From Candidatus Bathyarchaeia archaeon (GTDB taxonomy: Archaea > Thermoproteota > Bathyarchaeia > Bathyarchaeales > Bathycorpusculaceae): a stretch of 64,000 nt of DNA. The notes under the pieces were generated by a model. It worked only from the letters and a program-made list of their open reading frames with translations. It was not told the origin of the DNA and did no database searches. This document shows positions 1-64,000 of the stretch, in pieces. Where the stretch lies: NCBI GenBank assembly GCA_049522695.1, contig JBEKNP010000001.1, positions 4,261 to 68,260 on the forward strand, given 5' to 3'. Position numbers and translations under genes: made by a program. How positions within the stretch are numbered: position 1 is the stretch's first letter; every line of letters starts with the position of its first letter.

Positions 1-1
1 G

Positions 2-646
2 TACGCCTCGCTCATTGTCGTGCCAGTTACAGCAATAGTAATTGCCCTCGCACAACCAGGCATTGGCACTATATACCAAAACAAATATGCTGAGGCGCCA
101 TTATTTTTGGCGTTGTTGTCAATAACTTATCTTTATACTGCTTTCGGGAATTTGAGCATAAGCAACTTGCTAAACGGGCAAGGATTCACAAAATTCAACA
201 TGAATCTGTCTTTTCTTACCGCCGTGATTGGTTTCCCTGTGGGTTTCCTGTTAATTTCTCACTTCGGCGTCCTAGGATTAATTGCAACTTCCTTAACCGT
301 TGGTCTTCCAAGTGTATTCATAAGTTTACGTTTCATAAAAAAGCGCTTCGATGTATCAGTAGATTGGGAATCTTCCATCAGGATTCTATTTTCTTCATCA
401 ATAACCGCCATCTTAACATACGCTCTTATCTCTCAACTGGCTTTTTCCAACCCGATACGTCTAGTCATAGGCATTGTTGCCTTTGTACTTATTTTAATTC
501 CTGCAATTCTGGTTACTCGAACCATTAACAGGGCTGACCTGAATAGTCTTCGAGAAATTATTAATGTACTCGGACCTCTTCGCAAACCTTTGCTTTTTCT
601 CCTAAATATCATTGAGAAATTAATGACAATCTTTAATGCAAAGTAA
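2..646 (+). CDS. C-terminal part of oligosaccharide/polysaccharide flippase (Wzx-like), 5' truncated by window
   Basis: Frame open from position 2; multiple hydrophobic TM segments; lies just upstream of the rfb operon. Confidence 0.7.
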   Translation, partial: YASLIVVPVTAIVIALAQPGIGTIYQNKYAEAPLFLALLSITYLYTAFGNLSISNLLNGQGFTKFNMNLSFLTAVIGFPVGFLLISHFGVLGLIATSLTVGLPSVFISLRFIKKRFDVSVDWESSIRILFSSSITAILTYALISQLAFSNPIRLVIGIVAFVLILIPAILVTRTINRADLNSLREIINVLGPLRKPLLFLLNIIEKLMTIFNAK

Positions 647-1076
647 ATCAAATCAAAAACAGTGGCGACATTCCCAAGTTAAAGAATATTTAATGTACCA
701 GGCGATCTTCAGTTAAGTTTCCATCTATTTCCGCAGCAAACTTACTCTACTATTTTGCTAGTGCTCTGTACTTACCGCAGTAACTTCCGCCGACATGTGT
801 GCACGTGTAACTAGAGTTAGAGTAGAGATTGCACGCCGAGGTGAATTTGCATTTTATTCCTGGTTTGCGAAAAGACGACCATACATTAGGTTTAAGAGTT
901 GTTTTCGTTTTATATTCCCCTAAAAATAAGCGATCTCTAAGCTGTTATTACTTTTCAATCGCTAATAGGAGTATGTGATTGTACAAATACAGCCACAACT
1001 AAAATTCAAATAAACTTATTTAATTGATAATACTAAATGGTAATTAAAGCAAGCATCCAATGCATTTGTGATTATC

Positions 1077-2135
1077 ATGAAAGCACTTGTTCTCAGCGGT
1101 GGTAAAGGAACCAGACTTAGGCCTTTAACTTTTACTTGCGCTAAACAGCTTATTCCAGTAGCTAATAAGCCCATATTAGGATATGTTCTTGATCAGGTTG
1201 CAGCAACCAAAATTAAAAAGGTTGGTATTATTACTGCGCCTGAGACAGGACAGTTTGTTAAAGATTATGTTAATGACGGCTCAAACTGGAACCTTAACGT
1301 TAACTATATTCCTCAGGAACCGCTTGGTTTAGCTCACGCGGTCAAAACTGCTGGTCGTTTTTTGGGGCAGGATTCTTTCGTCATGTGCCTGGGGGATAAC
1401 GTTACTGGTCAAGGGTTGAATTCATTTGTTAAAAAATTTAAGAGTGAACATCTTGATGCACTTATTATTCTAAAAGAAGTTGAGAACCCATCGAGTTTTG
1501 GTATCGCTCAGCTTGATGACAAGGGTAATATTATCAAGTTGGTGGAGAAGCCTAAAACGCCAATTGGTAACCTTGCTATTATTGGCACTTACCTCTTTTC
1601 TAATAAGGTTCATCAGGCTATAGAAAAAATAAAGCCATCTTGGCGCGGAGAACTGGAAATTACTGATGCAATCCAAGAAATGATTAACATGGGTTTTTCG
1701 GTTAAAGCCGAAATCTTGAATTCTTGGTGGCTTGACACAGGTAAAAAAGACGATATTTTGTCGGCCAATGCGAGAATATTGGATGAATACGCAGAGCGGG
1801 ACATCAAAGGAACAGTAACAAACAGTTGTGTAGATGGCAGGGTTAAGGTCGAACTGGGAGCAAAAATAGTAAATAGTACAGTCAGGGGACCATGCGTAAT
1901 TGGAAAAAACGCGTCGATTGAAAACTCCTTCATTGGACCGTACACAAGCGTTGGCAGTGGCTCAGAAATTATTAATTCTAACCTTGAATATTGTGTTATA
2001 CAAGAAAACGTTGTCGTTAAAGATGTGGAGCGGTTAGAGGATAGTTTAATCGGCAAAAATGCGAAGGTTGCAAGAAATCAAAGGAACAGAACTATAAAGT
2101 TGCACGTGGGCGATTACTCAGAAGTGGAAGTCTAG
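1077..2135 (+). CDS. rfbA: Glucose-1-phosphate thymidylyltransferase (long form)
   Basis: LSGGKGTRLRPLT motif, KQLIPVANKP, WWLDTGK, C-terminal beta-helix-like tail; ATG at 1077 (GTG at 1068 is an alternative). Confidence 0.93.
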   Translation: MKALVLSGGKGTRLRPLTFTCAKQLIPVANKPILGYVLDQVAATKIKKVGIITAPETGQFVKDYVNDGSNWNLNVNYIPQEPLGLAHAVKTAGRFLGQDSFVMCLGDNVTGQGLNSFVKKFKSEHLDALIILKEVENPSSFGIAQLDDKGNIIKLVEKPKTPIGNLAIIGTYLFSNKVHQAIEKIKPSWRGELEITDAIQEMINMGFSVKAEILNSWWLDTGKKDDILSANARILDEYAERDIKGTVTNSCVDGRVKVELGAKIVNSTVRGPCVIGKNASIENSFIGPYTSVGSGSEIINSNLEYCVIQENVVVKDVERLEDSLIGKNAKVARNQRNRTIKLHVGDYSEVEV

Positions 2136-2201
2136 CCCCGAAAGCATGACAACTATTATAAATATTTTTAAAACATATGTTTAGCAAGCAAGTGAGGGAT
2201 A

Positions 2202-2708
2202 TTGACGTTAAAAGGGATAAAAATTAAACCAATATGTCGGTTACCCGACGAGAGAGGCTTCTTTACCGAAGTTATGCGTAAGGATTGGAAAGACTTATTT
2301 GCGGAAGACACAATTGCTCAAGCAAACCTTTCATTAACTTATCTCAACATTATTCGTGCGTGGCATAGGCACCTTAAAGGACAAACGGACTATTTTTTGG
2401 CGTTAAAAGGATTAATAAAAATCTGCGCATTTGATGAGAAAACAGAAGAAATAAACGAGATAATCTCCAGCGCTTTAGACCTGCAATTGGTGCGTATTCC
2501 TGGTCATTATTGGCATGGCTTCAAAGCACTCGGTAATGAACCCGCTATGCTGTTGTACTTCACCACTAACCTCTATGACCCTGCTAATCCCGATGAAGAA
2601 CGCAGGCCGTGGAATGATACGACAATAGTTCCCAAATCTTTAAACGGCAAGAAGGATGATGCACGTGTTGGTAAACCTTGGGACTGGAATTATCCCCCTC
2701 ATAAGTGA
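2202..2708 (+). CDS. rfbC: dTDP-4-dehydrorhamnose 3,5-epimerase family cupin
   Basis: DERGFFTE, RAWHRH and IPGHYWHGF cupin motifs; operon context. Confidence 0.85.
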   Translation: MTLKGIKIKPICRLPDERGFFTEVMRKDWKDLFAEDTIAQANLSLTYLNIIRAWHRHLKGQTDYFLALKGLIKICAFDEKTEEINEIISSALDLQLVRIPGHYWHGFKALGNEPAMLLYFTTNLYDPANPDEERRPWNDTTIVPKSLNGKKDDARVGKPWDWNYPPHK

Positions 2709-2714
2709 TGAATT

Positions 2715-3722
2715 ATGAAATTGTTAGTTACTGGCGGTTTAGGCTTTATCGGAAGCAACTTTTGCAGGTACATACTTGCGCGGTATCCTGATTATGAGTT
2801 GATAAATGTTGATAAGATAGGCATAGGATCTAACCCAGCTAATCTTCTTGATATTGAAAATGACAAAAGGTACACTTTCATAAAGGGTGACATTTGCAAT
2901 CCGCTGCTTATGAACAGGCTAATCCATCAAGTTGATGCTGTTGTAAACATTGCTGCTGAGACTCATGTGGACAGGAGCATTGCTGACCCCTACGTGTTTT
3001 TGCAGAACAATACACTTGGCACATTTACAATTTTAGAGGCGATACGCAGGCATAATCACAAGGCAAGGCTTTTGCATGTGTCCACTGACGAGGTTTACGG
3101 TGAAGCACTTGAAGGCTCATTTACGGAGAATACTCCGCCCAAGCCATCTAATCCTTACTCAGCTTCTAAAGCTGCCGCTGACATGTTTGTGCTATCCTAC
3201 TATAAGACTTATAATTTGAATGTGTCCATCACACGTTGTACGAATAATTTTGGTCCACGCCAACTTCCCGAAAAGCTGATTCCTAAAACCATTATCCGTG
3301 CGCTGAGGGATCTTCCAATACCGATTTATGGGTCTGGTCAAAACATTCGTGATTGGATTTACGTTAAAGATCATTGTGAAGCGATTGCAACGGTTCTTGA
3401 GAAGGGGAATGCTGGAGAAGTATACAATGTTTCAGCTGGGAACGAAATTCCTAACATTGAGATTGCAAAAAGAATTGTCGCGTTGCTTCATAAGCCTGAA
3501 AGTTTGATTACTTTTGTGGAAGATCGTCCTGGGCATGATACAAGATACAGTTTGGATTCTTCAAAAATAAGGTCTACGCTGGATTGGCAAGCTAAGTGTA
3601 GTTTTGAGGGATCTTTGGAGTCGACCGTTCGTTGGTACCTTAAGAATGAGCATTGGTGGACGCCGTTTGCTGCAGAAGTGATTCTTCATCCGACGCCTTG
3701 GAAGCTAGGTGGTCTGCATTGA
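2715..3722 (+). CDS. rfbB: dTDP-glucose 4,6-dehydratase
   Basis: GGLGFIG, AAETHVDRSI, STDEVYG, PYSASK, DRPGHDTRY. Confidence 0.95.
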   Translation: MKLLVTGGLGFIGSNFCRYILARYPDYELINVDKIGIGSNPANLLDIENDKRYTFIKGDICNPLLMNRLIHQVDAVVNIAAETHVDRSIADPYVFLQNNTLGTFTILEAIRRHNHKARLLHVSTDEVYGEALEGSFTENTPPKPSNPYSASKAAADMFVLSYYKTYNLNVSITRCTNNFGPRQLPEKLIPKTIIRALRDLPIPIYGSGQNIRDWIYVKDHCEAIATVLEKGNAGEVYNVSAGNEIPNIEIAKRIVALLHKPESLITFVEDRPGHDTRYSLDSSKIRSTLDWQAKCSFEGSLESTVRWYLKNEHWWTPFAAEVILHPTPWKLGGLH

Positions 3723-4609
3723 AACTTTTAATTACTGGCGCTAGTGGTCTCTACGGCTCCAAACTAGCTGAGCTTGCTGTTGCAAGAAATTTTGAGGTTT
3801 ATTCCTGTGACGTTCAGGAGCTACCGGTTTGTGGTAACTTTGTCAAATTTGACGTTTCAAATAATGAGCTGGTCAATGAAGCGTTTAAACGCGTTAAGCC
3901 TGACGTTGTAGTTCACGCAGCTACCCTGACTGATGTGGATAAATGTGAGTTGAATAAAGAGCTTGCTTGGAAAATAAATGTTGAAGGAACAAAAAATATT
4001 GCAGAAGCAGCTAAGAGCGCCGGATCTTTTTTTATTTATATTTCGACAGATTACGTTTTCAACGGTGAAAAGGGTAACTATAAGGAGTCAGATAAGCCTG
4101 ACCCTATTAATTATTACGGTCTAACCAAACTTAAAGCTGAAGAATTGGTAAAAGCTCAACCAGAATATTTTATTGCACGTTCAAGCGTAATTTACGGTTC
4201 AACTCCTGCTGCTGGAAAAGTAAACTTTGCTCTATGGGTAATCAATACTCTGCGTAAGGGTGAACGTGTAAAGATTGTTACTGACCAGTGGAATACTCCT
4301 ACATTGAACACTAATTTGGCTGAGATGACAATGGAGGTTGTTGAGCGCAGGTTAACTGGAACGTTTCATCTTTGCGGTGCCACACGCGTAAGCAGGTTCC
4401 AGTTGGCAGAATTAATCGCTGAAGCTTTTGGCTTAGATAAGAGCCTGATTGACTCTGCTTTGTCTTCACAGTTTAAGTGGCCTGCAAAACGGCCCATGGA
4501 TTCGTCACTTGATACTTCAAAGGCTCAGCAAATTCTGGGAAACAAGCCACTGGAGATTGGTGAAGCGTTGCAAAGGTTGAAGTTGGAGCTTTTAAGGAAG
4601 AGCCCTTAA
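3719..4609 (+). CDS. rfbD: dTDP-4-dehydrorhamnose reductase
   Basis: LLITGASGLYG, STDYVFNG, YGLTK, AKRP; TTG at 3719 overlaps the rfbB stop. Confidence 0.92.
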   Translation: MKLLITGASGLYGSKLAELAVARNFEVYSCDVQELPVCGNFVKFDVSNNELVNEAFKRVKPDVVVHAATLTDVDKCELNKELAWKINVEGTKNIAEAAKSAGSFFIYISTDYVFNGEKGNYKESDKPDPINYYGLTKLKAEELVKAQPEYFIARSSVIYGSTPAAGKVNFALWVINTLRKGERVKIVTDQWNTPTLNTNLAEMTMEVVERRLTGTFHLCGATRVSRFQLAELIAEAFGLDKSLIDSALSSQFKWPAKRPMDSSLDTSKAQQILGNKPLEIGEALQRLKLELLRKSP

Positions 4610-4668
4610 GTTAGACACAAGTGTTTATGTGTGAGTCTCATATCCTTTTGGTTATTTGGGAAGGCTAG

Positions 4669-5028
4669 ATGAAACCGACCGGTATTAAGCAAATAGCAAG
4701 GCAGCGAATCCAAATATTGTTTGAGCAGGCAAAGCAGGTTTGCAAAACTGATCCGCAGTTAGCCACGCAGTATATCAAGTTCGCAAGGAAGATTGCTATG
4801 GCTGCAAAAATTCGTTTGCCAGTTGAGTTTAGGCGCGAAACCTGTAAAAACTGTAATGCGTTGCTGGTGCAGAGTTATAATTGTCGGGTTAGGATAAAGC
4901 AGAAAAGGGAGCCTCATATCGTAATAACATGTTTAAACTGCGGCAACCAGACTCGTATATTGTTAGGCAAGAAAAAGGAGCAAAAGGAACTTGAGCAAAA
5001 TAACCACCAGAATGAAGCGCCATGTTAG
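4669..5028 (+). CDS. rnp4: Ribonuclease P protein component 4 (Rpp21)
   Basis: IARQRIQILF N-terminus, CKNC...CLNCG zinc ligands. Confidence 0.9.
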   Translation: MKPTGIKQIARQRIQILFEQAKQVCKTDPQLATQYIKFARKIAMAAKIRLPVEFRRETCKNCNALLVQSYNCRVRIKQKREPHIVITCLNCGNQTRILLGKKKEQKELEQNNHQNEAPC

Positions 5029-5290
5029 GCACGTATTGAAAGACGAGAATCCAACCATTTGGGTTGGCAAAGACGGCTTGACTCCTCAGTTGATAAGCGA
5101 AATTGAGAAACAACTGCAGCAAAACAAGATGGTAAAAGTTAGAATTTTGACTGCCGCTTTGCAAGGAGAAAATACAGCTCAGACGATAGCAGCTAAGGCT
5201 GCTGAGCAAACTGGTGCTGCTTTGGTTGAGGTTAGGGGTCACGTGTTTATTCTCTTTAGGAAGCGCAAAGCAGTAGAACCAACTGAATAG
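4991..5290 (+). CDS. yhbY: YhbY/CRM-domain RNA-binding protein
   Basis: PTIWVGKDGLT, MVKVRIL, VEVRGHVFILFR. Confidence 0.9.
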   Translation: MSKITTRMKRHVRHVLKDENPTIWVGKDGLTPQLISEIEKQLQQNKMVKVRILTAALQGENTAQTIAAKAAEQTGAALVEVRGHVFILFRKRKAVEPTE

Positions 5291-5647
5291 ACCTGAAAGT
5301 CAAGAATTCATCATACTCTTTTTTACATGAAAAAATGAATTGTTTATTGCCTTCAAAATCTTTGTGTACGCTTAATATTTAGGCGACCAACGTACACTGC
5401 CAAAGTCGTCACAGAGACCGCGTCCACAGCCGAAAAGAAATTATTTAACTTGCCCGTGCTCCTTCACATTTGACTTGGCTTGTTACCGCTACAATCTGCT
5501 ACGCTTCAGGCTACAGACTTTCCGTTTTCCGTGTTATTAATCATTTGATGCTGTTACTGCCAAGTCTTAGAATAGCTGGAACCAGTTCACGTAAAGCTTA
5601 AATTGTTCAGGCGGCTCTGGATTATGGTTACTTGAGGTTTTACTGAC

Positions 5648-6877
5648 GTGACAAATAACCAGCCTCTGCAGTTGTCTTCCAACGTCAACTGGGTCGGAGT
5701 CAACGACACAGAAACCCCACTTTTCGAAGGACTCTGGCGCATCCCCGAGGGCGTTTCCTACAACTCTTACCTAATTGTAGGCTCAGAAAAAACTGCACTG
5801 ATTGATTCTGTCCACGAGAAGAACGCACTTGAACACTTTGAAAAAATTAGCAAACTGACAGACTTCTTAAACATTGACTATCTGGTCATTAACCACATGG
5901 AGCCTGACCACACAGGTGCCGTATCTGCGCTTCTTACGAAAGCGTCCAACGCAAGAGTGGTTTTTACACCCATTGCCCAAACCATATTTAAAAAGTTCTA
6001 CGGTTTCGACCCCGCAGCAGTCATCGTAAAGGACGAAGCAGCAGAAATTTCCTTAGGAAACAAAACGTTAAGGTTTATTCAAACGCCTTGGCTTCATTGG
6101 CCAGAAACCATGAGCACCTACCTCGTGGAAGACAGGATGTTGTTCTGCTGCGATGCATTTGGCTCCTTCAAAAAACTGCCCGCTGATGCTATATTAGAAT
6201 CCGACATAGACATGGTCAAACAGAATATTTGCGGATGCTCGCAAAAGTACTTTGCCACGGTCTTCAATGGGCAACGCGAATGGATTCTGAAAGCCATAGA
6301 AAAATTTTACAAAATGAACCTCGAAATTGAAGTTTTGGCGCCCAGCCACGGTCCAGTTTACACCGACAATGCCAAGCAAACCATAAGTAAATGGGCTTCT
6401 TGGAGCAAAGGTACCTACACGAAAACTGTTGTCGTGGCATACGATACTATGTATGGAATGACTGCAAAGTGCTTAGATGCAATCGTTAAAGGAGTTAGGG
6501 AAGTAGGAGGCACGGTTCTAAGCTTCAATCTTTCTGAAGACACTGCTGTTGACGCATTAACTGCCTTGGTTGAGGCTCCGGCATTAATTGTTGGTTCGCC
6601 CACATATGAGCATGAGATATTTCCAAAAGTAGTCGATTTCCTGAATCTGCTTAAGACCAAAAAGTTTTCAAACAGATGTGCCAGTGTGTTCGGAAGTTTC
6701 GGCTGGAGCGGAGAAGCCACACGAAAACTATCAGTTGAGCTAACTACTTTGGGTTTCGAACTGGTGGAAAAGCCACTTTCAGTCTTCGGTAGTCCCACAA
6801 AAGAAGACCTTGAGAGGGCAAGTCAACTTGGCAAAGCAGTGGCGGAAAAAGCTTTTTCGAAATATGGCGCTGTGTAA
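5648..6877 (+). CDS. fprA: Flavodiiron protein (FprA, A-type flavoprotein)
   Basis: NHMEPDH, WLHWPE, CDAFG and PSHG diiron ligands; C-terminal flavodoxin domain (GSPTY, FGSFGWSGEA). Confidence 0.92.
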   Translation: MTNNQPLQLSSNVNWVGVNDTETPLFEGLWRIPEGVSYNSYLIVGSEKTALIDSVHEKNALEHFEKISKLTDFLNIDYLVINHMEPDHTGAVSALLTKASNARVVFTPIAQTIFKKFYGFDPAAVIVKDEAAEISLGNKTLRFIQTPWLHWPETMSTYLVEDRMLFCCDAFGSFKKLPADAILESDIDMVKQNICGCSQKYFATVFNGQREWILKAIEKFYKMNLEIEVLAPSHGPVYTDNAKQTISKWASWSKGTYTKTVVVAYDTMYGMTAKCLDAIVKGVREVGGTVLSFNLSEDTAVDALTALVEAPALIVGSPTYEHEIFPKVVDFLNLLKTKKFSNRCASVFGSFGWSGEATRKLSVELTTLGFELVEKPLSVFGSPTKEDLERASQLGKAVAEKAFSKYGAV

Positions 6878-6928
6878 GATAGCCGTTTGCGATTGTGGCG
6901 ACTTTGGTTTTCTTTTAGGTGTGTACAT

Positions 6929-7201
6929 ATGAAATCTACATCATCGCAAAGGCTCGAAAATGCTAACAGAAAACAAAATGCAAAAACAGTCGCTTGTATC
7001 CGATGCGGTGTGTGTTTGCGAGTTTGTTCCCATAACTTGAGTCCAGTTCTAATCAAAGAGGCCTTTGAAAAAGGTAAGAAGGAAAAGCTAAGAGAACTGA
7101 AAGTGGAACTGTGTAACGGCTGTGGAAATTGCAGTTATGTTTGCCCGTCAAGAATCGATCTTAAAAGCTCAGTGCTAAGAGCAAAATCATCGCTGCGTTA
7201 A
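6929..7201 (+). CDS. Small 2x[4Fe-4S] ferredoxin resembling the C-terminal domain of RnfC
   Basis: CIRCGVCLRVC and CNGCGNCSYVCPSRIDL motifs; ATG at 6929 after GGTG. Confidence 0.75.
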   Translation: MKSTSSQRLENANRKQNAKTVACIRCGVCLRVCSHNLSPVLIKEAFEKGKKEKLRELKVELCNGCGNCSYVCPSRIDLKSSVLRAKSSLR

Positions 7202-7284
7202 AAAAGAATTAAAGATCATTTACTATTTCCTCTTAATTCAAGAGTCAATAATCTTGTGTGGGCACTAATTCCTCTCAGAGAATA

Positions 7285-7292
7285 TTTATATT
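7285..7292 (+). promoter_or_regulatory. TATA box of the rps19e transcript
   Basis: TTTATATT about 50 nt upstream of the TTG at 7340. Confidence 0.45.
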
Positions 7293-7339
7293 AGGCTTCA
7301 TTGTTTAACTGCAAGGAAAAACAAAGGATTAGAACAATC

Positions 7340-7804
7340 TTGACTACGCCTCATGACGTTCCAGCTTCAAAATTCATCGACCGGTTAGCTAGGTATCTTA
7401 AGGAAAATGTTGATGAAGTTCAGCCTCTTCCATGGGCAACTTTTGCTAAAACCGGAAATCATGTAGAAAAGCAGCCGCAGAACCCGAACTGGTGGTATAC
7501 TCGAAGTGCATCTATACTTCGCAAAGTTTATGTTTACGGTCCAATCGGATTAGAAAAACTGCGCGCTGATTATGGTGGAAGAAAGAATAATGGTGTTAAA
7601 AAATCACATGTGGTCAAAGCAGGCGGAAACAACATTCGTAAGATTCTGCAGCAACTTGAGACTGCTGGTTTAATTCAAACGGCGAAGCCTCAGGGTAGAC
7701 GAATGACACCTAAAGGTCGTAAGCTGCTTCAGGAAGTTGCTGGAGACTTGTATAAGGAAATAGTTAAGACTGTCCCTGAGCTCAAGAAGTATCAAGGCGA
7801 ATAG
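7340..7804 (+). CDS. rps19e: 30S ribosomal protein S19e
   Basis: WWYTRSASILRKVY, YGGRK, RKILQQLE; start placed at TTG 7340. Confidence 0.95.
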   Translation: MTTPHDVPASKFIDRLARYLKENVDEVQPLPWATFAKTGNHVEKQPQNPNWWYTRSASILRKVYVYGPIGLEKLRADYGGRKNNGVKKSHVVKAGGNNIRKILQQLETAGLIQTAKPQGRRMTPKGRKLLQEVAGDLYKEIVKTVPELKKYQGE

Positions 7805-7809
7805 AAGCA

Positions 7810-8139
7810 ATGTCGGATGACGAGCTTGAGCAAATCCGCAAAAGAAAACTTTCATCTATGCAGCATAGAGTGAGTGATGAGCAGAGACAGTCCCAAGAAG
7901 AAGCGCAGTTTGAAGCTCAAAAGCAGGCGTTGCTGAACAAGATATTGGCCCCTGAGGCTCGGCAAAGGCTAAATAATCTAAAGATGGTTAAGCCTGAATT
8001 TGCAGGGCAAATAGAATTGCAGTTGATTCAGATGGCGCAGACTGGTAAGTTGCCGATTCCATTGTCGGATGATCAGCTCAAGGGAATATTGATTCAGCTT
8101 CAATCACGGAAGCGAGAACCAACAATTAGAAGGATATGA
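7810..8139 (+). CDS. PDCD5/TFAR19-family DNA-binding protein
   Basis: [27 protein letters not shown]; canonical position after rps19e. Confidence 0.92.
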
Positions 8140-8143
8140 AAAT

Positions 8144-8302
8144 ATGGCGCGTGTTAAACCTACGGCGAAAAAACTTAGGCTAGCTAAAGCTGGAAAAGAG
8201 GCAACGTCTGTTCCAACATGGGTAATTGCCCGAACTGACGGTAAAGTTAGAAATAACCCTAAGCAAAGACGAAACTGGCGAACTAGGAAAATAAAGGCGT
8301 AG
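8144..8302 (+). CDS. rpl39e: 50S ribosomal protein L39e (missing from ORF track, 52 aa)
   Basis: Hand translation [52 protein letters not shown]; VPxWV and RRNWR motifs. Confidence 0.93.
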
Positions 8303-8315
8303 GAGAAGTAAAGCA

Positions 8316-8816
8316 TTGGTTAAAGAAGACAAAGAAGAACAACAGAACGCTGAAGACGAAGAAGAAATGCCCGACCTTATTGAAGATGAAACCGCTAAGA
8401 AAGAAGAACCTGTTGAAGAAACGGTAAAAGAGGAGGCTCCAGCTGAAGAGCAACCGGCAAAAGAAGAGGCAGTAGAGGAAGAGGAAGCTAAACCTAAGAA
8501 AAAGAAAGAGGAAGTAGAAATTGTTGAAGAACGAACCTACACGATTCCTCTGCAGAAAGCGCTGGTTAGGCCGCCGAAAAAGCGTGCTCCAAGAGCAATG
8601 CAGCTTGTAAAGATCTTCATAACTAAGCATATGAAACTGGAAATGAAGGTTTCTGAAGAAGAGGAAGAGGAAGAGTTACCCCAGCTTCTAATAAGCCAGG
8701 AAGTTAACGAGAAAATCTGGGATAGAGGCATAGAGAAACCTCCGCGAAAGATTCGTGTTCGAGCAGCTAAAGACAAAGACGGGAACGTAACCGTTTACTT
8801 AGCTGAAGCTCAATAA
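8316..8816 (+). CDS. rpl31e: 50S ribosomal protein L31e with long acidic N-terminal extension
   Basis: Core ERTYTIPL...KKRAPRA...IWDRGIEKPPRKIRVR preceded by ~70 E/K-rich residues. Confidence 0.92.
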   Translation: MVKEDKEEQQNAEDEEEMPDLIEDETAKKEEPVEETVKEEAPAEEQPAKEEAVEEEEAKPKKKKEEVEIVEERTYTIPLQKALVRPPKKRAPRAMQLVKIFITKHMKLEMKVSEEEEEEELPQLLISQEVNEKIWDRGIEKPPRKIRVRAAKDKDGNVTVYLAEAQ

Positions 8817-9306
8817 AATAATTATTTCTTAAATTTTTTTCTTTTATTTTAGTGCTCCGGAAGAGGCTATACTCAATCAGCCAAACCAACAACTAATTTT
8901 TCACCGCCACATTGCTTGCAGGATTTTAGGGCAAAAATGGTGGGTTAAGCGGATTTAGCCAAGTGCCAACGTTGGCAAGGCGCAAAACAGCATGAGACGC
9001 CTTATCATATGTTAGCAGCCAGACCCGCCCAACAACAGGGCTCTTAGCTGATTCTTCTTCTTTCTTGTTATTTGGTTACGATTCTAAAGAATATAAAATA
9101 ATGTTGTCACAAATTGAAGCAACAGCCGCTAAGTTACTAAAACGATTTTGTGCGTAATTGCCCTTTGTGCCTATTCATTCGATTAAATACGCATAACAAT
9201 GTCACCTGATAGGAAATCAGGAAAAAGATAACAAATACCGCTAAAAAACACGACTTGCCAGTGAAAGAAGAGAAAGGCGAAGTAATAATTTATAAACCTA
9301 AAAAGA

Positions 9307-9432
9307 TTAGCATGATACCTTGAAACGATTGCCGCGTTCGGGGCAAGTGTAAACAGTTAAGCTGAAGTGAGAGTTTTCTATTTTCTTATCAGGCGTATCA
9401 AGCTTCTTTCCGCAGTTAGGACAGTTAACCAT
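9307..9432 (-). CDS. Small zinc-ribbon-like protein (41 aa)
   Basis: Hand translation MVNCPNCGKKLDTPDKKIENSHFSLTVYTCPERGNRFKVSC; CPNCG...CPERG pattern. Confidence 0.5.
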   Translation of the reverse strand: MVNCPNCGKKLDTPDKKIENSHFSLTVYTCPERGNRFKVSC

Positions 9433-9771
9433 TAAAAACGCACTTTTAAAAATTTGTCATCTAGGGTAGGGAATATTCATTTACATAGCATGGGTAAAAA
9501 GAATAAAAGGATAGGTGTGACCGACCAAGCAACCACAAATGCTCCGAATGCTCGCTTTCAATTGAACCGATTCATCCACTGCACTTGAAGGATGTTTCAC
9601 CCCTTGGCTTTTTGGCATTTTAGCCTTTTCTATCTATGCTCGATTTATCTAGACATTGTGAATAGGCAAGCAAGAAAAGCAATTTTTAATTGCTAAAACA
9701 GACCACAATCTAAAAAAAGGAGTATGCGTGAAACTTCGCCATTAGAACGTTTCATCAGGAGAAATTAGTTC

Positions 9772-10455
9772 TTGACCGTTTACTTATCCAGCATAGTTGG
9801 GAACTCAAGCATCAGTGTGTACTCGCTGGCCACAGAAAACATAGTGATAATTCCAAGAATGGTACCCAAGGAAAAAGCTCAAGAGTTCGCCGATTGGCTA
9901 AAAACCAAACTTGTCTATTCATCCATTGGCGGCTCAGTTCTTGCAGGTGCATTGGCATGCGCAAACTCGAACGGAATGCTACTTCCAAACTATATCCGAG
10001 AAGAAGAATTAACACAAATAAAATCTGTTTTTGAAGGCAATATCACAATTATGGAAACAAAAAAAACAGCTTATGGCAATCTTGTCTTGACCAACGACAA
10101 GGGTGCAGTGGTTGATCCGCGCTTTAAAGAAAAGGAAATTAAACAAATCTCCGAAACCTTGGGCGTGGAGGTGGTGCCAACAGAAATCGCAGGACTACCC
10201 TATGTCGGCTCCTTAGCTGTTGCAACAAACAAAGGCGTACTAGCTCACCCGTTGCTAAAAGATGAGGAAAGAACAATCTTAGAAAACGTTTTCAAAGTTC
10301 CCGTCGACGTGGGCACAGTTAACTGTGGGGTTCCTTATGTTGGAACTGGCTTACTTGCTAATTCGCACGCTGCCGTGGCTGGTTCTATGACAACAGGACC
10401 CGAGATGTTTATTATTGGGAATGCGCTGGATGTTGTGCAGGAAGATGAAAAATGA
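9772..10455 (+). CDS. eif6: Translation initiation factor 6
   Basis: GNLVLTNDKGAVV, GTVNCGVPYVGTG, TTGPE. Confidence 0.95.
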   Translation: MTVYLSSIVGNSSISVYSLATENIVIIPRMVPKEKAQEFADWLKTKLVYSSIGGSVLAGALACANSNGMLLPNYIREEELTQIKSVFEGNITIMETKKTAYGNLVLTNDKGAVVDPRFKEKEIKQISETLGVEVVPTEIAGLPYVGSLAVATNKGVLAHPLLKDEERTILENVFKVPVDVGTVNCGVPYVGTGLLANSHAAVAGSMTTGPEMFIIGNALDVVQEDEK

Positions 10456-10679
10456 AGGCTTTTAAAGTAACCGGCGAAATTAATAAGCCAAAGCTGGCAA
10501 CTCCATTCGTAAAAGAATTGTTAGCTGACAAAAGCGAGCATGCAGTGGAGAAGGTTTACGCTGAAATAGGCAGCAGACACCGGGTAAAAAGATGCCATAT
10601 TAAAATAATTAATGTTAAAGAAGTTTCTGCAGAGGAAATTGAGAACCCAATCTTAAAGAAAATCGTAAGTGGAGAATAA
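10452..10679 (+). CDS. rpl18a: 50S ribosomal protein L18a/LX
   Basis: MKAFKVTG, EKVYAEIGSRHRVKR. Confidence 0.92.
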   Translation: MKAFKVTGEINKPKLATPFVKELLADKSEHAVEKVYAEIGSRHRVKRCHIKIINVKEVSAEEIENPILKKIVSGE

Positions 10680-11121
10680 GCACTTGGCGCAAGGAAATAA
10701 ACCAGAGGAAGAACTTCGCAAACTCAGCATGGAAATGCAATATCTAGAGCAAACAGCAGACGCATTGCAACAACGCATCAGCATGGTAAACGCAGCTATG
10801 ACAGACTTAACTTACGCTAACATGACTTTGGATGGAATTGAAAAAGAAAAAGAAAACGCTGAACTTTTGGTTCCAATCGGCGGAAGCGCTTACGTAAAAG
10901 CTAAACTTGCAGACACTAACAAGGTAATTGTGGGATTGGGTGCAGGCGTATCCATAGAAAAAACCCTGCTAGAAGCAAAAACAACTCTAAAAGAACGGTT
11001 GAATGAACTGGAAAAAACCATGAACGCCGCTCAGCAACAGTTTACCCAAGTGGCTGACCGAATGAACAAAGGCAGAAGCAGGCTTGAAACTTTGCTTGCT
11101 CCAAGAGAAGGGAAAACTTGA
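10669..11121 (+). CDS. pfdA: Prefoldin alpha subunit
   Basis: LLVPIGGSAYVKA, VIVGLGAGVSIEK, flanking coiled coils. Confidence 0.93.
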   Translation: MENKHLAQGNKPEEELRKLSMEMQYLEQTADALQQRISMVNAAMTDLTYANMTLDGIEKEKENAELLVPIGGSAYVKAKLADTNKVIVGLGAGVSIEKTLLEAKTTLKERLNELEKTMNAAQQQFTQVADRMNKGRSRLETLLAPREGKT

Positions 11122-11125
11122 AGCG

Positions 11126-12031
11126 ATGTTTGAGAAGCTCAAGTCCGGTTTCAAAGGCTTAGTAAACAAAGTTACAACAACAGAACTTAAAGCTGAAAAT
11201 CTAAACCCTATTTTATCAGAGTTCAAAATGAGCCTAGCAGAAAACGATGTGGCTTTTCCAGTAGCAGAAAAAATCAGCAACGACCTTGAAAAGCGCCTAG
11301 TCGGCGTTCAAGTTAAACGCTTGGAAGACAGAAAAAAAATCGTTGAAGAAAACCTCAGACAGGTTCTTTTAGGAGTCATGCTTACCAACAAAAGAATTGA
11401 TTTGCTCAAGTTGGCGGATGAAAAACGCAAGAAGAAAGAGCCCTTCATCTTAATGTTTGTAGGCATTAACGGCACAGGAAAAACCACTACAATCGCAAAG
11501 GTTGCACAGTTTTTCCGGGATAAAGGCTACTCTGTAGTGCTTGCTGGCGCTGACACTTACCGCGCTGGCTCAATTGAGCAGTTAGAGGAGCATGGAAAAC
11601 GTTTAGGCATTCGAGTCATCAAGAGTAATTACGGCGGTGACCCAGCGGCAGTAGCTTTTGACGCTGTAAGCCACGCTAAATCACATGGAATTAACATTGT
11701 TTTAATCGACACTGCTGGTAGAATGCAGACTAATCAAAACTTGATGAATGAACTTGTTAAAGTGAAGCGTGTCGTTGGTCCTGACTTAACTGTTTTAACC
11801 GTTGATTCACTGATTGGTAACGACGCCGTCATGCAAGCGGAAGAATTCAACAAAGCAGTCGGCGTTGACGCCACAATTTTAACAAAAGTGGATGCAGACG
11901 TGAAGGGCGGCTCCGCGCTAAGCGTAACATACGTAACTCAGAAGCCGATTTTGTTCATCGGAGTCGGGCAAACGTATAAGGATTTAGAACTGTTTAACCC
12001 TGAAAAATTCGTCAACATGGTATTACGATAA
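11126..12031 (+). CDS. ftsY: SRP receptor FtsY (NG domain only)
   Basis: GINGTGKTTT, DTYRAG, DTAGR, TKVD, GVGQ motifs; ATG MFEKLK at 11126. Confidence 0.95.
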   Translation: MFEKLKSGFKGLVNKVTTTELKAENLNPILSEFKMSLAENDVAFPVAEKISNDLEKRLVGVQVKRLEDRKKIVEENLRQVLLGVMLTNKRIDLLKLADEKRKKKEPFILMFVGINGTGKTTTIAKVAQFFRDKGYSVVLAGADTYRAGSIEQLEEHGKRLGIRVIKSNYGGDPAAVAFDAVSHAKSHGINIVLIDTAGRMQTNQNLMNELVKVKRVVGPDLTVLTVDSLIGNDAVMQAEEFNKAVGVDATILTKVDADVKGGSALSVTYVTQKPILFIGVGQTYKDLELFNPEKFVNMVLR

Positions 12032-12032
12032 A

Positions 12033-12401
12033 CTACGGCTCCTCAATTTCCACCAGTTCAAAGCGTATTTTGCTTGGATAAACCCAATACGCTTTAATGA
12101 AGTCTTCAATGCTTTGATTCACATCTAAGGCTTCGAAAAAATTGATAAAAGCCTTATCTATGCCGCCCACGTTTTTTGATGTGTACACTCTCAAGTCAGC
12201 CAAATATTTCTTATCGACACTTAGCTTTTGCATCGAAATCATGCCTGGCACCTCTACCGCAAACATCAAATTCGTTAAAACGTCTAAAACGGCAACCTTA
12301 CGTACGCTTTCGTTTTTGGTTTTTACAACAATCAACCGTTTATCAAAAACCCTAAAATTCCAATCACTTTCTATATCTAAAGAAGCCGACATAACTTTCA
12401 C
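12033..12401 (-). CDS. Hypothetical protein (122 aa)
   Basis: Clean ORF convergent with ftsY; no recognised motif. Confidence 0.55.
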   Translation of the reverse strand: MKVMSASLDIESDWNFRVFDKRLIVVKTKNESVRKVAVLDVLTNLMFAVEVPGMISMQKLSVDKKYLADLRVYTSKNVGGIDKAFINFFEALDVNQSIEDFIKAYWVYPSKIRFELVEIEEP

Positions 12402-12719
12402 AATAAAACTAAGCTTTCCAGCTTAAAAAACTTAAAGAATTCTTGCGGAACCGTTTCAATAGTCTCTATAGATTATTTGTGAAACTCTTAAGAATATTGT
12501 AACAACTCTATGTTTTTGCCGAGAGATACGCAGAGCCAACAAAAAACAAGAATGCTTCAGCGAATCAACGTTTAACAAGCCCCAAATAACCCCCCAATTG
12601 GATTCCCCAATCTCTATCCTTCACCTGTTGAACGTTCGATTCGCTGAGCAATCGTTTTAAATCAGTTGCTTAAATTTGCCCTACTAAAAACCAACCGGCA
12701 AGTTTACTTTTGAGTAAGC

Positions 12720-12938
12720 CTAAGGTTTTGATTGTTCTTTTTTACATTTTGATGGGTCACGTAAATTCTGGATTGGCGAATTGCCCGAGTAGCCTAAGGA
12801 CGTTTGAGTTTTTTGTTTATATTTTTTCTCTGCTTCTTTCGCTTTGCTTTCTTTTGCGCTAAGTTCAACGCTTCCCTCAAGCTTACGTATAGTTCTGCCT
12901 AATCTGCGTTGACCTTTTGTTACCGTACATTTTCCCAT
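12720..12938 (-). CDS. Possible small basic hypothetical protein
   Basis: 72-aa K/R-rich ORF; no motif. Confidence 0.3.
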   Translation of the reverse strand: MGKCTVTKGQRRLGRTIRKLEGSVELSAKESKAKEAEKKYKQKTQTSLGYSGNSPIQNLRDPSKCKKEQSKP

Positions 12939-13010
12939 CTTTTGCTCAAGGGTAATTAACGCTAAAGTTAAAAAACCCTTCTAACTACTAGTTGTGTAGG
13001 TGATGTTTTT

Positions 13011-13424
13011 ATGAAAGCAAAAGTTAGAAATATAAAGCAAAAAGTGGTTATTCCAGCCTCTCCGAAAGAAGTTTACGAAGCCTATGTTGACCCGAAAAAG
13101 CACAGCCAATTCACAGGCAGCAAAGCCACAGGCAAAGCAGTGGTCGGCGGCAAATTTACTGCTTGGGACGGGTACATTTTTGGAAAATACCTTGAACTTG
13201 ACGATGGAAAACGTGTTGTTCAGGAGTGGACCTCGACCGATTTTCCAAAAGGCGCTGGTCCTTCAAGGTTAGAGTTATGTTTCAATAAGGTACCTGAAGG
13301 AACAGAACTTGTTATGGTGCATTCGGGCGTTCCAGAAGAGCAGGCGGATGAAACTGCTGAGGGCTGGATGGAGTGGTATTGGAATCCGCTGAAAAAGTAC
13401 TTTAGCAATCAATCAAAAGCTTAA
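13011..13424 (+). CDS. SRPBCC/AHSA1 (activator of Hsp90 ATPase homolog 1-like) protein
   Basis: ASPKEVYEAY, GGKFTAWDGYIFG, VQEW, GWMEWYW. Confidence 0.88.
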   Translation: MKAKVRNIKQKVVIPASPKEVYEAYVDPKKHSQFTGSKATGKAVVGGKFTAWDGYIFGKYLELDDGKRVVQEWTSTDFPKGAGPSRLELCFNKVPEGTELVMVHSGVPEEQADETAEGWMEWYWNPLKKYFSNQSKA

Positions 13425-13438
13425 TTGGAAAAAGTCAT

Positions 13439-14692
13439 TTAAGACGAATTTGGCAATACAAGTTTTTTGTTCTTTCCTTTCTTATCTTTGTCTATGCCTG
13501 AAAGGAAAAAGACGGCGGCTGAAACAGCCAGCAACACTGTTAGCGATATGAACATTCCATTGTAACGCAAAACCGATGCGAGGATTACGCCACTTATTAT
13601 GGGTCCAAGCACTTGCCCAACATCCATCATGGTGCTCAAAAAACCCATCGACGTGCCTACTAAGCTTTGGGGAGTTAGCTCGCACATCAAAGGCGCGGTG
13701 GAGGAGATTACCATTGCAAAGCCAAAGCCGTACCCAATTGAAATTGCAAGCAACAGCGGAAACTGCGTGGTGAATGGAACAAAAAACAAGAGTATGCCGC
13801 TGACTATGCAGCCTACAAAGATAGGTATGCTTCTGCTGCTTCTATCAGAAAAGCGCCCTATTATGGGTCTAGACAAAATCAAAGACACAATCTGCATACC
13901 CATAACCACAGAAACAACCAACGCATTAAAACCTGCCACTTCAATCATGTACTGCACCAAATAAAATTCCACCACACCGTAAACGTAGTATTGGCATGCT
14001 TGAACAAAACTTACAATCAAAGCACCCCTATTACGAGCGACCTCAACCCATCCCCGGAGTATCCTGCCCTTGGTCATCTTTGCTTTAGCAGGCGCCACAA
14101 CAGCTGTTTTACTTTCAGAAAGCAAAAGCAAGGCAATTACAAACGATGTGACACCTGCAATGCCAACCGCCAAGTATAACGTGTGGTAACCATAGTTAGT
14201 AACGAACAATATGGAGCCGCCCAAGAAAGGGGCAGCTCCTCTACCTATGGCTGTCGCCGAGTCGAAGATGGAGATGCGCTCGCCCCTATTTGCAGGGTAC
14301 CGCTCAGCAATTGAAGCTTCAGCTACAGGAACAAAAATCGCCGTCGCAAAGCCATGATAGAAGCGCACAAGCGCCAGCTGCCACCACACCGTTACAAACA
14401 GATAAAGGAATGGGGCGGAAGCGAAAACAAATGTGGCGAAAATGAGCATCTTTCTTCTGCCAAAGACATCTGACAGCGAAGCTGCCGGAAGGCTTACCAG
14501 TATGCCTGGAACAGTGGAGGCAGCCGCAATTACGCCGGTTAAGTCAGCTGGTGTTCCTAGTCTTATGGCAAAGGGGTTCAGCACTGGATCCTTTGACAGG
14601 GTTGAGCTTAAGATGGCAAACGCGCCCACTATACATATAACCCAGAAGTACCGAGTGGTTACCTTAGCGATTTTTCGCAGTTGCATTGACAA
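13439..14692 (-). CDS. MFS transporter
   Basis: Motif A (SLSDVFGRRKM) and second-half GRFSDRSSR; about 12 hydrophobic segments. Confidence 0.9.
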   Translation of the reverse strand: MSMQLRKIAKVTTRYFWVICIVGAFAILSSTLSKDPVLNPFAIRLGTPADLTGVIAAASTVPGILVSLPAASLSDVFGRRKMLIFATFVFASAPFLYLFVTVWWQLALVRFYHGFATAIFVPVAEASIAERYPANRGERISIFDSATAIGRGAAPFLGGSILFVTNYGYHTLYLAVGIAGVTSFVIALLLLSESKTAVVAPAKAKMTKGRILRGWVEVARNRGALIVSFVQACQYYVYGVVEFYLVQYMIEVAGFNALVVSVVMGMQIVSLILSRPIIGRFSDRSSRSIPIFVGCIVSGILLFFVPFTTQFPLLLAISIGYGFGFAMVISSTAPLMCELTPQSLVGTSMGFLSTMMDVGQVLGPIISGVILASVLRYNGMFISLTVLLAVSAAVFFLSGIDKDKKGKNKKLVLPNSS

Positions 14693-14919
14693 TCAACTAA
14701 TAACTTTTTGATAATGTGATATTTTGGCTTTTGCTTGCTAACGGCTGGACAACCGAGAAGACACACAAAAATTATCCGATACTAAAGCGAGGAGACAATT
14801 TTGCCGTTATGACAATGAGAAGGTTGCTTGCTGCCTTTATACAATTTATCGACAGCTAAAGCCGTAGCTTTAGTGTTACCTGGCTTTGAATAAAAACAAC
14901 CAATTTTCGGCATAAATTT

Positions 14920-15480
14920 TCACTTCACAATTTCCCTAATTATGCCATTAACCATTATCTTGGCGTTGTAGACGTATTCTAAATATTTTAGTCCCTGCTC
15001 CTGGTCCTCTTCGGTGAAGGCTTCTACCCCGTCTTTGACTATTACTATGTTGTACCCTCTGAAGAAAGCGTCAGCAGCCGTGTGACGCACGCATATGTGC
15101 GTATGCAACCCGCCCAGAACTACGGTTCTTACGCCTTCACCATTGTAGAGGCTCCGCAGAAGCGAATCTAAGCCTGTCTCGAAAAAGCCACTGTAAGTTC
15201 GCTTCTCCACAATTTAGTCTTTGCCTTCTTCAGGCTTAAGCTCAGCAATAACCTCTGCGCCAACCGAGCCTTTTATGGCATGGTTGCCCCATTTCCGCGT
15301 CACCTCAACGTCTTGCGGGTAATGAGCGTCGTTGCTTTAGATGACGGGCACCTCGTTTTTGCGTGCAGCCACAACAAGCCTCTGCAACTGTGGAATAACG
15401 GTTTTGGCACGCTCAACTTCTAATGTTCCAGTGACGAAGTCGTTTAGCATGACAACGATTAGGATAGTTGGGTTATCCAA
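14920..15480 (-). pseudogene. Isochorismatase/cysteine hydrolase family pseudogene
   Basis: Single frame from TTG 15480 with in-frame TAA at 15337-15339 and 15214-15216; catalytic-Asp motif reads IVVMLNDF instead of IVDMLNDF; KRTYSGF and HTHICVRHTAADAF retained. Confidence 0.85.
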
Positions 15481-15532
15481 AAATTTCACTCTCAACTAAA
15501 CAAAACTCACGAACGGACATTTTAGTTTTACT

Positions 15533-16624
15533 TTAAAGTTTTGCTTCTAACGAGTAGGATCCAATGGTAAGTTTCTCAGCGCCATCATGCGTGACGAAGA
15601 CGGTATCTTCGATTCTGACTCCGCCGTAACCTGGCAAGTAAATTCCAGGTTCATCCGTCACCACGTTGCCTGCTTCTAACGTGTCTTTGCTGTCGGTGCT
15701 CAAGGTTGGTGCTTCATGAATTTCCAAGCCTACACCGTGCCCCAGGTTGTGAACGAAAAACTCTCCATAACCACCTGCTTCAATTGCCTGCCTAGCTACG
15801 GCATCGACTTCCTTGGCTGGAATTTTGGGTTTTATGGTTTGGAAGGCTTTTTGATGCGCAAGTTTGACTGTTTTATAGATTTTTCTTTGTTTTTCGGAAG
15901 GTTTTCCTGCTGTGAAGGTTCGAGTCATATCTGAACGGTAGAAGTTGCAGGTTGCGCCTAAATCAACAACCACCAAGTCGCCTTCACGGATTGTTCTGTC
16001 TGAGCAGGAACCATGAGGAAAAGCTGAGGCGGCTCCTGAGGCAATAATGGTGTCAAAGCTGGTTCCGTCAGAGCCTTTCTTGCGCATTGCATACTCGATT
16101 TCGGCTGCCGCTTGCTTCTCTTTTACCCCTGATTTTATGGTTTCAAACGCTACTTGCATGCCTATACTTGCTAAATTGCAGGCCTCATGGATGTTCTGGA
16201 TTTCTTGATGATCTTTGATTTTTCGCATCTCGCGAAGGAGGTTGCCGGCTGGTTCGAGTTTTTCTTCGCTACCGAATGCCTTGGCAAGGGCACGCCAACT
16301 TTCAATTGGCAGAGTGTCCACGGCAAATTTGCTTGGATTCTTGGAGGCTGTTTTGTTAGCGATTTTTTCCATTAGGTTTTCGCCTCGTTTGAGGAGTTCC
16401 ACCGTTAACCCCTTGGTTTCTGCTTTTGCCTGCTCGTAATTAACTGCTGAAACGTACAGGACGCTTTCGCCTTGTTCGGGAATTAGCAGTGCGGTTGCTC
16501 CTGGGAAGCTTGTGAAGTAGGTTAAGTTGATGCCGTTAAAAATTAGAAAAAAATTGAATTTTCCTTCTTTAAATGCTGATTGCTTGAGAGCGTTTATTCT
16601 GTTCAAGGTTTGTTCGCCTAACAA
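15533..16624 (-). CDS. Xaa-Pro aminopeptidase/prolidase (M24)
   Basis: DLG, SDMTRT, HNLGHGVGLEIHE, EPGIY, GVRIED metal ligands. Confidence 0.93.
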   Translation of the reverse strand: MLGEQTLNRINALKQSAFKEGKFNFFLIFNGINLTYFTSFPGATALLIPEQGESVLYVSAVNYEQAKAETKGLTVELLKRGENLMEKIANKTASKNPSKFAVDTLPIESWRALAKAFGSEEKLEPAGNLLREMRKIKDHQEIQNIHEACNLASIGMQVAFETIKSGVKEKQAAAEIEYAMRKKGSDGTSFDTIIASGAASAFPHGSCSDRTIREGDLVVVDLGATCNFYRSDMTRTFTAGKPSEKQRKIYKTVKLAHQKAFQTIKPKIPAKEVDAVARQAIEAGGYGEFFVHNLGHGVGLEIHEAPTLSTDSKDTLEAGNVVTDEPGIYLPGYGGVRIEDTVFVTHDGAEKLTIGSYSLEAKL

Positions 16625-16766
16625 AAGAGGGAATGTTTTTGGTCGGTTTAAGGGTTCGCTTCATTTTTGCGTTATGTAACTAAAAACAAGTCGGTTTTAA
16701 CCGTGAAATTTTAAACGAATCAGCCATTAACTTAATATAGTTTTCAGTTAAATCCCGTAACTAGGA

Positions 16767-18677
16767 ATGAGGGAAGAATGCATGTTTGCTTATGCAGGAA
16801 AAATTTTACATGTTAACCTCACAACTGGAGAAATAAAAACCGAGCCATTATCAGAAGATATGGCTAAACAGTACATCGGCGGAATAGGTTTAGGTATCCG
16901 GTTACTTATGGACAATTCAAAAGCAGGCACTGATGCCTTTGACCCAGATAACCCGTTGATTTACTGCTCTGCTCCACTTAGCGGCACCATGGGTCCAACA
17001 GCCGGAAACGGTTACGCTGTTGTTTCCAAGTCACCTGCCACTGGCGGAGTAGGCGAAGCCAAAGCACACGGGTTCTTTGGTCCAGACCTTAAACGTGCAG
17101 GGTACGATGCAGTTGTCATCACGGGTAAAGCACCAAAATTATCTTATCTTTGGATTGACGATGATAAAGTCGAAATCCGAAACGCTGAATACCTAAAGTA
17201 CGCAACAGTAAACGATACTGATAACAAGATCCGAGATGAACTCGGCGACTTTTACATCCGCGTTTCAGCGATCGGCGAAGCGGGAGAAAAACTTTGCCGT
17301 TTTGCCGCAATCATAAATGATGAGTTCCGAGCCATTGGACGCACAGGCATGGGCGGAGTTATGGGCTCTAAAAACCTAAAGGCAGTCGCTGTCCGCGGAA
17401 CACATGATGTTAATGTAGCAAACCTTGAAGGATTCAAAGAATTTATCAAAATGATTCATGAACGCATGAAGGGTCCATCCACCAAGAAATACAAAACTTT
17501 AGGCACACCCGAAAACGTTTTGGTTTTAAACTCGCTATCAGCCCTTGCAACGAGAAACTGGACTAACGCAACCTTTGAAGGCGCAGACAAAGTTAGTGGT
17601 GAATACTTAAACGAGCATTATGTTAAGAAAATTGTTGGCTGCGCAACATGCGGTATGCGTTGCGACCACATTGCAGTTGTGCCGGAAGGACCATACAAGG
17701 GTTCAACTTCACGATTAGAGTTCGAGTGTCTCTGGAGCATGGGACCACTATGCGGCGTTGACCGTTTAGACGCAGTTATTGAAGCTATGCGCATTACAAA
17801 CGAGTACGGTATGGATGGCATATCAATCGGCGTCGTTGTTGCCTTTGCAATGGATCTCTATGAGCATGGCGTAATTACAAAGGAGCAAACTGACGGAATT
17901 GATTTACACTTCGGAAATGCTGAAGCGCTCATAGCCATGATTCATAAAATCGGCAAACGCGAAGGCTGGCTTGGCAATATATTAGCTGAAGGTGTAGCTA
18001 AAGCCGCAGAATTAATCGGCGGAGACGCATACAAGTACGCTTGCCACATTAAAGGCTTAGAATTACCAGGCTATGACCTGAGAACCTTAAAAACTGCGGC
18101 ACTTGGCTTTAGCGTCTCGTTCCGTGGTGCATGTCACCTCAGAAACGGCGCTTACTCACCTGACGTTAAAGGCAAAGTCAACCGTTTCAAAATCGAAAAA
18201 GGCAGGGGCAAAATAATCACTGATGAGAGCCTCATGTATAACATTATTGACTCACTCATTGTATGTAAATTCAGCAGAGGCACATACTATGATGGATGGA
18301 AAGACCTAGCCAACTACTATACACTGGCAACGGGAATCCCAATCACTGTTGAAGAAATGGCTAAAGACGGTGACAGAATCGAAAACTTGGCAAGACTCTT
18401 CAACATCCGAGAAGGCAAAGGCACACGCAAATACGATGATGTACCCTACAAAATAAAGAATTTCCCAGTGCCTGATGAGGGACCAGCTAAAGGCGCCTGC
18501 GTTAACGACGAAGAAATGGCTGTAGGCTTAGATGACTATTATGCTTCAAGAGGATGGACAGTTGACGGTATTCCAACGGTTGAACGCTTGCAACAGGTAG
18601 GTTTAGGCGACTTAGCCTACATTGCCGAGAACGCAATGAAAGCTGCGCAAGAAGCTAAACCTCAAGGAGGAAACTAA
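16767..18677 (+). CDS. aor: Tungsten-family aldehyde:ferredoxin oxidoreductase
   Basis: SKSPATG, GRTGMGGVMGSKNLKA, CATCGMRC [4Fe-4S], RGACH, YYASRGW; true start may be the second ATG (MFAYAG). Confidence 0.92.
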   Translation: MREECMFAYAGKILHVNLTTGEIKTEPLSEDMAKQYIGGIGLGIRLLMDNSKAGTDAFDPDNPLIYCSAPLSGTMGPTAGNGYAVVSKSPATGGVGEAKAHGFFGPDLKRAGYDAVVITGKAPKLSYLWIDDDKVEIRNAEYLKYATVNDTDNKIRDELGDFYIRVSAIGEAGEKLCRFAAIINDEFRAIGRTGMGGVMGSKNLKAVAVRGTHDVNVANLEGFKEFIKMIHERMKGPSTKKYKTLGTPENVLVLNSLSALATRNWTNATFEGADKVSGEYLNEHYVKKIVGCATCGMRCDHIAVVPEGPYKGSTSRLEFECLWSMGPLCGVDRLDAVIEAMRITNEYGMDGISIGVVVAFAMDLYEHGVITKEQTDGIDLHFGNAEALIAMIHKIGKREGWLGNILAEGVAKAAELIGGDAYKYACHIKGLELPGYDLRTLKTAALGFSVSFRGACHLRNGAYSPDVKGKVNRFKIEKGRGKIITDESLMYNIIDSLIVCKFSRGTYYDGWKDLANYYTLATGIPITVEEMAKDGDRIENLARLFNIREGKGTRKYDDVPYKIKNFPVPDEGPAKGACVNDEEMAVGLDDYYASRGWTVDGIPTVERLQQVGLGDLAYIAENAMKAAQEAKPQGGN

Positions 18678-18678
18678 A

Positions 18679-19188
18679 ATGGTGCGACCACAAGACAGAA
18701 AATTCGTAACAGCAGACCCAGAGAAATGCATAGGCTGCTGCGTTTGCGAATACGCCTGCAGCATGGTTAACGAGAAAACCTTCAATCCGACTAAATCACG
18801 AATACGCGCTATGCGCATGGGACCACTTGTGAATCTGGCAGTTACCTGCAGGCACTGTGAAGATCCAGCATGCGTAGCTGCGTGCCCAAGAGACGCGCTC
18901 TCGCAGGAAGAGAACAGTGGAATAATCCGTGTTGACGAGAACGCTTGCAACGGTTGCGGATGGTGCATCAGCGCATGCCAATTCGGTGCCATGAACATGC
19001 ATCCAGACAAGAAAATCGTGTTCACATGCAACAGCTGCACAGACAACGAAACAAAAGAGCCTCAATGCGTCCAATGGTGCCCTGAAGAAGCATTAACATA
19101 CGTTACTGCAGAAACTTTGGCGCAGAAATACAGACAAAAAGCTGTCAAGAACCTGTTCCAAACAGCAGAAGCCAGTAAAGCAAAATAA
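18679..19188 (+). CDS. Four-cluster 4Fe-4S protein (DmsB/CooF-type), AOR partner
   Basis: CIGCCVCEYAC, CRHCEDPACVAACP, CNGCGWCISAC, CNSC...CVQWCP. Confidence 0.9.
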   Translation: MVRPQDRKFVTADPEKCIGCCVCEYACSMVNEKTFNPTKSRIRAMRMGPLVNLAVTCRHCEDPACVAACPRDALSQEENSGIIRVDENACNGCGWCISACQFGAMNMHPDKKIVFTCNSCTDNETKEPQCVQWCPEEALTYVTAETLAQKYRQKAVKNLFQTAEASKAK

Positions 19189-19248
19189 GCTCAATTTAGC
19201 GCTTTTAAAACGCTCTCTTTTTAATTTTTTTCCTCTCATTCCAAGTCG

Positions 19249-21306
19249 TTATGTTGTTTTCTGTATTATCATACCTTTCGTGTAAGGAACAAACTCCCTA
19301 ATCTGCTCAATCGACGTTTTTCCAGTTTTCTCCCGTTGCTCTTTTGGCAGCTTGAGCATTAGAGATTTAAGAATTTGCTGCAAAAGCTCCTTGCCAGTCG
19401 ATTCACCAGGCGCAAGAACAACGTAAGTTTTAGTTTTCGCTTTCACGGCATCTATAGGTCCGCCGACAAAACAGGTTTCCTCATCTACAATTATGCCAAC
19501 GGCGACCTTTAGCGTTACGCTTCGTGTCCAGTTGCGTTTGCCAACAACTGCGAAGGCACCATGGGGAACGGATTCTCCTGAAGGGCCACTTTTGCTTAGC
19601 TGGTCGAGTTTAACCCAGTAAACGTCGGCTGAACCAGCGTTTTCACGCCAAGCACGCGAAAACGACGCCGCGAACTCGCCGGCTTCACGAAGCGTCTGCT
19701 CACTTATGGTTTTGCCTTCAGCCTTAACGACTACAAACGGGGCGCCTGAAATTTCAGCATGAAAAACCACATCCTCCTGTGCAGTATACTTTTTAACGAG
19801 CACTTCATTGCTCACACTGTCTTTGCCAGCAACCACCAAGAACGAGTCTGAGGAGGTGAACCAGCGGAATTTTTCATACCATTCTTTATTCTCCCTCTCC
19901 ATCTTGCGTTTGGAGAGCGCTTCCATAATTTCCGCTGGCTTGAGGCTCTTTAACTCTTCGGCGGCGCTTAGCTCCCTCTCAATTTTGGCTAACTTTTTCT
20001 TTGAATCCTCAAGCGCCGTTAATGCGCCAGCGGATTTTTGTTTCGCTTTTTTCCCGCGTTCATAATATTCATTAGCATTCTCAAAAAGTGAATGCCGCAT
20101 GTTAATGCTAAACTGCAAGTTATTCATGTAAAGGTTAAGTGCAAGGTTGCGTCCATCAAAAGATTCAATGTAAACTTCGGGTACTTTGCCGGTTTTTTTA
20201 GCCGCTAATGCGTCATTGATTACTATGTTCCAGTCTTTACCCGCCATGTTTGCGTTCAGAAGCTTGTCTTGGAATGCTTGAAGCTCGTTGAAGTGAGCGT
20301 AAATTGTATCGCCAATTAGTTTGTCCCGTTCCGCTTTGGCTTCATCTTCATGTATGGATTTTTCTTGGTCAGCAACCACCCGTTTTAGCCGTTCTGCTTC
20401 CTGCTTTAACTTATCAACTTCAACGCTGGCAAGCGCGCTTTCAGCCGTGGTTACCCGAAGGTAAAATTCATCTAACGCTTGATTAAAACTACTATAAACT
20501 TGAGTTTTGAAACCTTCATAGCGCTTAAGCTTGAAAGGAACAACATCTAAAAAGCCTCCATCCTCGTCGAGAATTATGCATGGTTCAAAATTGCCCGCTG
20601 AAACCTTTGAAAGAAAACTTTGAAGAACATCAAAAACCGCCTTAATTTCCATGTCTGTTAAGTTTTTGCATGGCTTAGCTTTGTCGACGCCAGCTCTAAG
20701 CAATACTTCTTCGGCGTAAACTCCACCGATGCCTAACAAACGGGCTGTTGTCCTGACAACCTCAGCTTCACCCGCATTTTTGAGGGCTTCCTCCAGTTCG
20801 GGTAGGGAAACTTTGAAGGGGTTCTTGCCGCTTGGAGGAGGAAACACCAAGACTTCGTTGCGCAAGATGTTGCGGTCACGCATGCGTTTAAAGAATAGAG
20901 CCTGCCAAATCATGTTTTTCTCGTTTGTTAAGATGACGTTGCCTTCGCCGAAAAGCTCCACAACAAGCTTAAGCAATCCTTCTTTAGTCTTAAAACTCAC
21001 CGTTACAATTCTTTCAAACTCGTACTGGTCAATGCTCACTACCCATGCTCCACGCAAATACTTTCTTAGTGACATGCAAAATGCTGGCGGAGCAGCTGGG
21101 CTTTCCTGTGCGTAAACGGTTGAGTGCAATCTTCGTCCTGCCTCAATGACCAATCGTATTGGTGGCAGGTTAATTTTGTGAAGCTTAAAAATCAATGTTT
21201 TCTCGCCAAGCTGATAAATGTTGTTAACTCTTGACTCAGCGATTAATCCCTTTAGTTCACTGATTGCCGCGGCAATATCAAAGCTTGTGAATTCCTTTTT
21301 GCGCAA
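19249..21306 (-). CDS. rqcH: Ribosome quality-control protein Rqc2/NFACT
   Basis: FTSFDIAAAISEL, FCMSLRKYL, ELFGEGN, WYEKFRWF, FHAEISGAP. Confidence 0.9.
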   Translation of the reverse strand: MRKKEFTSFDIAAAISELKGLIAESRVNNIYQLGEKTLIFKLHKINLPPIRLVIEAGRRLHSTVYAQESPAAPPAFCMSLRKYLRGAWVVSIDQYEFERIVTVSFKTKEGLLKLVVELFGEGNVILTNEKNMIWQALFFKRMRDRNILRNEVLVFPPPSGKNPFKVSLPELEEALKNAGEAEVVRTTARLLGIGGVYAEEVLLRAGVDKAKPCKNLTDMEIKAVFDVLQSFLSKVSAGNFEPCIILDEDGGFLDVVPFKLKRYEGFKTQVYSSFNQALDEFYLRVTTAESALASVEVDKLKQEAERLKRVVADQEKSIHEDEAKAERDKLIGDTIYAHFNELQAFQDKLLNANMAGKDWNIVINDALAAKKTGKVPEVYIESFDGRNLALNLYMNNLQFSINMRHSLFENANEYYERGKKAKQKSAGALTALEDSKKKLAKIERELSAAEELKSLKPAEIMEALSKRKMERENKEWYEKFRWFTSSDSFLVVAGKDSVSNEVLVKKYTAQEDVVFHAEISGAPFVVVKAEGKTISEQTLREAGEFAASFSRAWRENAGSADVYWVKLDQLSKSGPSGESVPHGAFAVVGKRNWTRSVTLKVAVGIIVDEETCFVGGPIDAVKAKTKTYVVLAPGESTGKELLQQILKSLMLKLPKEQREKTGKTSIEQIREFVPYTKGMIIQKTT

Positions 21307-21456
21307 TACTTACACCATCATACGTCTCCTTGTTATATTGAAACTTGATTAAAATAACCTTTTCAGTAAAAATTCGCAACTGCCTAATAAAGAGGATTTG
21401 GAAGGCAGAAATGTCTAATATCTAGGCATGTTTTTTAAGTAAGAATAAAATATACT

Positions 21457-21768
21457 GTGCCAAGGATTAGATATGCCATGACACCTATAGTACAACTTTA
21501 CTGGATAAGAGTCGCGTTAGGCATAACTGCGGGAGCATCAAGTGCAGTAGTCGCTATTCTGATAGGTAACACGGGTATCGACACTCTTCTTAACAGTTTC
21601 ACAATAGCCCTAATAATTTACTTATTATCCTATTACGTTTTGAAAGCAGTGTACAAAAACAAGATAGAGAAACAATCAAAAATATTAAGCACAGCCGTAG
21701 CCATGTACTTTTTCGCTTGGTTACCCTTCTTTATCTTATTTTACACTATGATAAAAATTTACGTGTAA
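21457..21768 (+). CDS. Three-TM membrane protein resembling EMC6/Rab5ip
   Basis: LYWIRVALGITAG (TM1), IALIIYLLSYY (TM2), YFFAWLPFFILFYT (TM3). Confidence 0.55.
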   Translation: MPRIRYAMTPIVQLYWIRVALGITAGASSAVVAILIGNTGIDTLLNSFTIALIIYLLSYYVLKAVYKNKIEKQSKILSTAVAMYFFAWLPFFILFYTMIKIYV

Positions 21769-21782
21769 TCTTAAAATAAAAT

Positions 21783-22244
21783 TTATTCATCTTCACTTTT
21801 CTGGAAGAAATTGGCAATCGTAGCTTGACTCTTGTCGCTTTTTAGGGTTTCTATTTTTTCTTCTTCAGTTGCTTTATCATTCACATTTTGTTGGCTTGGA
21901 ATATTCATCCGTGTTAAAATGCGCATGCAGTCTGACCAAGCTGAGAAGTATCCGCGGTCAAAATCTCCATGCAGGCCGTTGCGCATGTGGTCAAGAAACT
22001 CTTTTCTGTAACCATGCAAAGCTACTGAATCGCTCAAGTCAAGTTTTGAAAAGAACGCGTAGTCGTCAGTAGCACCATTTTTCCGTGAAAGATACATTCC
22101 ATATAATGCTCGGAAGTATCCTCTGTTCCATTCTGTTTTCTGCATTTTTTGCTTGATTCGTTCCAACTCCCGTTCAGCTTCAGTGAATTGCCTGCTGACT
22201 ATGAGTTGGAAGTACCGTGTGACTAGAGCTTGTAGTATTGGCAT
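21783..22244 (-). CDS. Hypothetical helical protein with internal RGYFxA repeat
   Basis: Starts 4 nt after the radA stop; EWNRGYFRAL and DFDRGYFSAW. Confidence 0.7.
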   Translation of the reverse strand: MPILQALVTRYFQLIVSRQFTEAERELERIKQKMQKTEWNRGYFRALYGMYLSRKNGATDDYAFFSKLDLSDSVALHGYRKEFLDHMRNGLHGDFDRGYFSAWSDCMRILTRMNIPSQQNVNDKATEEEKIETLKSDKSQATIANFFQKSEDE

Positions 22245-22247
22245 GTT

Positions 22248-23303
22248 TTAGCGTCCGCGACTTTTGCTTGCTTTCTCTGCTTTCTCTTCTTCAGAGATAT
22301 CTTCTATTCCGTTTTCGGTTACTTTAAGTATTTCCTCGCCTTCAGGCAAATACGGGCTTGAAACTAGCCTTGCAATTCGCGTGGGTCCATGAGGTGCTCT
22401 TCGTAAGTAGATGCGTGTGTGGCTTGTGTGGCCGACGATGTTTCCGCCGATTGGGTGGATTGCATCGCCGAAGAATTGGTCTGGTTTAGCCATTACTTGG
22501 TTGGTAACAACTGCTGCCGCGTTGAATGCTCTGGCTAAAGCGATTAGTTTGTGCATGTGCTTGTTTAGTTTTTGTTGTCTTGAAGCTAACATTTCTCTTC
22601 CGAGATATTCACTTCTGAAATGTGCTGTTAATGAGTCGACTATGATTAGTTTGATGTTGTTCGCCTTGATTATTTCATCAGCGTTTTCGAGAAGGAACAT
22701 TTGGTGGTCTGAAGTATATGCTTCAGCGTAAATGATTTTTTTTGCCACTTTTTCAGGGTCTAAGCCTAAGAATTTGGCCATTTGCACTATACGTTCAAGC
22801 CTGAAAGTGTTCTCTGTATCCACGTACAATGCGGCGCCGTTGAGTCCACCTCGCTCTGGAGGCAACTGAACGTTTACACAAAGCTGATGGCATATTTGGC
22901 TTTTTCCACTGCCGTATTCGCCGTAAAATTCTGTTATAGTTTGGGTTTCTAAGCCGCCATCTACTAATTTGTCTAAGGCTTTGCTGCCTGTGCTTAATCG
23001 TAAGACGCTTTGGCGCATTTTGAAAAGTTCATCTGCTCGGACGAAGGCAATTCCGATGGATGAGCGTGCTGCTTGTATTATTTGGAAAGCCTTTTTTTCG
23101 CTTACTCCAACTGGGTCTAGCTCTCGTGCTGTAGCCATGGCTAACGATTCCACAGTGTGGTAGCCGAGTTCTCGGAGTTTTTGGGCTGTGGCTGGACCAA
23201 CTCCTGGAAGGTCTTCTATGAACTCGTATTTTCTCTGGTCTGGTTCTTCTGTTTCTGTTTCGTTTTGGTTTTCAACGTCTTCGGCTTCAGTCATTATGTT
23301 CAC
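22248..23303 (-). CDS. radA: DNA repair and recombination protein RadA
   Basis: HhH DLPGVG, GEYGSGKSQ Walker A, IIVDSLTAHFRSEY, GGNIVGHTS. Confidence 0.97.
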   Translation of the reverse strand: MNIMTEAEDVENQNETETEEPDQRKYEFIEDLPGVGPATAQKLRELGYHTVESLAMATARELDPVGVSEKKAFQIIQAARSSIGIAFVRADELFKMRQSVLRLSTGSKALDKLVDGGLETQTITEFYGEYGSGKSQICHQLCVNVQLPPERGGLNGAALYVDTENTFRLERIVQMAKFLGLDPEKVAKKIIYAEAYTSDHQMFLLENADEIIKANNIKLIIVDSLTAHFRSEYLGREMLASRQQKLNKHMHKLIALARAFNAAAVVTNQVMAKPDQFFGDAIHPIGGNIVGHTSHTRIYLRRAPHGPTRIARLVSSPYLPEGEEILKVTENGIEDISEEEKAEKASKSRGR

Positions 23304-23388
23304 ACTTTGAACATGATGTAACGCATGGCTATTTAAAATAACCTAAAAAAAGGATTATTTGCCTAGTGGAGAGGTAAGTGAAAGTGAC

Positions 23389-24732
23389 TTATTGACCTAA
23401 TCCTATGGCGATAAATTTCATTTTTTTATTGAAAGTTTCTGGATCATAGATTCTTCTTCCATCAATCAGTATAGGTTTCTTCATGTTAGCTGTGAAATCT
23501 GCAGGGGTGAGCCTCTTAAATTCAGGCCATTCTGTTACAATTATGCAACAGTCCACGTTTTTGATGCAGTCAAGTGCCGAAGTGGCGTACTGGATTTTGT
23601 TGTTAAAAATGGTTTTTGCGGTGGATATGGCGACTGGGTCGTAGGCGATTATGTTGGCGCCTTCTTTAAGTAGCTGTTTTATTATGGGGATGACTCGGGC
23701 TTCTCTCATATCGTCCGTGTCAGGTTTGAAAGCCAAGCCTAAGATAGCTATTTTTTTGCCTTCCAGGTCGCCGAGTTGTTGTTTGCAGAACTGGACGGCT
23801 TTGAGGGGTTGAGTATGGTTTACGTTTTCGACGGATTCTAAGAGTTCAGGAGTGTAATCTAAGGCTTTTGAGGAGGCAATAAGGGCTTTTACGTCTTTGG
23901 GGAAGCATGAGCCGCCGTAACCTAACCCTGCGTCTAGGAATAGGGACCCTATGCGTTTGTCTAGTCCCATGGCTGTTGCCACATCTTTCACGTCTGCACC
24001 GGGTATTTTCTCGCATATGTTCGCGATAGTGTTTATGAAGCTGATTTTTGTAGCTAACATGGCGTTGCTAGAGTATTTTATGAGTTCAGCTGTGGAAACT
24101 GTGGTTCTAATTATTGGAGGTACATGAGCGCTGTAGAAGTCTTTGTATAACTCTTCCAAGGCATCGCCTGATTGTTTATCGTACGAGCCGATAACTACAC
24201 GGTCGGCGTTTAATGTGTCTTGGAATGCTGAGCCCTGACGAAGAAATTCTGGGTTCATGCATAAACCGAAACCTATACCGCATCTTTTTTTTGATTCTTT
24301 TTCGAGGATGGGTTTGACGGTGCTCTGGGTTGTTCCCGGTACGACGGTGCTTTTAATTATGGTAACATGGTAGTGGTTCTTTTGTCTTAGCGCTTTGCCT
24401 ATGTCATGCGCGGCCGATTTTATGTATTTGAGGTCTATGCTACCGTTCGGTTTGCTTGGAGTACCAACTGTTACAAAAGTCAAGTCTGATTCATACACGG
24501 CTTTTTCTGTTTGGTTAACTAGGCATTTCAAATTGCCTCTTTGAACGCTGGCCTTTAGTTTTTCCTGGAGACCAGGTTCATGGAACGGGGGGACGCCTTG
24601 GTTTATTTTTTTGGCTTTCTCGCTGTCTACTTCTGAAGCTACGACGCTATAGCCTTTACTTGAGAATCCAACTGCCGTGCATAATCCTACGTACCCAACG
24701 CCTATAACTGAGATTTTTGGTTGTTTTTTCAA
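23389..24732 (-). CDS. ugd: UDP-glucose/GDP-mannose dehydrogenase
   Basis: GVGYVG, VGTPS, KSTVVPGT, NPEFLRQG, GYGGSCFPKD, GLAFKPDTDDMRE. Confidence 0.95.
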   Translation of the reverse strand: MKKQPKISVIGVGYVGLCTAVGFSSKGYSVVASEVDSEKAKKINQGVPPFHEPGLQEKLKASVQRGNLKCLVNQTEKAVYESDLTFVTVGTPSKPNGSIDLKYIKSAAHDIGKALRQKNHYHVTIIKSTVVPGTTQSTVKPILEKESKKRCGIGFGLCMNPEFLRQGSAFQDTLNADRVVIGSYDKQSGDALEELYKDFYSAHVPPIIRTTVSTAELIKYSSNAMLATKISFINTIANICEKIPGADVKDVATAMGLDKRIGSLFLDAGLGYGGSCFPKDVKALIASSKALDYTPELLESVENVNHTQPLKAVQFCKQQLGDLEGKKIAILGLAFKPDTDDMREARVIPIIKQLLKEGANIIAYDPVAISTAKTIFNNKIQYATSALDCIKNVDCCIIVTEWPEFKRLTPADFTANMKKPILIDGRRIYDPETFNKKMKFIAIGLGQ

Positions 24733-24821
24733 GTGATAAGCCTCAACTGTTAAATGTTAATTTTGATTAATCTGTCATATTAAATATATATGGGTTAAGT
24801 GAAGAAGAAGGTAAGGAACGC

Positions 24822-25694
24822 TTGATGATTCGCAAAGTTATTATCCCAGCTGCAGGTTTAGGAACACGGCTGTTTCCGGCTACTAAAGAGCAGCCTAAAG
24901 AGATGCTTCCAATTTTCAGCAAGACCGCACAGGGTGAAATGGTAGTAAAGCCAGTCGTGCAACTAGTTTTCGAGCAATTATATGATGCTGGGCTTCGTGA
25001 ATTCTGTTATATTGTGGGCAGAGGTAAACGGGGAATAGAAGACCATTTCACTCCTGATGCGCATTGCATTAGAACGCTTGAAGGCATGGGCAAAAACGGG
25101 CAAGCGTCTGATCTTGAGGTTTTTTATGAGAAACTTGAGACTTCGACTACCATGTGGGTTAATCAGCCTGAACCGAAAGGGTTTGGAAACGCGGTTTTAT
25201 TGGCTCAACCCTTCGTGCAGAACGAAAGTTGCTTGGTGCATGCGGGAGATAGCTGCATAATATCGAAAGATATGGATTACATAAAGAAGCTGCTTGAAGC
25301 CTTTGAGCGGTTTAATTCGGATGCTACATTTCTTGTGATGGAAATTGAGAATCCCAAGCAGTACGGAATCGTTGAAGGAAACGAGGTAGAAGGGGGAATA
25401 ATAAAAGTAAAGTCGGTAGTTGAGAAACCCGAAAAGCCCAAGACCAACTGGGCAATTATGGCAATGTATGTTTTTCGCCCCATTATTTTTAAAGCCTTAG
25501 AGACGACAGAGCCTGGAAAGAACGGGGAAATCCAGCTTACCGATTCAATACAGAAGCTTATTGATTGGGGCTTGAAAGTGCACGCTGTAAAGCTGGACAA
25601 GAGCTATGAACACTTGGATATCGGCAGTCCTGAAAGATATTGGCAAGCCCTAGAATTGTCGTATCAACAGTTTTGTAAGAGACCAAACATATGA
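24822..25694 (+). CDS. galU: UTP-glucose-1-phosphate uridylyltransferase
   Basis: PAAGLGTRLFPATKEQPKEMLP, QPEPKGFGNAV, GEIQLTD. Confidence 0.88.
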   Translation: MMIRKVIIPAAGLGTRLFPATKEQPKEMLPIFSKTAQGEMVVKPVVQLVFEQLYDAGLREFCYIVGRGKRGIEDHFTPDAHCIRTLEGMGKNGQASDLEVFYEKLETSTTMWVNQPEPKGFGNAVLLAQPFVQNESCLVHAGDSCIISKDMDYIKKLLEAFERFNSDATFLVMEIENPKQYGIVEGNEVEGGIIKVKSVVEKPEKPKTNWAIMAMYVFRPIIFKALETTEPGKNGEIQLTDSIQKLIDWGLKVHAVKLDKSYEHLDIGSPERYWQALELSYQQFCKRPNI

Positions 25695-26692
25695 AAGACA
25701 AAATAATCAGCGAAGATCTTGAAAAGATAAAGAGCGCCGCTGACAAAGACGCCTTTACAGAAAAGAAAGTGCTCGTTTCCGGTGGGGCAGGGTTTATTGG
25801 CAGTTGGCTTTGCGATGTGCTGGTAGCTTTTGGCGCTGATGTGACAGCTGTGGATGACCTGTCCACTGGAAGGATCAAAAACATTGACCATTTAACCAAA
25901 AACCCGCTTTTCAAGTTTGTAAAGTCTGATGTTTGCGCGTTCGAGAGCAAGCAAAAGTTTGATTTTATTTTTCACATGGCGGGACATGCGTCGCCTGATG
26001 AATATCAAGCGCATCCAATTGAGACCTTACAAACTAGCGCTTTAGGTAGTTTTAGTATGTCGGAGTTAGCTAGGAAAAATGATGCTACATTGTTGTTTGC
26101 TTCAACTTCGGAGGTTTATGGTGACACAGAGGTTATTCCTACACCTGAGAGTTATTGGGGAAAAGTTAACCCCATTGGGCCTAGATCATGTTACGACGAA
26201 GGAAAGCGGTTTGCCGAAGCTTTGCTAATGGCTTATGAAAAGCAATATGGGTTGGATGTCAGAGTGCCAAGAATCTTCAATTCTTATGGTCCGCGCTTGC
26301 GAGAGGATGGCTTGTATGGCAGGGCTATTTCACGTTTTATCTTGCAAGCTTTGACTAATCAGCCCATAACAGTTTATGGGAATGGAAAACAAACCCGCTC
26401 CTTCTGCTATATAACCGATACAGTAACATGTTTATTGTTGCTGATAGTTGCTTCCAATGTCAAGGGCGAAGTCGTGAATGTTGGCAATGCTCAGGAAGTG
26501 ACTGTTTTGGAGCTTGCACAAAAGATTAAAGACATAACTAAATGCACATCACCTATTACGTTCCATCCGCTGCCGAAGGATGACCCGAAAAGACGCTGCC
26601 CAGACACAACCAAACTGGAGAGGCTCATCGGGTGGAAACCGAATGTATGCTTTGAGGAAGGGCTAAAAAGAACTGTATCGTGGTTTTTATAA
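25691..26692 (+). CDS. uxs: UDP-glucuronate decarboxylase (UDP-xylose synthase)
   Basis: GGAGFIGS, STSEVYG, VNPIGPRSCYDEGKR, RIFNSYGPR, LPKDDPKRRCPD. Confidence 0.92.
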   Translation: MKDKIISEDLEKIKSAADKDAFTEKKVLVSGGAGFIGSWLCDVLVAFGADVTAVDDLSTGRIKNIDHLTKNPLFKFVKSDVCAFESKQKFDFIFHMAGHASPDEYQAHPIETLQTSALGSFSMSELARKNDATLLFASTSEVYGDTEVIPTPESYWGKVNPIGPRSCYDEGKRFAEALLMAYEKQYGLDVRVPRIFNSYGPRLREDGLYGRAISRFILQALTNQPITVYGNGKQTRSFCYITDTVTCLLLLIVASNVKGEVVNVGNAQEVTVLELAQKIKDITKCTSPITFHPLPKDDPKRRCPDTTKLERLIGWKPNVCFEEGLKRTVSWFL

Positions 26693-27013
26693 AAGAAGTA
26701 AAGTCAGATACCCAAACCGTAATTATGATTGTAGCAGGGTCTTTATCCGATTCCATAACTGTGTAATCATTTTCGTCCATTTGAGAAAAATTGTATATTT
26801 TTGCTGGAAGCTTGATCAAATAATTATCTTGGTGAACGGCCACTGATACATGTATTTTAGTAAGAGCATTTTCTTCTAAACTTTCCAAGGGCTTGACGAT
26901 AAAACGAAATTGTTAGCATCGACGTTGAAAAGAATCAAAGTTCTCGGCAACTTTACGCTGCCAGCGACTTTCTTATCAACGTCTATCAGTCGTTGCTTAA
27001 CAATTTCGGGCAT
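26625..27013 (-). pseudogene. Possibly frameshifted hypothetical gene
   Basis: MPEIVKQRLIDV... from ATG 27013 joins the ESLEENAL... frame if 1 nt is added near 26890; 3' end uncertain. Confidence 0.3.
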
Positions 27014-27079
27014 GTTGTGCTCCTAACAATGGTTTCGCATGGGCTGTTTTCCAAGTCCACTCAGAGTAGTTTCATCCAC

Positions 27080-27303
27080 TCAGAGCAGTTCCAAAAACTC
27101 TTCCCTTGTAATACCTGCTTGCCTGAGTATTGATTTCAGGGTTCTCTTGCTACTTCTGAATGACCAGGAACGATAACAATAAGAACTTTGTTTGTTTCCT
27201 TCTTCTTCAATTTCACGTGGCTTCCTTTTCTTCCCTCAACAGTAAAGCCTGCTTTGGTTAAGGCTTTAATTACCTTTCGACCTGAGATTACGGGTAGGGC
27301 CAC
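27080..27303 (-). pseudogene. hicA: HicA toxin, frameshifted
   Basis: MALPVISGRKVIKAL...GSH...VPGH then aga-gaa-ccc-TGA; restoring one G gives RGTLKSILRQAGITREEFLELL. Confidence 0.85.
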
Positions 27304-27562
27304 GTACGTCCACCTTAACTATAGTTACGATGGGAACTTCAGCTTCAGAAGGCTTTTCTATATTCTCATCTTCCAAATACAATTCAAGCGCCTCCTTTAG
27401 ATTTGCTAAAGCTTCTTCAATACTTTTACCCTGGCTTGCCACATCAAACTCAGGATACAAGGCTACATAAAGCCGACCATCTCTCCGAACAACCGCTGAA
27501 AGCTCCAAGCTATCGCTGATTTGCATAAATCTTTTCACATTCAACATGATACATACCTTCAA
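27266..27562 (-). CDS. hicB: Short HicB-type antitoxin (start uncertain)
   Basis: YVALYPEFDVASQGKSIEEALANLKEALELYLE motif; overlaps the hicA start. Confidence 0.85.
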   Translation of the reverse strand: MKVCIMLNVKRFMQISDSLELSAVVRRDGRLYVALYPEFDVASQGKSIEEALANLKEALELYLEDENIEKPSEAEVPIVTIVKVDVRGPTRNLRSKGN

Positions 27563-27630
27563 AATAAACTTTCACTAAAACATTAGCAGATGCACGATGA
27601 TTTTTGTTTTTTGTTTGGCTAAAAAAATTG

Positions 27631-27681
27631 TTTGTTTTTTGGGTTGCTTATTTGAAGCAAAGCTTAAATCATTTGCAGGTT
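27631..27681 (+). repeat. 51-bp conserved block, copy A (inverted homolog at 56301-56351)
   Basis: TTTGTTTTTTGGGTTGCTT-N22-TTTGCAGGTT; same spacing as the reverse complement of 56301-56351. Confidence 0.75.
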
Positions 27682-27760
27682 GCGTATTAAAAAGATCTAA
27701 AACGTATTAAAACGTCCTAGAAAGTTCCTGTTCGTCCGAAAAAGGTTTGGAAAGGTTGAG
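27681..27760 (+). repeat. Degenerate 10-bp-period array A
   Basis: tgcgtattaa/aaagatctaa/aacgtattaa/aacgtcctag/aaagttcctg/ttcgtccgaa/aaaggtttgg/aaaggttgag. Confidence 0.5.
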
Positions 27761-27767
27761 GTTTAGG

Positions 27768-27932
27768 TTGCCGTTAATATGTAGAGTTACTTTTGATACG
27801 ATGTTGCAGAAGCAAAATCGCCTACAGGTTCCCAAGCTGGTGCGGCGGCAATATAAAGTGGAGGCGTCTGAGGTCTTAAGAGCCACCGTATATGTCGTTG
27901 GTTTGTTTGGTAATAGGGAGCGTTTTTTGGCT
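27768..27932 (+). pseudogene. Truncated AbrB/MazE-like (swapped-hairpin) gene, copy A
   Basis: MPLICRVTFDTMLQKQNRLQVPKLVRRQYKVEASEVLRATV...ERFLA, then runs into unrelated sequence; xQVPK.VR pattern typical of AbrB folds. Confidence 0.55.
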
Positions 27933-28035
27933 AGTGCGTTCTCAGTATATTTCTCTTATTTGGTTAGGTTCCTATTATCGCAAAGCTTATCAAATTCGAA
28001 CTACCTGAACGCCAGTTGCCATAGGAGAATAAACG

Positions 28036-28485
28036 GTGATTTCCAAGGTTAAAAAGAATGGTTTCATTCCTTCCGTTCTCTATAACAAAATATTGAGGTT
28101 GATGCCCATTGTATCGGTTGAAGCTGTAATAGTAATGGGCAATGCACTCTTGTTTCTAAAGAGGAAAAATCAGCCAGCTAAGGGGCAATGGTGGTTCCCT
28201 GGAGGCAGAATACATAAAGGCGAATCTTTTGAGGAAACGCTGTACCGCGAAGTCAAAGAAGAAACGAACCTAGAGATAAGCTCCTGCAAATTCATCAATG
28301 TCTACTCGAGAGTGTTCTCAGAGCGGCATGATATAACCATAGCCTACATATGCAAATGTAAAGAGGGCACCATAAAATTAGACAGCGAACACTCAGAGTA
28401 CAAACTGTTTAGAACCATGCCGACTGACTTGCACCCATACCTGCTAGAAACCATACGAGACTCAAAATGGAAAAAAGAATTGTAG
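28036..28485 (+). CDS. NUDIX hydrolase, GDP-mannose mannosyl hydrolase-like (copy 1)
   Basis: NQPAKGQWWFPGGRIHKGESFEETLYREVKEET Nudix box. Confidence 0.88.
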   Translation: MISKVKKNGFIPSVLYNKILRLMPIVSVEAVIVMGNALLFLKRKNQPAKGQWWFPGGRIHKGESFEETLYREVKEETNLEISSCKFINVYSRVFSERHDITIAYICKCKEGTIKLDSEHSEYKLFRTMPTDLHPYLLETIRDSKWKKEL

Positions 28486-28511
28486 TACCATTCAGCACCG
28501 TTCTGATGGTT

Positions 28512-28654
28512 CTATTTGCCTAAGCCTATGGCAGTAAATTTGAGTTTTTGGCTGAAGACTTCTGGATTGTAGATTCGTTCGCCGTCGAAGAGTGCGGGTT
28601 GCTTCATGTTTATGATGAACTCTTCGGACGTGATGCTTTGAATTCGCCCCATTC
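28512..28654 (-). pseudogene. 3'-end remnant of a second ugd gene
   Basis: EWGEFKASRP/EFIINMKQPALFDGERIYNPEVFSQKLKFTAIGLGK* (one frameshift) versus the intact ugd end EWPEFKRLTPADFTANMKKPILIDGRRIYDPETFNKKMKFIAIGLGQ*. Confidence 0.85.
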
Positions 28655-28698
28655 GACATCTTAAAATATAAAGTTACCAAGTGATATATGGTGATTTC

Positions 28699-28908
28699 AT
28701 GCCTGAAGGTGTTCTCTTGACTGATAACGACAGGGTTCTACTTGTGAAGGTGAGCAGCCTGCTTGAGGAAATAGTTGAGACTTTCAGCATATTGGAAGAT
28801 AGAAAAGCTATGTCATGTTTAAAGCAAGCAGAAAAAGATGTCAAAGCTGGAAGAGTTAGAGACTATGATGAATTTCTAAGGGAGCTGAAAAAAGCTGGAG
28901 AAATATAA
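28699..28908 (+). CDS. RelB-like antitoxin
   Basis: ETFSILED...LKQAEKDVKAGRVRDYDEFL pattern; overlaps the relE remnant. Confidence 0.75.
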   Translation: MPEGVLLTDNDRVLLVKVSSLLEEIVETFSILEDRKAMSCLKQAEKDVKAGRVRDYDEFLRELKKAGEI

Positions 28909-29149
28909 ACTTAGTTACAAGGACTTTTGAAAAAAATTTTCGAGCTCTTGACATCCAAACAAAAAGGAGAATAGATTCAACAATAAAAATGCTTGAAATT
29001 GACCCTTATGTTGGCAAGCCTCTGCGTGAAAATCTTGCGGGTAAGTGGTCACTTAGAGTCAGCGACTACAGAATCATCTACGAGATAAATGAAAATGAGA
29101 AAATAATAATGCTCTATGATACTGAGAATGGAAGAAAGTCTACAAATAA
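28895..29149 (+). pseudogene. RelE/ParE-family toxin with two frameshifts
   Basis: VTRTFEKNFRALD...DPYVGKPLRENLAGKWSLRVSDYRIIYEI; N-terminal KYKL and C-terminal KKVYK lie in other frames; no in-frame start. Confidence 0.82.
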
Positions 29150-29159
29150 AAGTAATAGA

Positions 29160-29295
29160 TAGGCTACAACAAGGTTAATGTTGTTGGTGGCAAGCTCGCA
29201 GGCTAAGGCGAAAAATTGTAAACGTTGGCAACGCTCAAGAAGTCACATACATGAGCTGGCAAAGAAAGTCAAAGAAATTACAAGATGCCAATCAC
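29160..29295 (+). pseudogene. Internal remnant of a second uxs gene
   Basis: LLVASSQAK/IVNVGNAQEVT/HELAKKVKEITRCQS (frameshifted) versus intact uxs LLIVASNVKGEVVNVGNAQEVTVLELAQKIKDITKCTS. Confidence 0.8.
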
Positions 29296-29432
29296 ATAAA
29301 ACGGTGCAAGTCCAACCTCAAATAAAAAAAGTACCGCTCAAAAACAAACAAACCACAGCAAACGAGCTATTTTTCGGATTAAGCTCTTAGGAAGATAGCA
29401 GATACATCGAATATGTTTAAGAAAAATGAATT

Positions 29433-29918
29433 TTATGCTAAAATTTGTTGCTTTAGATCTTTTTCATCTTTTGTAATGTGATATGTTTCTAACCCCATTT
29501 TATTGCTTGTTTTGGCGAGTTTTTCATCTGCGGTTATTAACGCATCGCTTTTGCTGTGCTTGCAAGTGGCTATTTGGAGTGCATCTGCTTCGTAGACGTG
29601 GTTGGTTATCACAGTGTCCCAAGTATCAGTGAGGACGGGTGTGTGTATGGGAATAACCTCTATGGCTTCGAGGCGCATTAGTTTTACGAGTTCATTGGCG
29701 AAATTTTTCAGTGTTTGGCTGAACTCTTCTTCGGTTAGCCAGGCTTTTCTGCGCCTTTCGTGGAGAACTCCTAATGCTTCTCCGATATTCCACAGCGAGA
29801 TAGATATTGTAAGTTCGCCTGTTTCGGCTTTATCGAAGATAATGTCGGTTGTTTCGGTGCCCGGTTCTGTCACATACCGCTTCAGTATGACGCTAGTGTC
29901 GAGGTAAAGTTTCCGCAA
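29433..29918 (-). CDS. vapC: VapC/PIN-domain toxin (intact)
   Basis: LYLDTSV, E in WNIGEAL, YEADALQIA and TADEKL: acidic tetrad present. Confidence 0.9.
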   Translation of the reverse strand: MRKLYLDTSVILKRYVTEPGTETTDIIFDKAETGELTISISLWNIGEALGVLHERRRKAWLTEEEFSQTLKNFANELVKLMRLEAIEVIPIHTPVLTDTWDTVITNHVYEADALQIATCKHSKSDALITADEKLAKTSNKMGLETYHITKDEKDLKQQILA

Positions 29919-30189
29919 CTCTTCTGCGCCTCATCTCTTTCACGATTTCCTTTGCTGGCGGTCCCTTGAGCGTAGTTCTTGTTTGTTTTATTTCCTGTGA
30001 AGAAGTTGTCCCCTTCACTGCGATGCCGGTTTTCTTAAACGCTGAAAGGATTTCGTCTTCCATGATTGTGGCTCGCAGGAGCTCTTCAACTTCGCTGCTT
30101 ATTTTTCGCAGGTTTCCGTGCTTCTGGAATACCTGCGTTTTAAATTTCAACCACACCGAATCATCCACGTAGACGCTTACTTTAGTCAA
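29893..30189 (-). CDS. RHH-type antitoxin (VapB-like)
   Basis: MTKVSVYVDDSVWLKFK RHH start; overlaps the PIN gene start. Confidence 0.8.
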   Translation of the reverse strand: MTKVSVYVDDSVWLKFKTQVFQKHGNLRKISSEVEELLRATIMEDEILSAFKKTGIAVKGTTSSQEIKQTRTTLKGPPAKEIVKEMRRRRVAETLPRH

Positions 30190-30207
30190 CTCTATACCTC
30201 TAAACTG

Positions 30208-30221
30208 GTTTACTGGTAAAC
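30208..30221. promoter_or_regulatory. Candidate autoregulatory operator of vapBC
   Basis: GTTTAC-TG-GTAAAC inverted repeat 19-32 nt upstream of the antitoxin start. Confidence 0.5.
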
Positions 30222-30246
30222 AGACATATAGGATTTTCGGAATGGA

Positions 30247-30336
30247 CTTGCTGAGTGGAAGCCAAACGTGGGCTTTGAAGAAGAACTCGAGAGAGCAATA
30301 ATGTGGTTTGTGCCAAAAAACGCAGCATATAGATAG
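30247..30336 (+). pseudogene. 3'-end remnant of a second uxs gene
   Basis: LAEWKPNVGFEEELERAIMWFVPKNAAYR* versus intact uxs LIGWKPNVCFEEGLKRTVSWFL*. Confidence 0.8.
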
Positions 30337-30602
30337 AGCAAGAAAAACGGAAAAATACGCATAAACCTGTCTGACCCTAACTATTCAGAGTCCCCATTTC
30401 CCGTTACAGTTTTCAAGCGTACAAACCACAAGAAGCAGAAAGCACCTATCACCTAACATATTAAACATTCAGGGCATTTGAGAAAAAGCCGAGACGCAAC
30501 TGTTGAGAACTGGAGCGATTCGACGGAAGGAGACTTTAAAGACTTAAAGTTTTATATATGCAGGTTCCTATAACCCAGTAAACTTTATAAAAGTGACTAA
30601 AG

Positions 30603-31319
30603 ATGGCGCTGAAAATTCGAACTGCTGTAGTGCTTGTGGGTGGGTCGGGGTTGCGCATGCGCCCTCTTACGGAAGACCTGCCCAAATGCATGATTCCCTT
30701 GCGCGGAAAACCTCTCCTGTACTGGACGCTCACCTGGCTTCGGGACCACGGCTTTGACCACGTGGTTCTTGGTGTATCTCACCGCAAAGAAGTAGTGATC
30801 AACTACGTTAAAGAAAACCCGCTGGGAATCAAAGTGGATTTCAGTGAGCATACACAGGAAGGTGAAACGGGAGAAGGCTTTCGGCTTGCCATCAAAAGGC
30901 ACGTAAACGACGAGAACTTCCTCGCCATGAACGGCGACGAACTGACCAATATGAATCTTGAGAAATTCGTCGATTTTCACTTTGCACAAAAAGGCATAGC
31001 AACAATAGCCGTGTCGCCCATGCGGTCACCATTCGCCGTTCTTGAGCTAAACGGAAACGATATCGTGGAATTCAAAGAGAAACCCTTACTTGAAGACAAG
31101 GTCATAAACGCAGGTATCTATGTTTTCAATCACGCTATTTGTGACTACTTGCCCATTACAGGCTCCATTGAGAAAACTGCGTTTCCTGCGCTCGCAGAAA
31201 AACGACTTCTCAAAGGATACCGGCTGGGCAAGGGTGAACGTTGGCTAACCATTAATAGCGTTAAAGATTTATCTATAGCCGAAAAAGAGTTTGAATCAAT
31301 ACGAGGTCTCAAAAAATGA
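30603..31319 (+). CDS. Sugar-phosphate nucleotidyltransferase (mannose-1-P guanylyltransferase-like)
   Basis: LVGGSGLRMRPLTEDLPKCMIP, MNGD, INAGIY. Confidence 0.8.
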   Translation: MALKIRTAVVLVGGSGLRMRPLTEDLPKCMIPLRGKPLLYWTLTWLRDHGFDHVVLGVSHRKEVVINYVKENPLGIKVDFSEHTQEGETGEGFRLAIKRHVNDENFLAMNGDELTNMNLEKFVDFHFAQKGIATIAVSPMRSPFAVLELNGNDIVEFKEKPLLEDKVINAGIYVFNHAICDYLPITGSIEKTAFPALAEKRLLKGYRLGKGERWLTINSVKDLSIAEKEFESIRGLKK

Positions 31320-32272
31320 AAGTTCTCATTACAGGTATACTGGGTTTCATAGGAAGCAATCTGGCAGAGAAACTTGTGACCAACGGGGACGAGGTTTACG
31401 GTCTTGTCCGTCGCGTAGCAAGCAGAAACTTGGATGCCCTTGGCGAAACAGTCAAAGACGTAACATTAGTATCAGGAGACATTACAGACTATGCGTCCAC
31501 CCGAAACGCCCTGAAAATCGCAAACCCAGACGTTGTTTTTCACTTAGCTGCCCTGAGTCCAGTTCGCGATTCTTTTGAGCGCCCATTCGAGTATCAACAG
31601 GCAAATTTTACAGGCACAATGAACGTAGCTCACGCTCTATTAGAACTGCCTGATCCCCAAAAGCGGAAGTTGATTGCCGCCTCAACCGCCGAAGTGTACG
31701 GTATACAGGGTAATGAACCGCTAAAAGAGACGCTTACACTGAAGCCGTCAAGTCCTTACGCCGTAACCAAGGCTGCAGGCGACTTGTACTTGCAGATGAT
31801 GTTCAACTCGTTCGATCTGCACGGCACCGTGATGAGACCAACTAACTCGTACGGCAGGAAATTTGAGAAGAATTTCATGGTTGAATACCTCATTACTCAG
31901 ATGTTGAAGGGCGAAAGTCTGTATATTGGCGCTCCTGACTCCGTGAGGGATTACATGTATGTGGACGACCACGTAAATGCTTATGTGCTTGTCGCCAAAA
32001 ACCCAAAGGCAAATGGACAGGTTTACAATGCGGGTACCGGGATCGGCGTAACAAATGGGCAACTGGCTGAAATGATAGCTCAGAAGGCAGGATACGACAC
32101 TAAGAAGATAAAGTTCGGTTCCTATCCTCCGGGCTACCCGCTTAGACCCTTATCATCTGACCAACCCTACCTTGTGCTCGACGCCACGAAAATCAAGAAA
32201 GACATCAACTGGTCATCAAAGTACAATCTAAGCGAAGGATTAGACAAAGTAATCGCGAACCTCAAAAACTGA
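31316..32272 (+). CDS. Extended SDR, GDP-sugar dehydratase/reductase family
   Basis: GILGFIG, HLAALSPV, STAEVYG, SPYAVTK, RPTNSYG, RDYMYV. Confidence 0.8.
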   Translation: MKVLITGILGFIGSNLAEKLVTNGDEVYGLVRRVASRNLDALGETVKDVTLVSGDITDYASTRNALKIANPDVVFHLAALSPVRDSFERPFEYQQANFTGTMNVAHALLELPDPQKRKLIAASTAEVYGIQGNEPLKETLTLKPSSPYAVTKAAGDLYLQMMFNSFDLHGTVMRPTNSYGRKFEKNFMVEYLITQMLKGESLYIGAPDSVRDYMYVDDHVNAYVLVAKNPKANGQVYNAGTGIGVTNGQLAEMIAQKAGYDTKKIKFGSYPPGYPLRPLSSDQPYLVLDATKIKKDINWSSKYNLSEGLDKVIANLKN

Positions 32273-32547
32273 AGTACCAAGGTGACCAAGTGGGTAGAAA
32301 ATACGGCGGTGAAGCATCGATTCAGCTTTAGGCAACTTAAGAAGCAACGCCATAGCAAAAATGACCAACATAAAAACCAACCATATAAACTAAAGAGAAA
32401 CTCGAAGATTCCAATCCTTTGCTATTTGGACAAATGGATCGAACATTATCAGGGTATTTCTCTCATGGTTCGGTGCCTCATACCGCAAAATTTATCAAAT
32501 TCGAACAAACTCCCATAAACGCAATCTGCGATAGGAGAATAAAATGG

Positions 32548-33047
32548 GTGAGTTCAGAGATTAAAAAAATGGTTCCATTCCTTCTGTTCGCTTCGAGCAA
32601 ATAATGAAGTTGATGCACATTGTATCGGTTGAAGCTGTAATAGTAATGGGCAATGCACTCTTGTTTTTAAAGAGGAAAAATCAGCCAGCTAAGGGGCAAT
32701 GGTGGTTCCCTGGAGGCAGAATACATAAAGGCGAATCTTTTGAGGAAACGCTGTACCGCGAAGTCAAAGAAGAAACAGGTCTGCAAATAATCGCCCATAG
32801 CTTTATAGGCGTATACTCAAGGGTTTTTCCTGAAAGACACGGCATAACAATAATTTACTTATGTAAATGCAAAGGCCCAGTAACACTTGACAACGAACAC
32901 TCAGAGTACAAACTGTTTAAAAACACCCCGTCCGATTTGCATCCTTACCTGCTTGAAACCATAAAAGATTCAGAATGGGAAAAAATCTGTAATACCATAC
33001 GAATTAGTTTACGTTATATTCCCTTTAATTGCAGTTTTCACTGTTGA
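32548..33047 (+). pseudogene. NUDIX hydrolase copy 2, 5' frameshift in an A7 run (can restart at ATG 32604)
   Basis: Alignment with copy 1 requires A8 at 32563-32569 but only 7 A are present; 159-nt core almost identical to 28107-28265. Confidence 0.7.
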
Positions 33048-33128
33048 CACCGAGAGTATCTTGTTGTTAAGAATGCCCTCGCATTAAAATTATGGATACA
33101 GTTGATTCAGCAAGTTTGAATAAATGAC

Positions 33129-34094
33129 TTAATTAAATTTCGGTTGATTCTGGTACCATTTAATTGTCTTTTGCAATCCAGTGAGAAGGTCTGTCTTTGC
33201 TTCAAAGCCGAATTCGTTTTTTGCCCTTGTTATATCTAGAAATCTTCGTGGTTGACCGTCGGGTCGTGAAGTATCCCAAGTTATTTTTCCCTCGAAACCT
33301 GTGATTTTGGCGACCATCTCAACTAGTTTTTTAATTGTTATTTCTTTTCCTGAACCGAGGTTGACTGGAGCTGGTTTGTCATATTTTTCGGTGGCTGCTA
33401 AAATTCCTTCAGCGGCGTCTTCTACATATAGGAATTCACGGGATGCGCTACCCGTTCCCCATATTGTTACTTGTTTTTCTCCTTTTTCCATCGCTTCGGT
33501 AAATTTTCTGACAAAGGCGGGTATAACGTGTGATGATTCTAGATCGAAATTGTCGCCTGAACCGTAGAGGTTTACTGGAAGCAAATAAATAATATTCATG
33601 CCATATTGCTGCCTGTAAGCTTGTGCCATTACAAGAAGCGCTTTCTTGGCTATGCCATAGGGAGCATTTGTTTCTTCAGGATACCCATTCCAAAGGTCAT
33701 CCTCTTTAAACGGCGTAGGCGTAAACTTTGGATAAGCGCATACCGTTCCGAGCTGAACGAATTTCTTCACTTTGGCAAGGCGCGCTGCCTCCATAAGTTG
33801 AGCGCCCATCATAATATTATCGTAGAACAGCGTTCCCGGATATTTTTGGTTAAATCCAATACCGCCTACGCGTGCAGCTAAATGAATAATTACGTCAGTG
33901 TTTTCCACAACTTTTTGGCAATTGGCCCAAACCCTTAAGTCTAAAAATTCGTGCTTCGGAATGTATATTTGGCTTGCTGAAACGCCTCGTTTTTGTAACA
34001 AGTTTTCAACTATATGTGTACCTAAAAATCCAGCTCCACCGGTTAGCAATATTTTTTTATTTTCCCAGAAATCTGTCAATCTATTTTCCACCAT
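33129..34094 (-). CDS. fcl: GDP-L-fucose synthase
   Basis: [54 protein letters not shown]. Confidence 0.92.
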
Positions 34095-35173
34095 CGGTTT
34101 GGAAATCCTTTTCTCAAGATCGCATCACCTTCACCTACGGGTTTTAATCCAGCTTTTCGCATGTCTGCATCAACCATAATTTTGACCAGGTCTTTGAAAC
34201 AAATCTTAGGTTTCCAACCAAAAATTTTCCTGATTTTACTTGAATCAGCTAACAAATCATCAGTTTCAGTCGGCCTAAAATATTTTTGGTCAACTCGTAC
34301 ATAGTCTTCCCAGCTCAGACCAACGTAAGAAAATGCTTGTTCAACGAATTCTCGTACAGAATGCTGTTCTCCAGTTCCAACTACGAAATCGTCTGCTTTT
34401 TCCTGTTGAAGAATTTGCCACATTATTTCAACATATTCTGGAGCAAACCCCCAGTCGCGCTTTGGCTCAAGATTACCAAGATAAAGGAATTGTTGTTTTT
34501 TGGCGATAATGTTGGCAATAGCCATGGTGATTTTTCTGGTAACAAATATTTCACCTCTACGCGGAGATTCATGGTTAAAAAGAATACCATTGCACGCAAA
34601 CAGTCCATAGCCAAGGCGATAGTTTTTTGTCATCCAATAAGCGTAAACTTTGGCCACAGCATAAGGACTTGTTGGACTAAAAATGGTCTTTTCATTTTGA
34701 GGTGAAGGAGCGCTTCCGAACATTTCGCTGCTCGAAGCTTGATAAAATTTAACATGATTACCGCTTCGTCTAACCGACTCCAATATTCTGGTTGTTCCAA
34801 GAGCAGTAACGTTCCCTGTATATTCGGGCATACTAAAACTCACATTAACATGACTCTGAGCACCCAAATGATAGATTTCATCAGGTTTTACGTTATACAA
34901 GATATTAGAAATCTGCTCTGAATCAGACAAATCACCATAATGAAGAAAAAGACGCGCATTAGGTTCATGAGGGTCAACATATAAGTGTTCTAATCTGCTT
35001 GTGTTAAAGGTGCTTGCCCTTCGAATTATACCGTGAACTTCATAGCTTTTTGAAAGCAAAAACTCAGTTAAATAAGATCCATCTTGACCGGTAATCCCAG
35101 TAAGAAACGCTCTTTTCAAATCAAAGCCTTCGTCAATCATTATGTGAATTATTAAAAGTATTAAAATTTGCAC
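34076..35173 (-). CDS. gmd: GDP-mannose 4,6-dehydratase (start probably downstream of 35173)
   Basis: [43 protein letters not shown]. Confidence 0.95.
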
Positions 35174-35421
35174 AATTTATAGGCTTCCTTTATAGAGTGC
35201 TTTTAAGATTTTAAAAACTTAAGAATGTCTTGGACGTACCTACTTTGCTCAGTGCCTAAACACTGCAAAATATAAACTAACGCATTTATCCTGTTTAAAT
35301 CGATTTTATTTTTTTATTCGTTGCCACTGAAATAACCGCAATACTTTTGTTTCATAGGTTATAATAGATTGGTAATAAGTACAGAAATGGAATAGTTTCC
35401 TCGGATGGAGATTCACTCGCA

Positions 35422-36198
35422 ATGAAAAAAAGTGCTGTAAAAGTAGTTTTATTATGTGGTGGAAAAGGAACGCGTCTAAGAGAAGAAACAGCATTTAAAC
35501 CAAAATGTCTAGTGGAAATTGGAGGAAAACCAATTCTATGGCATATAATGAAAATCTACTCTCATTTTGGTTTCAATAATTTTGTCATTTGTTTGGGATA
35601 TAAAGGAGATATGATAAGAGACTATTTTCAAAATTATTGTCTTTATAATAACGATACGACAATTGAAGTAGCGAAAAAAGAAATATACTTTGAAAATCGT
35701 ACATCAGAAGATTGGAATGTTACCCTTGCGGAAACAGGTGAAGAAACAAATACCGGTGGTAGAATAAAAAAGATAGAAAAATACATTGATACAGCCTTCT
35801 TCTTGGCTACGTACGGAGACGGAGTTGCTGACATAAACATATCCAATCTAATTAAATATCATCTAGAAAACCATAAAATTGCAACTTTAACGGGTTTACA
35901 TCCGACATCAAAATATGGCATCTTACAAATTGATAATGAGGGAACAGTCACATATTTCAAGGAAAAACCGACTCTAAAAGAGTGGGTTTCAGGCGGATTC
36001 TTTGTTTTCAACAAAAGAATATTCAATTACCTCACCGAAAGCTGTATTTTAGAAAGAGAACCATTTGAACATTTAGTAAAAGATAAAGAACTAAACGTTT
36101 ACAAACATGAAGGATTCTGGGGATCAATGGACACTTATAAGGATCTAGAATACCTAAACGATGTATGGCAAACGCAGAAAAAATGGAAAATGTGGTAA
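35422..36198 (+). CDS. rfbF: Glucose-1-phosphate cytidylyltransferase
   Basis: GGKGTRLREET..KPK..VEIGGKPILWHIM, TNTGGRIK, HEGFWGSMDT. Confidence 0.92.
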   Translation: MKKSAVKVVLLCGGKGTRLREETAFKPKCLVEIGGKPILWHIMKIYSHFGFNNFVICLGYKGDMIRDYFQNYCLYNNDTTIEVAKKEIYFENRTSEDWNVTLAETGEETNTGGRIKKIEKYIDTAFFLATYGDGVADINISNLIKYHLENHKIATLTGLHPTSKYGILQIDNEGTVTYFKEKPTLKEWVSGGFFVFNKRIFNYLTESCILEREPFEHLVKDKELNVYKHEGFWGSMDTYKDLEYLNDVWQTQKKWKMW

Positions 36199-37214
36199 GT
36201 GTTGAAGAAATGAGCACAAAAAGCGATTTCTGGACTGAACGTAACGTATTAGTAACAGGGGCTTCTGGCTTCCTCGGTAGTTATCTTGCTGAGAAACTAG
36301 TTAAATCAGACGCGAACGTTATGGCGATAATCAGAGACAACGTTCCAAAATCAAAGTTATATGAGCAAAATATTTACAATAACATAACTGCAATAAGGGG
36401 AGATGTTAGAGACTACTTCCTTCTTCAAAGAGTGTTAAACGAATATGAAATTGAAGTTGTTTTTCATCTTGCAGCTCAAACAATAGTTCAAGTAGCCAAT
36501 AGGTCCCCACTCTCAACATTCGAAACAAACATGAACGGAACTTGGAACCTGTTGGAAGCTGCTAGAAATTCAGAGACTGTTAAAAGAATAATAGTAGCAT
36601 CCACCGATAAAGCCTATGGAGAAAAAAAGCAACTACCCTATTTTGAAACAGATGTGCTCAAGGCTACTCATCCATATGATCTTTCGAAGGCTGCAGCAGA
36701 TATGCTGTGTCAAGGGTATGCTGCAACTTACAAACTTCCAATTGGTATAACACGCTGTGGCAATCTTTACGGTGGAGGGGACCTGAACTTTAACAGAGTT
36801 GTACCACAAACAATAAGACACATTTATTTTAACGAGAATCCAATTATCCGAAGCGATGGAACCTTTCTTAGGGATTACTTCTATGTCGAAGATGCGGTTG
36901 ATGCGTACATTGTGTTTGCTGAGAACCTTTTGGAGAAAAAGCTTGAAGGAGAAGCTTTCAACTTTGGGACTGAGAAACCAGTTAGCGTAATAGATTTGGT
37001 TAATAAAATAATCAAAATTTCGGGCAAAGAAAATTTAAAGCCAATAATCAAAAACTGTGCAAAAGGAGAAATAAAAGATCAATATTTGTCATGCAAAAAA
37101 GCCCACGCTGTTCTACATTGGAAACCTAAACACACACTCGACGAGGGACTTGAAAAAACTCATAGATGGTATGAGAAATGGTTCCTAAAATATGGAAATC
37201 TAATTATTGAGTGA
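36165..37214 (+). CDS. rfbG: CDP-glucose 4,6-dehydratase-like SDR
   Basis: FWTERNVLVTGASGFLG, AAQTIV, STDKAYG, PYDLSK, RCGNLYGGGD; follows rfbF. Confidence 0.8.
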   Translation: MANAEKMENVVSVEEMSTKSDFWTERNVLVTGASGFLGSYLAEKLVKSDANVMAIIRDNVPKSKLYEQNIYNNITAIRGDVRDYFLLQRVLNEYEIEVVFHLAAQTIVQVANRSPLSTFETNMNGTWNLLEAARNSETVKRIIVASTDKAYGEKKQLPYFETDVLKATHPYDLSKAAADMLCQGYAATYKLPIGITRCGNLYGGGDLNFNRVVPQTIRHIYFNENPIIRSDGTFLRDYFYVEDAVDAYIVFAENLLEKKLEGEAFNFGTEKPVSVIDLVNKIIKISGKENLKPIIKNCAKGEIKDQYLSCKKAHAVLHWKPKHTLDEGLEKTHRWYEKWFLKYGNLIIE

Positions 37215-38184
37215 TAGAATGGAGCAAGATTACAGTTACTTACAAGATAAAAAGATACTGATAACTGGTGGATTAGGATTCGTAGGAGTAAATCTGGTAA
37301 AAAAACTCTTAGCAATGGACATAGAACCAACAATAATGGATTTTACATCAGATTTAAGAAGCATAGATAAACACTACATACCATTTGATCTTGATTCTTT
37401 GCCCTTTTACAACATTGACATAAGGCAAAGCGAAAAAGTTGTCGCCATAGTTCAAAACATATCGCCAGATTTCGTAATACACTTAGCAGGAATGACAAAT
37501 TTAGAAAAGACTTTTGAAAAAGCAGAACTCGCTATTGACATAAATCTAAAAGGTTCATTAGCCATCTTAAAAGGGTCCAAAAAAACAAATCTTAACAATT
37601 TTGTGTTCTTAAGTACAAGTGACATATATGGTGGAATTAATCCACCTTTTAGAGAAGACCAACTGGCCCAACCTGCTTCACCCTATTCTGCAAGCAAAGC
37701 AGCAACCGAGATGTTTTTAATCATGTTTTATAATGTTTACAAGATTCCAGTCACTATTTTAAGAAGCTTTAATCTTTATGGTAAATACCAACCACCAGAA
37801 AGAGTCATTCCCTTCATCATCAAGAAATTGTTAAATAACGAAGAAGTACCATTAACCAAAGGCGAACAAAAAAGAGAATTCAATTATGTTGACGATTTGT
37901 TGGATGCTATATTGAGATCACTATTTTTTAAGAACAGTCAAGGTAAAATACTAAATATAGGATCCGGGCTATCCATAAGCATAAAAGAAATTGCCATGTG
38001 TATTGCAAAAAAAATAGGAAAAGTCGACAAACTAAAAATAGGAGCATTACAATACAGAGAAAACGAAATATGGGATATGTATTGCGATAATTCATTGGCA
38101 CGTAACATCTTAAATTGGGAACCAAAGGTATCACTTGACGAAGGTTTAGAAAAGACAATAGAATGGTATAGGAGCATAAAATGA
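37207..38184 (+). CDS. NAD-dependent epimerase/reductase (CDP-deoxysugar reductase-like)
   Basis: GGLGFVG, STSDIYG, SPYSASK, RSFNLYG, REFNYV. Confidence 0.75.
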   Translation: MSDRMEQDYSYLQDKKILITGGLGFVGVNLVKKLLAMDIEPTIMDFTSDLRSIDKHYIPFDLDSLPFYNIDIRQSEKVVAIVQNISPDFVIHLAGMTNLEKTFEKAELAIDINLKGSLAILKGSKKTNLNNFVFLSTSDIYGGINPPFREDQLAQPASPYSASKAATEMFLIMFYNVYKIPVTILRSFNLYGKYQPPERVIPFIIKKLLNNEEVPLTKGEQKREFNYVDDLLDAILRSLFFKNSQGKILNIGSGLSISIKEIAMCIAKKIGKVDKLKIGALQYRENEIWDMYCDNSLARNILNWEPKVSLDEGLEKTIEWYRSIK

Positions 38185-38999
38185 GCGATAAACCCGATTT
38201 AAAACCGAATCTTCTGGTTTCAGTGATTATTCCAACTTTCAACTCAGAAAAACAATTACCCATATGTTTAGAGTCCATAAAAAACCAAACTTATCAAAAT
38301 ATCGAGCTAATTATCGCAGACGGATTCTCAACTGATAAAACTGTTGAAATTGCGGTCCAATATAAAGCAAAAGTATTACAAAAAAGCTGTCCATTTACTG
38401 AAAGAAGAAATTATGGAGCAACTATAGCGCAAGGAGACATTTATTACCATATGGATTCGGACATGATATTGCCTAAAGAATTAATAGAAACAGCGGTAAA
38501 ACAAATCGTTGGTGGATACGACGGAGTAATTATTCCACAACGGTTCTTGGGCGAAGGCTTTTTCGGCAAGTGCAAAGAACTAGAAGTTTTGAGCAGTACA
38601 AATGACGACAAACTAAAAATCTGTAGATTCATGAAAAAAACAGTTTTTGACGCTATAGGAGGATACGACGAGTCTCTCGAAGCAGGTGAGGATTGGGACA
38701 TCACACAAAGGATCGAAGAAAACTATCGACTAGTAAGGATAAATGTGTACGTTATTCACGGCTGGGGAAAATATAACCTGAGCAAATGGGTAAGTAAAAT
38801 GTATTATTATGGGAAAACCGTAAAAGAATATCAGGTTAAGCATAAGAATTATTCAAAGTATCAATGGAGCCCGCTCAGATTTTTTTTGATAGACTATTCA
38901 ATGCTCATAGATGATCCATTACATGCTTGCGGCCTAATTTTCATTAAATCTTGCGAGTTTTTCTCAGGATTTGTTGGACTACTAAACAATTCAGGATGA
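38181..38999 (+). CDS. Glycosyltransferase family 2
   Basis: SVIIPTFNSE, IIADGFSTD, RNYG, DSD, EDWD. Confidence 0.9.
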   Translation: MSDKPDLKPNLLVSVIIPTFNSEKQLPICLESIKNQTYQNIELIIADGFSTDKTVEIAVQYKAKVLQKSCPFTERRNYGATIAQGDIYYHMDSDMILPKELIETAVKQIVGGYDGVIIPQRFLGEGFFGKCKELEVLSSTNDDKLKICRFMKKTVFDAIGGYDESLEAGEDWDITQRIEENYRLVRINVYVIHGWGKYNLSKWVSKMYYYGKTVKEYQVKHKNYSKYQWSPLRFFLIDYSMLIDDPLHACGLIFIKSCEFFSGFVGLLNNSG

Positions 39000-39102
39000 T
39001 AATTATAAATCTGAATAAAAAAAGCATTAATTTCCTTTAAATTTTTGATGCAAATCAAGGAAGTAGCAACTAACATAAAAGCGCTTACTAAATTATTTTA
39101 GT

Positions 39103-40152
39103 CTATTTTTGGTTGACACAGTTCTCATAATTTGAATAGAGTCTTGATAATAAGGTAATTATTTCTTTCTCGGAGATTAAATTGGATAAATCTGAAGTAT
39201 AGACTACACTACCTTTGGCAGGCTTTGCAGTTTCTTTCAATCTTCCTGGATGAGGATTTATAATGTAATATTTTTCGGTTTCAACGACATTTGCTGCTTC
39301 AGTGGCGGTCATTAGTTCTTCATGCATTTTTTCACCGGGGTTAGCGCCTGTTTTTATGATTTTAATCGTTTGGCTGTCTTTATTATAAAGTTCTGAAAAA
39401 AAGACTCTACAAGCTTTAATTAAAGTGTTAACTTTAACCGCATTCATTTTAAGTACAAAAATTTCTCCAGAATTTGCTAATTCGGCAGCGTGTAAAACTA
39501 ACTTAGCTGCGTCAGAAGGTAACATTATGAATCTAGTCATTTCAGGATTTGTTACGGTTAATGGACATCCGCTTTTCACTTGTCTATCGAAAATAAGAAC
39601 AGCAGAACCTCTGCTGCCAAGCACGTTACCAAACCGAACAACAGAAAAAATCGGTCTGCTCGTCGATTTGCTTGAGCTTACTACTAGCCGTTCTCCTAGT
39701 AGTTTGGTCGTGCCTAAAACACTTATTGGATTAACAGACTTATCTGTACTAATGAAAACAAACTTTTTAATTCCATATTTAATGGCGCATTCAGCCGTTA
39801 TCTGTGTGCCGAGTACGTTTGTTGAAATAGCTTCATATGGATTACCTTCGCAGAAATCTACATGCTTCCTCGCAGCTGCGTGAAAAACATAATCACAATC
39901 TTTGATTACTGATTCGATACTGCGAGTGTCCGTAACATCTCCTAGCTTATAAAGTACTTCCGGATGCATACGTAGTAGGCTTCGAGCTTCAAAAAGTCCA
40001 TTCTCGTCATTATCAAAAAGAAGAATTTTTTTAGGTTTATAATTAAGAAGAGTTTTAGCGAGTTCCAAACCAATAGAACCTGTTCCGCCGGTTACTAGAA
40101 TCGTTGAATCTGTATAAACAGAGTTCTCAGATTTAGTTAATAACATGCACAC
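39103..40152 (-). CDS. UDP-GlcNAc 4,6-dehydratase family (PseB/CapD/FnlA-like)
   Basis: GTGSIG, AAARKHV, STDKSVNP, VRFGNVLGSRGS, PGEKMHEEL. Confidence 0.88.
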   Translation of the reverse strand: MCMLLTKSENSVYTDSTILVTGGTGSIGLELAKTLLNYKPKKILLFDNDENGLFEARSLLRMHPEVLYKLGDVTDTRSIESVIKDCDYVFHAAARKHVDFCEGNPYEAISTNVLGTQITAECAIKYGIKKFVFISTDKSVNPISVLGTTKLLGERLVVSSSKSTSRPIFSVVRFGNVLGSRGSAVLIFDRQVKSGCPLTVTNPEMTRFIMLPSDAAKLVLHAAELANSGEIFVLKMNAVKVNTLIKACRVFFSELYNKDSQTIKIIKTGANPGEKMHEELMTATEAANVVETEKYYIINPHPGRLKETAKPAKGSVVYTSDLSNLISEKEIITLLSRLYSNYENCVNQK

Positions 40153-40338
40153 TACCCTTCTTTCTTTAACTCATGTAAAGCGCTCAATATTTTAACTTTG
40201 TGTGTGCCACGAAAATTACAATTCTAATTTCTTCACTTGAGCTTATTGATGTTACATGCTTATCTTAAAAACCTGTATTAAATATAGTGCTATTCAAAAC
40301 CGTCATACTTTTATTTCGCAGATTAGCTTTTTACGATC

Positions 40339-41067
40339 ATGGACGCTAAAAAGTTGTTATCATTCTCGAATGCCCGAATCGTGTTAAATGAGCCATCAAC
40401 GATACCAGCTTTTCTGCGAGGAGGCAAAACCGAGGCTTACCGGGAAGCGTTACGAAAACTATTAGAGAACCTATCTCAGAGTGACTTAAAAGAGATAGGT
40501 GACTTATTGGAAAAATCTAATTCAATTTCTTCAGCAGCTTTCCCAAGAAAAATGGCTTTCTATAAAAGTGGCAGCGAATTTACCAATATTTTGATGCTGT
40601 ACTACCTTATCCGCCTTGAGAAACCACAACTAATCATAGAAACTGGTGTATGGACAGGAAAGACAAGCTGGACTATACTGCAAGCTTTAGCAGATAATGG
40701 ATCAGGTCATCTTATATCAGTGGACCTGGGAGTCAAATATATTTGTACTTCGCAGTTACCTATCAAAGAAATAGGCGGGTTTGTACCACAACGTCTACGT
40801 AGTTATTGGACATTAGAGATTGGCGATGCAGTGAAACTTGTTCCGGCCCTACTCAAGGAACACGGACCAATAGACATGTTTTACCACGATAGCGATCATA
40901 GTTATGAACATATGAAGTTTGAATTCACAACTGCCTACCAACATGTCAAGAACAACGGAATAATAAGCAGTGATGACATCAGCTTAAGCAATGCATGGAA
41001 GGAGTTTAGTCGCTCTCTAAGAGACCATTACGAAATTGACTATCTATTTGGATATGGACATAAATAA
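40339..41067 (+). CDS. Class I SAM-dependent methyltransferase (Methyltransf_24-like)
   Basis: IETGVWTGKTS, IDMFYHDSDHSY, DD. Confidence 0.8.
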   Translation: MDAKKLLSFSNARIVLNEPSTIPAFLRGGKTEAYREALRKLLENLSQSDLKEIGDLLEKSNSISSAAFPRKMAFYKSGSEFTNILMLYYLIRLEKPQLIIETGVWTGKTSWTILQALADNGSGHLISVDLGVKYICTSQLPIKEIGGFVPQRLRSYWTLEIGDAVKLVPALLKEHGPIDMFYHDSDHSYEHMKFEFTTAYQHVKNNGIISSDDISLSNAWKEFSRSLRDHYEIDYLFGYGHK

Positions 41068-41571
41068 ACGAAATTAGCAGGCAGATCAAAGAGCCACGAA
41101 TAGTGACCACCTCTGCCGGCTTTACGTACGCTCTGAACTTTATTTTGCCGGAGATTTTTAACCAGGGTCCGGTTTCTTATTAATCTGTTTTTTAAAATTT
41201 GACAATTATACTGATACACATGAGTCCCTGTAGTTATATAAAAAATATTGTTTAGGATTAGCAAATTTAATCCCTTTTTCTATCCTTTTTACAACAAAAC
41301 GTGCTAAGAAAAATAAATTACAAAGGTAACTTGGTAAATAAACGAAAACACAGGTACTTCTGCAAAAAGTCAATACCGCATCTTGGCAAGATGGATATAC
41401 CCGATTAAATTGCATCAGAAAATAAGCTTTGAAACAAAGGACTAAGAAAGCTTTGTCCTAAAGCCAAGGTTATCCAAAGTTTTTCATAACCCTTTAGAGA
41501 AGGCTGAATAGTTTGATTTTGCCCTTAAAAGAGCCAAACATGTGTTTGCCATCATCAACGTTATGTCAAAC

Positions 41572-42309
41572 TTACATTATCAATCCGCCATCTACAGAAA
41601 GCACGGCACCATTGACAAAACTGGCCTCATCCGAAGCAAGATACAAGTAAGCGTATGCAATATCTTTTGACGCTCCAAGCCTACCGAGAGGTGTTTTCTC
41701 TTTCATTGTTTGGAGAATCTTTTCAGGTACATTCAAAGTCATAGGTGTAATTATAAAACCAGGTGCTACCGCATTAACTCTTATTCCTTTCCTTCCAAGT
41801 TCCTTTGCCAAAGCCTTAGTCATTCCAATGAGTCCAGCTTTAGCAGCAGCGTAATTACATTGACCTATGTTGCCATATAATCCTATTATAGAAGATGCAT
41901 TAATAATTACACCTTGTCCCTGATTGATCATAACTTCGGTTACAGACTGTATGCAATTGAAAACTCCTGTAAGGTTGATTTCAATGACGCGATCCCATTG
42001 TTCTTTTGTCATTTTTAACATCAGGGCATCTTGGGTAATGCCTGCATTGTTTACCAACACGTCAATTCGACCGTATTTTTCTAAAGTAGTGTCAACCAGC
42101 TGTTTTAGTTGTTCTCTATTCGAGACATCTATCTTAACAAAAAATCCGTCTCCCATTTTCTTAATTTTCGCTACTGTTTCTTCGCCGTCTTTTTCATTTA
42201 TGTCTGCGACGACAACCTTAGCACCTTCTTTAGAAAACAGGAGTGCAGTTTCTTTGCCAATACCGCTTGCAGCTCCAGTGATAATTACAACTTTATTCTC
42301 AAGCCTCAT
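41572..42309 (-). CDS. fabG: 3-oxoacyl-ACP/acetoacetyl-CoA reductase (FabG/PhaB-like SDR)
   Basis: TGAASGIG, NNAGITQDA, GNIGQCNYAAAKAG, VAPGFIITPM, VDGG. Confidence 0.85.
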   Translation of the reverse strand: MRLENKVVIITGAASGIGKETALLFSKEGAKVVVADINEKDGEETVAKIKKMGDGFFVKIDVSNREQLKQLVDTTLEKYGRIDVLVNNAGITQDALMLKMTKEQWDRVIEINLTGVFNCIQSVTEVMINQGQGVIINASSIIGLYGNIGQCNYAAAKAGLIGMTKALAKELGRKGIRVNAVAPGFIITPMTLNVPEKILQTMKEKTPLGRLGASKDIAYAYLYLASDEASFVNGAVLSVDGGLIM

Positions 42310-42614
42310 TTTTATTCACACTTTCAATTTGCACTCTGGTCTATCCGATTTCAGGCTTAAAGGTGGATATTAATATATTTATGACGCACAAAACTATATA
42401 CATAAATTAGAGTTCCCTAAGCCCTAACTATGGATCTTTCAAAACTCAGTCATAATCTTCAGTTCACAATGTATGCCGTTGAAAGTTTTCAAGTTCGCAG
42501 TTTGATACTCAAATATACGAGATAGAAAAAGATGAAAGATTTAATTCAGGATAAAGAGACGGTAAAAAAGCAATTTATATTCTTAATATATTCTATAGGA
42601 GAAACAGGAGTAAA

Positions 42615-43586
42615 ATGAGAATTCATATTGCATCAAAAGATGAAATATCGACTGATCATCTAAGGAACATTCTTACAGCCAACAAGTTTCTTCCTTATGC
42701 AGAATACGGTATTTCAATTGATTGCCTAATTAATTATATTGTTAGAAATATCCAAGATTCTCTTGAAAAGGGTTCTTTTGTTCTTGTAGCAGAAGAAAAA
42801 AATAACATTCTCGGACTACTTGTCGGGGGAAAATCGGAATGGGATTCTAAACATTTCGGAATAGAGATAGCCATCATAAGGTATCTTTTCACTTCAGGAG
42901 ATTATTATGAAAGAAGACAATGCGCAAAAGAGTTATTGGCCAGCTTATCCGCAATCTCCAAATTTAAGCTTGTAATTTCACGGTCGCATACAGAAGACAT
43001 TCCTCTTGTTCATGCAATAGAGGATAGCTCCTTTCAGCTAATGGACACATTAGTTACTTACTATTTTGATTTTAAGAATAAAATTAGTGATTTTAAAGAA
43101 TCATGCAAAATTGAACCTTTAAAAGATGAGATGCCTGAATTAAAAAGGATTGCCAAAACAAGCTTCTCAGAGGCGAGTGTTGCAACAGATCACTTCCATG
43201 CAGACCATCGTTTGAATGAAGCAAAAAGTGACTCTTTATATGAACAGTGGGTAGAAGAGACCAGCAAAGATAAAGACAACGTTGTCTTAGTTGCAAAAAT
43301 CGATAACCGTCCAGTCGGATTCACCACGGGCAAAATAAATAACCAACTAAATAACTACTCAAACAAAAAAATAGGCTCACTAATTCTATCAGCGGTTTCC
43401 CTTGAATATAGACAAGCTCATGTTTATACAAGCATGATACAAACTGGATTAAGATGGTTTTCAGATAAGGTCGATATTGTTGATCTTGGAACCCAGATCG
43501 GTAATTATTCAGTACAAATCGCTTGGCAAAAATTAGGTTTTAGGATTGTAAGTTCCCGATACACCTGGCACAAATGGGTTGATTAA
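42615..43586 (+). CDS. Tandem GNAT acyltransferase (WecD-like aminosugar N-acyltransferase)
   Basis: SEWDSKHFG, DHFHADHRL, LYEQW, GTQIGNYSVQIAWQKLGFR. Confidence 0.75.
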   Translation: MRIHIASKDEISTDHLRNILTANKFLPYAEYGISIDCLINYIVRNIQDSLEKGSFVLVAEEKNNILGLLVGGKSEWDSKHFGIEIAIIRYLFTSGDYYERRQCAKELLASLSAISKFKLVISRSHTEDIPLVHAIEDSSFQLMDTLVTYYFDFKNKISDFKESCKIEPLKDEMPELKRIAKTSFSEASVATDHFHADHRLNEAKSDSLYEQWVEETSKDKDNVVLVAKIDNRPVGFTTGKINNQLNNYSNKKIGSLILSAVSLEYRQAHVYTSMIQTGLRWFSDKVDIVDLGTQIGNYSVQIAWQKLGFRIVSSRYTWHKWVD

Positions 43587-43660
43587 TCAAATTAATCTCG
43601 GTGCTCAATGTTAATGTTTTAGTGTTCGTAGCGAATGAGTGCTAATGTCTATTCAGTCGT

Positions 43661-46600
43661 TTAAATCCTATGGGAAGAAAGCTGTATTGTGCTTTTTTGT
43701 TTCAACTTTTTAGACCGCGCTCTGACTTTCAAAATTGAATAACAAATCAGCGCACAAACTATTACACCCGTTATTATTGATACACCAATTCCCAAGACAA
43801 AGTTGGTCTGTGGCTCATAGTAAAGCAACAAAGTAAAACTGTATGTCCCATTGGCATCTTGAGTTATCATATGTTGATCGGCAAGGGCGGTCAAGTTTAC
43901 GTACCAGCTGTTGGCATATCCGTTCAGAAGGAAGTGGTCATTGCCAAGAACTGAGGTACTTAGTAGTGGGGTGAGGTCATGTGAATCGGGGAAAGGAGTG
44001 CTTGCCTGCTCCAATTCAGTGCTTCCTGCGTAATTTCTGACGGGTGGGGCATCTCCTAATGTTTGTGTAGGTACTACATATAATTGCCAACCTTCTTGAT
44101 AACTTTCAAGGAAGTTCAAGAAGAACGGTCCTGATGCGTTTTCTGCATTTACCAACAACTTTCCAGGCTGGATTTGACGGAAAACCAACGTTGGTGCGAT
44201 GGAATTATTCTCAGGCATGTCTGTAGAAACCAAAGCAAGATCAAACTCTATCGGAGTCACTTTGACATTTAGTGCATTAGCGATGTCCTGCCTAAAGTTG
44301 GCATCAAGAGAAGTGTCGGTTAAAAGTTGTTCAAGACTGCTATAAGTGTTGGTTTCAAAGCTGAGTTTTACTACCCAAGTCCCATTATTGAGTCGATACA
44401 CAGGAGTATTTTCGACAATAATATTTGCTGGCAACTCGTCTTCTGTAATTCCATTAGGGAAAGTAAGTTGTACTTGCTGAGGAATATCTGAACTTGTCAC
44501 CAGGTTACCAGCGTCAAGATTAACACTGCCGATCTCGTACCAGCCATTTCCCACCGAGTTAAACTCACTTACTGGTACCGTTTGATTACCAAAAACTAAT
44601 TGCTTGCCAGCGTAAGGATTGGATGACGCATTCGTTGTCCCAGAATTACCTAAATTCATGTATATGTCAAAAAGTCCGGAGTTTTGAATGTCATCGACGT
44701 AATAGGTTAACGCGCGATCTGATGTCGTAACATTAGTTAGCTCCTGAACAGTCGCATTATCCTGCGCTATGGCTGATTTATCAGGAATAACGCTAGATTG
44801 TTGCAGAGCCAGGTCATTTTGGGCTTCTGCAAGATCTTGATCCGCTAAAATTGGCACGTATATGTCTTTGCCGTTAATGTTGGGAATAATTGCTGAGGAT
44901 GACGTGGAGCCGTTACTAACGTAGTCATAAGAAGTGTTGTAGTTGTTCAAGGATGCAAGAACTTCCAGTCGGGAGGTAACATAAGTGGTGCCCAAGAACG
45001 TGTCGTAGTTGTTAGTAGCGTAGACGTTGGCTGGAGAATTGGCATAAATCAAAGGCATAAAGTTATTCACATCGTAGATAGTAACGTTTCCGAAAGTTTG
45101 AGCATCGCTAATAAGACCTAAGTTACTTAGGGTACTGTAGAGGTCGTTGTATCTCTGCCAGTCATTGTCGTTTAGTTGGTAGGAATAATCTCCAGCCATA
45201 TCCTTGCTAAGCATTATCTGACCAACGTTAGATTTTTCTAATAGATAGTCAAAGTACCTGACTCTATCGACGTTAATTGTCGCGTTAGGAGTAGTATTGT
45301 CAGCAAAAATCGGACTGCCAGTAACCGGTGTTACTGGAATATCGGATTCGAAATCGACTTCGTTTTGTATTGCGTTAATAATATTATTGTCATATATGTC
45401 GCTACCAGTATACGAGCGTTCAAGCACAGGTTTGTTAAGTTCAACGCCGTCGAAAGTAATCCCGAAGTATCCCCATGAGTATCGATTTGTATATGATATC
45501 GATGGAAGATTCAAAATCTTGTATGAGACTGGATCGGCTTTTACATAGGCCGCAAGTTGTTGATAGTATGATGGAATATTGAAGAACCCTGGGGTATACA
45601 GTAGTTGGCCCGAGTAAGCTGGGTATGCATCAACTATCAAGGCAGTTACCAGCACAATGACGATTACTTTTTTGATCACTGATTTCTTTTTCAGAGAGTG
45701 AAAAGTTCTTGAAAACGTAAAGGTCCCAAAAGACTTCTTACCTATGGAAATCTTCCGAAGAGAGGTTCTCCTCAGAGAGGGTAGAATTCTTGAAAATGTA
45801 TAGGCTCCACTGATGCTTAAGGACGTGACTAACGCTGGCGCTATAATACCATAAGGGGTTCTGAGTATAACAAATTCTGATATATGCGTCATCAACCAAA
45901 TAAATATTCCACCGAATGGATCTCTGACACCTTTCATCAAGAAAAGGAATAAAATAGATATAATTCCTAAGCATAAGAGTCTACGCCTTAACAGATTTGA
46001 CTCTTTGAACAGCAAGCTTGCAAATGCAGCAACAGGAAGCAGAAAACTGCTCAGTACAAACACAGGGTTGTAGGTGAACAATGGGTAATATCGGTAACCA
46101 TATTGTCCAATAAAACCCGGCATTTCTATTATTTGATTCCAATTTCCTGTTCCGATCGTTCTAAATCCGTATAGCAACTGCGAGAAATCTCTGTTTTGCA
46201 GATTTAGTGAAAATACAGAAATCGTGTATATCTTGTCTGTGGCTGAAACTTGAAAATAAGGACTGAAAACCGTGTGCACGACAGCCCATATTAGAGGAAG
46301 AGATATTAGAACAAAAAGAAAACCTGTTAGAATAACCGTTACGACATCTTGCCGTTTATTATGACTCTCAACTAAAACATAGTAGAGAATATATAATCCC
46401 CCAAGTGCCAATGGGAAGATAGCAAAAGGCAATCCTATGAATCCACCCCAATTAAGATAAAACAGCACAAGAAGCACGAGCCAAAACCGTTTCTTGCCAG
46501 TCTGCAACAAAAGAAGAACTGCCGAGGTAATCAGTGCACTTGTGATCCAAGGCCAGACTTCAAGGAAAAGGGGATAAAAAACTTCGAGGTACATACCAAA

Positions 46601-47062
46601 ACTCGTGGCCGCAAGCAATCCTGCAAAGAAAGCAATTAAGTTTCTTCGGGGATCCCGATAAAAAATCGAATATGCCAACACAGCCACAGATAAACTTGGC
46701 AATATAAAGAGCAGCATATTAATGGTGAAATTCATTTGAAGAGCACTAAACCCAATGGCTGATAGAAAAGAGAAGAACAGCAAGGGAACCGCATACCCGG
46801 CTTCAGTGCCTAGTTCGACCCCGAATCCTCGAGTTTGTTGCCACATTGAGAATCTCTCCAAGAATTCTTGCCATGGATGCAACTCAATGTTACTGATATC
46901 GGTAAATGTGTAAAATCGCCCATATCCAAAATTAATCAGAAAAAAAACTACCATGATAATAGCAAGCAAGATAAACCAGAAATACTCAGAGAGAAATCGT
47001 GTAATGCGAACAGTAAGCACATGCAATACTGCATTCAAATCTTTCAACGTGTTACACCACAC
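43661..47062 (-). CDS. Large polytopic membrane protein, GT-C/AftD/YfhO-like, with extracellular domain and C-terminal TM anchor
   Basis: About 480-aa multi-TM N-terminus, IPSYY...YKILNLP motif, many N-x-S/T sequons, final TM followed by a basic tail. Confidence 0.65.
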   Translation of the reverse strand: MWCNTLKDLNAVLHVLTVRITRFLSEYFWFILLAIIMVVFFLINFGYGRFYTFTDISNIELHPWQEFLERFSMWQQTRGFGVELGTEAGYAVPLLFFSFLSAIGFSALQMNFTINMLLFILPSLSVAVLAYSIFYRDPRRNLIAFFAGLLAATSFGMYLEVFYPLFLEVWPWITSALITSAVLLLLQTGKKRFWLVLLVLFYLNWGGFIGLPFAIFPLALGGLYILYYVLVESHNKRQDVVTVILTGFLFVLISLPLIWAVVHTVFSPYFQVSATDKIYTISVFSLNLQNRDFSQLLYGFRTIGTGNWNQIIEMPGFIGQYGYRYYPLFTYNPVFVLSSFLLPVAAFASLLFKESNLLRRRLLCLGIISILFLFLMKGVRDPFGGIFIWLMTHISEFVILRTPYGIIAPALVTSLSISGAYTFSRILPSLRRTSLRKISIGKKSFGTFTFSRTFHSLKKKSVIKKVIVIVLVTALIVDAYPAYSGQLLYTPGFFNIPSYYQQLAAYVKADPVSYKILNLPSISYTNRYSWGYFGITFDGVELNKPVLERSYTGSDIYDNNIINAIQNEVDFESDIPVTPVTGSPIFADNTTPNATINVDRVRYFDYLLEKSNVGQIMLSKDMAGDYSYQLNDNDWQRYNDLYSTLSNLGLISDAQTFGNVTIYDVNNFMPLIYANSPANVYATNNYDTFLGTTYVTSRLEVLASLNNYNTSYDYVSNGSTSSSAIIPNINGKDIYVPILADQDLAEAQNDLALQQSSVIPDKSAIAQDNATVQELTNVTTSDRALTYYVDDIQNSGLFDIYMNLGNSGTTNASSNPYAGKQLVFGNQTVPVSEFNSVGNGWYEIGSVNLDAGNLVTSSDIPQQVQLTFPNGITEDELPANIIVENTPVYRLNNGTWVVKLSFETNTYSSLEQLLTDTSLDANFRQDIANALNVKVTPIEFDLALVSTDMPENNSIAPTLVFRQIQPGKLLVNAENASGPFFLNFLESYQEGWQLYVVPTQTLGDAPPVRNYAGSTELEQASTPFPDSHDLTPLLSTSVLGNDHFLLNGYANSWYVNLTALADQHMITQDANGTYSFTLLLYYEPQTNFVLGIGVSIITGVIVCALICYSILKVRARSKKLKQKSTIQLSSHRI

Positions 47063-47064
47063 CG

Positions 47065-48225
47065 TTACTTGTTGCTATCAGCTGCTAGTACTTCAGCTAT
47101 AGCCCCATCAAAGATGTGATTCCAATCAAATTGTTTAGAGTACTCAAAGGCATTACTCCGATACTCTTCTAACAGAGGTTCATTCGTAAGTAAGGTAACA
47201 ATCGCTTTTGCCAGTTCATCAGCATCATATCTGATAACTATACCGCATCGTCGTCGCTGGATTTCATAAGCATTATACGGTACATTCGTCAAAATAACAG
47301 GTAGACCAGACGCCAAATAGTTTTTTATTTTTCCGGGATCAGCGTAGCGAGTCCAAGTGTCAGTCTTCATATCATATGGAGCAACTGCACAAGCGCAATG
47401 TGATGATAATTCTTCCATTTCTTCATCGCTCTTGTATCCTACAAAAAGGACATAATTTTCGATTCCAAGTTCTTTTACCAGACATCTTAGTGCGGGCTCG
47501 TAATTGCCTTTTCCTATGACCAGGAATTCAAAATCAATTATCGCCTTTCTAATTTCGGGAATAGCTTTCAGAACTAGCTGAACACCTTGCTTTTCAAGCA
47601 AATGGCCAACGAATAATACGCGGTGCCTATGAATTTTTTCTATAGGTAATTTTACTCTTCGACTTGTCCAAATTCCTATCGGCACAATCCGTTGCGGACG
47701 TTTTGACTTGATTCCGTACATTTTTTCTCTTAATTTTTCAATTCTAGGAGATATGTTCCAAGCAAAATCACAATTCTTCAGAGCAAAACGATTTTCCTGG
47801 AAATATATCATATTCTTCCAACTGGCGCTGAAACGTAAGTTAGGAACAAAATCACCAGCCCAAAACACGGTTTTATCTACTCTGCGCAACTTTTTCAAAA
47901 TTATCCCAGGCAAAGCATCGAATCCACTAAGACCAATTGAGATATCCCATCTTTCTCCTGTTCGCAGAATACTAAACATAGCAAACATGAAATCCTTAAG
48001 CATAACAATTAGTTCGGGCGTATCTCTGTAGTTCCTGCTATTCCATCTTTTCACTATGGCACCATTCTGATGCTCTTCGTAGAAAGACCGTCTATTTGGA
48101 CTATCTGCAAAATCATGCCATATAAACAATACTCGATCGTAGCGCTTATCCAGATATTCTACAAGGTCGTCTTGGGTGGAAGCAGTGAATTTATGTGTAA
48201 CTACGAGAAAACTCTTCGCAACCAT
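47065..48225 (-). CDS. Glycosyltransferase family 4 (GT-B)
   Basis: FVGHLLEKQGV, PGKIKNYLASGLPVI, GIVI, FDW. Confidence 0.85.
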   Translation of the reverse strand: MVAKSFLVVTHKFTASTQDDLVEYLDKRYDRVLFIWHDFADSPNRRSFYEEHQNGAIVKRWNSRNYRDTPELIVMLKDFMFAMFSILRTGERWDISIGLSGFDALPGIILKKLRRVDKTVFWAGDFVPNLRFSASWKNMIYFQENRFALKNCDFAWNISPRIEKLREKMYGIKSKRPQRIVPIGIWTSRRVKLPIEKIHRHRVLFVGHLLEKQGVQLVLKAIPEIRKAIIDFEFLVIGKGNYEPALRCLVKELGIENYVLFVGYKSDEEMEELSSHCACAVAPYDMKTDTWTRYADPGKIKNYLASGLPVILTNVPYNAYEIQRRRCGIVIRYDADELAKAIVTLLTNEPLLEEYRSNAFEYSKQFDWNHIFDGAIAEVLAADSNK

Positions 48226-48228
48226 TTG

Positions 48229-49074
48229 CTATCGGACTCGTTTAGAGCACGGGACTGGACCATCAATCCAAAGTTGTAGTTTCAATGTAAAGGTTAGTAG
48301 AAAGAGATTCGTTACAGTTTGAATTAATTTTACTTTGCTCTTCCGTCCTGGCGGCTCTGTCACACGTACTGGAACCTCCCTTATCGACATATTTGCCCTA
48401 TCTGCGAGAAGCATGAGCTCAGTGTTAAAGAACCACCCATCACTCGTTAGGTAAGGCAATAGAGCGATAAACGCCTCCTTTCTCACCGCCTTTATTCCGC
48501 AAATATCACTATATTCGTATGAAAACAACAGCTTAATCCAGTAATGAAACGCTCTAGAAAGAAGACGCCTTAATGGCTTTGCGTCGGTACATGATCCAAC
48601 CGTAAAACGGGACCCAAAACAAACATCATATCCCTCTTGAGCCGCTTGAATTACCCGTTTCACATCATCAAAATCAAAAGGAAGGTCACCATCTATATGG
48701 CATTGAATGTCGGCACTACTGTTTTCCCAAGCTACCTTAAGCGCGATACCAACGCCCTTGCGATCTATTCTAAGGTATTTGACCTCCGGATATGATTCCG
48801 CTAACATCTGACCTATTTTCGGAGTCATATCTGTTGAAAAATTATCAGCAATAACAATCTCCCATTTGCATTCGAATGCTGATTTCATGAAAGAGAGCAG
48901 TCTTAGAACATTCTGCTCCAAAACTGATTCCTCGTTATAAACGGGAAGCACAATTGACAAGCTTTCATTATTCATAGTCATGTGAAACGATTTCATGGAT
49001 TCATAGGAACATCCTGTACTAGCGGACAATAATCCCAATTCAGGCGTTCCCAAAGAGCACTTTCTCATGATCAC
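48229..49074 (-). CDS. GT2, dolichol-phosphate sugar synthase-like
   Basis: SIVLPVYNEE, ADNFSTD, GVGIAL, DGD, GSRF, DICGIKA, FFNTEL. Confidence 0.85.
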   Translation of the reverse strand: MIMRKCSLGTPELGLLSASTGCSYESMKSFHMTMNNESLSIVLPVYNEESVLEQNVLRLLSFMKSAFECKWEIVIADNFSTDMTPKIGQMLAESYPEVKYLRIDRKGVGIALKVAWENSSADIQCHIDGDLPFDFDDVKRVIQAAQEGYDVCFGSRFTVGSCTDAKPLRRLLSRAFHYWIKLLFSYEYSDICGIKAVRKEAFIALLPYLTSDGWFFNTELMLLADRANMSIREVPVRVTEPPGRKSKVKLIQTVTNLFLLTFTLKLQLWIDGPVPCSKRVR

Positions 49075-50135
49075 TTACTCAAACTCCCCACAACGAGTGC
49101 CACAGGCATCGTTTATTACAATGGTGGGCGAGTTACAGCGAAAGAATTTGGATTTACACTGATGCATACGCCTTATAATTCTTCTATGAATATTCGCCCA
49201 GTCCCAGCTTGGTGTTAACGAGTTTAGATTTGTCAAAAGATCACGAACCGCCTCAATATTTTCATTACGTAAACTCCTCACTGGCTTTTCTGTTGTTTAT
49301 GCTTCTTGGACTATAAAGTTTGTGTATATAAGCACTTAAAAAAGTTAGTGGCAAAAAAACAAGAAATAAGGTTTCAAATATTTGTTGATCATCAGAATTT
49401 TTTTCTTTCTTTAATAAGATCCCCATTTTGGTATTTCGCCTCTTTCTTTATTTAGAAAATCCAGCAAAAAGGTATCTCAGGATCAATTTTACTATAAAGC
49501 AATGAGATACTAAGCAAAGTAACCTGACGGAAAGCTCGAGTCGAGTTCATGACGCAAAATTCAAAAAAAATCGATTAAACTAATTCAAATTCACTTCATC
49601 AAGTATTTTCCTATTTGTTGTAGTCGAACAACTACACAGTTTTTTGTAAATATTTAAAAAACTTTTTTTGACTTATAGGTCACCTTGATAAAATAAGTGA
49701 CTGACTAAGATGAGTTTTAATGCACTCTATAAGAACTGATGCTAAATGAACCTCAATTGCAAAAACGTGGCATTAGCGAAAGGAAGAAACAGAAATGACC
49801 ATAAAAATAATAAAAATAATTAAGAAATGGCGGTTCAAGAATAGAAACTTTGTATACCCACAATGCATGAATGTTTTTCCTAAAAAAACTGCGACGACAA
49901 GCGGAGATAGAGGAACCGCATATGGTATTCATGTTCATTGTAAAAAGTGCGGGCAGATAGTTGCATATAGCAATTAAAGAGTTAAAGTTTTCAGTCTAAC
50001 TTGCCGCTTTATGAAAAAGCAGTTTGGCGGTTTTTCATTAATTTTAAGAGAAAAAATCAGGCATGGTTTCAGCGAGCTAATAACATTAAACCGATCAAGT
50101 TTAACGTTATTCAATTTGGCCTAGGAAAAAAATAC

Positions 50136-51302
50136 TTATGTTTTTTGGGCTCTTTCCTTTGCACGTTTTATTTCATTCACAACTTGATTAATTTGATCCT
50201 CGGTTATTGTGGGAAATATGGGTAAAGATAAAATTTCATTATATATTTGTTCTGCAACAGGGAAATCACCAATGCTGTGATGTACTAGATTTTTATAGAA
50301 TGTCAATAAATGCAACGGCGTATAATGGACACTTAACCCTATTTTCTTCTCGGAGAGTTCCAAGAATAACTTATTCCTACTAATACCAAACTTTTTTTCG
50401 AGAACCCTAATGACATATAAATGGTATGAATGTGTTCTATCTTTCGCTTCAAATGGCGTGATAATTCCGTCAATTTCCTTTAGACGATCTGAATATTGGT
50501 TTGCAGCATTGACTCGTAGTCTGTTAATATCGCTCAATCTTTTTAATTGTGATGTGCCTAGTACGGCTTGAACCTCATTTAACCTGTAATTATAGCCTAA
50601 ATCTATTACGTCATAATACCATGCAGCCCCACTCTCTCGATCGACAGCACTTCGTGTCATTCCATGTTCTCGCAGGATTTTAGCTCTTCTAAATAGATCT
50701 TCGTTATTTGTAACGAACATCCCCCCCTCAAGGGTAGTTAAAATCTTAGTTGGATAAAAACTGAAGCAACCTATGGTACCGATGGTTCCAGCTTTCCTTT
50801 TCAGATAGGTTGCACCAACTGTATGAGCACAATCCTCAACCACGGGCAGCTTATGATCTTTAGCAATCTCCATTATTTCTTTCATGTCGCATGGCTGTCC
50901 ACCATAATGAACTACTATAATGGCTTTAGTTTTTTCAGAAATTTTATCAATGATTGATTTTGGTGAAATATTATATGTTTTTTCATCGATGTCAGCGAAA
51001 ACAGGCTTTGCCCCACAGAAAATAGGTGCATTGGCCGTCGCGGCAAAAGTTAAGACCGGAACAATAACTTCGTCGCCAGGACCAATATCCAATACTCTCA
51101 TGGCTAAGTGTAATGCGGCTGTGCAACTATTAACGGAAATAGCGTACTTTGAACCGATAACATTTGCGAAGAGCCCTTCAAATTCAACCGCTTTTGGTCC
51201 CCCAGTTAACCAACGGGATTGTAAAGCATTATAGACAGCTTCTTTATCTGCATCGTTTATCCAGGGAGCAAAGAACGGAATACCATCTTTATTTATAGCC
51301 AC
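50136..51302 (-). CDS. DegT/DnrJ/PseC-type PLP sugar aminotransferase
   Basis: NSCTAALHLA, EDCAH, SFYPTKILTTLEGG (Schiff-base Lys), GYNYRL. Confidence 0.92.
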   Translation of the reverse strand: MAINKDGIPFFAPWINDADKEAVYNALQSRWLTGGPKAVEFEGLFANVIGSKYAISVNSCTAALHLAMRVLDIGPGDEVIVPVLTFAATANAPIFCGAKPVFADIDEKTYNISPKSIIDKISEKTKAIIVVHYGGQPCDMKEIMEIAKDHKLPVVEDCAHTVGATYLKRKAGTIGTIGCFSFYPTKILTTLEGGMFVTNNEDLFRRAKILREHGMTRSAVDRESGAAWYYDVIDLGYNYRLNEVQAVLGTSQLKRLSDINRLRVNAANQYSDRLKEIDGIITPFEAKDRTHSYHLYVIRVLEKKFGISRNKLFLELSEKKIGLSVHYTPLHLLTFYKNLVHHSIGDFPVAEQIYNEILSLPIFPTITEDQINQVVNEIKRAKERAQKT

Positions 51303-51537
51303 AGCCTCACTCTCAAGTGTAAGTTTTACATTGAATTATGATTAAGATGACTGATTGTTATTAACCCTTCCACCCAGCCATGCTTCACAAATAGTAGGTG
51401 AATGCAAGTAGGGCTCGCAGTCTTAAGAAAAGCCATATCATAACTTAATCGGCTTACGTAAAACTTCAGCCTCACTGGTCTCGTCATAATCCAAACAAAG
51501 CACCTAATTTAAAATTACAACTGTAAACTCAAGTGGC

Positions 51538-51849
51538 CTATTGCATATCTGGCGAATCATCACGTCTTTTACGATATTTTATAAAGCAAATAAGCTGTAG
51601 AATAACTCCAGCAATCAACGCGTAATAGGCATAAATAGCCAATGAATCTGCCAAGGATGACAAACCGATAAAAGAACAAACAGCCGTTGCCATTAAAAAT
51701 AATATGCATAACCCTATTAATGGAAGACCCCAATTCGCTTCAATGTATCCTTTAAAAGAGGTAAGAAATTTCTTAAGGTAACGGTCATCCATAATTCGCA
51801 CACTAATAATGCTTATAAAGCGGTAAAGCGAGAATTTAAAATTTTCCAT
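51538..51849 (-). CDS. Small two-TM membrane protein
   Basis: NWGLPLI...LAIYAYYALIAGVILQL hydrophobic pair. Confidence 0.6.
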   Translation of the reverse strand: MENFKFSLYRFISIISVRIMDDRYLKKFLTSFKGYIEANWGLPLIGLCILFLMATAVCSFIGLSSLADSLAIYAYYALIAGVILQLICFIKYRKRRDDSPDMQ

Positions 51850-52062
51850 GATTTAACCTAAATTGCTTTGGACAAAGCTATAATCAAAAAACCAAAACGT
51901 CCTCACTATATGTAATTAACGTCCTGTTCCTTTGTTAACTTTATTGCTAATTAGCAACAAGAAAATCATTGCCCAATCAACAAGAGCTTTGGCTATATTG
52001 CTAATCACATTTGAAATTTTAGTCGAATTTTTTAAGGCTATCAGATTTTGAACCTTACTAAG

Positions 52063-53586
52063 TTAACTTGGAGCATAGCTGTAAATAGCCATCTTTCCAC
52101 TGCTATAGACTTCATGAAATGACGGTGACACAGTTGGTTGCCCATACCACCCTTGCCCATTTACCCACCATATAAGGTATATTTGGCTATGCCCTTCTTG
52201 AGTAGCGGTCGTTGCCGCATTGACAGGGTCGCCAAATCCGTAGTTCATGACCTGATTACTGTTAAGAGTCAACAACGCCCAACCATAAAACGCTGTATGC
52301 GTAAGCAAAAGCGCACTGCTATTCAAGTTATTTTTGAACCATTGTAGGGCGTTGACTGTGTCATGGCAGTCAGTTATCGATATCGTATTCTGCAACATCG
52401 AAATTGGGATTTGATTCGCGTAACTGTTGAAATGCTCCGAATTAAAGTAAAAGAAGGGGTTTTCCGAAGTCATAAAAATGAAGCCAAAGCTTAGAATAGC
52501 CGTTGATAAAATAAGGTATAATACCGCAATTCTGTGCACAGTAAACTTAAAACTTTTCCATTTAATTGATTTAAGCCTGCTTAAAGCGTCTGTTGCGTAA
52601 AATGCAAGCGGATAAGTAAGTAGTAATACCCATCGATAAGGGCTTACAGAAGAGAGTGGAATAAACAACAAAATAAAACTCAAAAGAAGCCAAGACCTGA
52701 GCTGAAGATTCCCAAATCGCCAAAGACCTACCGCCACCAAGGGCAACAAAGGCAAGAAACAATACAAAAAGAAACCCCCTTCACTTATCAACATAGATTG
52801 ATAGGAAGCAAAACCAGTCCAACTAGCCAAAGACGACGAATTTATTGAGTAACCAAGGACGCCAGACTTTGCCACACCACTTAAATAAACGATTACAAAA
52901 TAGACCGCAGCAGGCAAAGAAACCACAACCAGATCAATTGACCACTTAAAATCTCTACGGAACACGCTATAGGCAACTGTACCAATTATAGCTCCAAACA
53001 TGAGTACCGCTACAAGCTGATGGGATAAAACCACAGCTATCATTGCTAACGAGAGAACAACATAGTGCTTCCAAGAACTGTCCTTCCGGTTGATAAGAGA
53101 CATAAGCAACGTAAGGACCACAAAAAAGAAAACTAAACTAAGCTCTTCTCGAAGTTGATCCCAAGACGCTCTTAAAGCCACAAAATAAATTGTCCCTAAA
53201 AGAGCAACAAACGTACTTTTAGTTGGCGACCACCCCAACCCCCTTTTTGCATATGCAAATATTGACAGCCCTAAGAAACCGAGAAGCAGCGGCGAAATAA
53301 TTTTAAGCGCAAAAACCGGTGACCCGCCTACACCAACTATTAACATTAGTATCGAGTAGAACAGTGGCGCAGTTGCGAGAAAGTTCCAAAGGTTAATGCC
53401 ATTATGTAGCCATAGCAAAGTATCTGGAACATAAACACCTAGGGTATCGAAGCCAAGGATATAGGGCCCCATTAAAATCTCAGGTATAAACCTCACAGCT
53501 AATGGTATAACAAATGCGAGAGCGGGAAAAATAATATAACGATTGCGGGTAAGCCAATCCTTTAGAGGATTATGAATATGCGGCAC
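52063..53586 (-). CDS. Polytopic membrane protein, putative GT-C glycosyltransferase
   Basis: First-loop GFDT..Y acidic motif, about 12 TM, short soluble C-terminal domain. Confidence 0.55.
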   Translation of the reverse strand: MPHIHNPLKDWLTRNRYIIFPALAFVIPLAVRFIPEILMGPYILGFDTLGVYVPDTLLWLHNGINLWNFLATAPLFYSILMLIVGVGGSPVFALKIISPLLLGFLGLSIFAYAKRGLGWSPTKSTFVALLGTIYFVALRASWDQLREELSLVFFFVVLTLLMSLINRKDSSWKHYVVLSLAMIAVVLSHQLVAVLMFGAIIGTVAYSVFRRDFKWSIDLVVVSLPAAVYFVIVYLSGVAKSGVLGYSINSSSLASWTGFASYQSMLISEGGFFLYCFLPLLPLVAVGLWRFGNLQLRSWLLLSFILLFIPLSSVSPYRWVLLLTYPLAFYATDALSRLKSIKWKSFKFTVHRIAVLYLILSTAILSFGFIFMTSENPFFYFNSEHFNSYANQIPISMLQNTISITDCHDTVNALQWFKNNLNSSALLLTHTAFYGWALLTLNSNQVMNYGFGDPVNAATTATQEGHSQIYLIWWVNGQGWYGQPTVSPSFHEVYSSGKMAIYSYAPS

Positions 53587-53746
53587 CTTTTATTCTCCAG
53601 ATTTATGGACAAGTATAGATGAGATTGTATTAAACTTTGATTGTATGTCTAAATGCCTTGTGCTTGTAAAAGATGTGACACCCTTTAAAAAAATGCCAGA
53701 ATTAAAAAGTGGTCAGCTGGTTGCTCAGATTCCATGTTTTCAGGTG

Positions 53747-55276
53747 CTATGGATTATTCTGTACGCCGTAGAGTGCGGCGTCTAAGATTAAACCATTCGT
53801 GTTACTGCCAATATTTTGAACTAAAGTTCCATTATTGTCTGCACCGTCAGAGTAACCTTTTGTGGGGGTTGGAAGGCTTTTCTCAAGATCGTCAACCATG
53901 TTGCGAGCAAACGCCGTGTTATACAAAGCGAGGAAACTAAATGCTATTTTATTATAGAAAACAGGACTCATGCCTAAATGTTTGTTTTGTGCACTGTTCA
54001 ATATTGTCCAGGTATCGCCATTAGGCAAAACAACATACTCGTATATGAAGCCTGAAGGACTATTTCCTTCACTAAAAGCCGCATAATGCCCCGTCGCATT
54101 ATAATAGGCTTCACTAGCCAAATAGACTTGCTTCGCCAAAGCTATTAGTTGAGAACTATTGTTGTTAAGTTCAAAAACTGAACAATAAAGCGGGTCACCT
54201 GTAATTGTGGCTTTAGGCAACGAAACATTGCCATACGTTGTTACATTTCCAGCTGACAAAATATTTTTCAGTATTGTACTTGGAGCATTAGTAAGACTAT
54301 GGAAGAAGCTTGCGAAACCGCTCCAGCAATAGTAAGCATAAATACTAGTTGATGTCTGGCTATCAGCCGCAACTTCTGGCACCAAAGCAGTATAGTTCGA
54401 TCTGTTACCAGATTCATCGTAAACTATGTTATTTATTTGTGGTGCTAAACTACTATTGAAAGTCCTAAGATTGTTGAGAGCAACAAACAACCTTCCCGTA
54501 TCAATAAGATCAACGATTTCCGGAGATGACATAAAAGAATCATCTTTTCCAGTTGCAGCATCGTAGAACTGGTACGGATAACTAGCATTGTTAAGAGGCC
54601 GAGTTTCCAGGAAAGTTAAAACATCAGCTATTCTTGCAGAAAAGTTCCAAGCGCTATCATTACCAATTAAACCTAGTTTCTGCGCGTCAATGACAGCTTG
54701 GATATAAACACCTAAATCCCAATCAGTGAAATAGGTATAGTCTGTACCTCCAGCGTAAGGAAGCCCAGTATGTGGATCAACACCTACGCCAGGCTGAAAA
54801 TATGCCCAAGCATTCGCCGCCACCTGCAGCCAGACAGCACTGGTGATAGTTTGAGCAGACTCTATTAAGCCAGGAAGCTTAGGCGGACCTGGATTAATGG
54901 CTTGAGACAAACTTGAACCCGTCTGTTTTGACGGTTGAGCTGTGGCTGGCGATGAGGTACCATTCTCGTGATTTGTGGCAGTGGGTGAGGGAGTGGGCGA
55001 CGGAGTGGGTGACGGAGTCTCTGTCGAGTTATCGCTGCTTTGCGGCTCAACATTAGCCTTGGTAACGCTTTGTTTTGGCAAAAACGCAAAAACAGAAATC
55101 AACAAAACGGCTACAATCGCAACAGCTATCAGGCACTTTGCTTTCCTGCTAAACCGCCAGTGATTTAGCCGAAAAAAATCTTTTTTTGACTCAGCTTTAA
55201 GAGATGTCTCTAAGGAAACTAGCCAAACTAATGGAAGAGAGCAAATTTTTTTGAAATTAATTAAAGCATTTGTCAT
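53747..55276 (-). CDS. Membrane-anchored DUF3131/glycoamylase-like protein (putative (alpha/alpha)6 glycosidase)
   Basis: N-terminal TM, Pro/Thr/Ser linker, then AWAYF...TGL...TDWDLGVYI.A...A.KLGLI and IDTGRL. Confidence 0.65.
   Translation of the reverse strand: MTNALINFKKICSLPLVWLVSLETSLKAESKKDFFRLNHWRFSRKAKCLIAVAIVAVLLISVFAFLPKQSVTKANVEPQSSDNSTETPSPTPSPTPSPTATNHENGTSSPATAQPSKQTGSSLSQAINPGPPKLPGLIESAQTITSAVWLQVAANAWAYFQPGVGVDPHTGLPYAGGTDYTYFTDWDLGVYIQAVIDAQKLGLIGNDSAWNFSARIADVLTFLETRPLNNASYPYQFYDAATGKDDSFMSSPEIVDLIDTGRLFVALNNLRTFNSSLAPQINNIVYDESGNRSNYTALVPEVAADSQTSTSIYAYYCWSGFASFFHSLTNAPSTILKNILSAGNVTTYGNVSLPKATITGDPLYCSVFELNNNSSQLIALAKQVYLASEAYYNATGHYAAFSEGNSPSGFIYEYVVLPNGDTWTILNSAQNKHLGMSPVFYNKIAFSFLALYNTAFARNMVDDLEKSLPTPTKGYSDGADNNGTLVQNIGSNTNGLILDAALYGVQNNP
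54980..55018 (-). repeat. 12-bp tandem repeat encoding a TPSP linker
   Basis: agtgggtgaggg/agtgggcgacgg/agtgggtgacgg. Confidence 0.85.
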
Positions 55277-55434
55277 TGTAACAGGACTGTCTCTTTTCAG
55301 GTTAGTGTAATTCCTCTTTCTCTGAAGAGTAGAAATACACGATTTCTAAAACAACCATAGTAAAAGAGAGATTTAAAACTATGTGGCAAAGAAATTCAAA
55401 ACTGACTATTTTTTTTAATTAAAAAACATACAGC

Positions 55435-55950
55435 TCAACCCAAGTTTATTGAGTAGTGCTTGCTATGTTCCTTTCGCTTTTGCGCCAACAATTCTTCCAC
55501 TAATTGTATTGTTTTTTTGGAATAGATTAGAGCAACTATTTTGTTCCAATCAAAGTCTTTTCTTGAATTATATGTGGATATTCTTCTTTGGAAAACATGA
55601 CTAGCTTGTCTGAACCGTGCAGAATTCGGAAGTCTCAGAGGGGTTGTCTGGGTGTTCATGGTGAGTGCTTGTGATTTCACAAACTTGCCTAATGAAATAG
55701 TCAGGGTATCCAAGCTTTTTAAGGAGGGCTGTTGCAATTTGTGGACCTTTTTCGTATTGTTCCTTCAGATGTTTCCTTCAATGTCATGCAGAATGATTGA
55801 AGTCAATGTTAACTCGTGTATTTCCGGTTGACCACAAATACCTTTTGTGCTACGTTCAAGACCCTTCCGGTATGTGCTACATCGAAATCGTTTATTTCTA
55901 AATAGGGGTGTTGCCGACTCAAACAATCTGTCAACAATTATTTTTCAACA
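55435..55950 (-). pseudogene. HD-domain phosphohydrolase pseudogene
   Basis: Fragments in several frames: FDVAHTGRVL, SIILHDI, EKGPQIA..LLKKLGYP, THHEHP, SDKL. Confidence 0.7.
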
Positions 55951-56154
55951 CCGTTAACTCTTTAGGTAATCTTTCTGCACGCTTATTTAGCTCTTCATTC
56001 TATTCAACCTGTTTGTTTAGGGCCTCACCCAGCAGATTGTTCCGACAATTGCTACAGCTTTCATAGAACAAAAATATCCACAAGCAAGCTTCACTGTTGC
56101 AACTTTGCGTCCCATCAATTGCCCTTTGTAATAAGTTGAAGCAGTAGTAGCTCA

Positions 56155-56235
56155 TTAAGAATAAACGACACTTTTCTGCACTTTAATGCATCCCTCAAGA
56201 GGCCTTTTGAATGTTACGCTTCCAGTTAAAGGCAT
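56155..56235 (-). pseudogene. Truncated AbrB/MazE-like gene, copy B
   Basis: MPLTGSVTFKRPLEGCIKVQKSVVYS*; aligns with copy A at MPL, VTF, L and Q. Confidence 0.5.
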
Positions 56236-56300
56236 ACTTACCGCGACTTTTCTTGACTTTTTTTTGACTTATATTGACTCTTATTGACTTATTTTAACTT
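56235..56300. repeat. Helically phased (T)TGACT array B
   Basis: GACT-like cores start at 56235, 56245, 56255, 56266, 56276, 56286 and 56296 (10-11 bp spacing). Confidence 0.8.
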
Positions 56301-56351
56301 AACCTGCAAACAATTCAAACCCTAAAACAAAAAAGCAACCCAAAACACAAA
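56301..56351 (-). repeat. 51-bp conserved block, copy B
   Basis: Reverse complement TTTGTGTTTTGGGTTGCTT-N22-TTTGCAGGTT. Confidence 0.75.
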
Positions 56352-56625
56352 GCAAAAAATTCCGCGCCAAAAAGAATAGTCAATAAAGTCACAACCACAA
56401 CATTAAGGCATGCCACGAGAAAGCACAAAGCGTTCTTAGCTTAAAAAAGCCCGTCAAATATAACTGCATGTTTAGTGGAATTTAACCTCTAAAGGTTTAA
56501 GCAAAGTAGCCATTAGTTATTGCTAAGCTATTGACATTTACTGTGGCTGGCCAATTGTAGTAACAGCCGCTTCACTTTGAATTCTTATTTAGAAGCATTG
56601 CATTTTGTTTTAGTCGTGAAACATA

Positions 56626-57972
56626 TTGTTGAAGGATGCTTGGGCAATTGCCATTGAAACCCTAAGCTGGATGGAAATGCAAAAACTAAGCGAACGCTTA
56701 GCTCTAGCGAGAACAATAAAGCAGCTTGGCGCAAGCGACCCCAATGCTATTCGCTTTGCTTACGGGTTAGTGGTTGAAACTACACGACACAAAAACCTCA
56801 TCGACAAATTAATCAACACTATGGTAGCGCCTAAAAAAATCGGCGAGTACAATTTAGGCATCCAATCTTTTCTGAGACTTTATGTTTATCAAACGCGTGT
56901 CGCCAAGAACTGGGCTAAAATTAACTTGCAAGAAGCTGAAAGCATCGCAAGCCTTGGCAGATCCATTTTAGGCTGGGAGACCGTGCGGGAAGTTGAGCCA
57001 ATTTTGGGCTTTTTGCTGACGCGCCAGCTGGAGCCAATTTTGAAAACGGCAAGCGAAGTGGAGAAAGTTAGCTTGCAAACTTTTCATCCTTCGTGGTTTG
57101 TTAGGTATTGTTATGGGCTTTTTGGACGTAATGAAGCAGTTGCCTTCTTGGAGGGAAGTGTAAATCCGCCGCCCACATACATCCGAGTCAATACTCTGAC
57201 GGCAACAAAAGAGACAGTTGCGAAGAAACTTGAGGCAGAAGGCGTTAAACTAGAAAATGCTGAACCGCTAAAATACACCTACAAAATAGGGGAAATGAAA
57301 AAACCGCTAAACACTTTGCCCAGCTACAAAGAAGGCTTATTTTACATTCAAGATAAAGCAAGCTGCTTCGCCGCACAAGCCGCAGACCCCAAACCCGGCA
57401 GCAGGGTTTTTGATGTTTGCGCTGCACCCGGCGCTAAAACAACGTATTTGGCTCAGCTAATGCACAACGAAGGCAGCATAGCCTCGGTTGATTTTTCAAA
57501 TAGAAGAATGAAAGTATGGAAAAAAGAAGTCGCACGCATGGGAGCCAAAATTGCTGAACCCGTAATCGCCGATGCTTGTGCACCCTTACCCTTCAACACG
57601 CAAGCAGACTTGGTGATTTTGGATCCGCCATGCACAAGCACAGGTGTCTTCGCTAAGCAGCCCTCAGCAAAATGGCGCCTAAGGCCAAAGTCAATTGAGA
57701 AAATGGCGGCAATCCAATGGAAAATGATTAACAGCTGTGCCGAAAAAGTCGCAGCTGGCGGAGCATTGACTTACTCTACATGCAGTATAACAGTAGAAGA
57801 GAACGAAATGATAATTGAGCGGTTTCTAAAGTGGCATTCAGAATTCTCATTAGCGGAGATAATGCCGAAACTTGGTTTGCCTGGACTGCGAGGACTAACA
57901 AAGTGCCAACGGCTTTATCCGCAACTTCACCAATGCAACGGCTTCTTCATAGCAAAGCTTCAGAAAGAATGA
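56626..57972 (+). CDS. RsmB/NOP2-family RNA m5C methyltransferase with NusB-like N-terminus
   Basis: IRVNTL, FYIQDKAS, DVCAAPGAKT, LDPPCTSTG, YSTCS, GFFIAKL. Confidence 0.92.
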   Translation: MLKDAWAIAIETLSWMEMQKLSERLALARTIKQLGASDPNAIRFAYGLVVETTRHKNLIDKLINTMVAPKKIGEYNLGIQSFLRLYVYQTRVAKNWAKINLQEAESIASLGRSILGWETVREVEPILGFLLTRQLEPILKTASEVEKVSLQTFHPSWFVRYCYGLFGRNEAVAFLEGSVNPPPTYIRVNTLTATKETVAKKLEAEGVKLENAEPLKYTYKIGEMKKPLNTLPSYKEGLFYIQDKASCFAAQAADPKPGSRVFDVCAAPGAKTTYLAQLMHNEGSIASVDFSNRRMKVWKKEVARMGAKIAEPVIADACAPLPFNTQADLVILDPPCTSTGVFAKQPSAKWRLRPKSIEKMAAIQWKMINSCAEKVAAGGALTYSTCSITVEENEMIIERFLKWHSEFSLAEIMPKLGLPGLRGLTKCQRLYPQLHQCNGFFIAKLQKE

Positions 57973-57986
57973 GGCAAGCGAAAAAT

Positions 57987-58568
57987 CTAAGTTGGAGCTC
58001 CAAAATCGCCAAGTGTTCTTTGAGGCGTTTCCTTGGTGAATAGTGGGTAGGTTATTCTTGTTCCTTCCACATGCGCCATCTCGTTGAGCTCATGTTTAAT
58101 GCAGCTGGTTGAGCTTATGATGTGTTCCACTTTAACATGCCGTACCACGAGTGCGTCTGAGAGGAGGCTTCGGTGGCACCGCCAAGGCAACGCTTCAGCG
58201 CACATTAACGCTAAACAGTTCTCTCGTGAGAGGGCGATGATTTTTAGCAGGTTGTCCGTGAACTCTTTGGTCTGCATGTAATCAGCGTAGCCTCTGAAGC
58301 TGCTGTTTCGCCATGCTAAGTTTACGGAGTCATGTTTTGGTCTGCGCAAGCCGCCGATGTCTGGCATATGAATGTATTTTACGCCGTAGGGTTTGAGTGT
58401 GCTTGGCAGGGTTTCCTCGTTGAACTGAGGGTTATGCCTGCTGCAGGGAACCGTGCGCACATCCACCACCAAAGTGGCACCGTAAGCTTTGAGCAACTCA
58501 ACGAACTCGGCGAGCGTTCTAGTGGAGTGCCCGATTGTAAGGATAGTTAATTCTGATGCTTTAGCCAA
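57987..58568 (-). CDS. DUF488 family protein
   Basis: TIGHSTR, DVRTVPCSRHNPQFN, LMCAEALPWRCHRSL. Confidence 0.88.
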   Translation of the reverse strand: MAKASELTILTIGHSTRTLAEFVELLKAYGATLVVDVRTVPCSRHNPQFNEETLPSTLKPYGVKYIHMPDIGGLRRPKHDSVNLAWRNSSFRGYADYMQTKEFTDNLLKIIALSRENCLALMCAEALPWRCHRSLLSDALVVRHVKVEHIISSTSCIKHELNEMAHVEGTRITYPLFTKETPQRTLGDFGAPT

Positions 58569-58654
58569 ACTCGCTCCTTCCCAGTACTAGATGAGCGGAG
58601 ATAAAATATAAGAATTAAACCGGGTCTTGCCGTGAACAGCGCTTGAGCTTGGAG

Positions 58655-59323
58655 CTATTTTTTTCTTGATTTTTCCAGTTGGCAGAGCATTTCAAACATT
58701 ACTTTTGCTACAACGACTGCTGTTACTCCTTGGTTGTAAATTGGCGCAATCTTCATTACATCAAAGCCTAACACGCGTTTATCGCACAAGGCACAAGCAA
58801 TGTATAGTAGGGCGGTTGTGGTGATTCCTTCAGGCTCAGGGTTCTGCACTGCAGGAGCAAATGCCGGGTCAAGTACGTCCATGTCTACTGTTAAATACAC
58901 GCTTTCGTATAGCAGAAGCTACTGTTTTAACTGTTTAGCAATCCGATTTGAGCCTTGCTTGATTATTTGCTGAGAAGTAAAAAAAACTCTACCCCAGCCT
59001 TCTTGGAAAAAGATAGTTTCTCCTTGCACGCTGAGCGCGTGCCAACCGCAAAGATTTTCGCCGGCTTCACTTCCCCCACTTATCAACTGCATAAACGTGG
59101 TATGAGAGAGCGTTGAACCTAAAAATTCGCAACGCAAATCCAAATAAGCATTAAATCTTATAACCGCTGTTTTCGCTGCCCTAGCGCCTAAACCCTTCGC
59201 AACTCCAAGCGTAATCGTGTGTTCTCCGCCTAAAACTACTGGCATTTTCCCAGCAGCCAAAATATCCTCAACCACAAGTCTAGTTATGTCAACCGTTTTC
59301 TGGGCATCAGTTGACACATGCAA
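58655..59323 (-). pseudogene. speB: Agmatinase (ureohydrolase) pseudogene lacking its N-terminus
   Basis: LGGEHTIT, FNAYLDLR (metal ligands D and H mutated), SHTTF, LTVDMDVLDPAFAP, PEPEG; several frameshifts. Confidence 0.82.
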
Positions 59324-59329
59324 GTCACC

Positions 59330-59863
59330 AGTTTTTCGGCTAAAGCGTACAAATCGCCCTTTATACGTTTTTCTAAGCCTACAGGTATTATTAGTTTTAC
59401 CCTGCGTCCCAGAACAGCGGGCAAGGCTAAACCTATGTTTCCAGCTTTCGGGTGACCAATTAGGATAGCTGTTTGTTTATGCTCTAAATCCAAAGCATTT
59501 GCGCCTTTTAAGATAACGTCGCCTTCTTTGAGAGAGTCAACTACGTCCTCTATTGTTTTGCCTTTTTGCCAACCGCCTTGGGTTATCACTACGTTGCCTA
59601 GAAATCTGCTTTCGTCAGCTAGTTGCCCTTCCACAGTTACGGTTTTGTTCGGAGGCAGGGTTATTCCGCAGAAAAAATGTTTTCTAGAGAAATCATGAAA
59701 TTTTCTAGGTTTTTGGTATTTCTTCCGCGATGTAGCCGTTTGTTGTTCCAGCAACAGTTACGAGCGTGTCATCTTTAATCGCATTTAAAATTGCGGGGTA
59801 ATTTGCTAATGCTTTGGCGATTAAATGTTTTCCTGCAGAAGGTGTAATGAGGAACTGTTTCAC
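59330..59863 (-). pseudogene. Hypothetical gene, frameshifted and 3'-truncated by fusion into the speB remnant
   Basis: [18 protein letters not shown]...[10 protein letters not shown] then frameshift; LKGANAL and IIPVGLEK downstream. Confidence 0.6.
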
Positions 59864-59994
59864 TTCAGTTAACTCCTTTTTACACTTAGCGTGTATTCTG
59901 CAGTGAATTATAATAATTGCGATTTGAAGAAAGATGATAAAAAATAAAAAAAGAAAAATATAAAGACAAAGTTAAAGATGTTCAGCTGGTGAGC

Positions 59995-60135
59995 TTAATA
60001 TCTTCTTGGTGGTCTTCGTTTTGCGTAGCACTCACGGCAATAAACTGGCCTGGAGCCGTCTGGCTTGAAAGGAACGTCACATTCTTTTCCGCAGTCAGCG
60101 CAGGTTGCCTTGTGCATTTCTCTGTTATTATACAT
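59995..60135 (-). CDS. Stand-alone CxxC-x17-CxxC zinc-ribbon protein (46 aa, missing from ORF track)
   Basis: MYNNREMHKATCADCGKECDVPFKPDGSRPVYCRECYAKRRPPRRY; AGGAG RBS upstream. Confidence 0.88.
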   Translation of the reverse strand: MYNNREMHKATCADCGKECDVPFKPDGSRPVYCRECYAKRRPPRRY

Positions 60136-60162
60136 TCGCTATTTCAACTCCTACTACATTTG

Positions 60163-60218
60163 CTGTGCAAAAGTTGCTTCTTGCACAGTACCTTTAACGT
60201 GCTCTCCATGCTTATAAA
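60163..60218 (-). promoter_or_regulatory. TATA box plus 5'-leader hairpin of the CxxC-x17-CxxC gene
   Basis: TTTATAAG at 60218-60211; CTGTGCAA...TTGCACAG 8-bp stem at 60163-60188. Confidence 0.55.
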
Positions 60219-60491
60219 TTGAATGCTTACTATTTTTAGATTAAACATCAAATTGTTATTTCAAACCTTTTCTAAATAGAAAGGGCAAATAAAAAAGAGT
60301 ATTTTGAACATTGTTTCATTATGATAACTTAAGGTTTGAAATTTCCTTAAAAATTCAGGAAAAATGGCTTTTTTACATTCAAGCTAATATAGGTACTCCT
60401 CGTTATATTGTAGATATTCGAGATATTTGAGAGAAAGTATAAACACTTTGCCTGCTTTTTCTCTTAACTCTAATGATATGGGAGAGGGAAT

Positions 60492-61139
60492 TTGAGACAG
60501 AAAAAATCAACATTAGGAGAGCACATTGCTCTTCTTTCAGTAAAACACAACATTTACCCCTCTGAAGTCTTCCAGGCACTTATTAAAGCAAGAGACGACG
60601 GAAAAGCTGTCTGCGGCAACCTTGCAGTTGAATATCGGGGTAAGGTGAAAGATGAAATAATTTTTCTAATAAAAAAAGACAATAACGCTGTGGCTCAGTT
60701 CAGAGTTGATGAACAATTTCTGTTGAGGAAGGATAATCCGTTCGAAAGCTGGATGAGCACTGATAAAATATGCAAAAAAATCGCTAAACAAAATACAGAA
60801 TCAGTTTTCACTGCGATTCACGATTTGAGAGCTTGTATGAAAAGGGTTAACGTTAAGGCCGAGGTTCTCGAGATTCCTAAGCCAGTGCAGGTTCACACGC
60901 AGTTTGGCAATACTATCAGGGTAGTTAACGCTTTGGTTGGAGACGAAACAGGAAAAATCAAACTCTGCCTATGGGAAGGACAAATCAACTCTGTCGCTGT
61001 TGGAAACAGCATTGAAATAAAGAATTCACATATATGCGTTTTTAGAGGCGAGAAGCAACTGCGTCTTGGAAAAAAAGGAGTTATCAGCATATTACAAAGC
61101 CCTGCTGAAGTATTAAGCAGCAGAGTCACAGTAGGATAA
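60492..61139 (+). CDS. Single-stranded nucleic-acid-binding protein (C-terminal OB fold) with ~105-aa N-terminal domain
   Basis: VNVKAEVLE, VGDETGKIKLCLW, FRGEKQLRLGK. Confidence 0.82.
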   Translation: MRQKKSTLGEHIALLSVKHNIYPSEVFQALIKARDDGKAVCGNLAVEYRGKVKDEIIFLIKKDNNAVAQFRVDEQFLLRKDNPFESWMSTDKICKKIAKQNTESVFTAIHDLRACMKRVNVKAEVLEIPKPVQVHTQFGNTIRVVNALVGDETGKIKLCLWEGQINSVAVGNSIEIKNSHICVFRGEKQLRLGKKGVISILQSPAEVLSSRVTVG

Positions 61140-61222
61140 TCCATTACTTCTATTTCTTTTTGGAGGACTATTTTTATACATGAATTAAGCATTGCGTTGA
61201 AAGAAGTGAGGTCACCAATACT

Positions 61223-61870
61223 TTGACACTTATTGTTGATGACGCAGGCAGCGGTGACTTACTTTTCGGCGTAGTAGTCGGCGCTTACCGAGAAGAAACA
61301 GGTGAATTCAAATACGATTTGATCGACGTAAGGTTCTACCAAGAAATCTTCCGCGAAAAAGAGTACCTGCAAGAATCCTCACGCATCGTTTCTAAGCTTG
61401 TCGCATGGTTTAACCTCAAGCCGGAAGAGGAAATCCACATTTGTCAAGGTTGCATCTTTGACGTGGCCGCTGAGGAACTCCGCAAAGTTTACGGAGAAGA
61501 CCGCGTTAAACGAGTCAGAGTCGTTGGCGAAGCGCAGAGACTAACAGAAATTGCTTACCTGGATGAAATCCGTAACTTAGGCTACGAGCCATTAGCTGAA
61601 CGTGAAGAAAAAAGAGGCAAAAGCTTCTTTCACATGATGCGTTGGCTTAAAGACAACCCTGAAATGCTTCGTTACGCCAAGACAGGTTGGCCACGCCTCA
61701 AGAACTACCATTTGTTTAGTCAATATCACCAAGAGCCAGTTTACGCTGCAGTTTGTAGTGATTGTGGCTGTGAATGCAAAGTGCCGTTTCAACCTCGTGC
61801 AGATCGACCTGTGTACTGTCAGAAATGCTGGCTAGTCCACAAATCTAACAGGAACGGCGCAAAAAAATAA
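61223..61870 (+). CDS. RNase HII-like fold protein fused to C-terminal CxxC-x17-CxxC
   Basis: IVDDAGSG resembles the RNase HII GVDEAGRG motif; KTGW; CSDC-x17-CQKC. Confidence 0.6.
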   Translation: MTLIVDDAGSGDLLFGVVVGAYREETGEFKYDLIDVRFYQEIFREKEYLQESSRIVSKLVAWFNLKPEEEIHICQGCIFDVAAEELRKVYGEDRVKRVRVVGEAQRLTEIAYLDEIRNLGYEPLAEREEKRGKSFFHMMRWLKDNPEMLRYAKTGWPRLKNYHLFSQYHQEPVYAAVCSDCGCECKVPFQPRADRPVYCQKCWLVHKSNRNGAKK

Positions 61871-62026
61871 CGCATTAATCTTATCATTTAATACTTTGGG
61901 TACGTTTGATGCTGGACATGAACGTATTATTTGATTATAACTCAAGCGTGTATGTGCTTTTCTTCGGCTTCCTAGCCGCTGGGCAGTACTGTTGATTGCC
62001 CGCCGTAAAGCACCGACTAAACGGCG

Positions 62027-62209
62027 TCTGAAGGGTTAATTGCGGCAAAACTCAGAATGATTAAGGCAACCATGCCACCTGAACGCGCAAATAAAGACAA
62101 AGAAGATATTAAGGCAATTTTAGCCTTCACCAAATTGAATATTATCGCTGTCAGAAAATAGGCGCAAAAAGATAAAACACTTGAAATACTAGATGCTTTA
62201 ACCGCATAG
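62027..62209 (+). pseudogene. C-terminal remnant of a nucleotidyltransferase-fold (AbiEii-like) gene
   Basis: SEGLIAAKLRMIKATMPPERANKDKEDIKAIL with in-frame TAG; no start. Confidence 0.45.
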
Positions 62210-62257
62210 TTCTTAGGCTTGAATGCTTAAATATGCTTTTTACCTATTGTCTAGTGG

Positions 62258-62781
62258 TTGTGTTTTTGTTTGACTTCTAATAGTCATATCAAGCACGACG
62301 ATGTCGTTTGGTTGGGAAAGCTGTGGGTTGTCCCAGCGGCTATTATTCGCACGGTCACTGTTTTTGTGGTTGCAGTCCTATTTATCTGGCTTGAAATTTC
62401 CTTCGGCGTTTTTCATACTATTTTGCTGGATTACCAGTTTTTGCTTGGACGATTTTGACGTCCGTTGTTATTTGGCCGCTCAGCATGTTGGGGCTACTGG
62501 TTTTTTGGGCCTCCCATATTTATGTGCTACGGAATGATGGAATAGAAATTCGACGTGGCATCATTAGGTTGCATTCGTTTGTTGTCACGCCGATGGGTTT
62601 TCGAGATTTGCTAGTTTACCAGTCTGTTGGCGGCAGAATCTTTGGCAATGGAGATATAACGCTTAATTCTCAGGGTAAACGCCAAACCAAACTTTTGCGG
62701 GTCCGCTCATCATTCGCTGTAGCTGACACAATCCGGGACATAATGGGCAAGCCTCTTGTCCGTGTGGATACTCGCGTTTAG
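62258..62781 (+). pseudogene. Membrane protein with bacterial PH (bPH_2)-like domain, one frameshift
   Basis: VWLGKLWV...TM frame joins the AGLPVFAWTILT...GIEIRRGII...YQSVGGRIFGNGDI frame if a T is added near 62418. Confidence 0.6.
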
Positions 62782-63000
62782 AACATGCCGTTTTTATTTG
62801 CAGTTTGGGCGGAACAGGAGACATTACGTCGCAGTGCTCCACTAGCTTGCCATCTCCTGCTCGGAAGACTGCATCGCTTACAAGACATGTACTGAATGCA
62901 AGAAGCGCTGCTAATCTGCTCTCTATGTATATTCATGCATGTTACATATTCTTATAAGCAGATTTCACTGATGCTCAAAGCTCTAAAAGGAGGCGGAAAA

Positions 63001-63126
63001 ATGCTGAGTAGAGATTGTGATGGCTGCACGCTCCAGCACATGTGCAGTGAACGCTACAGGCGTGTAAGCAAAGACGAGAAAGTGTATTGTCCAGATGGAA
63101 CAGCCCATTTAGTAGACCAAAACTAA
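63001..63126 (+). CDS. Small Cys-rich protein (41 aa)
   Basis: MLSRDCDGCTLQHMCSERYRRVSKDEKVYCPDGTAHLVDQN; strong AGGAGG RBS upstream of ATG 63001. Confidence 0.6.
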   Translation: MLSRDCDGCTLQHMCSERYRRVSKDEKVYCPDGTAHLVDQN

Positions 63127-63216
63127 CCCTCAACCTTTCTTAATTTATTTCTGATCATTTTTGGGCAAAGGCAGAAATGTAAGCAATTTCTCAATTATTC
63201 GCTGCATGGTGATTGT

Positions 63217-63747
63217 GTGGATAAGGCGGATTTTTTGTTGTGGAGTCGCAAATACGATAAAAGCTTCGGTTGGCAGGCGCAGAGGGAGCGGGAGTTAGGC
63301 TCTAAATTTCGAAAGGCGAAAGCGTTAACACTGGCTGATTTAGCGCAAGTTGTTGAGTGGAAGTTCAAAGAAGCGCCTGAGAAGAAAACGCGGGTTTTAG
63401 CGTTAGTGGCTCGAAACGATGAGGCGGCTGTTAATCGTCTTTCAAGTCAAGCTCTAAGCATTCCTTCTTGCGAAGATGCCTATCGGATGAACTGTCTCAC
63501 GCTCTTGGAAGGCGTCAGTCCAGTGTTAGTCAGTGTTATCCTCGCGTTTTTTGACCCTAAACATTACGGCATCCTAGACGTAGCAGTATGGAAGGCGCTG
63601 CTTGGCAATCCACCGCCCAACCTGTTAACAACTCAGAATTACCTAAAACTGCTAACGGCAATAAGGAAAACAGCTGCCAAACAAAACCTCGACGTAAGAG
63701 TAATTGACAAAGCGCTCTACAAAAAAAGCCTCGACGAGTCAAGTTAA
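63217..63747 (+). CDS. Helix-hairpin-helix (HhH-GPD-like) protein, possible DNA glycosylase
   Basis: VVEWK, LTLLEGVSPVLVSVIL, DPKHYGILDVAVWKAL, IDKALY. Confidence 0.6.
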   Translation: MDKADFLLWSRKYDKSFGWQAQRERELGSKFRKAKALTLADLAQVVEWKFKEAPEKKTRVLALVARNDEAAVNRLSSQALSIPSCEDAYRMNCLTLLEGVSPVLVSVILAFFDPKHYGILDVAVWKALLGNPPPNLLTTQNYLKLLTAIRKTAAKQNLDVRVIDKALYKKSLDESS

Positions 63748-63861
63748 CTTAAACTTTAAATTTTTATTTTTGCTTCAGTATTGTTACTAGTTCTGGGAGG
63801 GTTACTGTCACTCAACTTGCCTTTCCCAACAAAAGAAAGAAAGGCACCTTAACCCCAAAAC

Positions 63862-64000
63862 TGCATGCATTGAACAGTAGCGGCGGATCACTGCGGTTTG
63901 ACGTCCAGACTCCGCCTGGAAGCCTCAAGCCCTACGCTCTTACCCGCGCCCCCTTGAGCGCATAACGTCCAAACTTAGGTTGCTCTCTCCCGAGCCTAGC
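63862..64000 (-). ncRNA. ffs: Signal recognition particle (7S) RNA, 3' portion; 5' part lies beyond the window
   Basis: Minus strand GCUAGG-CUC-GGGA-GAG-AGCAAC fits helix 8 (GNRA loop plus AGG/AGCA internal loop), followed by GGACGU..GCGCUCA.GGGGGCGCGGG as in archaeal helix 5; GC-rich and non-coding; 3' end approximate. Confidence 0.8.

Follow-up and report, generated by a model that had tools for sequence, protein, structure and literature searches.

A flavodiiron protein gene beside a stand-alone RnfC-type ferredoxin gene in a variable slot of the ribosomal cluster of soil/peat Bathyarchaeia

Gene organization between yhbY and rps19e

The window analyzed is a stretch of 64,000 nucleotides from a soil/peat Bathyarchaeia MAG that is 96.5% complete (G000). 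ORF and Pfam scans confirmed that a flavodiiron protein (FDP) gene, fprA-2, and a small ferredoxin gene, here called sFd, lie between yhbY and rps19e, with the gene order Rpr2, YhbY, a 357-bp gap, fprA-2, sFd, S19e, a dsDNA-binding protein, L39e, and L31e (table 1). The Rpr2/Rpp21 gene forms the conserved left flank of this cluster. As the first-pass annotation had stated, yhbY and rps19e are usually close to each other (gaps of 90–180 bp in G132, G029, G013, and G012), and they are interrupted here by fprA-2 and sFd.

Table 1. Features of the yhbY–rps19e region (positions within the window).
Feature	Position	Strand	Basis
RNase P subunit Rpr2/Rpp21	4669..5028	+	Pfam PF04032, E 2.9e-18; synteny kept in relatives
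YhbY/CRS1 (CRM-domain) protein	4991..5290	+	Pfam PF01985, E 1.1e-18
Non-coding stretch	5340..5504	.	Common to G104 only (blastn boundaries)
fprA-2 upstream region	5505..5647	+	Homology to non-syntenic fprA-2 loci begins between 5505 and 5640
fprA-2, class A flavodiiron protein	5648..6877	+	Pfam, NCBIfam, and PDB sequence matches
fprA–sFd spacer, 51 bp	6878..6928	+	Homology to sFd upstream regions of G004/G016/G131 starts at 6896–6908
sFd, 90-aa RnfC-type 2x[4Fe-4S] ferredoxin	6929..7201	+	Profile, sequence, and fold matches
sFd–rps19e spacer	7202..7300	+	rps19e TATA box ATATTTATATTA at 7282–7293
Ribosomal protein S19e	7301..7804	+	Pfam PF01090, E 2.1e-49, residues 18–152

The left border of the variable slot is yhbY, and homology to the insertion-free genome G019 extended to ~5339 in blastn comparisons. 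The non-coding stretch that follows contained no ORF of at least 50 aa, had no second copy in the genome, and was absent from the fprA unit of other genomes; an Rfam scan of positions 4500–10000, the 357-bp gap included, returned no RNA family. Ahead of the GTG start of fprA-2, the upstream region carried an A/T-rich BRE/TATA-like element, AAAGCTTAAATT, a putative promoter of this gene, together with a GAGGT Shine-Dalgarno-like site. The ORF list gave sFd two possible left ends (6887 or 6929), and from ~6896 the fprA–sFd spacer corresponded to the native 5′ region of sFd, with a T4CT4 run and a GGTG Shine-Dalgarno-like site. The right border of the slot is the sFd–rps19e spacer, in which homology to the sFd-less genomes G031 and G104 restarts exactly at 7222. 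The rps19e TATA box in this spacer was kept in all relatives compared, and because of its position the true S19e start is probably an in-frame TTG at 7340. Co-transcription of sFd with rps19e was considered unlikely, since this conserved box stands between the two genes.

The fprA-2 product is an intact protein of 409 aa with an N-terminal ODP/metallo-beta-lactamase diiron domain (PF19583, E 1.6e-25, residues 36–235), a C-terminal flavodoxin FMN domain (PF00258, residues 263–391), and no further domains. The ligand pattern H-x-E-x-D-H...H...D...H was present in the translation as HMEPDH, WLHWPE, CDAFG, and PSHGP. Flavorubredoxin/FprA models of NCBIfam were matched at full length (NF008887 positions 3–394 of 396), and the protein aligned end to end with Moorella FprA (1ycf_A, E 4e-65). 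By these matches fprA-2 is a class A flavodiiron protein and a predicted O2/NO reductase. It is an accessory second paralog, ~34% identical to the housekeeping FDP-1 of the same genome, which is encoded on contig C81 as part of another gene cluster, one for oxidative stress, that contains a small (105-aa) ferredoxin distinct from sFd.

The proposal that the small protein mirrors the RnfC C-terminal domain was borne out beyond the motif level by profile, PDB sequence, and fold matches, and HMM and structure searches of 6929–7201 placed RnfC best, with no grouping with generic ferredoxins or HdrC. The best NCBIfam match was rnfC TIGR01945 (positions 344–432 of 435, E 1.9e-16), with RsxC and rnfC_Methano also on top, and NuoI, the next family, was nine orders of magnitude weaker than the rnfC models. 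The best PDB sequence matches were the RnfC chains 9eri_C (residues 364–433) and 7zc6_C. In Foldseek, the top five matches were RnfC chains and HdrC 5odc_C had an E-value of 4.5, a weak corroboration given the low-confidence AlphaFold2 model used (25-sequence alignment, pLDDT 58.6). The protein passed the Pfam gathering scores of PF12838 (37.7 bits, cut-off 27) and PF13534 (37.3 bits, cut-off 22.2), and is of the dicluster 2x[4Fe-4S] type (Fer4_7, Fer4_17, Fer4_10), with two CxxCxxCxxxC motifs (CIRCGVCLRVCS ... CNGCGNCSYVCP). All eight cluster cysteines were kept in G000; across 25 aligned sequences seven were invariant and the eighth was at least 90% conserved (His in one row). Matches to the HdrC/SdhB type were far weaker than those to rnfC (dhsB TIGR00384, E 1e-4 vs. 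2e-16; FrdB 1kf6_B, E 5e-3). As a full RnfC the 90-aa protein failed (59.7 bits against a TIGR01945 cut-off of 245.95): it had neither the RnfC N-terminal barrel nor the NuoF-like FMN/NADH domain, and fprA-2 lies directly upstream, hence there is no split N-terminal part. On sequence grounds, sFd belongs with the C-terminal domain of RnfC and not with generic or HdrC-type ferredoxins.

Relatives and origin of the free-standing ferredoxin

A canonical Rnf was not found in the 96.5% complete G000: there was no rnfA match, no full rnfC, and no rnf operon. Accordingly, sFd is not a domain detached from an RnfC of this genome, and its parent appears to be an RnfD-like-ferredoxin fusion instead. The single RnfD-like gene of G000 is an orphan fusion (G000:C6:14121-15503, 460 aa), identified by NCBIfam as RnfD-like plus RnfC-type Fer4. 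We dropped an initial reading of the 440–465-aa relatives as RnfC paralogs, since NCBIfam shows them to be RnfD-like plus Fer4 fusions. This fusion family comprises at least 1376 proteins, the named matches being Bathyarchaeia, and its members are annotated as "RnfABCDGE type electron transport complex subunit D".

The nearest relatives of sFd were the C-terminal domains of these membrane proteins. In a domain tree of 72 alignment columns, sFd formed one group with moderate support for its monophyly (UFBoot/SH-aLRT 74/94; recovered in 78% of bootstrap trees). This group and the fusion types A, B, and C shared a clade supported at 97/94, and true RnfC fell outside it. We propose that the free-standing sFd gene derives, most likely by a single event, from an orphan RnfD-like-ferredoxin fusion whose RnfC-type dicluster domain at the C-terminus became a gene of its own. 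We rejected the view that sFd is what is left of a full-length RnfC or fusion gene at this locus: fprA or yhbY lies directly upstream, the orthologs carry a promoter and a start codon of their own, and dN/dS is 0.08. Neither a stand-alone RnfC-type ferredoxin nor an RnfD-ferredoxin fusion turned up in literature searches, and we regard sFd as a previously undescribed stand-alone variant of the RnfC-type ferredoxin domain.

The variable slot and the fate of its genes

We surveyed the region between yhbY and rps19e in a synteny census, in which ~40 of 111 slots, those of the genus genomes with S19e, were looked at in detail. The slot was empty or held a small cupredoxin, sFd alone, fprA-2 with sFd (G000 only), fprA-2 without sFd (G104), a Rieske/cytochrome b cassette with UbiA/UbiE/polyprenyl genes, sFd being present or absent, or a SucCD/SdhAB/citrate synthase island with sFd. 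Neither an integrase or tRNA gene nor flanking direct repeats were found in it. Many of the genes beside sFd in the slot have redox or O2-related functions, a possible sign of a looser functional connection.

Of the 120 species in the genus, ~18 had a free-standing sFd, mostly ~100 bp ahead of the S19e gene, and in ~15 species other than that of G000 it was present in the slot without fprA. Orthologs of fprA-2 (63–94% identity) were found in ~32 of the 120 species, where their surroundings were non-syntenic and unrelated to each other; outside G000, none had a small dicluster gene close by. We take fprA-2 to be a one-gene unit that moves about within the genus, accompanied by its short upstream region. 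The G+C content gave no foreign-DNA signal for the fprA unit, and a repeat search around it revealed no target-site duplications or long terminal repeats. A 14-nt inverted match near the unit (5400–5413 and 6894–6907) could be due to chance.

In blastn comparisons, positions 5340–6936 of G000 stand in place of 90 bp of G019. The only other genome with fprA in the slot, G104, matched the window at 5200–6918 and 7222–7400, with the sFd gene missing. Across the 32 fprA-2 loci examined, sFd adjoined fprA-2 in one, that of G000; a link to fprA in relatives was thus not found, and the recurrent fprA-ferredoxin adjacency by which a conserved donor-acceptor pair was to be recognized was not observed across genomes. 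We consider it likely that two unrelated accessory genes came to lie side by side by chance in a hypervariable slot of this soil/peat Bathyarchaeia genus. Of the two, sFd would be the earlier arrival in this lineage, a lineage-specific small soluble 2x[4Fe-4S] ferredoxin whose gene normally lies ~100 bp ahead of rps19e, each gene having its own promoter (BRE/TATA for sFd). In the common ancestor of G000 and G104, fprA-2 would have been inserted just upstream of sFd, replacing its TATA box. In G104 sFd would have been deleted after the insertion; in G000 the gene remained intact but could be expressed only via read-through from fprA.

The comparison with orthologs showed what the insertion changed. 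The sFd orthologs possess their own conserved BRE/TATA promoter with the box aaacgtatataa, which is absent in G000, where the fprA 3′ end stands in its place and the T4CT4 run follows the fprA stop. The G000 gene might consequently be a silent relic that has lost its promoter and expression and has yet to accumulate disabling mutations, a reading that we regard as possible, if rather doubtful. Close relatives span every stage of decay, with a copy that lacks an in-frame start codon (G019), one interrupted by an in-frame TAG (G086), one with frameshifts (G105), a remnant of the final 54 bp (G087), and outright deletion (G104); and the dN/dS between G000 and G019 was 0.5, on very few substitutions. 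However, the G000 gene retains an intact ORF with an ATG, a Shine-Dalgarno-like site, and its eight cysteines, its dN/dS against G004, G016, and G131 was 0.10–0.20, and read-through over 51 bp is plausible in archaea. For the family as a whole, a median dN/dS of 0.08 over 73 pairs indicated purifying selection.

The slot contents also suggested that sFd might serve the Rieske/cytochrome b-cupredoxin cassette, or an SdhAB without a membrane anchor, as an extra electron-transfer subunit or shuttle, the electron route possibly running via an RnfD-like-ferredoxin membrane protein, and that fprA displaced this module in G000. In G083 and G117, the genes for SdhA, SdhB, sFd, and S19e follow one another in this order on one strand at gaps of 83–134 bp. 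In G016, G131, G004, and G105, sFd and the Rieske/cytochrome b cassette are divergently oriented, as are sFd and an island headed by polyprenyl synthase in six more genomes. In Rnf, moreover, the RnfC ferredoxin domain docks on RnfD and bridges the RnfD riboflavin to the RnfC FMN (PMC12174285). We nevertheless judged such a role unlikely: sFd occurs alone in G035, G020, and G019 (the copy without a start codon), the cassette occurs without sFd in G138, G087, and G089, the upstream partner of sFd varies by genome while its promoter is its own, and G000 keeps sFd though it lacks the cassette and SdhA, with an SdhB-like match on C45 only.

That the RnfC-type domain donates electrons to FprA, as the first-pass annotation had suggested, was not upheld. 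A newly formed fprA-sFd operon might supply low-potential electrons for O2/NO reduction, and ferredoxin-dependent FDPs are known elsewhere. The two genes lie on one strand 51 bp apart, with sFd intact, and since the insertion took away the sFd promoter, any sFd expression would now be coupled to fprA. The absence of a rubredoxin or F420 gene beside the pair held across ~1–16000 of the window; genome-wide, the one rubredoxin domain lies within a 588-aa frame on another contig, with no stand-alone rubredoxin gene found, and cofH was not found. A dedicated donor is nonetheless improbable. The adjacency is unique among the fprA-2 loci, G104 with the same insertion kept fprA and lost sFd, sFd is older than the insertion and occurs without fprA in the other species noted above, FDP-1 lies in a cluster with a different small ferredoxin, and, because cofD is present, F420H2 is still a possible donor. 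Under the chance juxtaposition that we favor, electrons passing from sFd to FprA in this strain, if any, would do so opportunistically and not through a dedicated partnership shaped by evolution. We infer that sFd is a general low-potential one-electron carrier, whose most plausible partners would be the RnfD-like-ferredoxin membrane proteins or redox enzymes such as SdhAB and the Rieske/cytochrome b modules.

A more speculative idea, to which we give little credence, is that sFd is the soluble partner of the orphan RnfD-like-ferredoxin fusions, which Bathyarchaeia have in abundance, and forms with them a minimal, previously undescribed Rnf-derived membrane electron-transfer system, variants of which would be fed by a fused FrhB module or by free ferredoxin. 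If true, low-potential electrons from the cytoplasm would reach, through this system, the accessory modules beside sFd that relate to O2, quinones, and the TCA cycle, FprA-2 in this strain included.

Significance and comparison with known systems

A new feeding route for flavodiiron proteins was not supported, which spares bench effort on this idea. Instead, sFd offers a clean natural case in which an RnfC-type dicluster module would have become a free-standing ferredoxin and was then repeatedly lost. The fusions constitute a large unstudied family in Bathyarchaeia genomes without Rnf. Their automatic annotation as "Rnf subunit D/C" is mistaken and can lead metabolic reconstructions to credit a genome wrongly with Rnf-based energy conservation. 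The slot itself is a hot spot within an archaeal ribosomal cluster at which soil/peat Bathyarchaeia exchange oxygen-, quinone-, and TCA-related genes, and it bears on the oxic-soil survival of this nominally anaerobic class.

The two-domain architecture of fprA-2 and its diiron motif are those of the class A FDPs, including Moorella thermoacetica FprA (1ycf), the E. coli flavorubredoxin core, and the methanogen F420H2 oxidase FprA (2ohh/6frm), with E-values of 4e-65 to 2e-54; fprA-2 differs in lacking a rubredoxin domain and in being a second paralog with a mobile, non-syntenic distribution. With the RnfC C-terminal domain (Acetobacterium woodii 9eri_C 364–433; C. tetanomorphum 7zc6_C), sFd shares 33–37% identity, two CxxCxxCxxxC(P) motifs, a ~28-residue helical linker, and the ...CPSRIDL...RAK tail; however, it stands alone at 90 aa, whereas RnfC carries N-terminal and NuoF-like FMN/NADH domains, and G000, unlike Rnf, offers no RnfC FMN domain for sFd to feed. 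The likeness to the fusions is closer, the C-terminal 72 residues aligning gap-free at 52–65% identity with the common signatures HNLSP(I/V)LIKEAF and CPSRIDL. The fusions bear an RnfD-like polytopic membrane domain of ~360 residues, with FrhB domains added in some, whereas in sFd the domain is extended only by a variable N-terminal tail of ~20 residues, and the protein is expected to be soluble. Finally, the slot resembles accessory-gene hot spots, the chromosomal integration hot spots without recognizable mobility genes, in its fixed flanks (yhbY and the rps19e promoter), its many cargoes, and their repeated gain and loss, but it differs from other hot spots in lying inside an archaeal ribosomal/RNA-processing cluster and in carrying mostly respiratory, TCA, and O2-related cargo.

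Gene order and content of the yhbY-rps19e slot

ORF calls and Pfam matches on the plus strand bore out the placement, claimed in the first-pass annotation, of a flavodiiron gene (fprA-2) and a gene for a small 2x[4Fe-4S] protein (sFd) between yhbY and rps19e; Rfam gave zero matches over window 4500-10000.

Features of the window around the slot
Feature	Position	Strand	Length	Remarks
Rpr2	4669-5028	+		ORF, Pfam
YhbY	4991-5290	+		ORF, Pfam
YhbY-FDP gap			357 bp	ORF-free
Flavodiiron protein (FDP)	5648-6877	+	409 aa	GTG start, preceded by GAGGT
FDP-sFd spacer			51 bp	contains a T4CT4 run
sFd	6929 (ATG)-7201	+	90 aa	2x[4Fe-4S]
S19e	7301-7804	+	167 aa	ORF call
PDCD5-like dsDNA-binding protein, then L39e, L31e	3' of S19e (L31e, 8316-8816)	+
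rpl31e-eif6 spacer	8817-9771		955 bp	ORF-free, AT-rich, variable among relatives
Dispersed repeat in this spacer	about 8930-9180		~250 nt

A conserved TATA box (ATATTTATATTA, 7282-7293) lies only ~10 nt 5' of the TTG at 7301; thus, S19e probably starts further 3', at an in-frame TTG (7340; MTTPHDVPA...), and the ORF call is over-extended. In L31e, the Pfam domain (residues 73-152) is preceded by an N-terminal extension of ~70 residues that is acidic and E/K-rich; relatives have this extension too, their tblastn matches beginning at residue 73 and the part before it being poorly conserved. Diverged copies of the spacer repeat occur on contigs C10, C87, and C80, and the equivalent spacer of genome G016 contains two; neither an Rfam match nor a fold-energy signal on either strand was obtained.

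The genus comprises 120 species genomes, of which 111 have S19e; detailed inspection of the slot covered ~40 of these 111, and the contents between yhbY and sFd or rps19e varied from species to species. A free-standing sFd was observed in ~18 of the 120 genomes, ~100 bp upstream of rps19e in almost all carriers; 3-4.5 kb was inserted between the two genes in G004, G130, and G084, and G092 has an sFd copy elsewhere.

Slot contents in the source genome (G000) and its relatives
Content	Genomes
Empty, yhbY and rps19e 90-180 bp apart	G132, G029, G013, G012
Small cupredoxin, opposite strand	nine genomes
~1 kb of unknown sequence	G003, G088, G026
sFd alone	G019, G035, G020
~5.7-kb UbiA/cytochrome b/Rieske cassette with sFd	G016, G131, G004, G105
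Same cassette without sFd	G138, G087, G089
TCA-type island with sFd	G083, G117, G079, G085, G109, G130, G084, G128, G086
fprA with sFd	G000 only
fprA without sFd	G104

The ~5.7-kb cassette encodes UbiA, an AsnC-type regulator, a UbiE-like methyltransferase, a cupredoxin, a 503-aa cytochrome b, a TAT-signal Rieske/cytochrome b5 fusion, and a polyprenyl synthase (loci L079 of G131, 2296-7801, and L078 of G016, 8422-14191; also L098, L099, and L112). In these soil members of Bathyarchaeia, a class generally considered strictly anaerobic, it looks like a complex-III-like module. The TCA-type island contains SucCD, SdhA, SdhB, citrate synthase, a GlcD-like FAD oxidase, and an FMN-dependent dehydrogenase (L080 of G083, 1596-7895; L089 of G117; L082 of G085, 8398-15913), and in G083 and G117 the order SdhA-SdhB-sFd-S19e runs on one strand.

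Identity and origin of the small ferredoxin

The best NCBIfam matches of sFd were rnfC (positions 344-432 of 435, E 1.9e-16), RsxC, and methanogen RnfC, and the next family, NuoI, was nine orders of magnitude weaker than rnfC. Its best PDB sequence matches were RnfC of A. woodii (9eri_C, residues 364-433) and of C. tetanomorphum, and with an AlphaFold model that was poor (pLDDT 58.6) the five best Foldseek matches were RnfC chains (TMq 0.57-0.59), HdrC appearing only at E 4.5. Since RnfC ranked best in profile, PDB sequence, and fold, sFd is an RnfC-type ferredoxin, as first assigned, rather than a generic or HdrC-type one.

It also represents a real gene family. We found 29 small homologs in public data; seven of the eight cluster cysteines were invariant in a 25-sequence alignment and the eighth was at least 90% conserved (one row has His), and the median pairwise dN/dS over a 72-codon core was 0.08 (73 pairs). 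Orthologs share a BRE/TATA element (aaacgtatataa) ~45 nt 5' of the ATG, and the sFd-rps19e spacer contains another conserved TATA box (gaatatttatatta), which suggests that sFd is normally its own transcription unit.

The proposal of a detached RnfC domain stood as to type, but not as a piece of this organism's own RnfC: the G000 genome, a 2.8-Mb Bathyarchaeia MAG that is 96.5% complete, gave no rnfA match and no full-length rnfC. Its only RnfD-like gene lies outside the window (contig C6:14121-15503; locus L002:1492-2874, minus strand) and has no further rnf genes nearby. The 460-aa product lacks the [ST]G[AS]T flavinylation motif and joins a polytopic membrane domain of RnfD-like type (TIGR01946, residues 40-360) to an RnfC-type dicluster domain at its C-terminus (residues 385-459). 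The family of such fusions numbers at least 1376 proteins, its named matches are Bathyarchaeia, and it includes a ~720-aa form with extra FrhB_N/FrhB_C domains; the fusions are usually annotated "Rnf subunit D", a label that could mislead metabolic reconstructions.

The 72-residue sFd core aligned without gaps to the fusion domains at 52-65% identity, and identity to the true RnfC found in this genus was 38-45%. In IQ-TREE analysis, the sFd sequences formed one group (74/94), recovered as a single branch in 78% of the bootstrap trees. The group was nested with fusion types A, B, and C in a clade of good support (97/94), leaving true RnfC outside, and the order within this clade is not fixed by the short alignment. 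The simplest reading of these relationships is that one "domain liberation" within the lineage would have released sFd from an RnfD-like-ferredoxin fusion.

Insertion of fprA-2 and decay of sFd

The window FDP, an ordinary member of class A, combines an ODP/metallo-beta-lactamase domain with the ligand pattern HMEPDH...H...D...H and a flavodoxin domain. It aligned over its full length both with flavorubredoxin/FprA models and with the structures of Moorella FprA, E. coli FlRd, and methanogen F420H2 oxidase. Two FDP paralogs occur in the genus: FDP-1, ~34% identical to the window protein and nearly universal, and fprA-2, with orthologs in ~32 species (63-94% identity). FDP-1 of G000 lies outside the window (contig C81:400-8200), in a compact classical oxidative-stress cluster with an OsmC-like protein, rubrerythrin, Fe/Mn SOD, a 105-aa ferredoxin, a pyridine-nucleotide disulfide oxidoreductase, and glutaredoxin-like and ferredoxin-thioredoxin-reductase-like proteins.

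We inspected 32 fprA-2 loci, the window included. Only those of G000 and G104 were in the slot; all others were in unrelated contexts, with NifS/NifU-like genes or a DUF3795-like Cys-rich protein as recurrent neighbours and neither sFd nor another small dicluster ferredoxin adjacent. The loci shared nucleotide homology only in the gene and in the 10-140 bp before it (from about 5505/5640 to 6877/6907 in the window); thus, fprA-2 behaves as a single-gene accessory unit. Neither direct repeats nor mobility genes were seen in its flanks. A 14-nt inverted match brackets the unit (5400-5413 and 6894-6907, 13/14 complementary), its right arm falling in the native sFd leader; the match may have arisen by chance or be left over from the rearrangement that introduced fprA.

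Compared with the insertion-free G019, homology extended over window 5200-5339 and 6937-7400, and 5340-6936 stands in place of 90 bp. Comparison of G000 with G004, G016, and G131 showed native sequence upstream of sFd from ~6896 onward; where these three relatives have the sFd TATA box, G000 has the 3' end of fprA. The G000 sFd is promoterless and would be expressible only by read-through across the spacer. G104 shares the insertion (94% identity over window 5200-6918), but its sFd leader is kept only to 10 bp before the ATG and is followed by 171 bp of unrelated sequence, homology resuming at 7222; therefore, sFd itself was lost there and fprA retained. Other close relatives show further stages of sFd decay: no in-frame start codon (G019), an in-frame TAG (G086), frameshifts (G105), and a 54-bp 3' remnant (G087).

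Relationship between the two genes

The neighbourhood survey served as a check on the linkage between fprA and the ferredoxin, which did not hold: in relatives the two are not linked, sFd adjoining fprA-2 in G000 alone and G104 carrying fprA without it. We concluded that the adjacency is a one-off, in which two independent accessory genes met in a hot spot, and that they are not a conserved donor-acceptor pair. The G000 genome has no stand-alone rubredoxin; cofD is present, and cofH was looked for and not found. Opportunistic reduction of FprA-2 by sFd may occur in G000. The most plausible role of sFd would be that of a soluble low-potential carrier, with RnfD-like-ferredoxin membrane proteins or neighbouring redox enzymes as its likeliest partners, because of its proposed origin and because the homologous domain of the Rnf complex passes electrons between the riboflavin of RnfD and the FMN of RnfC (PMC12174285).

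Follow-up and report, generated by a model that had tools for sequence, protein, structure and literature searches.

Two decayed elements beside glycan genes of a Bathyarchaeia genome as probable members of a partly mobile family of promoter, operator and regulator cassettes

We analysed a stretch of 64,000 nt from a Candidatus Bathyarchaeia archaeon (hereafter the window), in which two related sequences lie in inverted orientation on either side of a variable glycan gene island. The best explanation of these sequences, to which we give a probability of about 0.7, is that they are decayed members of a cassette family that brings together a promoter, a cognate operator array and an autoregulated repressor, and that is partly mobile. 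A complete cassette of this family consists of a constant block of ~65 bp, 3-14 boxes of 10 bp and a gene encoding ~90 aa.

The window was searched with the pattern TTTTGGGTTGCTT-N(20-24)-TTTGCAGGTT, the first-pass annotation having given the block as TTTTGGGTTGCTT-N22-TTTGCAGGTT. Two exact matches were obtained, at 27637-27681 (+) and 56301-56345 (-), and none in shuffled window sequences. Phased boxes with a period of 10 bp lie directly 3' of both blocks, and the three-part layout described by that annotation, with a truncated MPL…VTF gene behind a block and a 10-bp-periodic array, was confirmed at 27.6 kb (+) and 56.3 kb (-) (Table 1).

Table 1. Features of the two elements, in positions of the window
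Feature	Position	Strand	Evidence
Left conserved block (putative promoter region)	27633..27685	+	nhmmer block profile, model positions 21-73, E 5e-10; exact pattern match
Left array: six 10-bp boxes, core CGT(A/C), two degenerate	27683..27742	+	read from sequence
Left pseudogene of the ~90-aa PhS018/MraZ-like family	27768..27932	+	tblastn, 41% identity to intact paralogue; family HMM
Right copy, left arm of MITE-like element	56372..56463	-	nhmmer left-arm profile, model positions 6-99, E 1.1e-5
Right conserved block, subtype GTTTTAGGGTTTGAATTG	56298..56366	-	nhmmer block profile, model positions 4-72, E 1.4e-11; exact pattern match
Right array: six to seven AAGT(C/T) boxes	56236..56300	-	read from sequence
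Right truncated gene	56155..56235	-	tblastn against P0001, 85% identity in 20 aa
Right copy, decayed right tail of MITE-like element (…GCTACTACTGCTTCAACTTATTACAAAGGGCAATTGATGGG)	56100..56154	-	alignment with C52, C8 and C45

The block of the left copy, the 5' third of which is diverged, contains GGGTTGC, the BRE/TATA-like stretch AAAGCTTAAATC at 27659-27670 and TTTGCAGGTT at 27672-27681. The units of its array are, in order, CGTATTAAAA AGATCTAAAA CGTATTAAAA CGTCCTAGAA AGTTCCTGTT CGTCCGAAAA. The pseudogene begins with a TTG at 27768 and keeps the first 55 codons (LPLICRVTFDTMLQKQNRLQVPKLVRRQYK...), which match positions 1-55 of the family HMM (hmmsearch domain E 3.7e-12), and the second half-domain is missing. 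No arms were found at this copy, which is best explained as a gene cassette minus the second half of its gene. Only the right copy has a recognisable arm, which aligns with those of the arm-bearing copies C8, C45, C52 and C87; its terminal repeat, TTATATTTGACGGGC at 56463-56449, is degenerate. The right array reads AAGTTAAAAT AAGTCAATAAG AGTCAATAT AAGTCAAAAAA AAGTCAAGAA AAGTCGCGGT, and AAGT(C/T) boxes of this type also precede the intact paralogue P0001 as well as the orthologues of P0001. The truncated gene starts with an ATG at 56235, runs for 20 family codons (MPLTGSVTFKRPLEGCIKVQ) and then, according to the alignment, switches into the MITE tail sequence common to gene-less copies, with a stop at about 56155. 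The TIRs of this copy are decayed; its tail is recognisable and has lost the terminal GGCTAAATAC repeat, the tails of C52, C8 and C45 ending in GGGCAATTGAGGCTAAATACAAAC. With an inverted intact copy 8 kb away the right copy shares 88% identity over 204 nt; it is a hybrid, best explained as an old MITE-type element that retains 20 codons. No target duplication (TSD) was found at either window copy. The block spacer, the type of box and the gene subfamily all assign the two copies to different subtypes; the copies have only the block of ~50 bp in common.

The genome that harbours the window is a fragmented Bathyarchaeia MAG of 2.80 Mb, 96.5% complete, in which 96 copies of the block were detected by profile and 43 by regex. 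This corresponds to about one copy per 29 kb, and six copies are located on this 93-kb contig. Most strong block copies (74/79) are intergenic, and at least three boxes phased at 10-11 bp follow 74 of 90 blocks. Only 4 intact genes are present in the genome, against ~90 blocks, and every gene copy, intact or broken, is preceded by a block and an array. The box classes GTACACAGAAG/GGACAAGGAA, GACATTATT and GCGTT are abundant, yet no intact cognate gene was found for them in this 96.5%-complete MAG. Since the next large ORF is co-directional with the copy in only 32 of 68 cases, there is no obvious sign that the gene-less copies serve host genes as promoters. Replication-origin iterons and a plasmid centromere were also considered and rejected, as there are at least 74 arrays in the genome and no conserved Orc, Rep or ParA neighbour. 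The cassette family occurs only in a single group of Bathyarchaeia, from peat and soil. No description of it was found in the literature searched, in agreement with the earlier proposal of an undescribed dispersed element that combines a gene for a small DNA-binding protein, a phased array and a conserved block.

The block is conserved across species and linked to the gene. In other Bathyarchaeia MAGs, 66 of 80 loci have it 50-190 nt upstream of the ~90-aa gene and in the same direction, and all 82 block hits at the foreign loci are co-directional with the gene. Its ~65 constant bp comprise T-runs, TGTTTTGGGTTGCTTTTTTG, a BRE/TATA-like stretch and TTTGCAGGTTG. The BRE/TATA assignment is based on the sequences that precede the tRNA genes of this genome: the aAAGCTtTAAAta seen there is matched by the AAAGCTTAAATC contained in block subtype 2; the commoner subtype 1 has only a weak TATA-like stretch, GGGCTTGAATTG. 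These features point to a promoter region, and the boxes start about at the predicted transcription start. The most conserved block positions are TGGGTTGC and TTGCAGG rather than the BRE/TATA, and because the conservation peak is outside the BRE/TATA and the TATA of subtype 1 is weak, the role of the block probably exceeds the binding of TBP and TFB.

The alignment of the ~90-aa family displays two (V/I)xIPK half-motifs, and the AF2 model of the family protein (pLDDT 86) displays duplicated strand-strand-helix-strand units; both place two AbrB-type half-domains in one polypeptide. The best PDB match to the predicted model was PhS018 (2GLW), with Foldseek TM 0.75/0.73, rmsd 2.5 Å over 85 columns, E 1.4e-4 and 25% identity. 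When the family profile was compared with PDB sequences, 2GLW was the sole match below E 0.01, a marginal one (E 0.0014, query 7-73 to chain 5-72). Chains of Mycoplasma genitalium MraZ, free and bound to a four-box promoter, ranked 3-4 with TM 0.42-0.49, which is below significance. The threshold of the MraZ family PF02381 in Pfam was not reached, only one of three members scanned giving a match, which scored 17.4 bits (E 0.004) where 23 are required, and no precomputed Pfam domain was present among 120 database relatives. The gene product is thus predicted to be a PhS018-type single-chain swapped-hairpin (AbrB/MraZ-like) barrel, and the fold guessed in the first-pass annotation holds for the intact family members. 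No conserved neighbouring gene was found among 80 loci, which indicates that there is no toxin or operon partner; neither mraW nor a division cluster was seen nearby at these loci, so that a dcw/mraW position was not observed. The P0001 subfamily is in conserved synteny in 8 genomes.

The arrays consist of 3-14 boxes in 10-bp units. Each protein subfamily is accompanied by its own box core with a period of 10 in all, the logo of the P0001-like subfamily being GTcAAaAaAA (70 units from 13 loci), and the best-conserved part of the array unit is the G/C-containing core, not the A/T spacer. Box arrays and proteins covary (Mantel r = 0.47, reached in 0 of 2000 permutations), and at 65-80% protein identity the similarity of the arrays is 0.41, compared with 0.14 for the upstream flank. 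The covariation is owed partly to common descent. It suggests that each paralogue has its own cognate box sequence, to which the protein may bind.

Many of the gene-less copies are MITE-like transposable elements, and part of the family is mobile. TIRs of 14 bp, with the ends GTGTGTATTTAGCC and its complement, agree at 14/14 positions in C3:125-504 and at 13/14 in C62:3435-3757, and 53 TIR-like matches were obtained against 10 in a reversed control. Perfect 8-bp TSDs were observed at the exact ends of the elements in C8, C52, C30, C9 and C19, and imperfect ones in C62 (7/8) and in C17, C3 and C45 (6/8). A base-exact empty site, TTTAAACTA[TAATTATT]TTTATTAAC, was found in the sister species G019, which has the 8-mer once; in G000 the 8-mer TAATTATT is on both sides of a 179-bp element. 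This minimal copy is a clean insertion without block core and array. The C8 copy is missing from the orthologous spacer in all relatives, and the intact C21 gene cassette is inside a 788-bp insertion, together with an adjacent unrelated repeat of ~190 bp, that is missing in G016, G042, G003 and G045 with the junction at a TIR-like end. Two MITE-type copies contain 5' gene fragments (C45:15917 and C13:18561). At 80 gene loci in other genomes, arms were limited to one left-arm and one right-arm match. No transposase with matching ends was found in this fragmented MAG, in which there was neither a TIR pair around a large ORF nor a multi-copy ORF with such ends. MITEs and MICs are non-autonomous TIR elements of bacteria and archaea, for example the Neisseria Correia elements with promoter and IHF sites, and the elements described here are like them in size (180-490 bp, ~590 bp with the gene), in having TIRs, a fixed-length target duplication and no transposase inside, in their dozens of dispersed intergenic copies with empty sites in relatives, and in carrying regulatory DNA. 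They differ in their cargo, which is a complete putative promoter together with the multi-box operator of one particular family of paralogous regulators, sometimes with the regulator gene, and in that copies with similar arms bear different box types. No reports of MITEs in Bathyarchaeia were found in the literature.

The first-pass annotation had regarded the inverted copies as a bracket around the 28.5-kb glycan island, either as its ends or as recombination sites that shuffle surface-glycan genes by inversion, excision or integration. Its expectation of synteny breaks at the borders stood for the right copy, which is at most ~100 nt from a real break: in G047, G016, G003 and G019 what lies next to the backbone gene 56626-57972 on the island side has its orthologous counterpart on contig C3, at 49.2-41.7 kb, and not in the window, and the same spacer in G016 holds a block and array of its own. 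Dispersed repeats in general can mediate rearrangements, and the hybrid match of the right copy makes recombination between copies plausible. On the left the expectation failed, since homology with relatives stops at ~26.7 kb, ~0.9 kb (~930 nt) before the block, with toxin-antitoxin genes between, and the left copy thus lies inside variable DNA. The pair is not special to the island, as a third copy, with its gene intact, begins 267 nt past the window end. The sugar genes ugd-galU-uxs (23.4-26.7 kb) are outside the bracket, and the interior of the island is itself mosaic in relatives. The window contains no tRNA, the elements have no linked recombinase and no direct repeats were seen. Like att sites and IS-bounded composite transposons, the pair consists of two related distant sequences with variable genes between them and one beside a synteny break; unlike these, it is inverted, shares a core of only ~50 bp, has no integrase or tRNA, and its left copy is off the break. 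At the genomic density of the block, 2.2 copies are expected in a 64-kb window (P(>=2) = 0.64), which makes the pair a chance expectation, and the 28.6-kb spacing equals the genome-wide mean; therefore, the copies do not define the island. The linkage data above correspond to the outcome that the annotation itself had set against its proposal, namely that the block is the common upstream region of a scattered paralogue family. We concluded that the window elements do not mark the sugar-gene island; a border role is not supported and is very unlikely.

It is improbable, too, that the small protein coats the internal array to assemble or silence a transposition complex, with the cutting done by a transposase encoded elsewhere, in the manner of TnpA of maize En/Spm, which binds subterminal repeats. 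It is true that TIR-bounded elements for which TSDs and empty sites were observed enclose block and array, that one intact gene copy, with TIR-like ends, was itself inserted, that 5' gene fragments would be left after deletions in a parent element with the gene, and that gene-less copies are randomly oriented relative to host genes. However, arms are missing at most gene loci elsewhere, the synteny of the P0001 subfamily is what a resident regulator would show, the array is one-sided and in a single orientation, no transposase was found in this MAG, and the clean insertion of the array-less 179-bp copy indicates that the array is not needed in cis for insertion. Very unlikely is a role without the protein, in which phased A/T tracts bend DNA or the block drives a repeat-containing non-coding RNA, and the adjacent gene does not read the boxes. 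The A- or T-rich spacers with an exact 10-bp period, for which intrinsic curvature is predicted, the GTATTTTT at the end of many GTAC/GGAC-class arrays, a possible archaeal oligo-T terminator, and the lack of a gene behind most arrays would fit such a role. Against it, the best-conserved G/C-containing core switches with the protein subfamily, an RNA structure signal is absent (z -0.03 and -0.18), there is no Rfam match in the window, and the fold relatives (AbrB family and MraZ) bind DNA, MraZ on just such boxes.

The preferred reading, a cassette with an autoregulated repressor, draws on the comparison with bacterial MraZ, for which structures from M. genitalium are available (9SZ7/9QLG) and whose boxes have a 10-bp period, with the TSS within box 1, cooperative binding and one subunit per box (PMC12957436). 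Both are small proteins with two AbrB-type half-domains per chain, and in both, direct-repeat boxes of 10-bp period follow the promoter and precede the start codon of the regulator itself (here in 66/80 genes); the TSS, which is inside the first box in MraZ, is predicted there in the Bathyarchaeia cassette. The present family differs in being archaeal, in its length of 90 aa against ~150 aa, without the MraZ oligomerisation extension, in its arrays of 3-14 boxes against 3-4, and in its many paralogues, each with its own box core; the sub-threshold Pfam match, the weak structural match and the lack of an mraW/division cluster also set it apart. PhS018 of Pyrococcus horikoshii, described as an uncharacterised protein for which DNA binding is no more than a prediction (PMC4333400), is likewise archaeal and has the same length and the same internal duplication. 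No DNA target or genomic context is described for it, whereas the Bathyarchaeia family has an obvious candidate target.

In the mechanism that we propose, the block would serve as the promoter region and the boxes would begin about where transcription should start. Each box would be occupied by a single molecule of the small protein, all on the same face of the helix, and by analogy with MraZ on its GTG(G/T) boxes the bound protein may repress its own promoter. TIR-bounded elements, with GTGTGTATTTAGCC ends and an 8-bp target duplication, carry the block and array, with or without the gene, and have become dispersed in intergenic DNA.

The pattern TTTTGGGTTGCTT-N22-TTTGCAGGTT, for which no chance occurrence is expected in the window, was found there twice, on opposite strands, in what we term the left and the right copy. 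Directly 3' of each of these conserved blocks lies an array of short units with a period of 10 bp, followed by a truncated ORF starting (M/L)PL…VTF, and the two ORFs are pieces of one family. Pattern match and ORF homology thus bore out the three-part layout that the first-pass annotation had described for both elements. We refer to the combination of block (a putative promoter), array of 10-bp boxes and gene for a PhS018/MraZ-like protein of ~90 aa as a cassette. The right copy is 88% identical across 204 nt to an inverted intact copy lying 8 kb away; this third cassette starts 267 nt past the window end. A vapBC-like AbrB/PIN pair comes after the third cassette.

Locations of cassettes and associated features (C numbers, contigs of the source genome G000; G016, a relative)
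Feature	Location	Strand	Description
Left copy, block	window 27637-27681	+	gene-type cassette; strong BRE/TATA block subtype; without arms; gene cut after 55 codons
Right copy, block	window 56301-56345	−	MITE left arm (E 1.1e-5), block, AAGTC boxes, 20 codons, decayed MITE tail
Third cassette	C1:68527-68931 (window-equivalent 64267-64671)	+	intact 90-aa gene P0001
Intact family genes	C1:68662, C1:91105, C21:4864, C13:1201		
Toxin-antitoxin-like ORFs	window 26625-27562	−	small; occupy the 0.9 kb from where galU-uxs homology stops to the left block
Backbone gene	window 56626-57972		conserved in 41/41 genus genomes
Breakpoint region	window ~56470-56600 and C3:41.7-49.2 kb		
Independent block and array in G016	G016:C6 (locus L152) ~288200-288260		boxes AAAAGGTG/AAATGGT; points towards the backbone gene orthologue
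Nested copies	C47:20400, C32:29393, C45:15917		new array begins right after the NRLQV codon run
Copy with empty site in G019	C30:9652-9830		179 bp; block core and array lost
Unrelated repeat	C21:5199-5390 (locus L164 1500-1690)		~190 bp; copies in G047, G019, G016, G004
Transposase fragment-like ORF	C62:13487-14227		~246 aa; second copy present
MITE-type copy	C17:1884-2280	−	directly upstream of tRNA-Gly(TCC)
Contig ends within block/array	C4:32, C20:32, C69:51 and 12051, C70:11692, C72:239, C55:122 and 18682, C36:76, C81:76		

The source genome is a 2.80-Mb MAG of 130 contigs with 42% G+C, and the window belongs to its contig C1. The names of protein relatives and related contigs place it in Candidatus Bathyarchaeia of peat and soil; its nearest relatives, G019, G047 and G004, are about 88-93% identical to it. 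A relaxed pattern found 43 block copies in this genome, and a profile built from those 43 found 96 at E<0.01, which corresponds to one per 29 kb, with six copies on contig C1. At this density 2.2 copies are expected per 64-kb window and P(≥2) is 0.64, while the 28.6-kb spacing of the left and right copies is simply the genome-wide mean. Blocks or arrays run off the ends of many contigs; the cassette family therefore often causes the assembly to break, and the count of 96 probably falls short of the real copy number. Many species of the genus have the block, and other families of the order lack it.

The two copies had been seen in the first-pass annotation as brackets of the island, the variable sugar-gene (glycan) region between them. 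Such a border role was unsupported, given the 96 copies, the expectation per window and a left break that is off by 0.9 kb. On the left side, galU-uxs homology with relatives stops at ~26.7 kb, and synteny is first lost at the toxin-antitoxin-like ORFs, not at the left block. On the right side, four congeneric genomes (G047, G016, G003 and G019) have, on the island side of the backbone gene, genes orthologous to contig C3 (49.2→41.7 kb); between these and the backbone gene they carry a small ORF on the opposite strand, which the source genome lacks. A rearrangement breakpoint therefore lies at most ~100 nt from the right copy. Inverting the segment from the right copy to the intact copy 8 kb off would not account for this break, because the relatives' neighbour maps to C3; recombination among dispersed copies may have contributed to it. 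The independent block and array of G016 sit in the same spacer upstream of the backbone gene orthologue, where cassettes may have landed more than once. Relatives show a mosaic island interior, no tRNA was found in the window, and no recombinase was found at the island borders. The evidence does not make the left/right pair an island bracket; as the island has no special delimiting pair, the two copies should not be used for defining its borders or inferring an integration mechanism. For the border claim this result is deflationary. The underlying family merits attention, and the proposal of an undescribed dispersed element of DNA-binding protein and array is upheld by the genome-wide block, array and gene family.

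By tblastn and a family HMM, four intact and about a dozen broken copies of the gene were identified in the source genome, and block and array lie upstream of every one of them. Among 80 gene loci of other Bathyarchaeia, fetched via the family alignment, the block stands 50-190 nt upstream of the gene in 66, and all 82 block hits (82/82) are co-directional with the gene. The P0001-type protein (90 aa, MPLTGRVEFKRPLEGCNKVQIPK…) belongs to a family without Pfam assignment. The best structural match of an AlphaFold model from this family (pLDDT 86) is PhS018 of Pyrococcus horikoshii (2GLW, TM 0.75), which the family sequence profile also matches (E 0.0014); MraZ is a weak structural match, below significance. 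PhS018 is an uncharacterised archaeal swapped-hairpin/AbrB-like protein for which DNA binding is predicted (PMC4333400).

At least three boxes phased at 10-11 bp were observed directly behind 74 of 90 blocks, and the box sequence varies by locus (AAGTCnnAAA, GTACACAGAA/GGACAAGGAA, GACATTATT, ATTTGTCnn, GCGTTnnnn, AGGCAAnnA, GGTTAnnnn, GTCCTAGAA). The cross-species block consensus is aatTTTTgttct.t.TGTTTTGGGTTGCTTTTTTG.tttagggcTTgaattgtTTGcAGGtTG. Regions upstream of tRNA genes in the source genome gave a BRE/TATA consensus of about aAAGCTtTAAAta; the block subtype that includes the left copy has AAAGCTTAAATC at the matching place, and in the commoner subtype this stretch is weaker, reading GGGCTTGAATTG. 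Judged from the sequence, transcription starting ~23 nt past the stretch would begin inside the first box. In three loci of other Bathyarchaeia MAGs (L056, L077 and L103), a single regulator gene is preceded by 3-5 stacked block and array units, spaced 140-280 bp apart and each of a different box type, an arrangement suggestive of cross-regulation or of tandem genes decaying in series. The block (GGTTGC … AATCGTTTGCAGGTT) also resembles the 5' end of the gene (GGTTGCCGTTAAC … AAT CGT TTA CAG GTT), possibly as a shortened copy; one block version, GGGTTGC…AAATCGTTTGCAGGTTG, may be set against the gene 5' end AGGTTGCCGTTAAC…AAT CGT TTA CAG GTT, which encodes NRLQV. Derivation of the block from coding sequence and recombination at the NRLQV codon run are candidate origins of this likeness.

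Other functions of the block and array can be weighed against these data. Sigma-54 or Bacteroidetes -33/-7 promoter readings of the block were dropped, the genome being archaeal. GGA-rich boxes would suit a CsrA-type sponge RNA, yet GGA is missing from most box classes, and a structured RNA was likewise rejected, the window having no Rfam match and the block and array giving fold z-scores of ~0. We also rejected the idea that the block drives whichever host gene lies behind it: of 68 following ORFs of ≥90 aa, only 32 run in the direction of the block, a count that rests on crude gene calls. A toxin-antitoxin module was rejected as well: no conserved neighbour gene was found among the 80 foreign loci, and thus there is no toxin or operon partner.

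The relation between boxes and protein points to an operator. With a period of 10 throughout, the box cores sort by protein subfamily: AAGTC goes with …EGCNKVQVPKIIRWQFK, GGTTA with …IGKGNRIQIPTLIRWEFK, GCGTT with …FTxxLQSxNTVQIPK, CGACT with …LQSFNKVQ, CGTCA with …AIQQGNRLQIPKA and TTGACA with …GDRVQIPKIIRWEFK. Array 5-mer spectra follow protein identity (Mantel r 0.47, reached by 0/2000 permutations), and at 65-80% protein identity the array similarity is 0.41, against a background of 0.14 for the non-coding flank upstream of the block. Since this covariation is partly common descent, it supports, rather than proves, that the boxes belong to the protein. MraZ, a tandem-AbrB protein, has 3-4 GTG(G/T) boxes with 6-nt spacers and a TSS in box 1, and binds cooperatively, each box taking one subunit (PMC12957436). 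The cassette layout parallels this promoter-box-gene layout; the family differs in falling below the Pfam threshold and lying outside a dcw context, and is thus not an MraZ member. From the covariation and the parallel layout, we interpret the block as promoter, the array as operator and the gene product as autorepressor, a set that by analogy would act like MraZ. Autoregulated MraZ-like operator cassettes, spread partly by a MITE/MIC-type element, are the mechanism we infer, with a probability of about 0.7.

Mobility is the best-supported component of this cassette reading. A recognisable gene follows only ~16 of the 96 blocks; together with the co-direction count, this indicates that the gene-less copies entered intergenic DNA as complete units of their own. 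In one aligned subfamily the unit spans ~330 bp; GTGTGTATTTAGC opens it ~115 nt before the block, and the inverted repeat of this start, GGCTAAATACAAAC, closes it. Arm profiles detected 33 left and 19 right arms in the source genome and almost none at foreign gene loci. Perfect 8-bp duplications were observed at the exact ends of five copies (CTAAAAAG, AATAACTC, TAATTATT, GATTTTTA and CCTATTAA) and near-perfect ones at four more; only matches at exact ends were counted, and scoring with a ±3-nt wobble was dropped as uninformative because controls scored equally high in AT-rich DNA. The arms of the short C30 copy match those of block-bearing copies at 94% identity; the sister species G019 has the corresponding empty site, exact to the base, TTTAAACTA[TAATTATT]TTTATTAAC, and a block-bearing copy on C8 is missing from the orthologous spacer in all relatives having both flanks. 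On C21, the cassette with the intact gene is bounded by TIR-like ends and lies within a 788-bp insertion that also holds the adjacent unrelated repeat; this insertion is missing in four relatives (G016, G042, G003 and G045), with homology breaking off precisely at the TIR-like end. A further empty-site comparison, for the C45 copy upstream of citrate synthase, was uninformative because the relatives lack collinearity at that place. Some MITE-type copies (small TIR-bounded elements, mostly gene-less) retain 5' gene fragments, as deletion derivatives would.

No transposase with GTGTGTATTTAGCC ends was found among TIR pairs 100-6000 bp apart or multi-copy ORFs of the source genome, where the search yielded only IS5/Harbinger-like fragments without matching ends. 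The C62 ORF resembles a fragment of an IS5/Harbinger-type DDE transposase, and no matching terminal repeats tie it to the cassettes. The right terminal repeat of the C17 copy, GGCTAAATAC, resembles the BRE/TATA consensus and lies ~60 nt before the tRNA gene.

It is conceivable, though less likely than not, that a small TIR transposable element carries PhS018-type regulators as cargo, along with the promoter and multi-box operator that belong to them, and that MITE deletion derivatives seeded dozens of regulator-responsive cassettes chromosome-wide. If true, this would be the first archaeal case of binding arrays for one transcription-factor family being spread, ready for use, by a transposable element, and the orphan PhS018 fold would gain a concrete DNA target.

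Cassette repeats break assemblies, a point to bear in mind when genomes of these abundant peat archaea are binned and annotated. The target duplications and the base-exact empty site show that uncultured Bathyarchaeia carry active-looking MITE-type elements with regulatory-DNA cargo. The large paralogous set of regulators and operators, with box cores that diverged jointly, is a natural series for AbrB-type DNA reading. The family offers a testable DNA target for the PhS018-type swapped-hairpin barrel, a fold whose structure dates from 2006 and which continues to be described as uncharacterised; one protein is predicted to occupy each 10-bp box.

Follow-up and report, generated by a model that had tools for sequence, protein, structure and literature searches.

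Toxin-antitoxin cassettes between ugd and uxs gene scars in a Bathyarchaeia archaeon, and arrays of repeated uxs gene ends in its relatives

How chromosomal toxin-antitoxin (TA) pairs move without a visible mobile element is still open, and current models posit that chromosomal TA loci are acquired through mobile genetic elements and that streamlining follows (PMC13617665). In the chromosomal TA "spots" of bacteria (Belot et al. 2026, PMC13617665), TA clusters lie in small high-turnover regions, often without a mobile-element gene, the TA units are selfish and addictive, and the neighboring DNA is streamlined away. Archaeal tandem element arrays at the 3'-distal region of tRNA or protein genes (Krupovic et al. 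2019, PMC6563490) consist of inserts bounded by co-oriented direct repeats of the target's 3' end; the site is re-used, giving rise to arrays, and cryptic relics with a terminase and VapBC are found among them. The sedentary chromosomal integrons of Vibrio (PMC11023631) hold small single-function cassettes between repeats, many of them TA pairs whose addiction is thought to guard the array against inter-repeat deletion, and the minimal mobile elements of Neisseria (PMC3787668) are mobility-gene-free cassettes swapped between strains by homologous recombination in conserved flanks. The loci described here appear to share all of these features. Bacterial O-antigen and capsule loci are replacement-type glycan islands, with recombination in conserved nucleotide-sugar genes and gene remnants at the joints; the Bathyarchaeia equivalents of such remnants are the ugd 5' and galU 5' remnants present in relatives.

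The window analyzed here is a 64-kb stretch of DNA from an uncultured soil/peat archaeon of the Bathyarchaeia, and it was compared with related Bathyarchaeia genomes and loci, labeled G### and L###. The names Ugd, GalU and Uxs are used as working labels. The features of the region, including an intact module (M1), are as follows.

23389-24732, minus strand: ugd (nucleotide-sugar dehydrogenase) of M1, intact; 447-aa ORF, TIGR03026 449 bits against a cut-off of 190
24822-25694, plus strand: galU-like sugar-1-phosphate nucleotidyltransferase of M1, intact; 290-aa ORF, top NCBIfam match TIGR01099 galU, under its cut-off
25691-26692, plus strand: uxs-like extended SDR of M1, intact; 333-aa ORF with SDR dehydratase/epimerase matches
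27136-27562, minus strand: hicA toxin (27136-27303) and hicB-like antitoxin (27266-27562); PF07927 HicA 48.5 bits
27939-28491, plus strand: AbrB-like 3' part and Nudix1 (28036-28485), left copy of a 553-bp direct repeat; NUDIX PF00293 63.5 bits
28512-28667, minus strand: ugd 3' scar, aa 397-447 (28515-28667) plus stop, by tBLASTn; convergent with Nudix1 and 26 bp from the Nudix1 stop
28661-29149, plus strand: relBE cassette with promoter, relB (28681-28908), relE in its conserved frame from 28911 and native stop at 29147-29149; edges by alignment with the G013, G003, G018 and G017 copies
29153-29301, plus strand: uxs internal scar, aa ~240-290, frameshifted; by DNA alignment to relatives and tBLASTn
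29302-29362, no strand: degenerate A-rich spacer, representing mutated uxs sequence (aa 291-311) or else the vapC 3' flank
~29363-30241, minus strand: vapBC cassette with vapC (PIN; 29433-29918), vapB (29893-30189) and promoter region (30190-30241); PIN PF01850 match
30247-30336, plus strand: uxs 3' scar, aa 312 to stop, by tBLASTn; contiguous with the intergenic region
30337-32272, plus strand: conserved intergenic region, then NTP2 (30603-31319) and Epim2 (31316-32272); 91% identity to G004
32446-33047, plus strand: AbrB-like 3' remnant and Nudix2, with the right repeat copy at 32446-32998; followed by fcl (minus), gmd (minus) and rfbF (plus)

M1 occupies 23389-26692 in the order ugd(-)/galU/uxs and is 87.7% identical to the module of G004, the similarity ending at the module ends. 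In a curated-model test of a UDP-xylose synthesis module, Ugd passes TIGR03026 and both GalU and the SDR fall under the equivalog cut-offs; the NCBIfam profile search gave no match of the M1 SDR to a UXS-specific model, and its putative role as a UDP-glucuronate decarboxylase is suggested by its context only. Between M1 and the gene scars, the hicA/hicB-like genes add a third TA pair, and no direct repeats were found flanking it.

The initial annotation of this DNA had read 28512-30336 as the ghost of a second module, with scars arranged and oriented as in the intact one, and a tBLASTn search of all 64 kb with Ugd and Uxs confirms the scars. All three scars are significant and follow the ugd(-)/galU/uxs arrangement: the window's own Ugd aligns at aa 408-447 with 28634-28515 on the minus strand (58% identity, E=2e-10), and its Uxs aligns on the plus strand at aa 246-296 with 29169-29321 (E=1e-3) and at aa 312-333 with 30247-30312 (59%, E=4e-4). 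Only the bounds needed adjustment. With other alleles as query, the ugd match grows to aa 397-447 at 28515-28667 (L044 allele, 59% identity, 67 bits), which takes the scar to 28667 instead of 28654, and the uxs internal scar begins at ~29153 (aa 240), 4 nt past the native relE stop, instead of at 29160. At the DNA level, 29153-29301 is 81-85% identical to the uxs of L077 and L084 (E~1e-31), and L062 matches 30255-30420 with 92% identity (E=2e-62). The stretch of uxs missing at vapBC, previously put at ~27 codons, comes to about 21 codons (aa 291-311) without significant homology; 29295-29362 (68 bp) and 30242-30251 (10 bp) add up to 78 bp, the length of the uninterrupted G004 copy, with a similarity to it that is not significant (p=0.11). 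The genome contains no ugd fragment other than the ugd 3' scar, which borders directly on the relBE unit; alignment of this unit with other copies begins at 28661. The search at the tBLASTn stage found no galU remnant in the 64-kb window, and no known RNA families were found in 26.0-33.5 kb.

The ghost uxs pieces are 81-92% identical to the alleles of other species and only 66-73% identical to M1, which disfavors in-situ tandem duplication as the ghost's only origin; an old duplication followed by allele replacement may have produced it. Moreover, the segment made up of the uxs 3' scar, the intergenic region and NTP2-Epim2 shares 86-92% identity with loci of relatives that carry an intact uxs end (L062, L077) or a terminal fragment (G004, G019, L072), and NTP2-Epim2 lies directly downstream of uxs in L040 and L026. 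From these alignments, the intergenic region with NTP2-Epim2 appears to be the ancestral right-hand neighbor of uxs. Since the ghost remains connected to NTP2-Epim2, a position held by intact uxs in relatives, it is probably the older, resident module copy. The ghost, NTP2 and Epim2 are bracketed by the two copies of the AbrB-Nudix direct repeat (80% DNA-identical), and the context in which Nudix is followed by fcl, gmd and rfbF is found directly past uxs in L060 and also in G002. Our preferred reading, to which we give an even chance, is that 28.5-30.3 kb represents the remains of a second ugd-galU-uxs module, into which cassettes entered by ends-in recombination with the DNA of related species and in which, after deletions, the addictive TA pairs survived.

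A second module may also never have existed. According to this rather doubtful alternative, the uxs pieces would be ordinary members of a uxs-3' repeat array that follows M1, and the remnant of the ugd 3' end would have been imported as a flank of AbrB-Nudix. It draws on G004, where a single intact module is followed by an array ending in a uxs 3' fragment, the intergenic region and NTP2-Epim2, and where the two uxs scars of the window have their counterpart in one contiguous fragment (aa 248-324), as well as on G013, where relBE and a uxs fragment occur without any ugd scar. However, the ugd scar holds the exact module position and orientation relative to the uxs pieces, and a ugd 3' fragment downstream of uxs was found at none of the other loci (~65 compared); therefore, routine import of ugd ends is not seen. 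This objection is further strengthened by G001, in which an independent mirror-image ghost (a uxs 3' fragment and a TA cassette immediately outside an intact module, on its ugd side) demonstrates that one of two tandem modules can be reduced, and by the two module loci present in several MAGs.

The two TA pairs embedded in the ghost were examined individually. In relE, the conserved N-terminal 26 codons (28911-28988) contain no ATG, GTG or TTG start, the first ATG lying at 28989, and the C-terminus is frameshifted by a 1-nt loss that stretches the ORF to 29162. The toxin scores 26.4 bits against ParE/RelE PF05016, above the cut-off of 23, and 26.4 against TIGR02385 RelE/StbE, just under the cut-off of 27.9, and the PF05016 match fits a type II TA toxin of the RelE/ParE superfamily; RelB (75 aa), encoded upstream, has no Pfam or NCBIfam match. 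VapC matches PIN PF01850 with 42.8 bits (cut-off 23.6), and all four conserved acidic residues (D7, E47, D112 and D130) are present as read from the translation; vapB, which has no family match in Pfam or NCBIfam, lies upstream of vapC and overlaps it by 26 nt, placing the pair in the type II VapBC (PIN toxin) class. L044 matches the window at 86% over 29880-30241 and differs beyond, which assigns 30190-30241 to the vapBC cassette and not to uxs, and a vapBC homologue (60-62% aa identity) lies the other way round in G023. The possibility that vapBC is flanked by two copies of a uxs stretch (aa 303-311) was considered and rejected, the right-hand segment being the vapB promoter by comparison with L044 and the left tail not being significantly uxs-like.

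Both relBE and vapBC are discrete promoter-to-stop units whose edges recur in other contexts, and both are butt-joined to the scars within 0-7 nt. The TA genes are the only ORFs in the cassettes, which contain no transposase and do not qualify as an IS, a MITE or a transposon. At the four junctions, no IS or MITE ends, inverted repeats or target-site duplications were found, in agreement with the initial annotation, nor were dif-like palindromes, which had been raised as candidates; duplicated sequence flanking either cassette is likewise absent from the window. From such junctions it had been concluded that the TA pairs entered by replacement-type insertion through an unrecognized mobilization route. 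This proposal is partly supported, by the colinear fragments, the absence of element ends and of a tyrosine recombinase on this contig and on the related array contigs, the discrete recurrent units and the mirror image in G001, but the route itself is not required, as the cassettes of relatives are flanked by repeats and an empty site retains one repeat.

We consider it unlikely that each TA pair entered in one step, either replacing sequence or inserting illegitimately, such as by capture when a double-strand break was repaired or through an unknown mobilization specific to TA pairs, and in doing so deleted the replaced sequence and left neither repeats nor ends. The butt-joined units without flanking duplication would fit such an event, as would the constant edges of the relBE and UPF0175/PIN cassettes in unrelated contexts, and the movement of chromosomal TA loci is still debated (PMC13617665). 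Yet sharp edges are also expected where an addictive cassette stops deletions, and most cassettes in relatives are flanked by duplicated target, which one-step entry does not predict. The relE/uxs junction of the window also recurs in G013 (86-92% identity) and is therefore old or inherited, providing no evidence for a recent one-step event in the window. Either relBE replaced ugd-5'/galU/uxs-5' in one event, or it inserted first and the genes were later deleted to the cassette edge.

The relatives reveal a wider pattern that is new, and the best reading of it draws on known processes. Arrays of TA/ATPase cassettes lie behind uxs in 12 or more related Bathyarchaeia genomes. The cassettes are separated by about 31 extra uxs 3' fragments (45-370 bp, 75-97% identical), all of them on the uxs strand, downstream, and derived from aa 194 or beyond. 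Their left ends vary continuously from aa 194 to 314, their right ends vary too, the repeats sometimes take in the end of the neighboring gene, and the arrays reach up to eight repeats. The cassettes encode 16 PIN proteins, 7 UPF0175 proteins, ParE and AAA_14/DUF4143 ATPases. Direct repeats of a gene 3' end around inserts, present in these relatives and absent around relBE and vapBC in the window, occur at other targets as well, with 68-bp repeats (81%) in G107 and 78-bp repeats (83%) at relBE in G003.

One pair of occupied and empty sites (n=1), G003 and L072, has flanks that are 95-97% identical, and the difference between the two sites is precisely a cassette with one repeat; two repeat copies lie at the occupied site, and the empty site keeps a single one. 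The repeats that flank cassettes are only 80-85% identical to each other, around cassettes with 90-97% identity between species and even where that identity is 97%, and therefore fit one donor and one recipient copy, as expected of donor/recipient hybrids. One cassette is far more conserved than its host genes: the 895-bp UPF0175/PIN cassette, whose promoter-to-stop edges stay the same in unrelated contexts, has 82-97% identity between species, whereas the adjacent sugar genes and module are only 72-86% identical. One cassette was found at three kinds of site, behind different genes. A conserved GTGGAAGCC motif was tried as a recurrent breakpoint or att core and rejected, with one independent instance only (G003/L072). 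Judged by sequence comparison, cassettes between diverged direct gene-end repeats and an empty site with one repeat are what homologous insertion-type (or att-type) recombination with subsequent deletion would leave behind. The uxs gene end appears as a site at which small cassettes have landed repeatedly and accumulated between copies of the gene tail, with no transposase or integrase nearby.

Could the arrays instead be stacked small integrative elements, with the 3'-distal part of uxs as att, a tyrosine (or other) recombinase acting in trans or since lost, the fragments as attL/attR-type repeats and the TA pairs as the last cargo of decayed elements? Every fragment is co-oriented and 3'-derived, two uxs 3' fragments in G003 enclose a terminase large subunit, a ParE toxin and a GNAT relic, and 18 tyrosine recombinase genes elsewhere in the window's own genome (G000) could act in trans. 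We nevertheless regard this explanation as improbable, since the arrays have neither an integrase nor a constant crossover core. Specifically, tyrosine recombinase PF00589 has no match on six contigs, namely that of the window (G000:C1) and the array contigs of G003, G004, G013, G019 and G023, and no integrase was found at strong E-values among 79 array proteins. The continuous left ends and variable right ends of the fragments, the length of the repeats, with their occasional inclusion of a neighboring gene's end, and the presence of the same cassette behind different genes also speak against it, as does the search of IMG/VR for a uxs-3' attP on a virus or plasmid, which found no viral contig with such a fragment and returned only full-length uxs genes of <50% identity. 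Nor are the arrays integrons, for no IntI-type recombinase lies by them and their separators are uxs fragments, not attC palindromes.

The mechanism, event order and role of addiction that we infer would be as follows. The ghost would sit in a surface-glycan island remodeled by recombination with the DNA of related species, and in this genus TA cassettes would be gained and lost mainly through homologous recombination of the insertion type ("ends-in", Campbell-like). A cassette carrying a piece of the preceding gene's 3' end would pair with the resident gene end and integrate, leaving the target gene intact and a second, diverged tail copy on the far side of the cassette. Recombination between tail repeats would then delete, duplicate and reshuffle cassettes, of which the addictive ones would persist. 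In the window, the presence of M1 as a functional second module would have made the older copy redundant, leading to its deletion; deletions running into a TA pair would kill the cell, so that the TA pairs and the adjoining gene ends would survive.

Several considerations temper this scenario. The lack of flanking duplication around relBE and vapBC counts against ends-in entry here, and their entry was either non-duplicative or the duplicate has since been lost. In organisms for which measurements exist, homologous recombination works poorly between sequences that differ by 15-20%, which also counts against the ends-in model, and identical sharp cassette ends at unrelated loci (G091, G107, and G003 at 1.10 Mb) mean that at least some moves needed non-homologous joining. 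Since the module itself has been exchanged, as its 5' remnants in relatives indicate, module identity may understate genome-wide identity, which weakens the argument that the cassette is younger than its host. The ugd 3' scar, too, may have arrived with Nudix-flank DNA and not from a full second module. As a tentative extension, which we think rather unlikely, the genus could harbor integrase-less "homology-armed" TA/ATPase cassettes that mimic conserved gene 3' ends (chiefly of uxs), home without disruption, spread faster than their hosts diverge and build integron-like arrays held together by addiction.

Overall, these genomes offer natural before-and-after states for the movement of chromosomal TA pairs, and the data point to a simple route in which homologous insertion would be guided by a copied gene tail and be followed by deletion that only addictive cassettes survive; they also appear to show the replacement of a surface-glycan module through a two-copy intermediate. 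If confirmed, this would provide an archaeal, recombinase-free counterpart of cassette arrays and explain TA pairs as the last residents of decaying gene clusters. In contrast to the archaeal tandem element arrays with their short fixed att (PMC6563490), the uxs arrays have no integrase in or near them, their repeats are long, diverged and variable in their ends, and most of their units measure 0.5-1.5 kb and hold only a TA pair or one ATPase. Unlike the Vibrio integrons, they lack IntI, attI and attC-type imperfect palindromes, their separators are fragments of a housekeeping-type gene, and their cassettes have their own promoters. The Neisseria elements lie between two different conserved genes and are exchanged by ends-out replacement without duplication (PMC3787668), whereas in the Bathyarchaeia a cassette has copies of the same gene end to its left and right (ends-in), which lets cassettes accumulate. 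The work on the TA "spots" describes neither target-gene-end repeats around cassettes nor a decayed gene cluster as matrix (PMC13617665). Finally, compared with the remnants at the joints of O-antigen and capsule loci, those of the Bathyarchaeia are repeated up to eight times and alternate with TA cassettes.

M1, the sole intact divergent ugd/galU/uxs module in the window, has an arrangement kept in about 62 Bathyarchaeia loci (ugd on the minus strand) and is 87.7% identical to the module of the relative G004; its homology to every other locus ends exactly at the module ends, and its RadA flank is unique among the compared loci. Here ugd, galU, uxs, relB and vapB are working labels wherever curated cut-offs were unmet. 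By using the three M1 proteins as tBLASTn queries against the whole 64-kb window, three significant pieces (scars) of a second module, the ghost, were found, listed here with M1 and neighboring toxin-antitoxin (TA) units.

23389-24732, minus strand, ugd of M1, intact
24822-25694, plus strand, galU-like gene of M1, intact
25691-26692, plus strand, uxs-like SDR of M1, intact
27136-27562, hicAB, third TA pair
28634-28515, minus strand, ugd 3' scar, Ugd aa 408-447, 58% identity, E=2e-10 (tBLASTn)
28661 to the native relE stop at 29147-29149, relBE unit, starting ~20 nt upstream of relB with a TATA-like box inside
29169-29321, plus strand, uxs internal scar, Uxs aa 246-296, E=1e-3 (tBLASTn)
30247-30312, plus strand, uxs 3' scar, Uxs aa 312-333, 59% identity, E=4e-4 (tBLASTn)

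The scars retain the module order and orientation, as the initial annotation had read them. With other alleles as queries, the ugd 3' scar grows to aa 397-447 (28515-28667, 67 bits). At the DNA level, the uxs internal scar (29153-29301) is 81-85% identical to the uxs of other species (E~1e-31) and the uxs 3' scar region (30255-30420) at most 92% (E=2e-62), while identity of the ghost uxs pieces to M1 reaches only 66-73%, well below that to other species. No galU remnant was found in the window by tBLASTn, and no further copies of the ghost pieces occur elsewhere in the source genome, a Bathyarchaeia MAG whose relatives were recovered from metagenomes of peat, bog, and Danish soil. By itself, the ghost is an ordinary pseudogene remnant.

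The edges of the TA units were set by alignment with copies in other genomes; relBE copies in G003, G018, and G017 diverge immediately beyond both unit edges. The toxin at 28989-29162 matches ParE/RelE (PF05016) above the cut-off, the protein at 29433-29918 has a PIN domain in which all four acidic residues are present, and neither the relBE nor the vapBC antitoxin matched a curated family. The vapBC unit ends on the right at 30241: the locus L044 is 86% identical over 29880-30241 and diverges beyond that point, which assigns 30190-30241 to the vapB promoter and not to uxs. In the region 28905-29162, the 26 conserved N-terminal codons of relE (28911-28988) are open but offer no start codon of the types ATG, GTG, or TTG; the relB stop is overlapped by an ATA, and a 1-nt loss near the relE end moves the stop from 29147 to 29160. 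Translational coupling may produce the toxin, or the toxin may be undergoing decay.

The ugd scar adjoins relBE with a slack of 0-7 nt, and the uxs internal scar begins 4 nt past the relE stop. This right-hand junction of relBE with a uxs fragment is common to G013 (86-92% identity), which makes it old and shows nothing more. One possibility is that relBE replaced 3 kb in one step, as originally proposed; the other is that it first lay behind a full-length uxs and that a deletion afterwards extended as far as the relBE promoter. No inverted repeats, target duplications, transposase, Rfam family, or tyrosine recombinase were found at the ghost or TA units, and the junctions carry no conventional IS/MITE ends, in keeping with the earlier view that the TA pairs lack visible IS ends. 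Flanking duplications around relBE or vapBC were likewise not found in the window.

The ancestral layout was recovered from relatives. The gene pair NTP2 (30603-31319) and Epim2 (31316-32272) lies within ~80 bp behind uxs in L040/L026, and in L062 and L077 an intact uxs leads into the same intergenic sequence as behind the window's 3' scar (89-92% identity), so that the scar (30247-30336), the intergenic sequence, and NTP2-Epim2 represent the original right-hand end of a uxs gene. The ghost, NTP2, and Epim2 are bracketed by a 553-bp direct repeat (27939-28491 and 32446-32998, 80% identical) comprising the 3' part of an AbrB-like ORF and a NUDIX gene. Only the right copy (Nudix2) leads into fcl, gmd, and rfbF, a context also present in L060, where this block stands directly behind uxs, and in G002. 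These observations fit a second module block added by recombination at the Nudix anchor, or an old segmental duplication, with one copy then decayed, and we consider it fairly probable that a true second module was once present. The alternative, rated rather unlikely, takes the uxs pieces for ordinary repeats of an array and has the ugd piece arriving with the Nudix flank. G001 independently shows the mirrored arrangement, with a uxs 3' fragment and a TA cassette placed just past the ugd side of an intact module.

In several MAGs, ugd-galU-uxs loci come in pairs located on separate contigs (L039/L041, L050/L052, L038/L057, L027/L061; also L075 on G023:C5), and some copies have frameshifts; genuine second modules, mixed strains, or homopolymer errors of long reads could each account for them. 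Separately, a 45-90-nt element at 27598-27702, without an Rfam match, has at least 13 copies in the source genome (contigs C9, C13, C24, C47, C51, C62, C100, C104, and C105, among others) and many in relatives (78-95% identity), usually just upstream of small AbrB-like genes. It may represent a small mobile repeat, or else the conserved leader or promoter of genes belonging to one paralogous family.

Behind the intact uxs of G004, eight uxs 3' fragments alternate with TA pairs, AAA ATPases, and an acetyltransferase fragment, the array terminating in a fragment, the intergenic sequence, and NTP2-Epim2. Similar arrays are found in G003, G019, G023, G013, L044, L045, L071, L072, L077, and L084. 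The ~31 uxs fragments in 12 genomes are all on the uxs strand, all downstream of uxs, and all from aa 194 or later, mostly aa 248-334. Repeat units may extend beyond the uxs stop codon; G023 has a unit of ~350 bp three times (83-85% identity), and the 293-bp unit of G013 takes in the end of a convergent neighboring gene. The 79 array proteins comprise, among others, 16 PIN proteins, of which 7 belong to the DUF3368 type, together with 7 UPF0175 antitoxins; ParE toxins, VapB/CcdA-type antitoxins, and AAA_14/DUF4143 or ATPase_2 ATPases are also present. All genomes are MAGs, G003 being a single-contig assembly, and the repeats are well diverged, making assembly collapse unlikely.

Several further stretches were observed. 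Additional arrays are probable in G046 and G094, where uxs 3' copies lie two or three together in 2-4 kb (G046:C162 4857-6946; G046:C92 24058-26582; G094:C3 296241-300530). The stretch L031 14534-19815 (G003:C1 ~503.4-508.7 kb), situated between two uxs 3' fragments and with no integrase in it, is probably what is left of a head-tailed provirus; it encodes a GNAT, a ParB-like protein, a ParE toxin, and a split ATPase next to a T4-type terminase large subunit and a possible small one. A retropepsin-like aspartyl protease and DUF5678 gene pair, 91% identical in two arrays (L077 14203-14963 and L015 14986-15746), acts like another cassette.

Comparison of arrays indicates how cassettes move. Between G003 and L072, whose array flanks are 95-97% identical, G003 has an extra segment (uxs end, 110 bp, vapBC, and uxs aa 260-328), which comes after a resident fragment (from aa 312 on) and before the intergenic region; L072 has one fragment only at that place. 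Such a difference is what one reciprocal exchange with a circular or ends-in molecule would leave, or the reversal of that exchange. Flanking repeats are regularly only 80-85% identical, even around a cassette 97% identical between species, which fits one donor and one recipient copy and is a misfit with duplication made at insertion. The UPF0175/PIN cassette, a discrete 895-bp unit found in ~14 of 120 species within the genus, shows 82-97% identity between genomes where the adjacent ugd-galU-uxs shows 72-86%, and has the same right-hand junction, a uxs fragment from aa 280, in L084, G019, G004, and L045. In G107 it keeps 19 nt of uxs but follows a different small ORF, whose end is present on both sides of the cassette as 68-bp repeats (81% identity); a relBE homologue at 1.10 Mb in G003 is flanked by 78-bp repeats (83% identity). 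The UPF0175/PIN cassette occurs twice in one array of G004:C28 (L047/L014; 11034-11934 and 19533-20431, 94% identity), the uxs fragments flanking the second copy having a common 52-nt stretch (98% identity), which suggests recent intra-array duplication.

Remnants of ugd 5' and galU 5' regions between ugd and galU in six relatives show that the module itself is exchanged with imprecise ends. Modules that are intact in other respects carry, in their divergent promoter region, remnants of a second ugd 5' end (aa 1-82; L031/L016 of G003 at 8796-9040, L022, L062, L072) or galU 5' end (aa 1-26; L021, L080). One ugd allele type, 91-100% identical, is common to six species whose galU-uxs differ more, suggesting ugd allelic replacement with imprecise ends.

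The best-supported explanation draws on known processes: homologous recombination of the insertion type with DNA from related species, for which the copied gene tail would serve as guide, recombination and deletion between the resulting repeats, and persistence of addictive cassettes where their loss would be lethal. This accounts for the co-orientation, 3'-only origin, variable ends, diverged repeats, TA enrichment, and missing mobility genes. It does not fully explain the window, where relBE and vapBC have no flanking duplication, and cassettes with the same sharp ends at unrelated loci require some non-homologous joining. A serious rival is an att-type recombinase acting in trans; the 3'-distal portions of protein-coding genes are known targets of archaeal elements, which can pile up at such sites (PMC6563490). 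Against this rival, the fragment boundaries are variable, the repeats long, and the target genes multiple, no attP-bearing element was found in IMG/VR, and none of six array contigs carries a tyrosine recombinase. The proposal that the TA pairs entered by an unrecognised route is partly supported: the missing element ends are borne out, but such a route is not required.

Found behind uxs across the genus, bounded by repeats and without integrases, these TA cassette arrays are a new variation on known cassette and att arrays. They form an archaeal parallel to the bacterial TA "spots," shaped by acquisition through mobile elements, streamlining, and erosion (PMC13617665), to which the archaeal arrays add gene-tail repeats.
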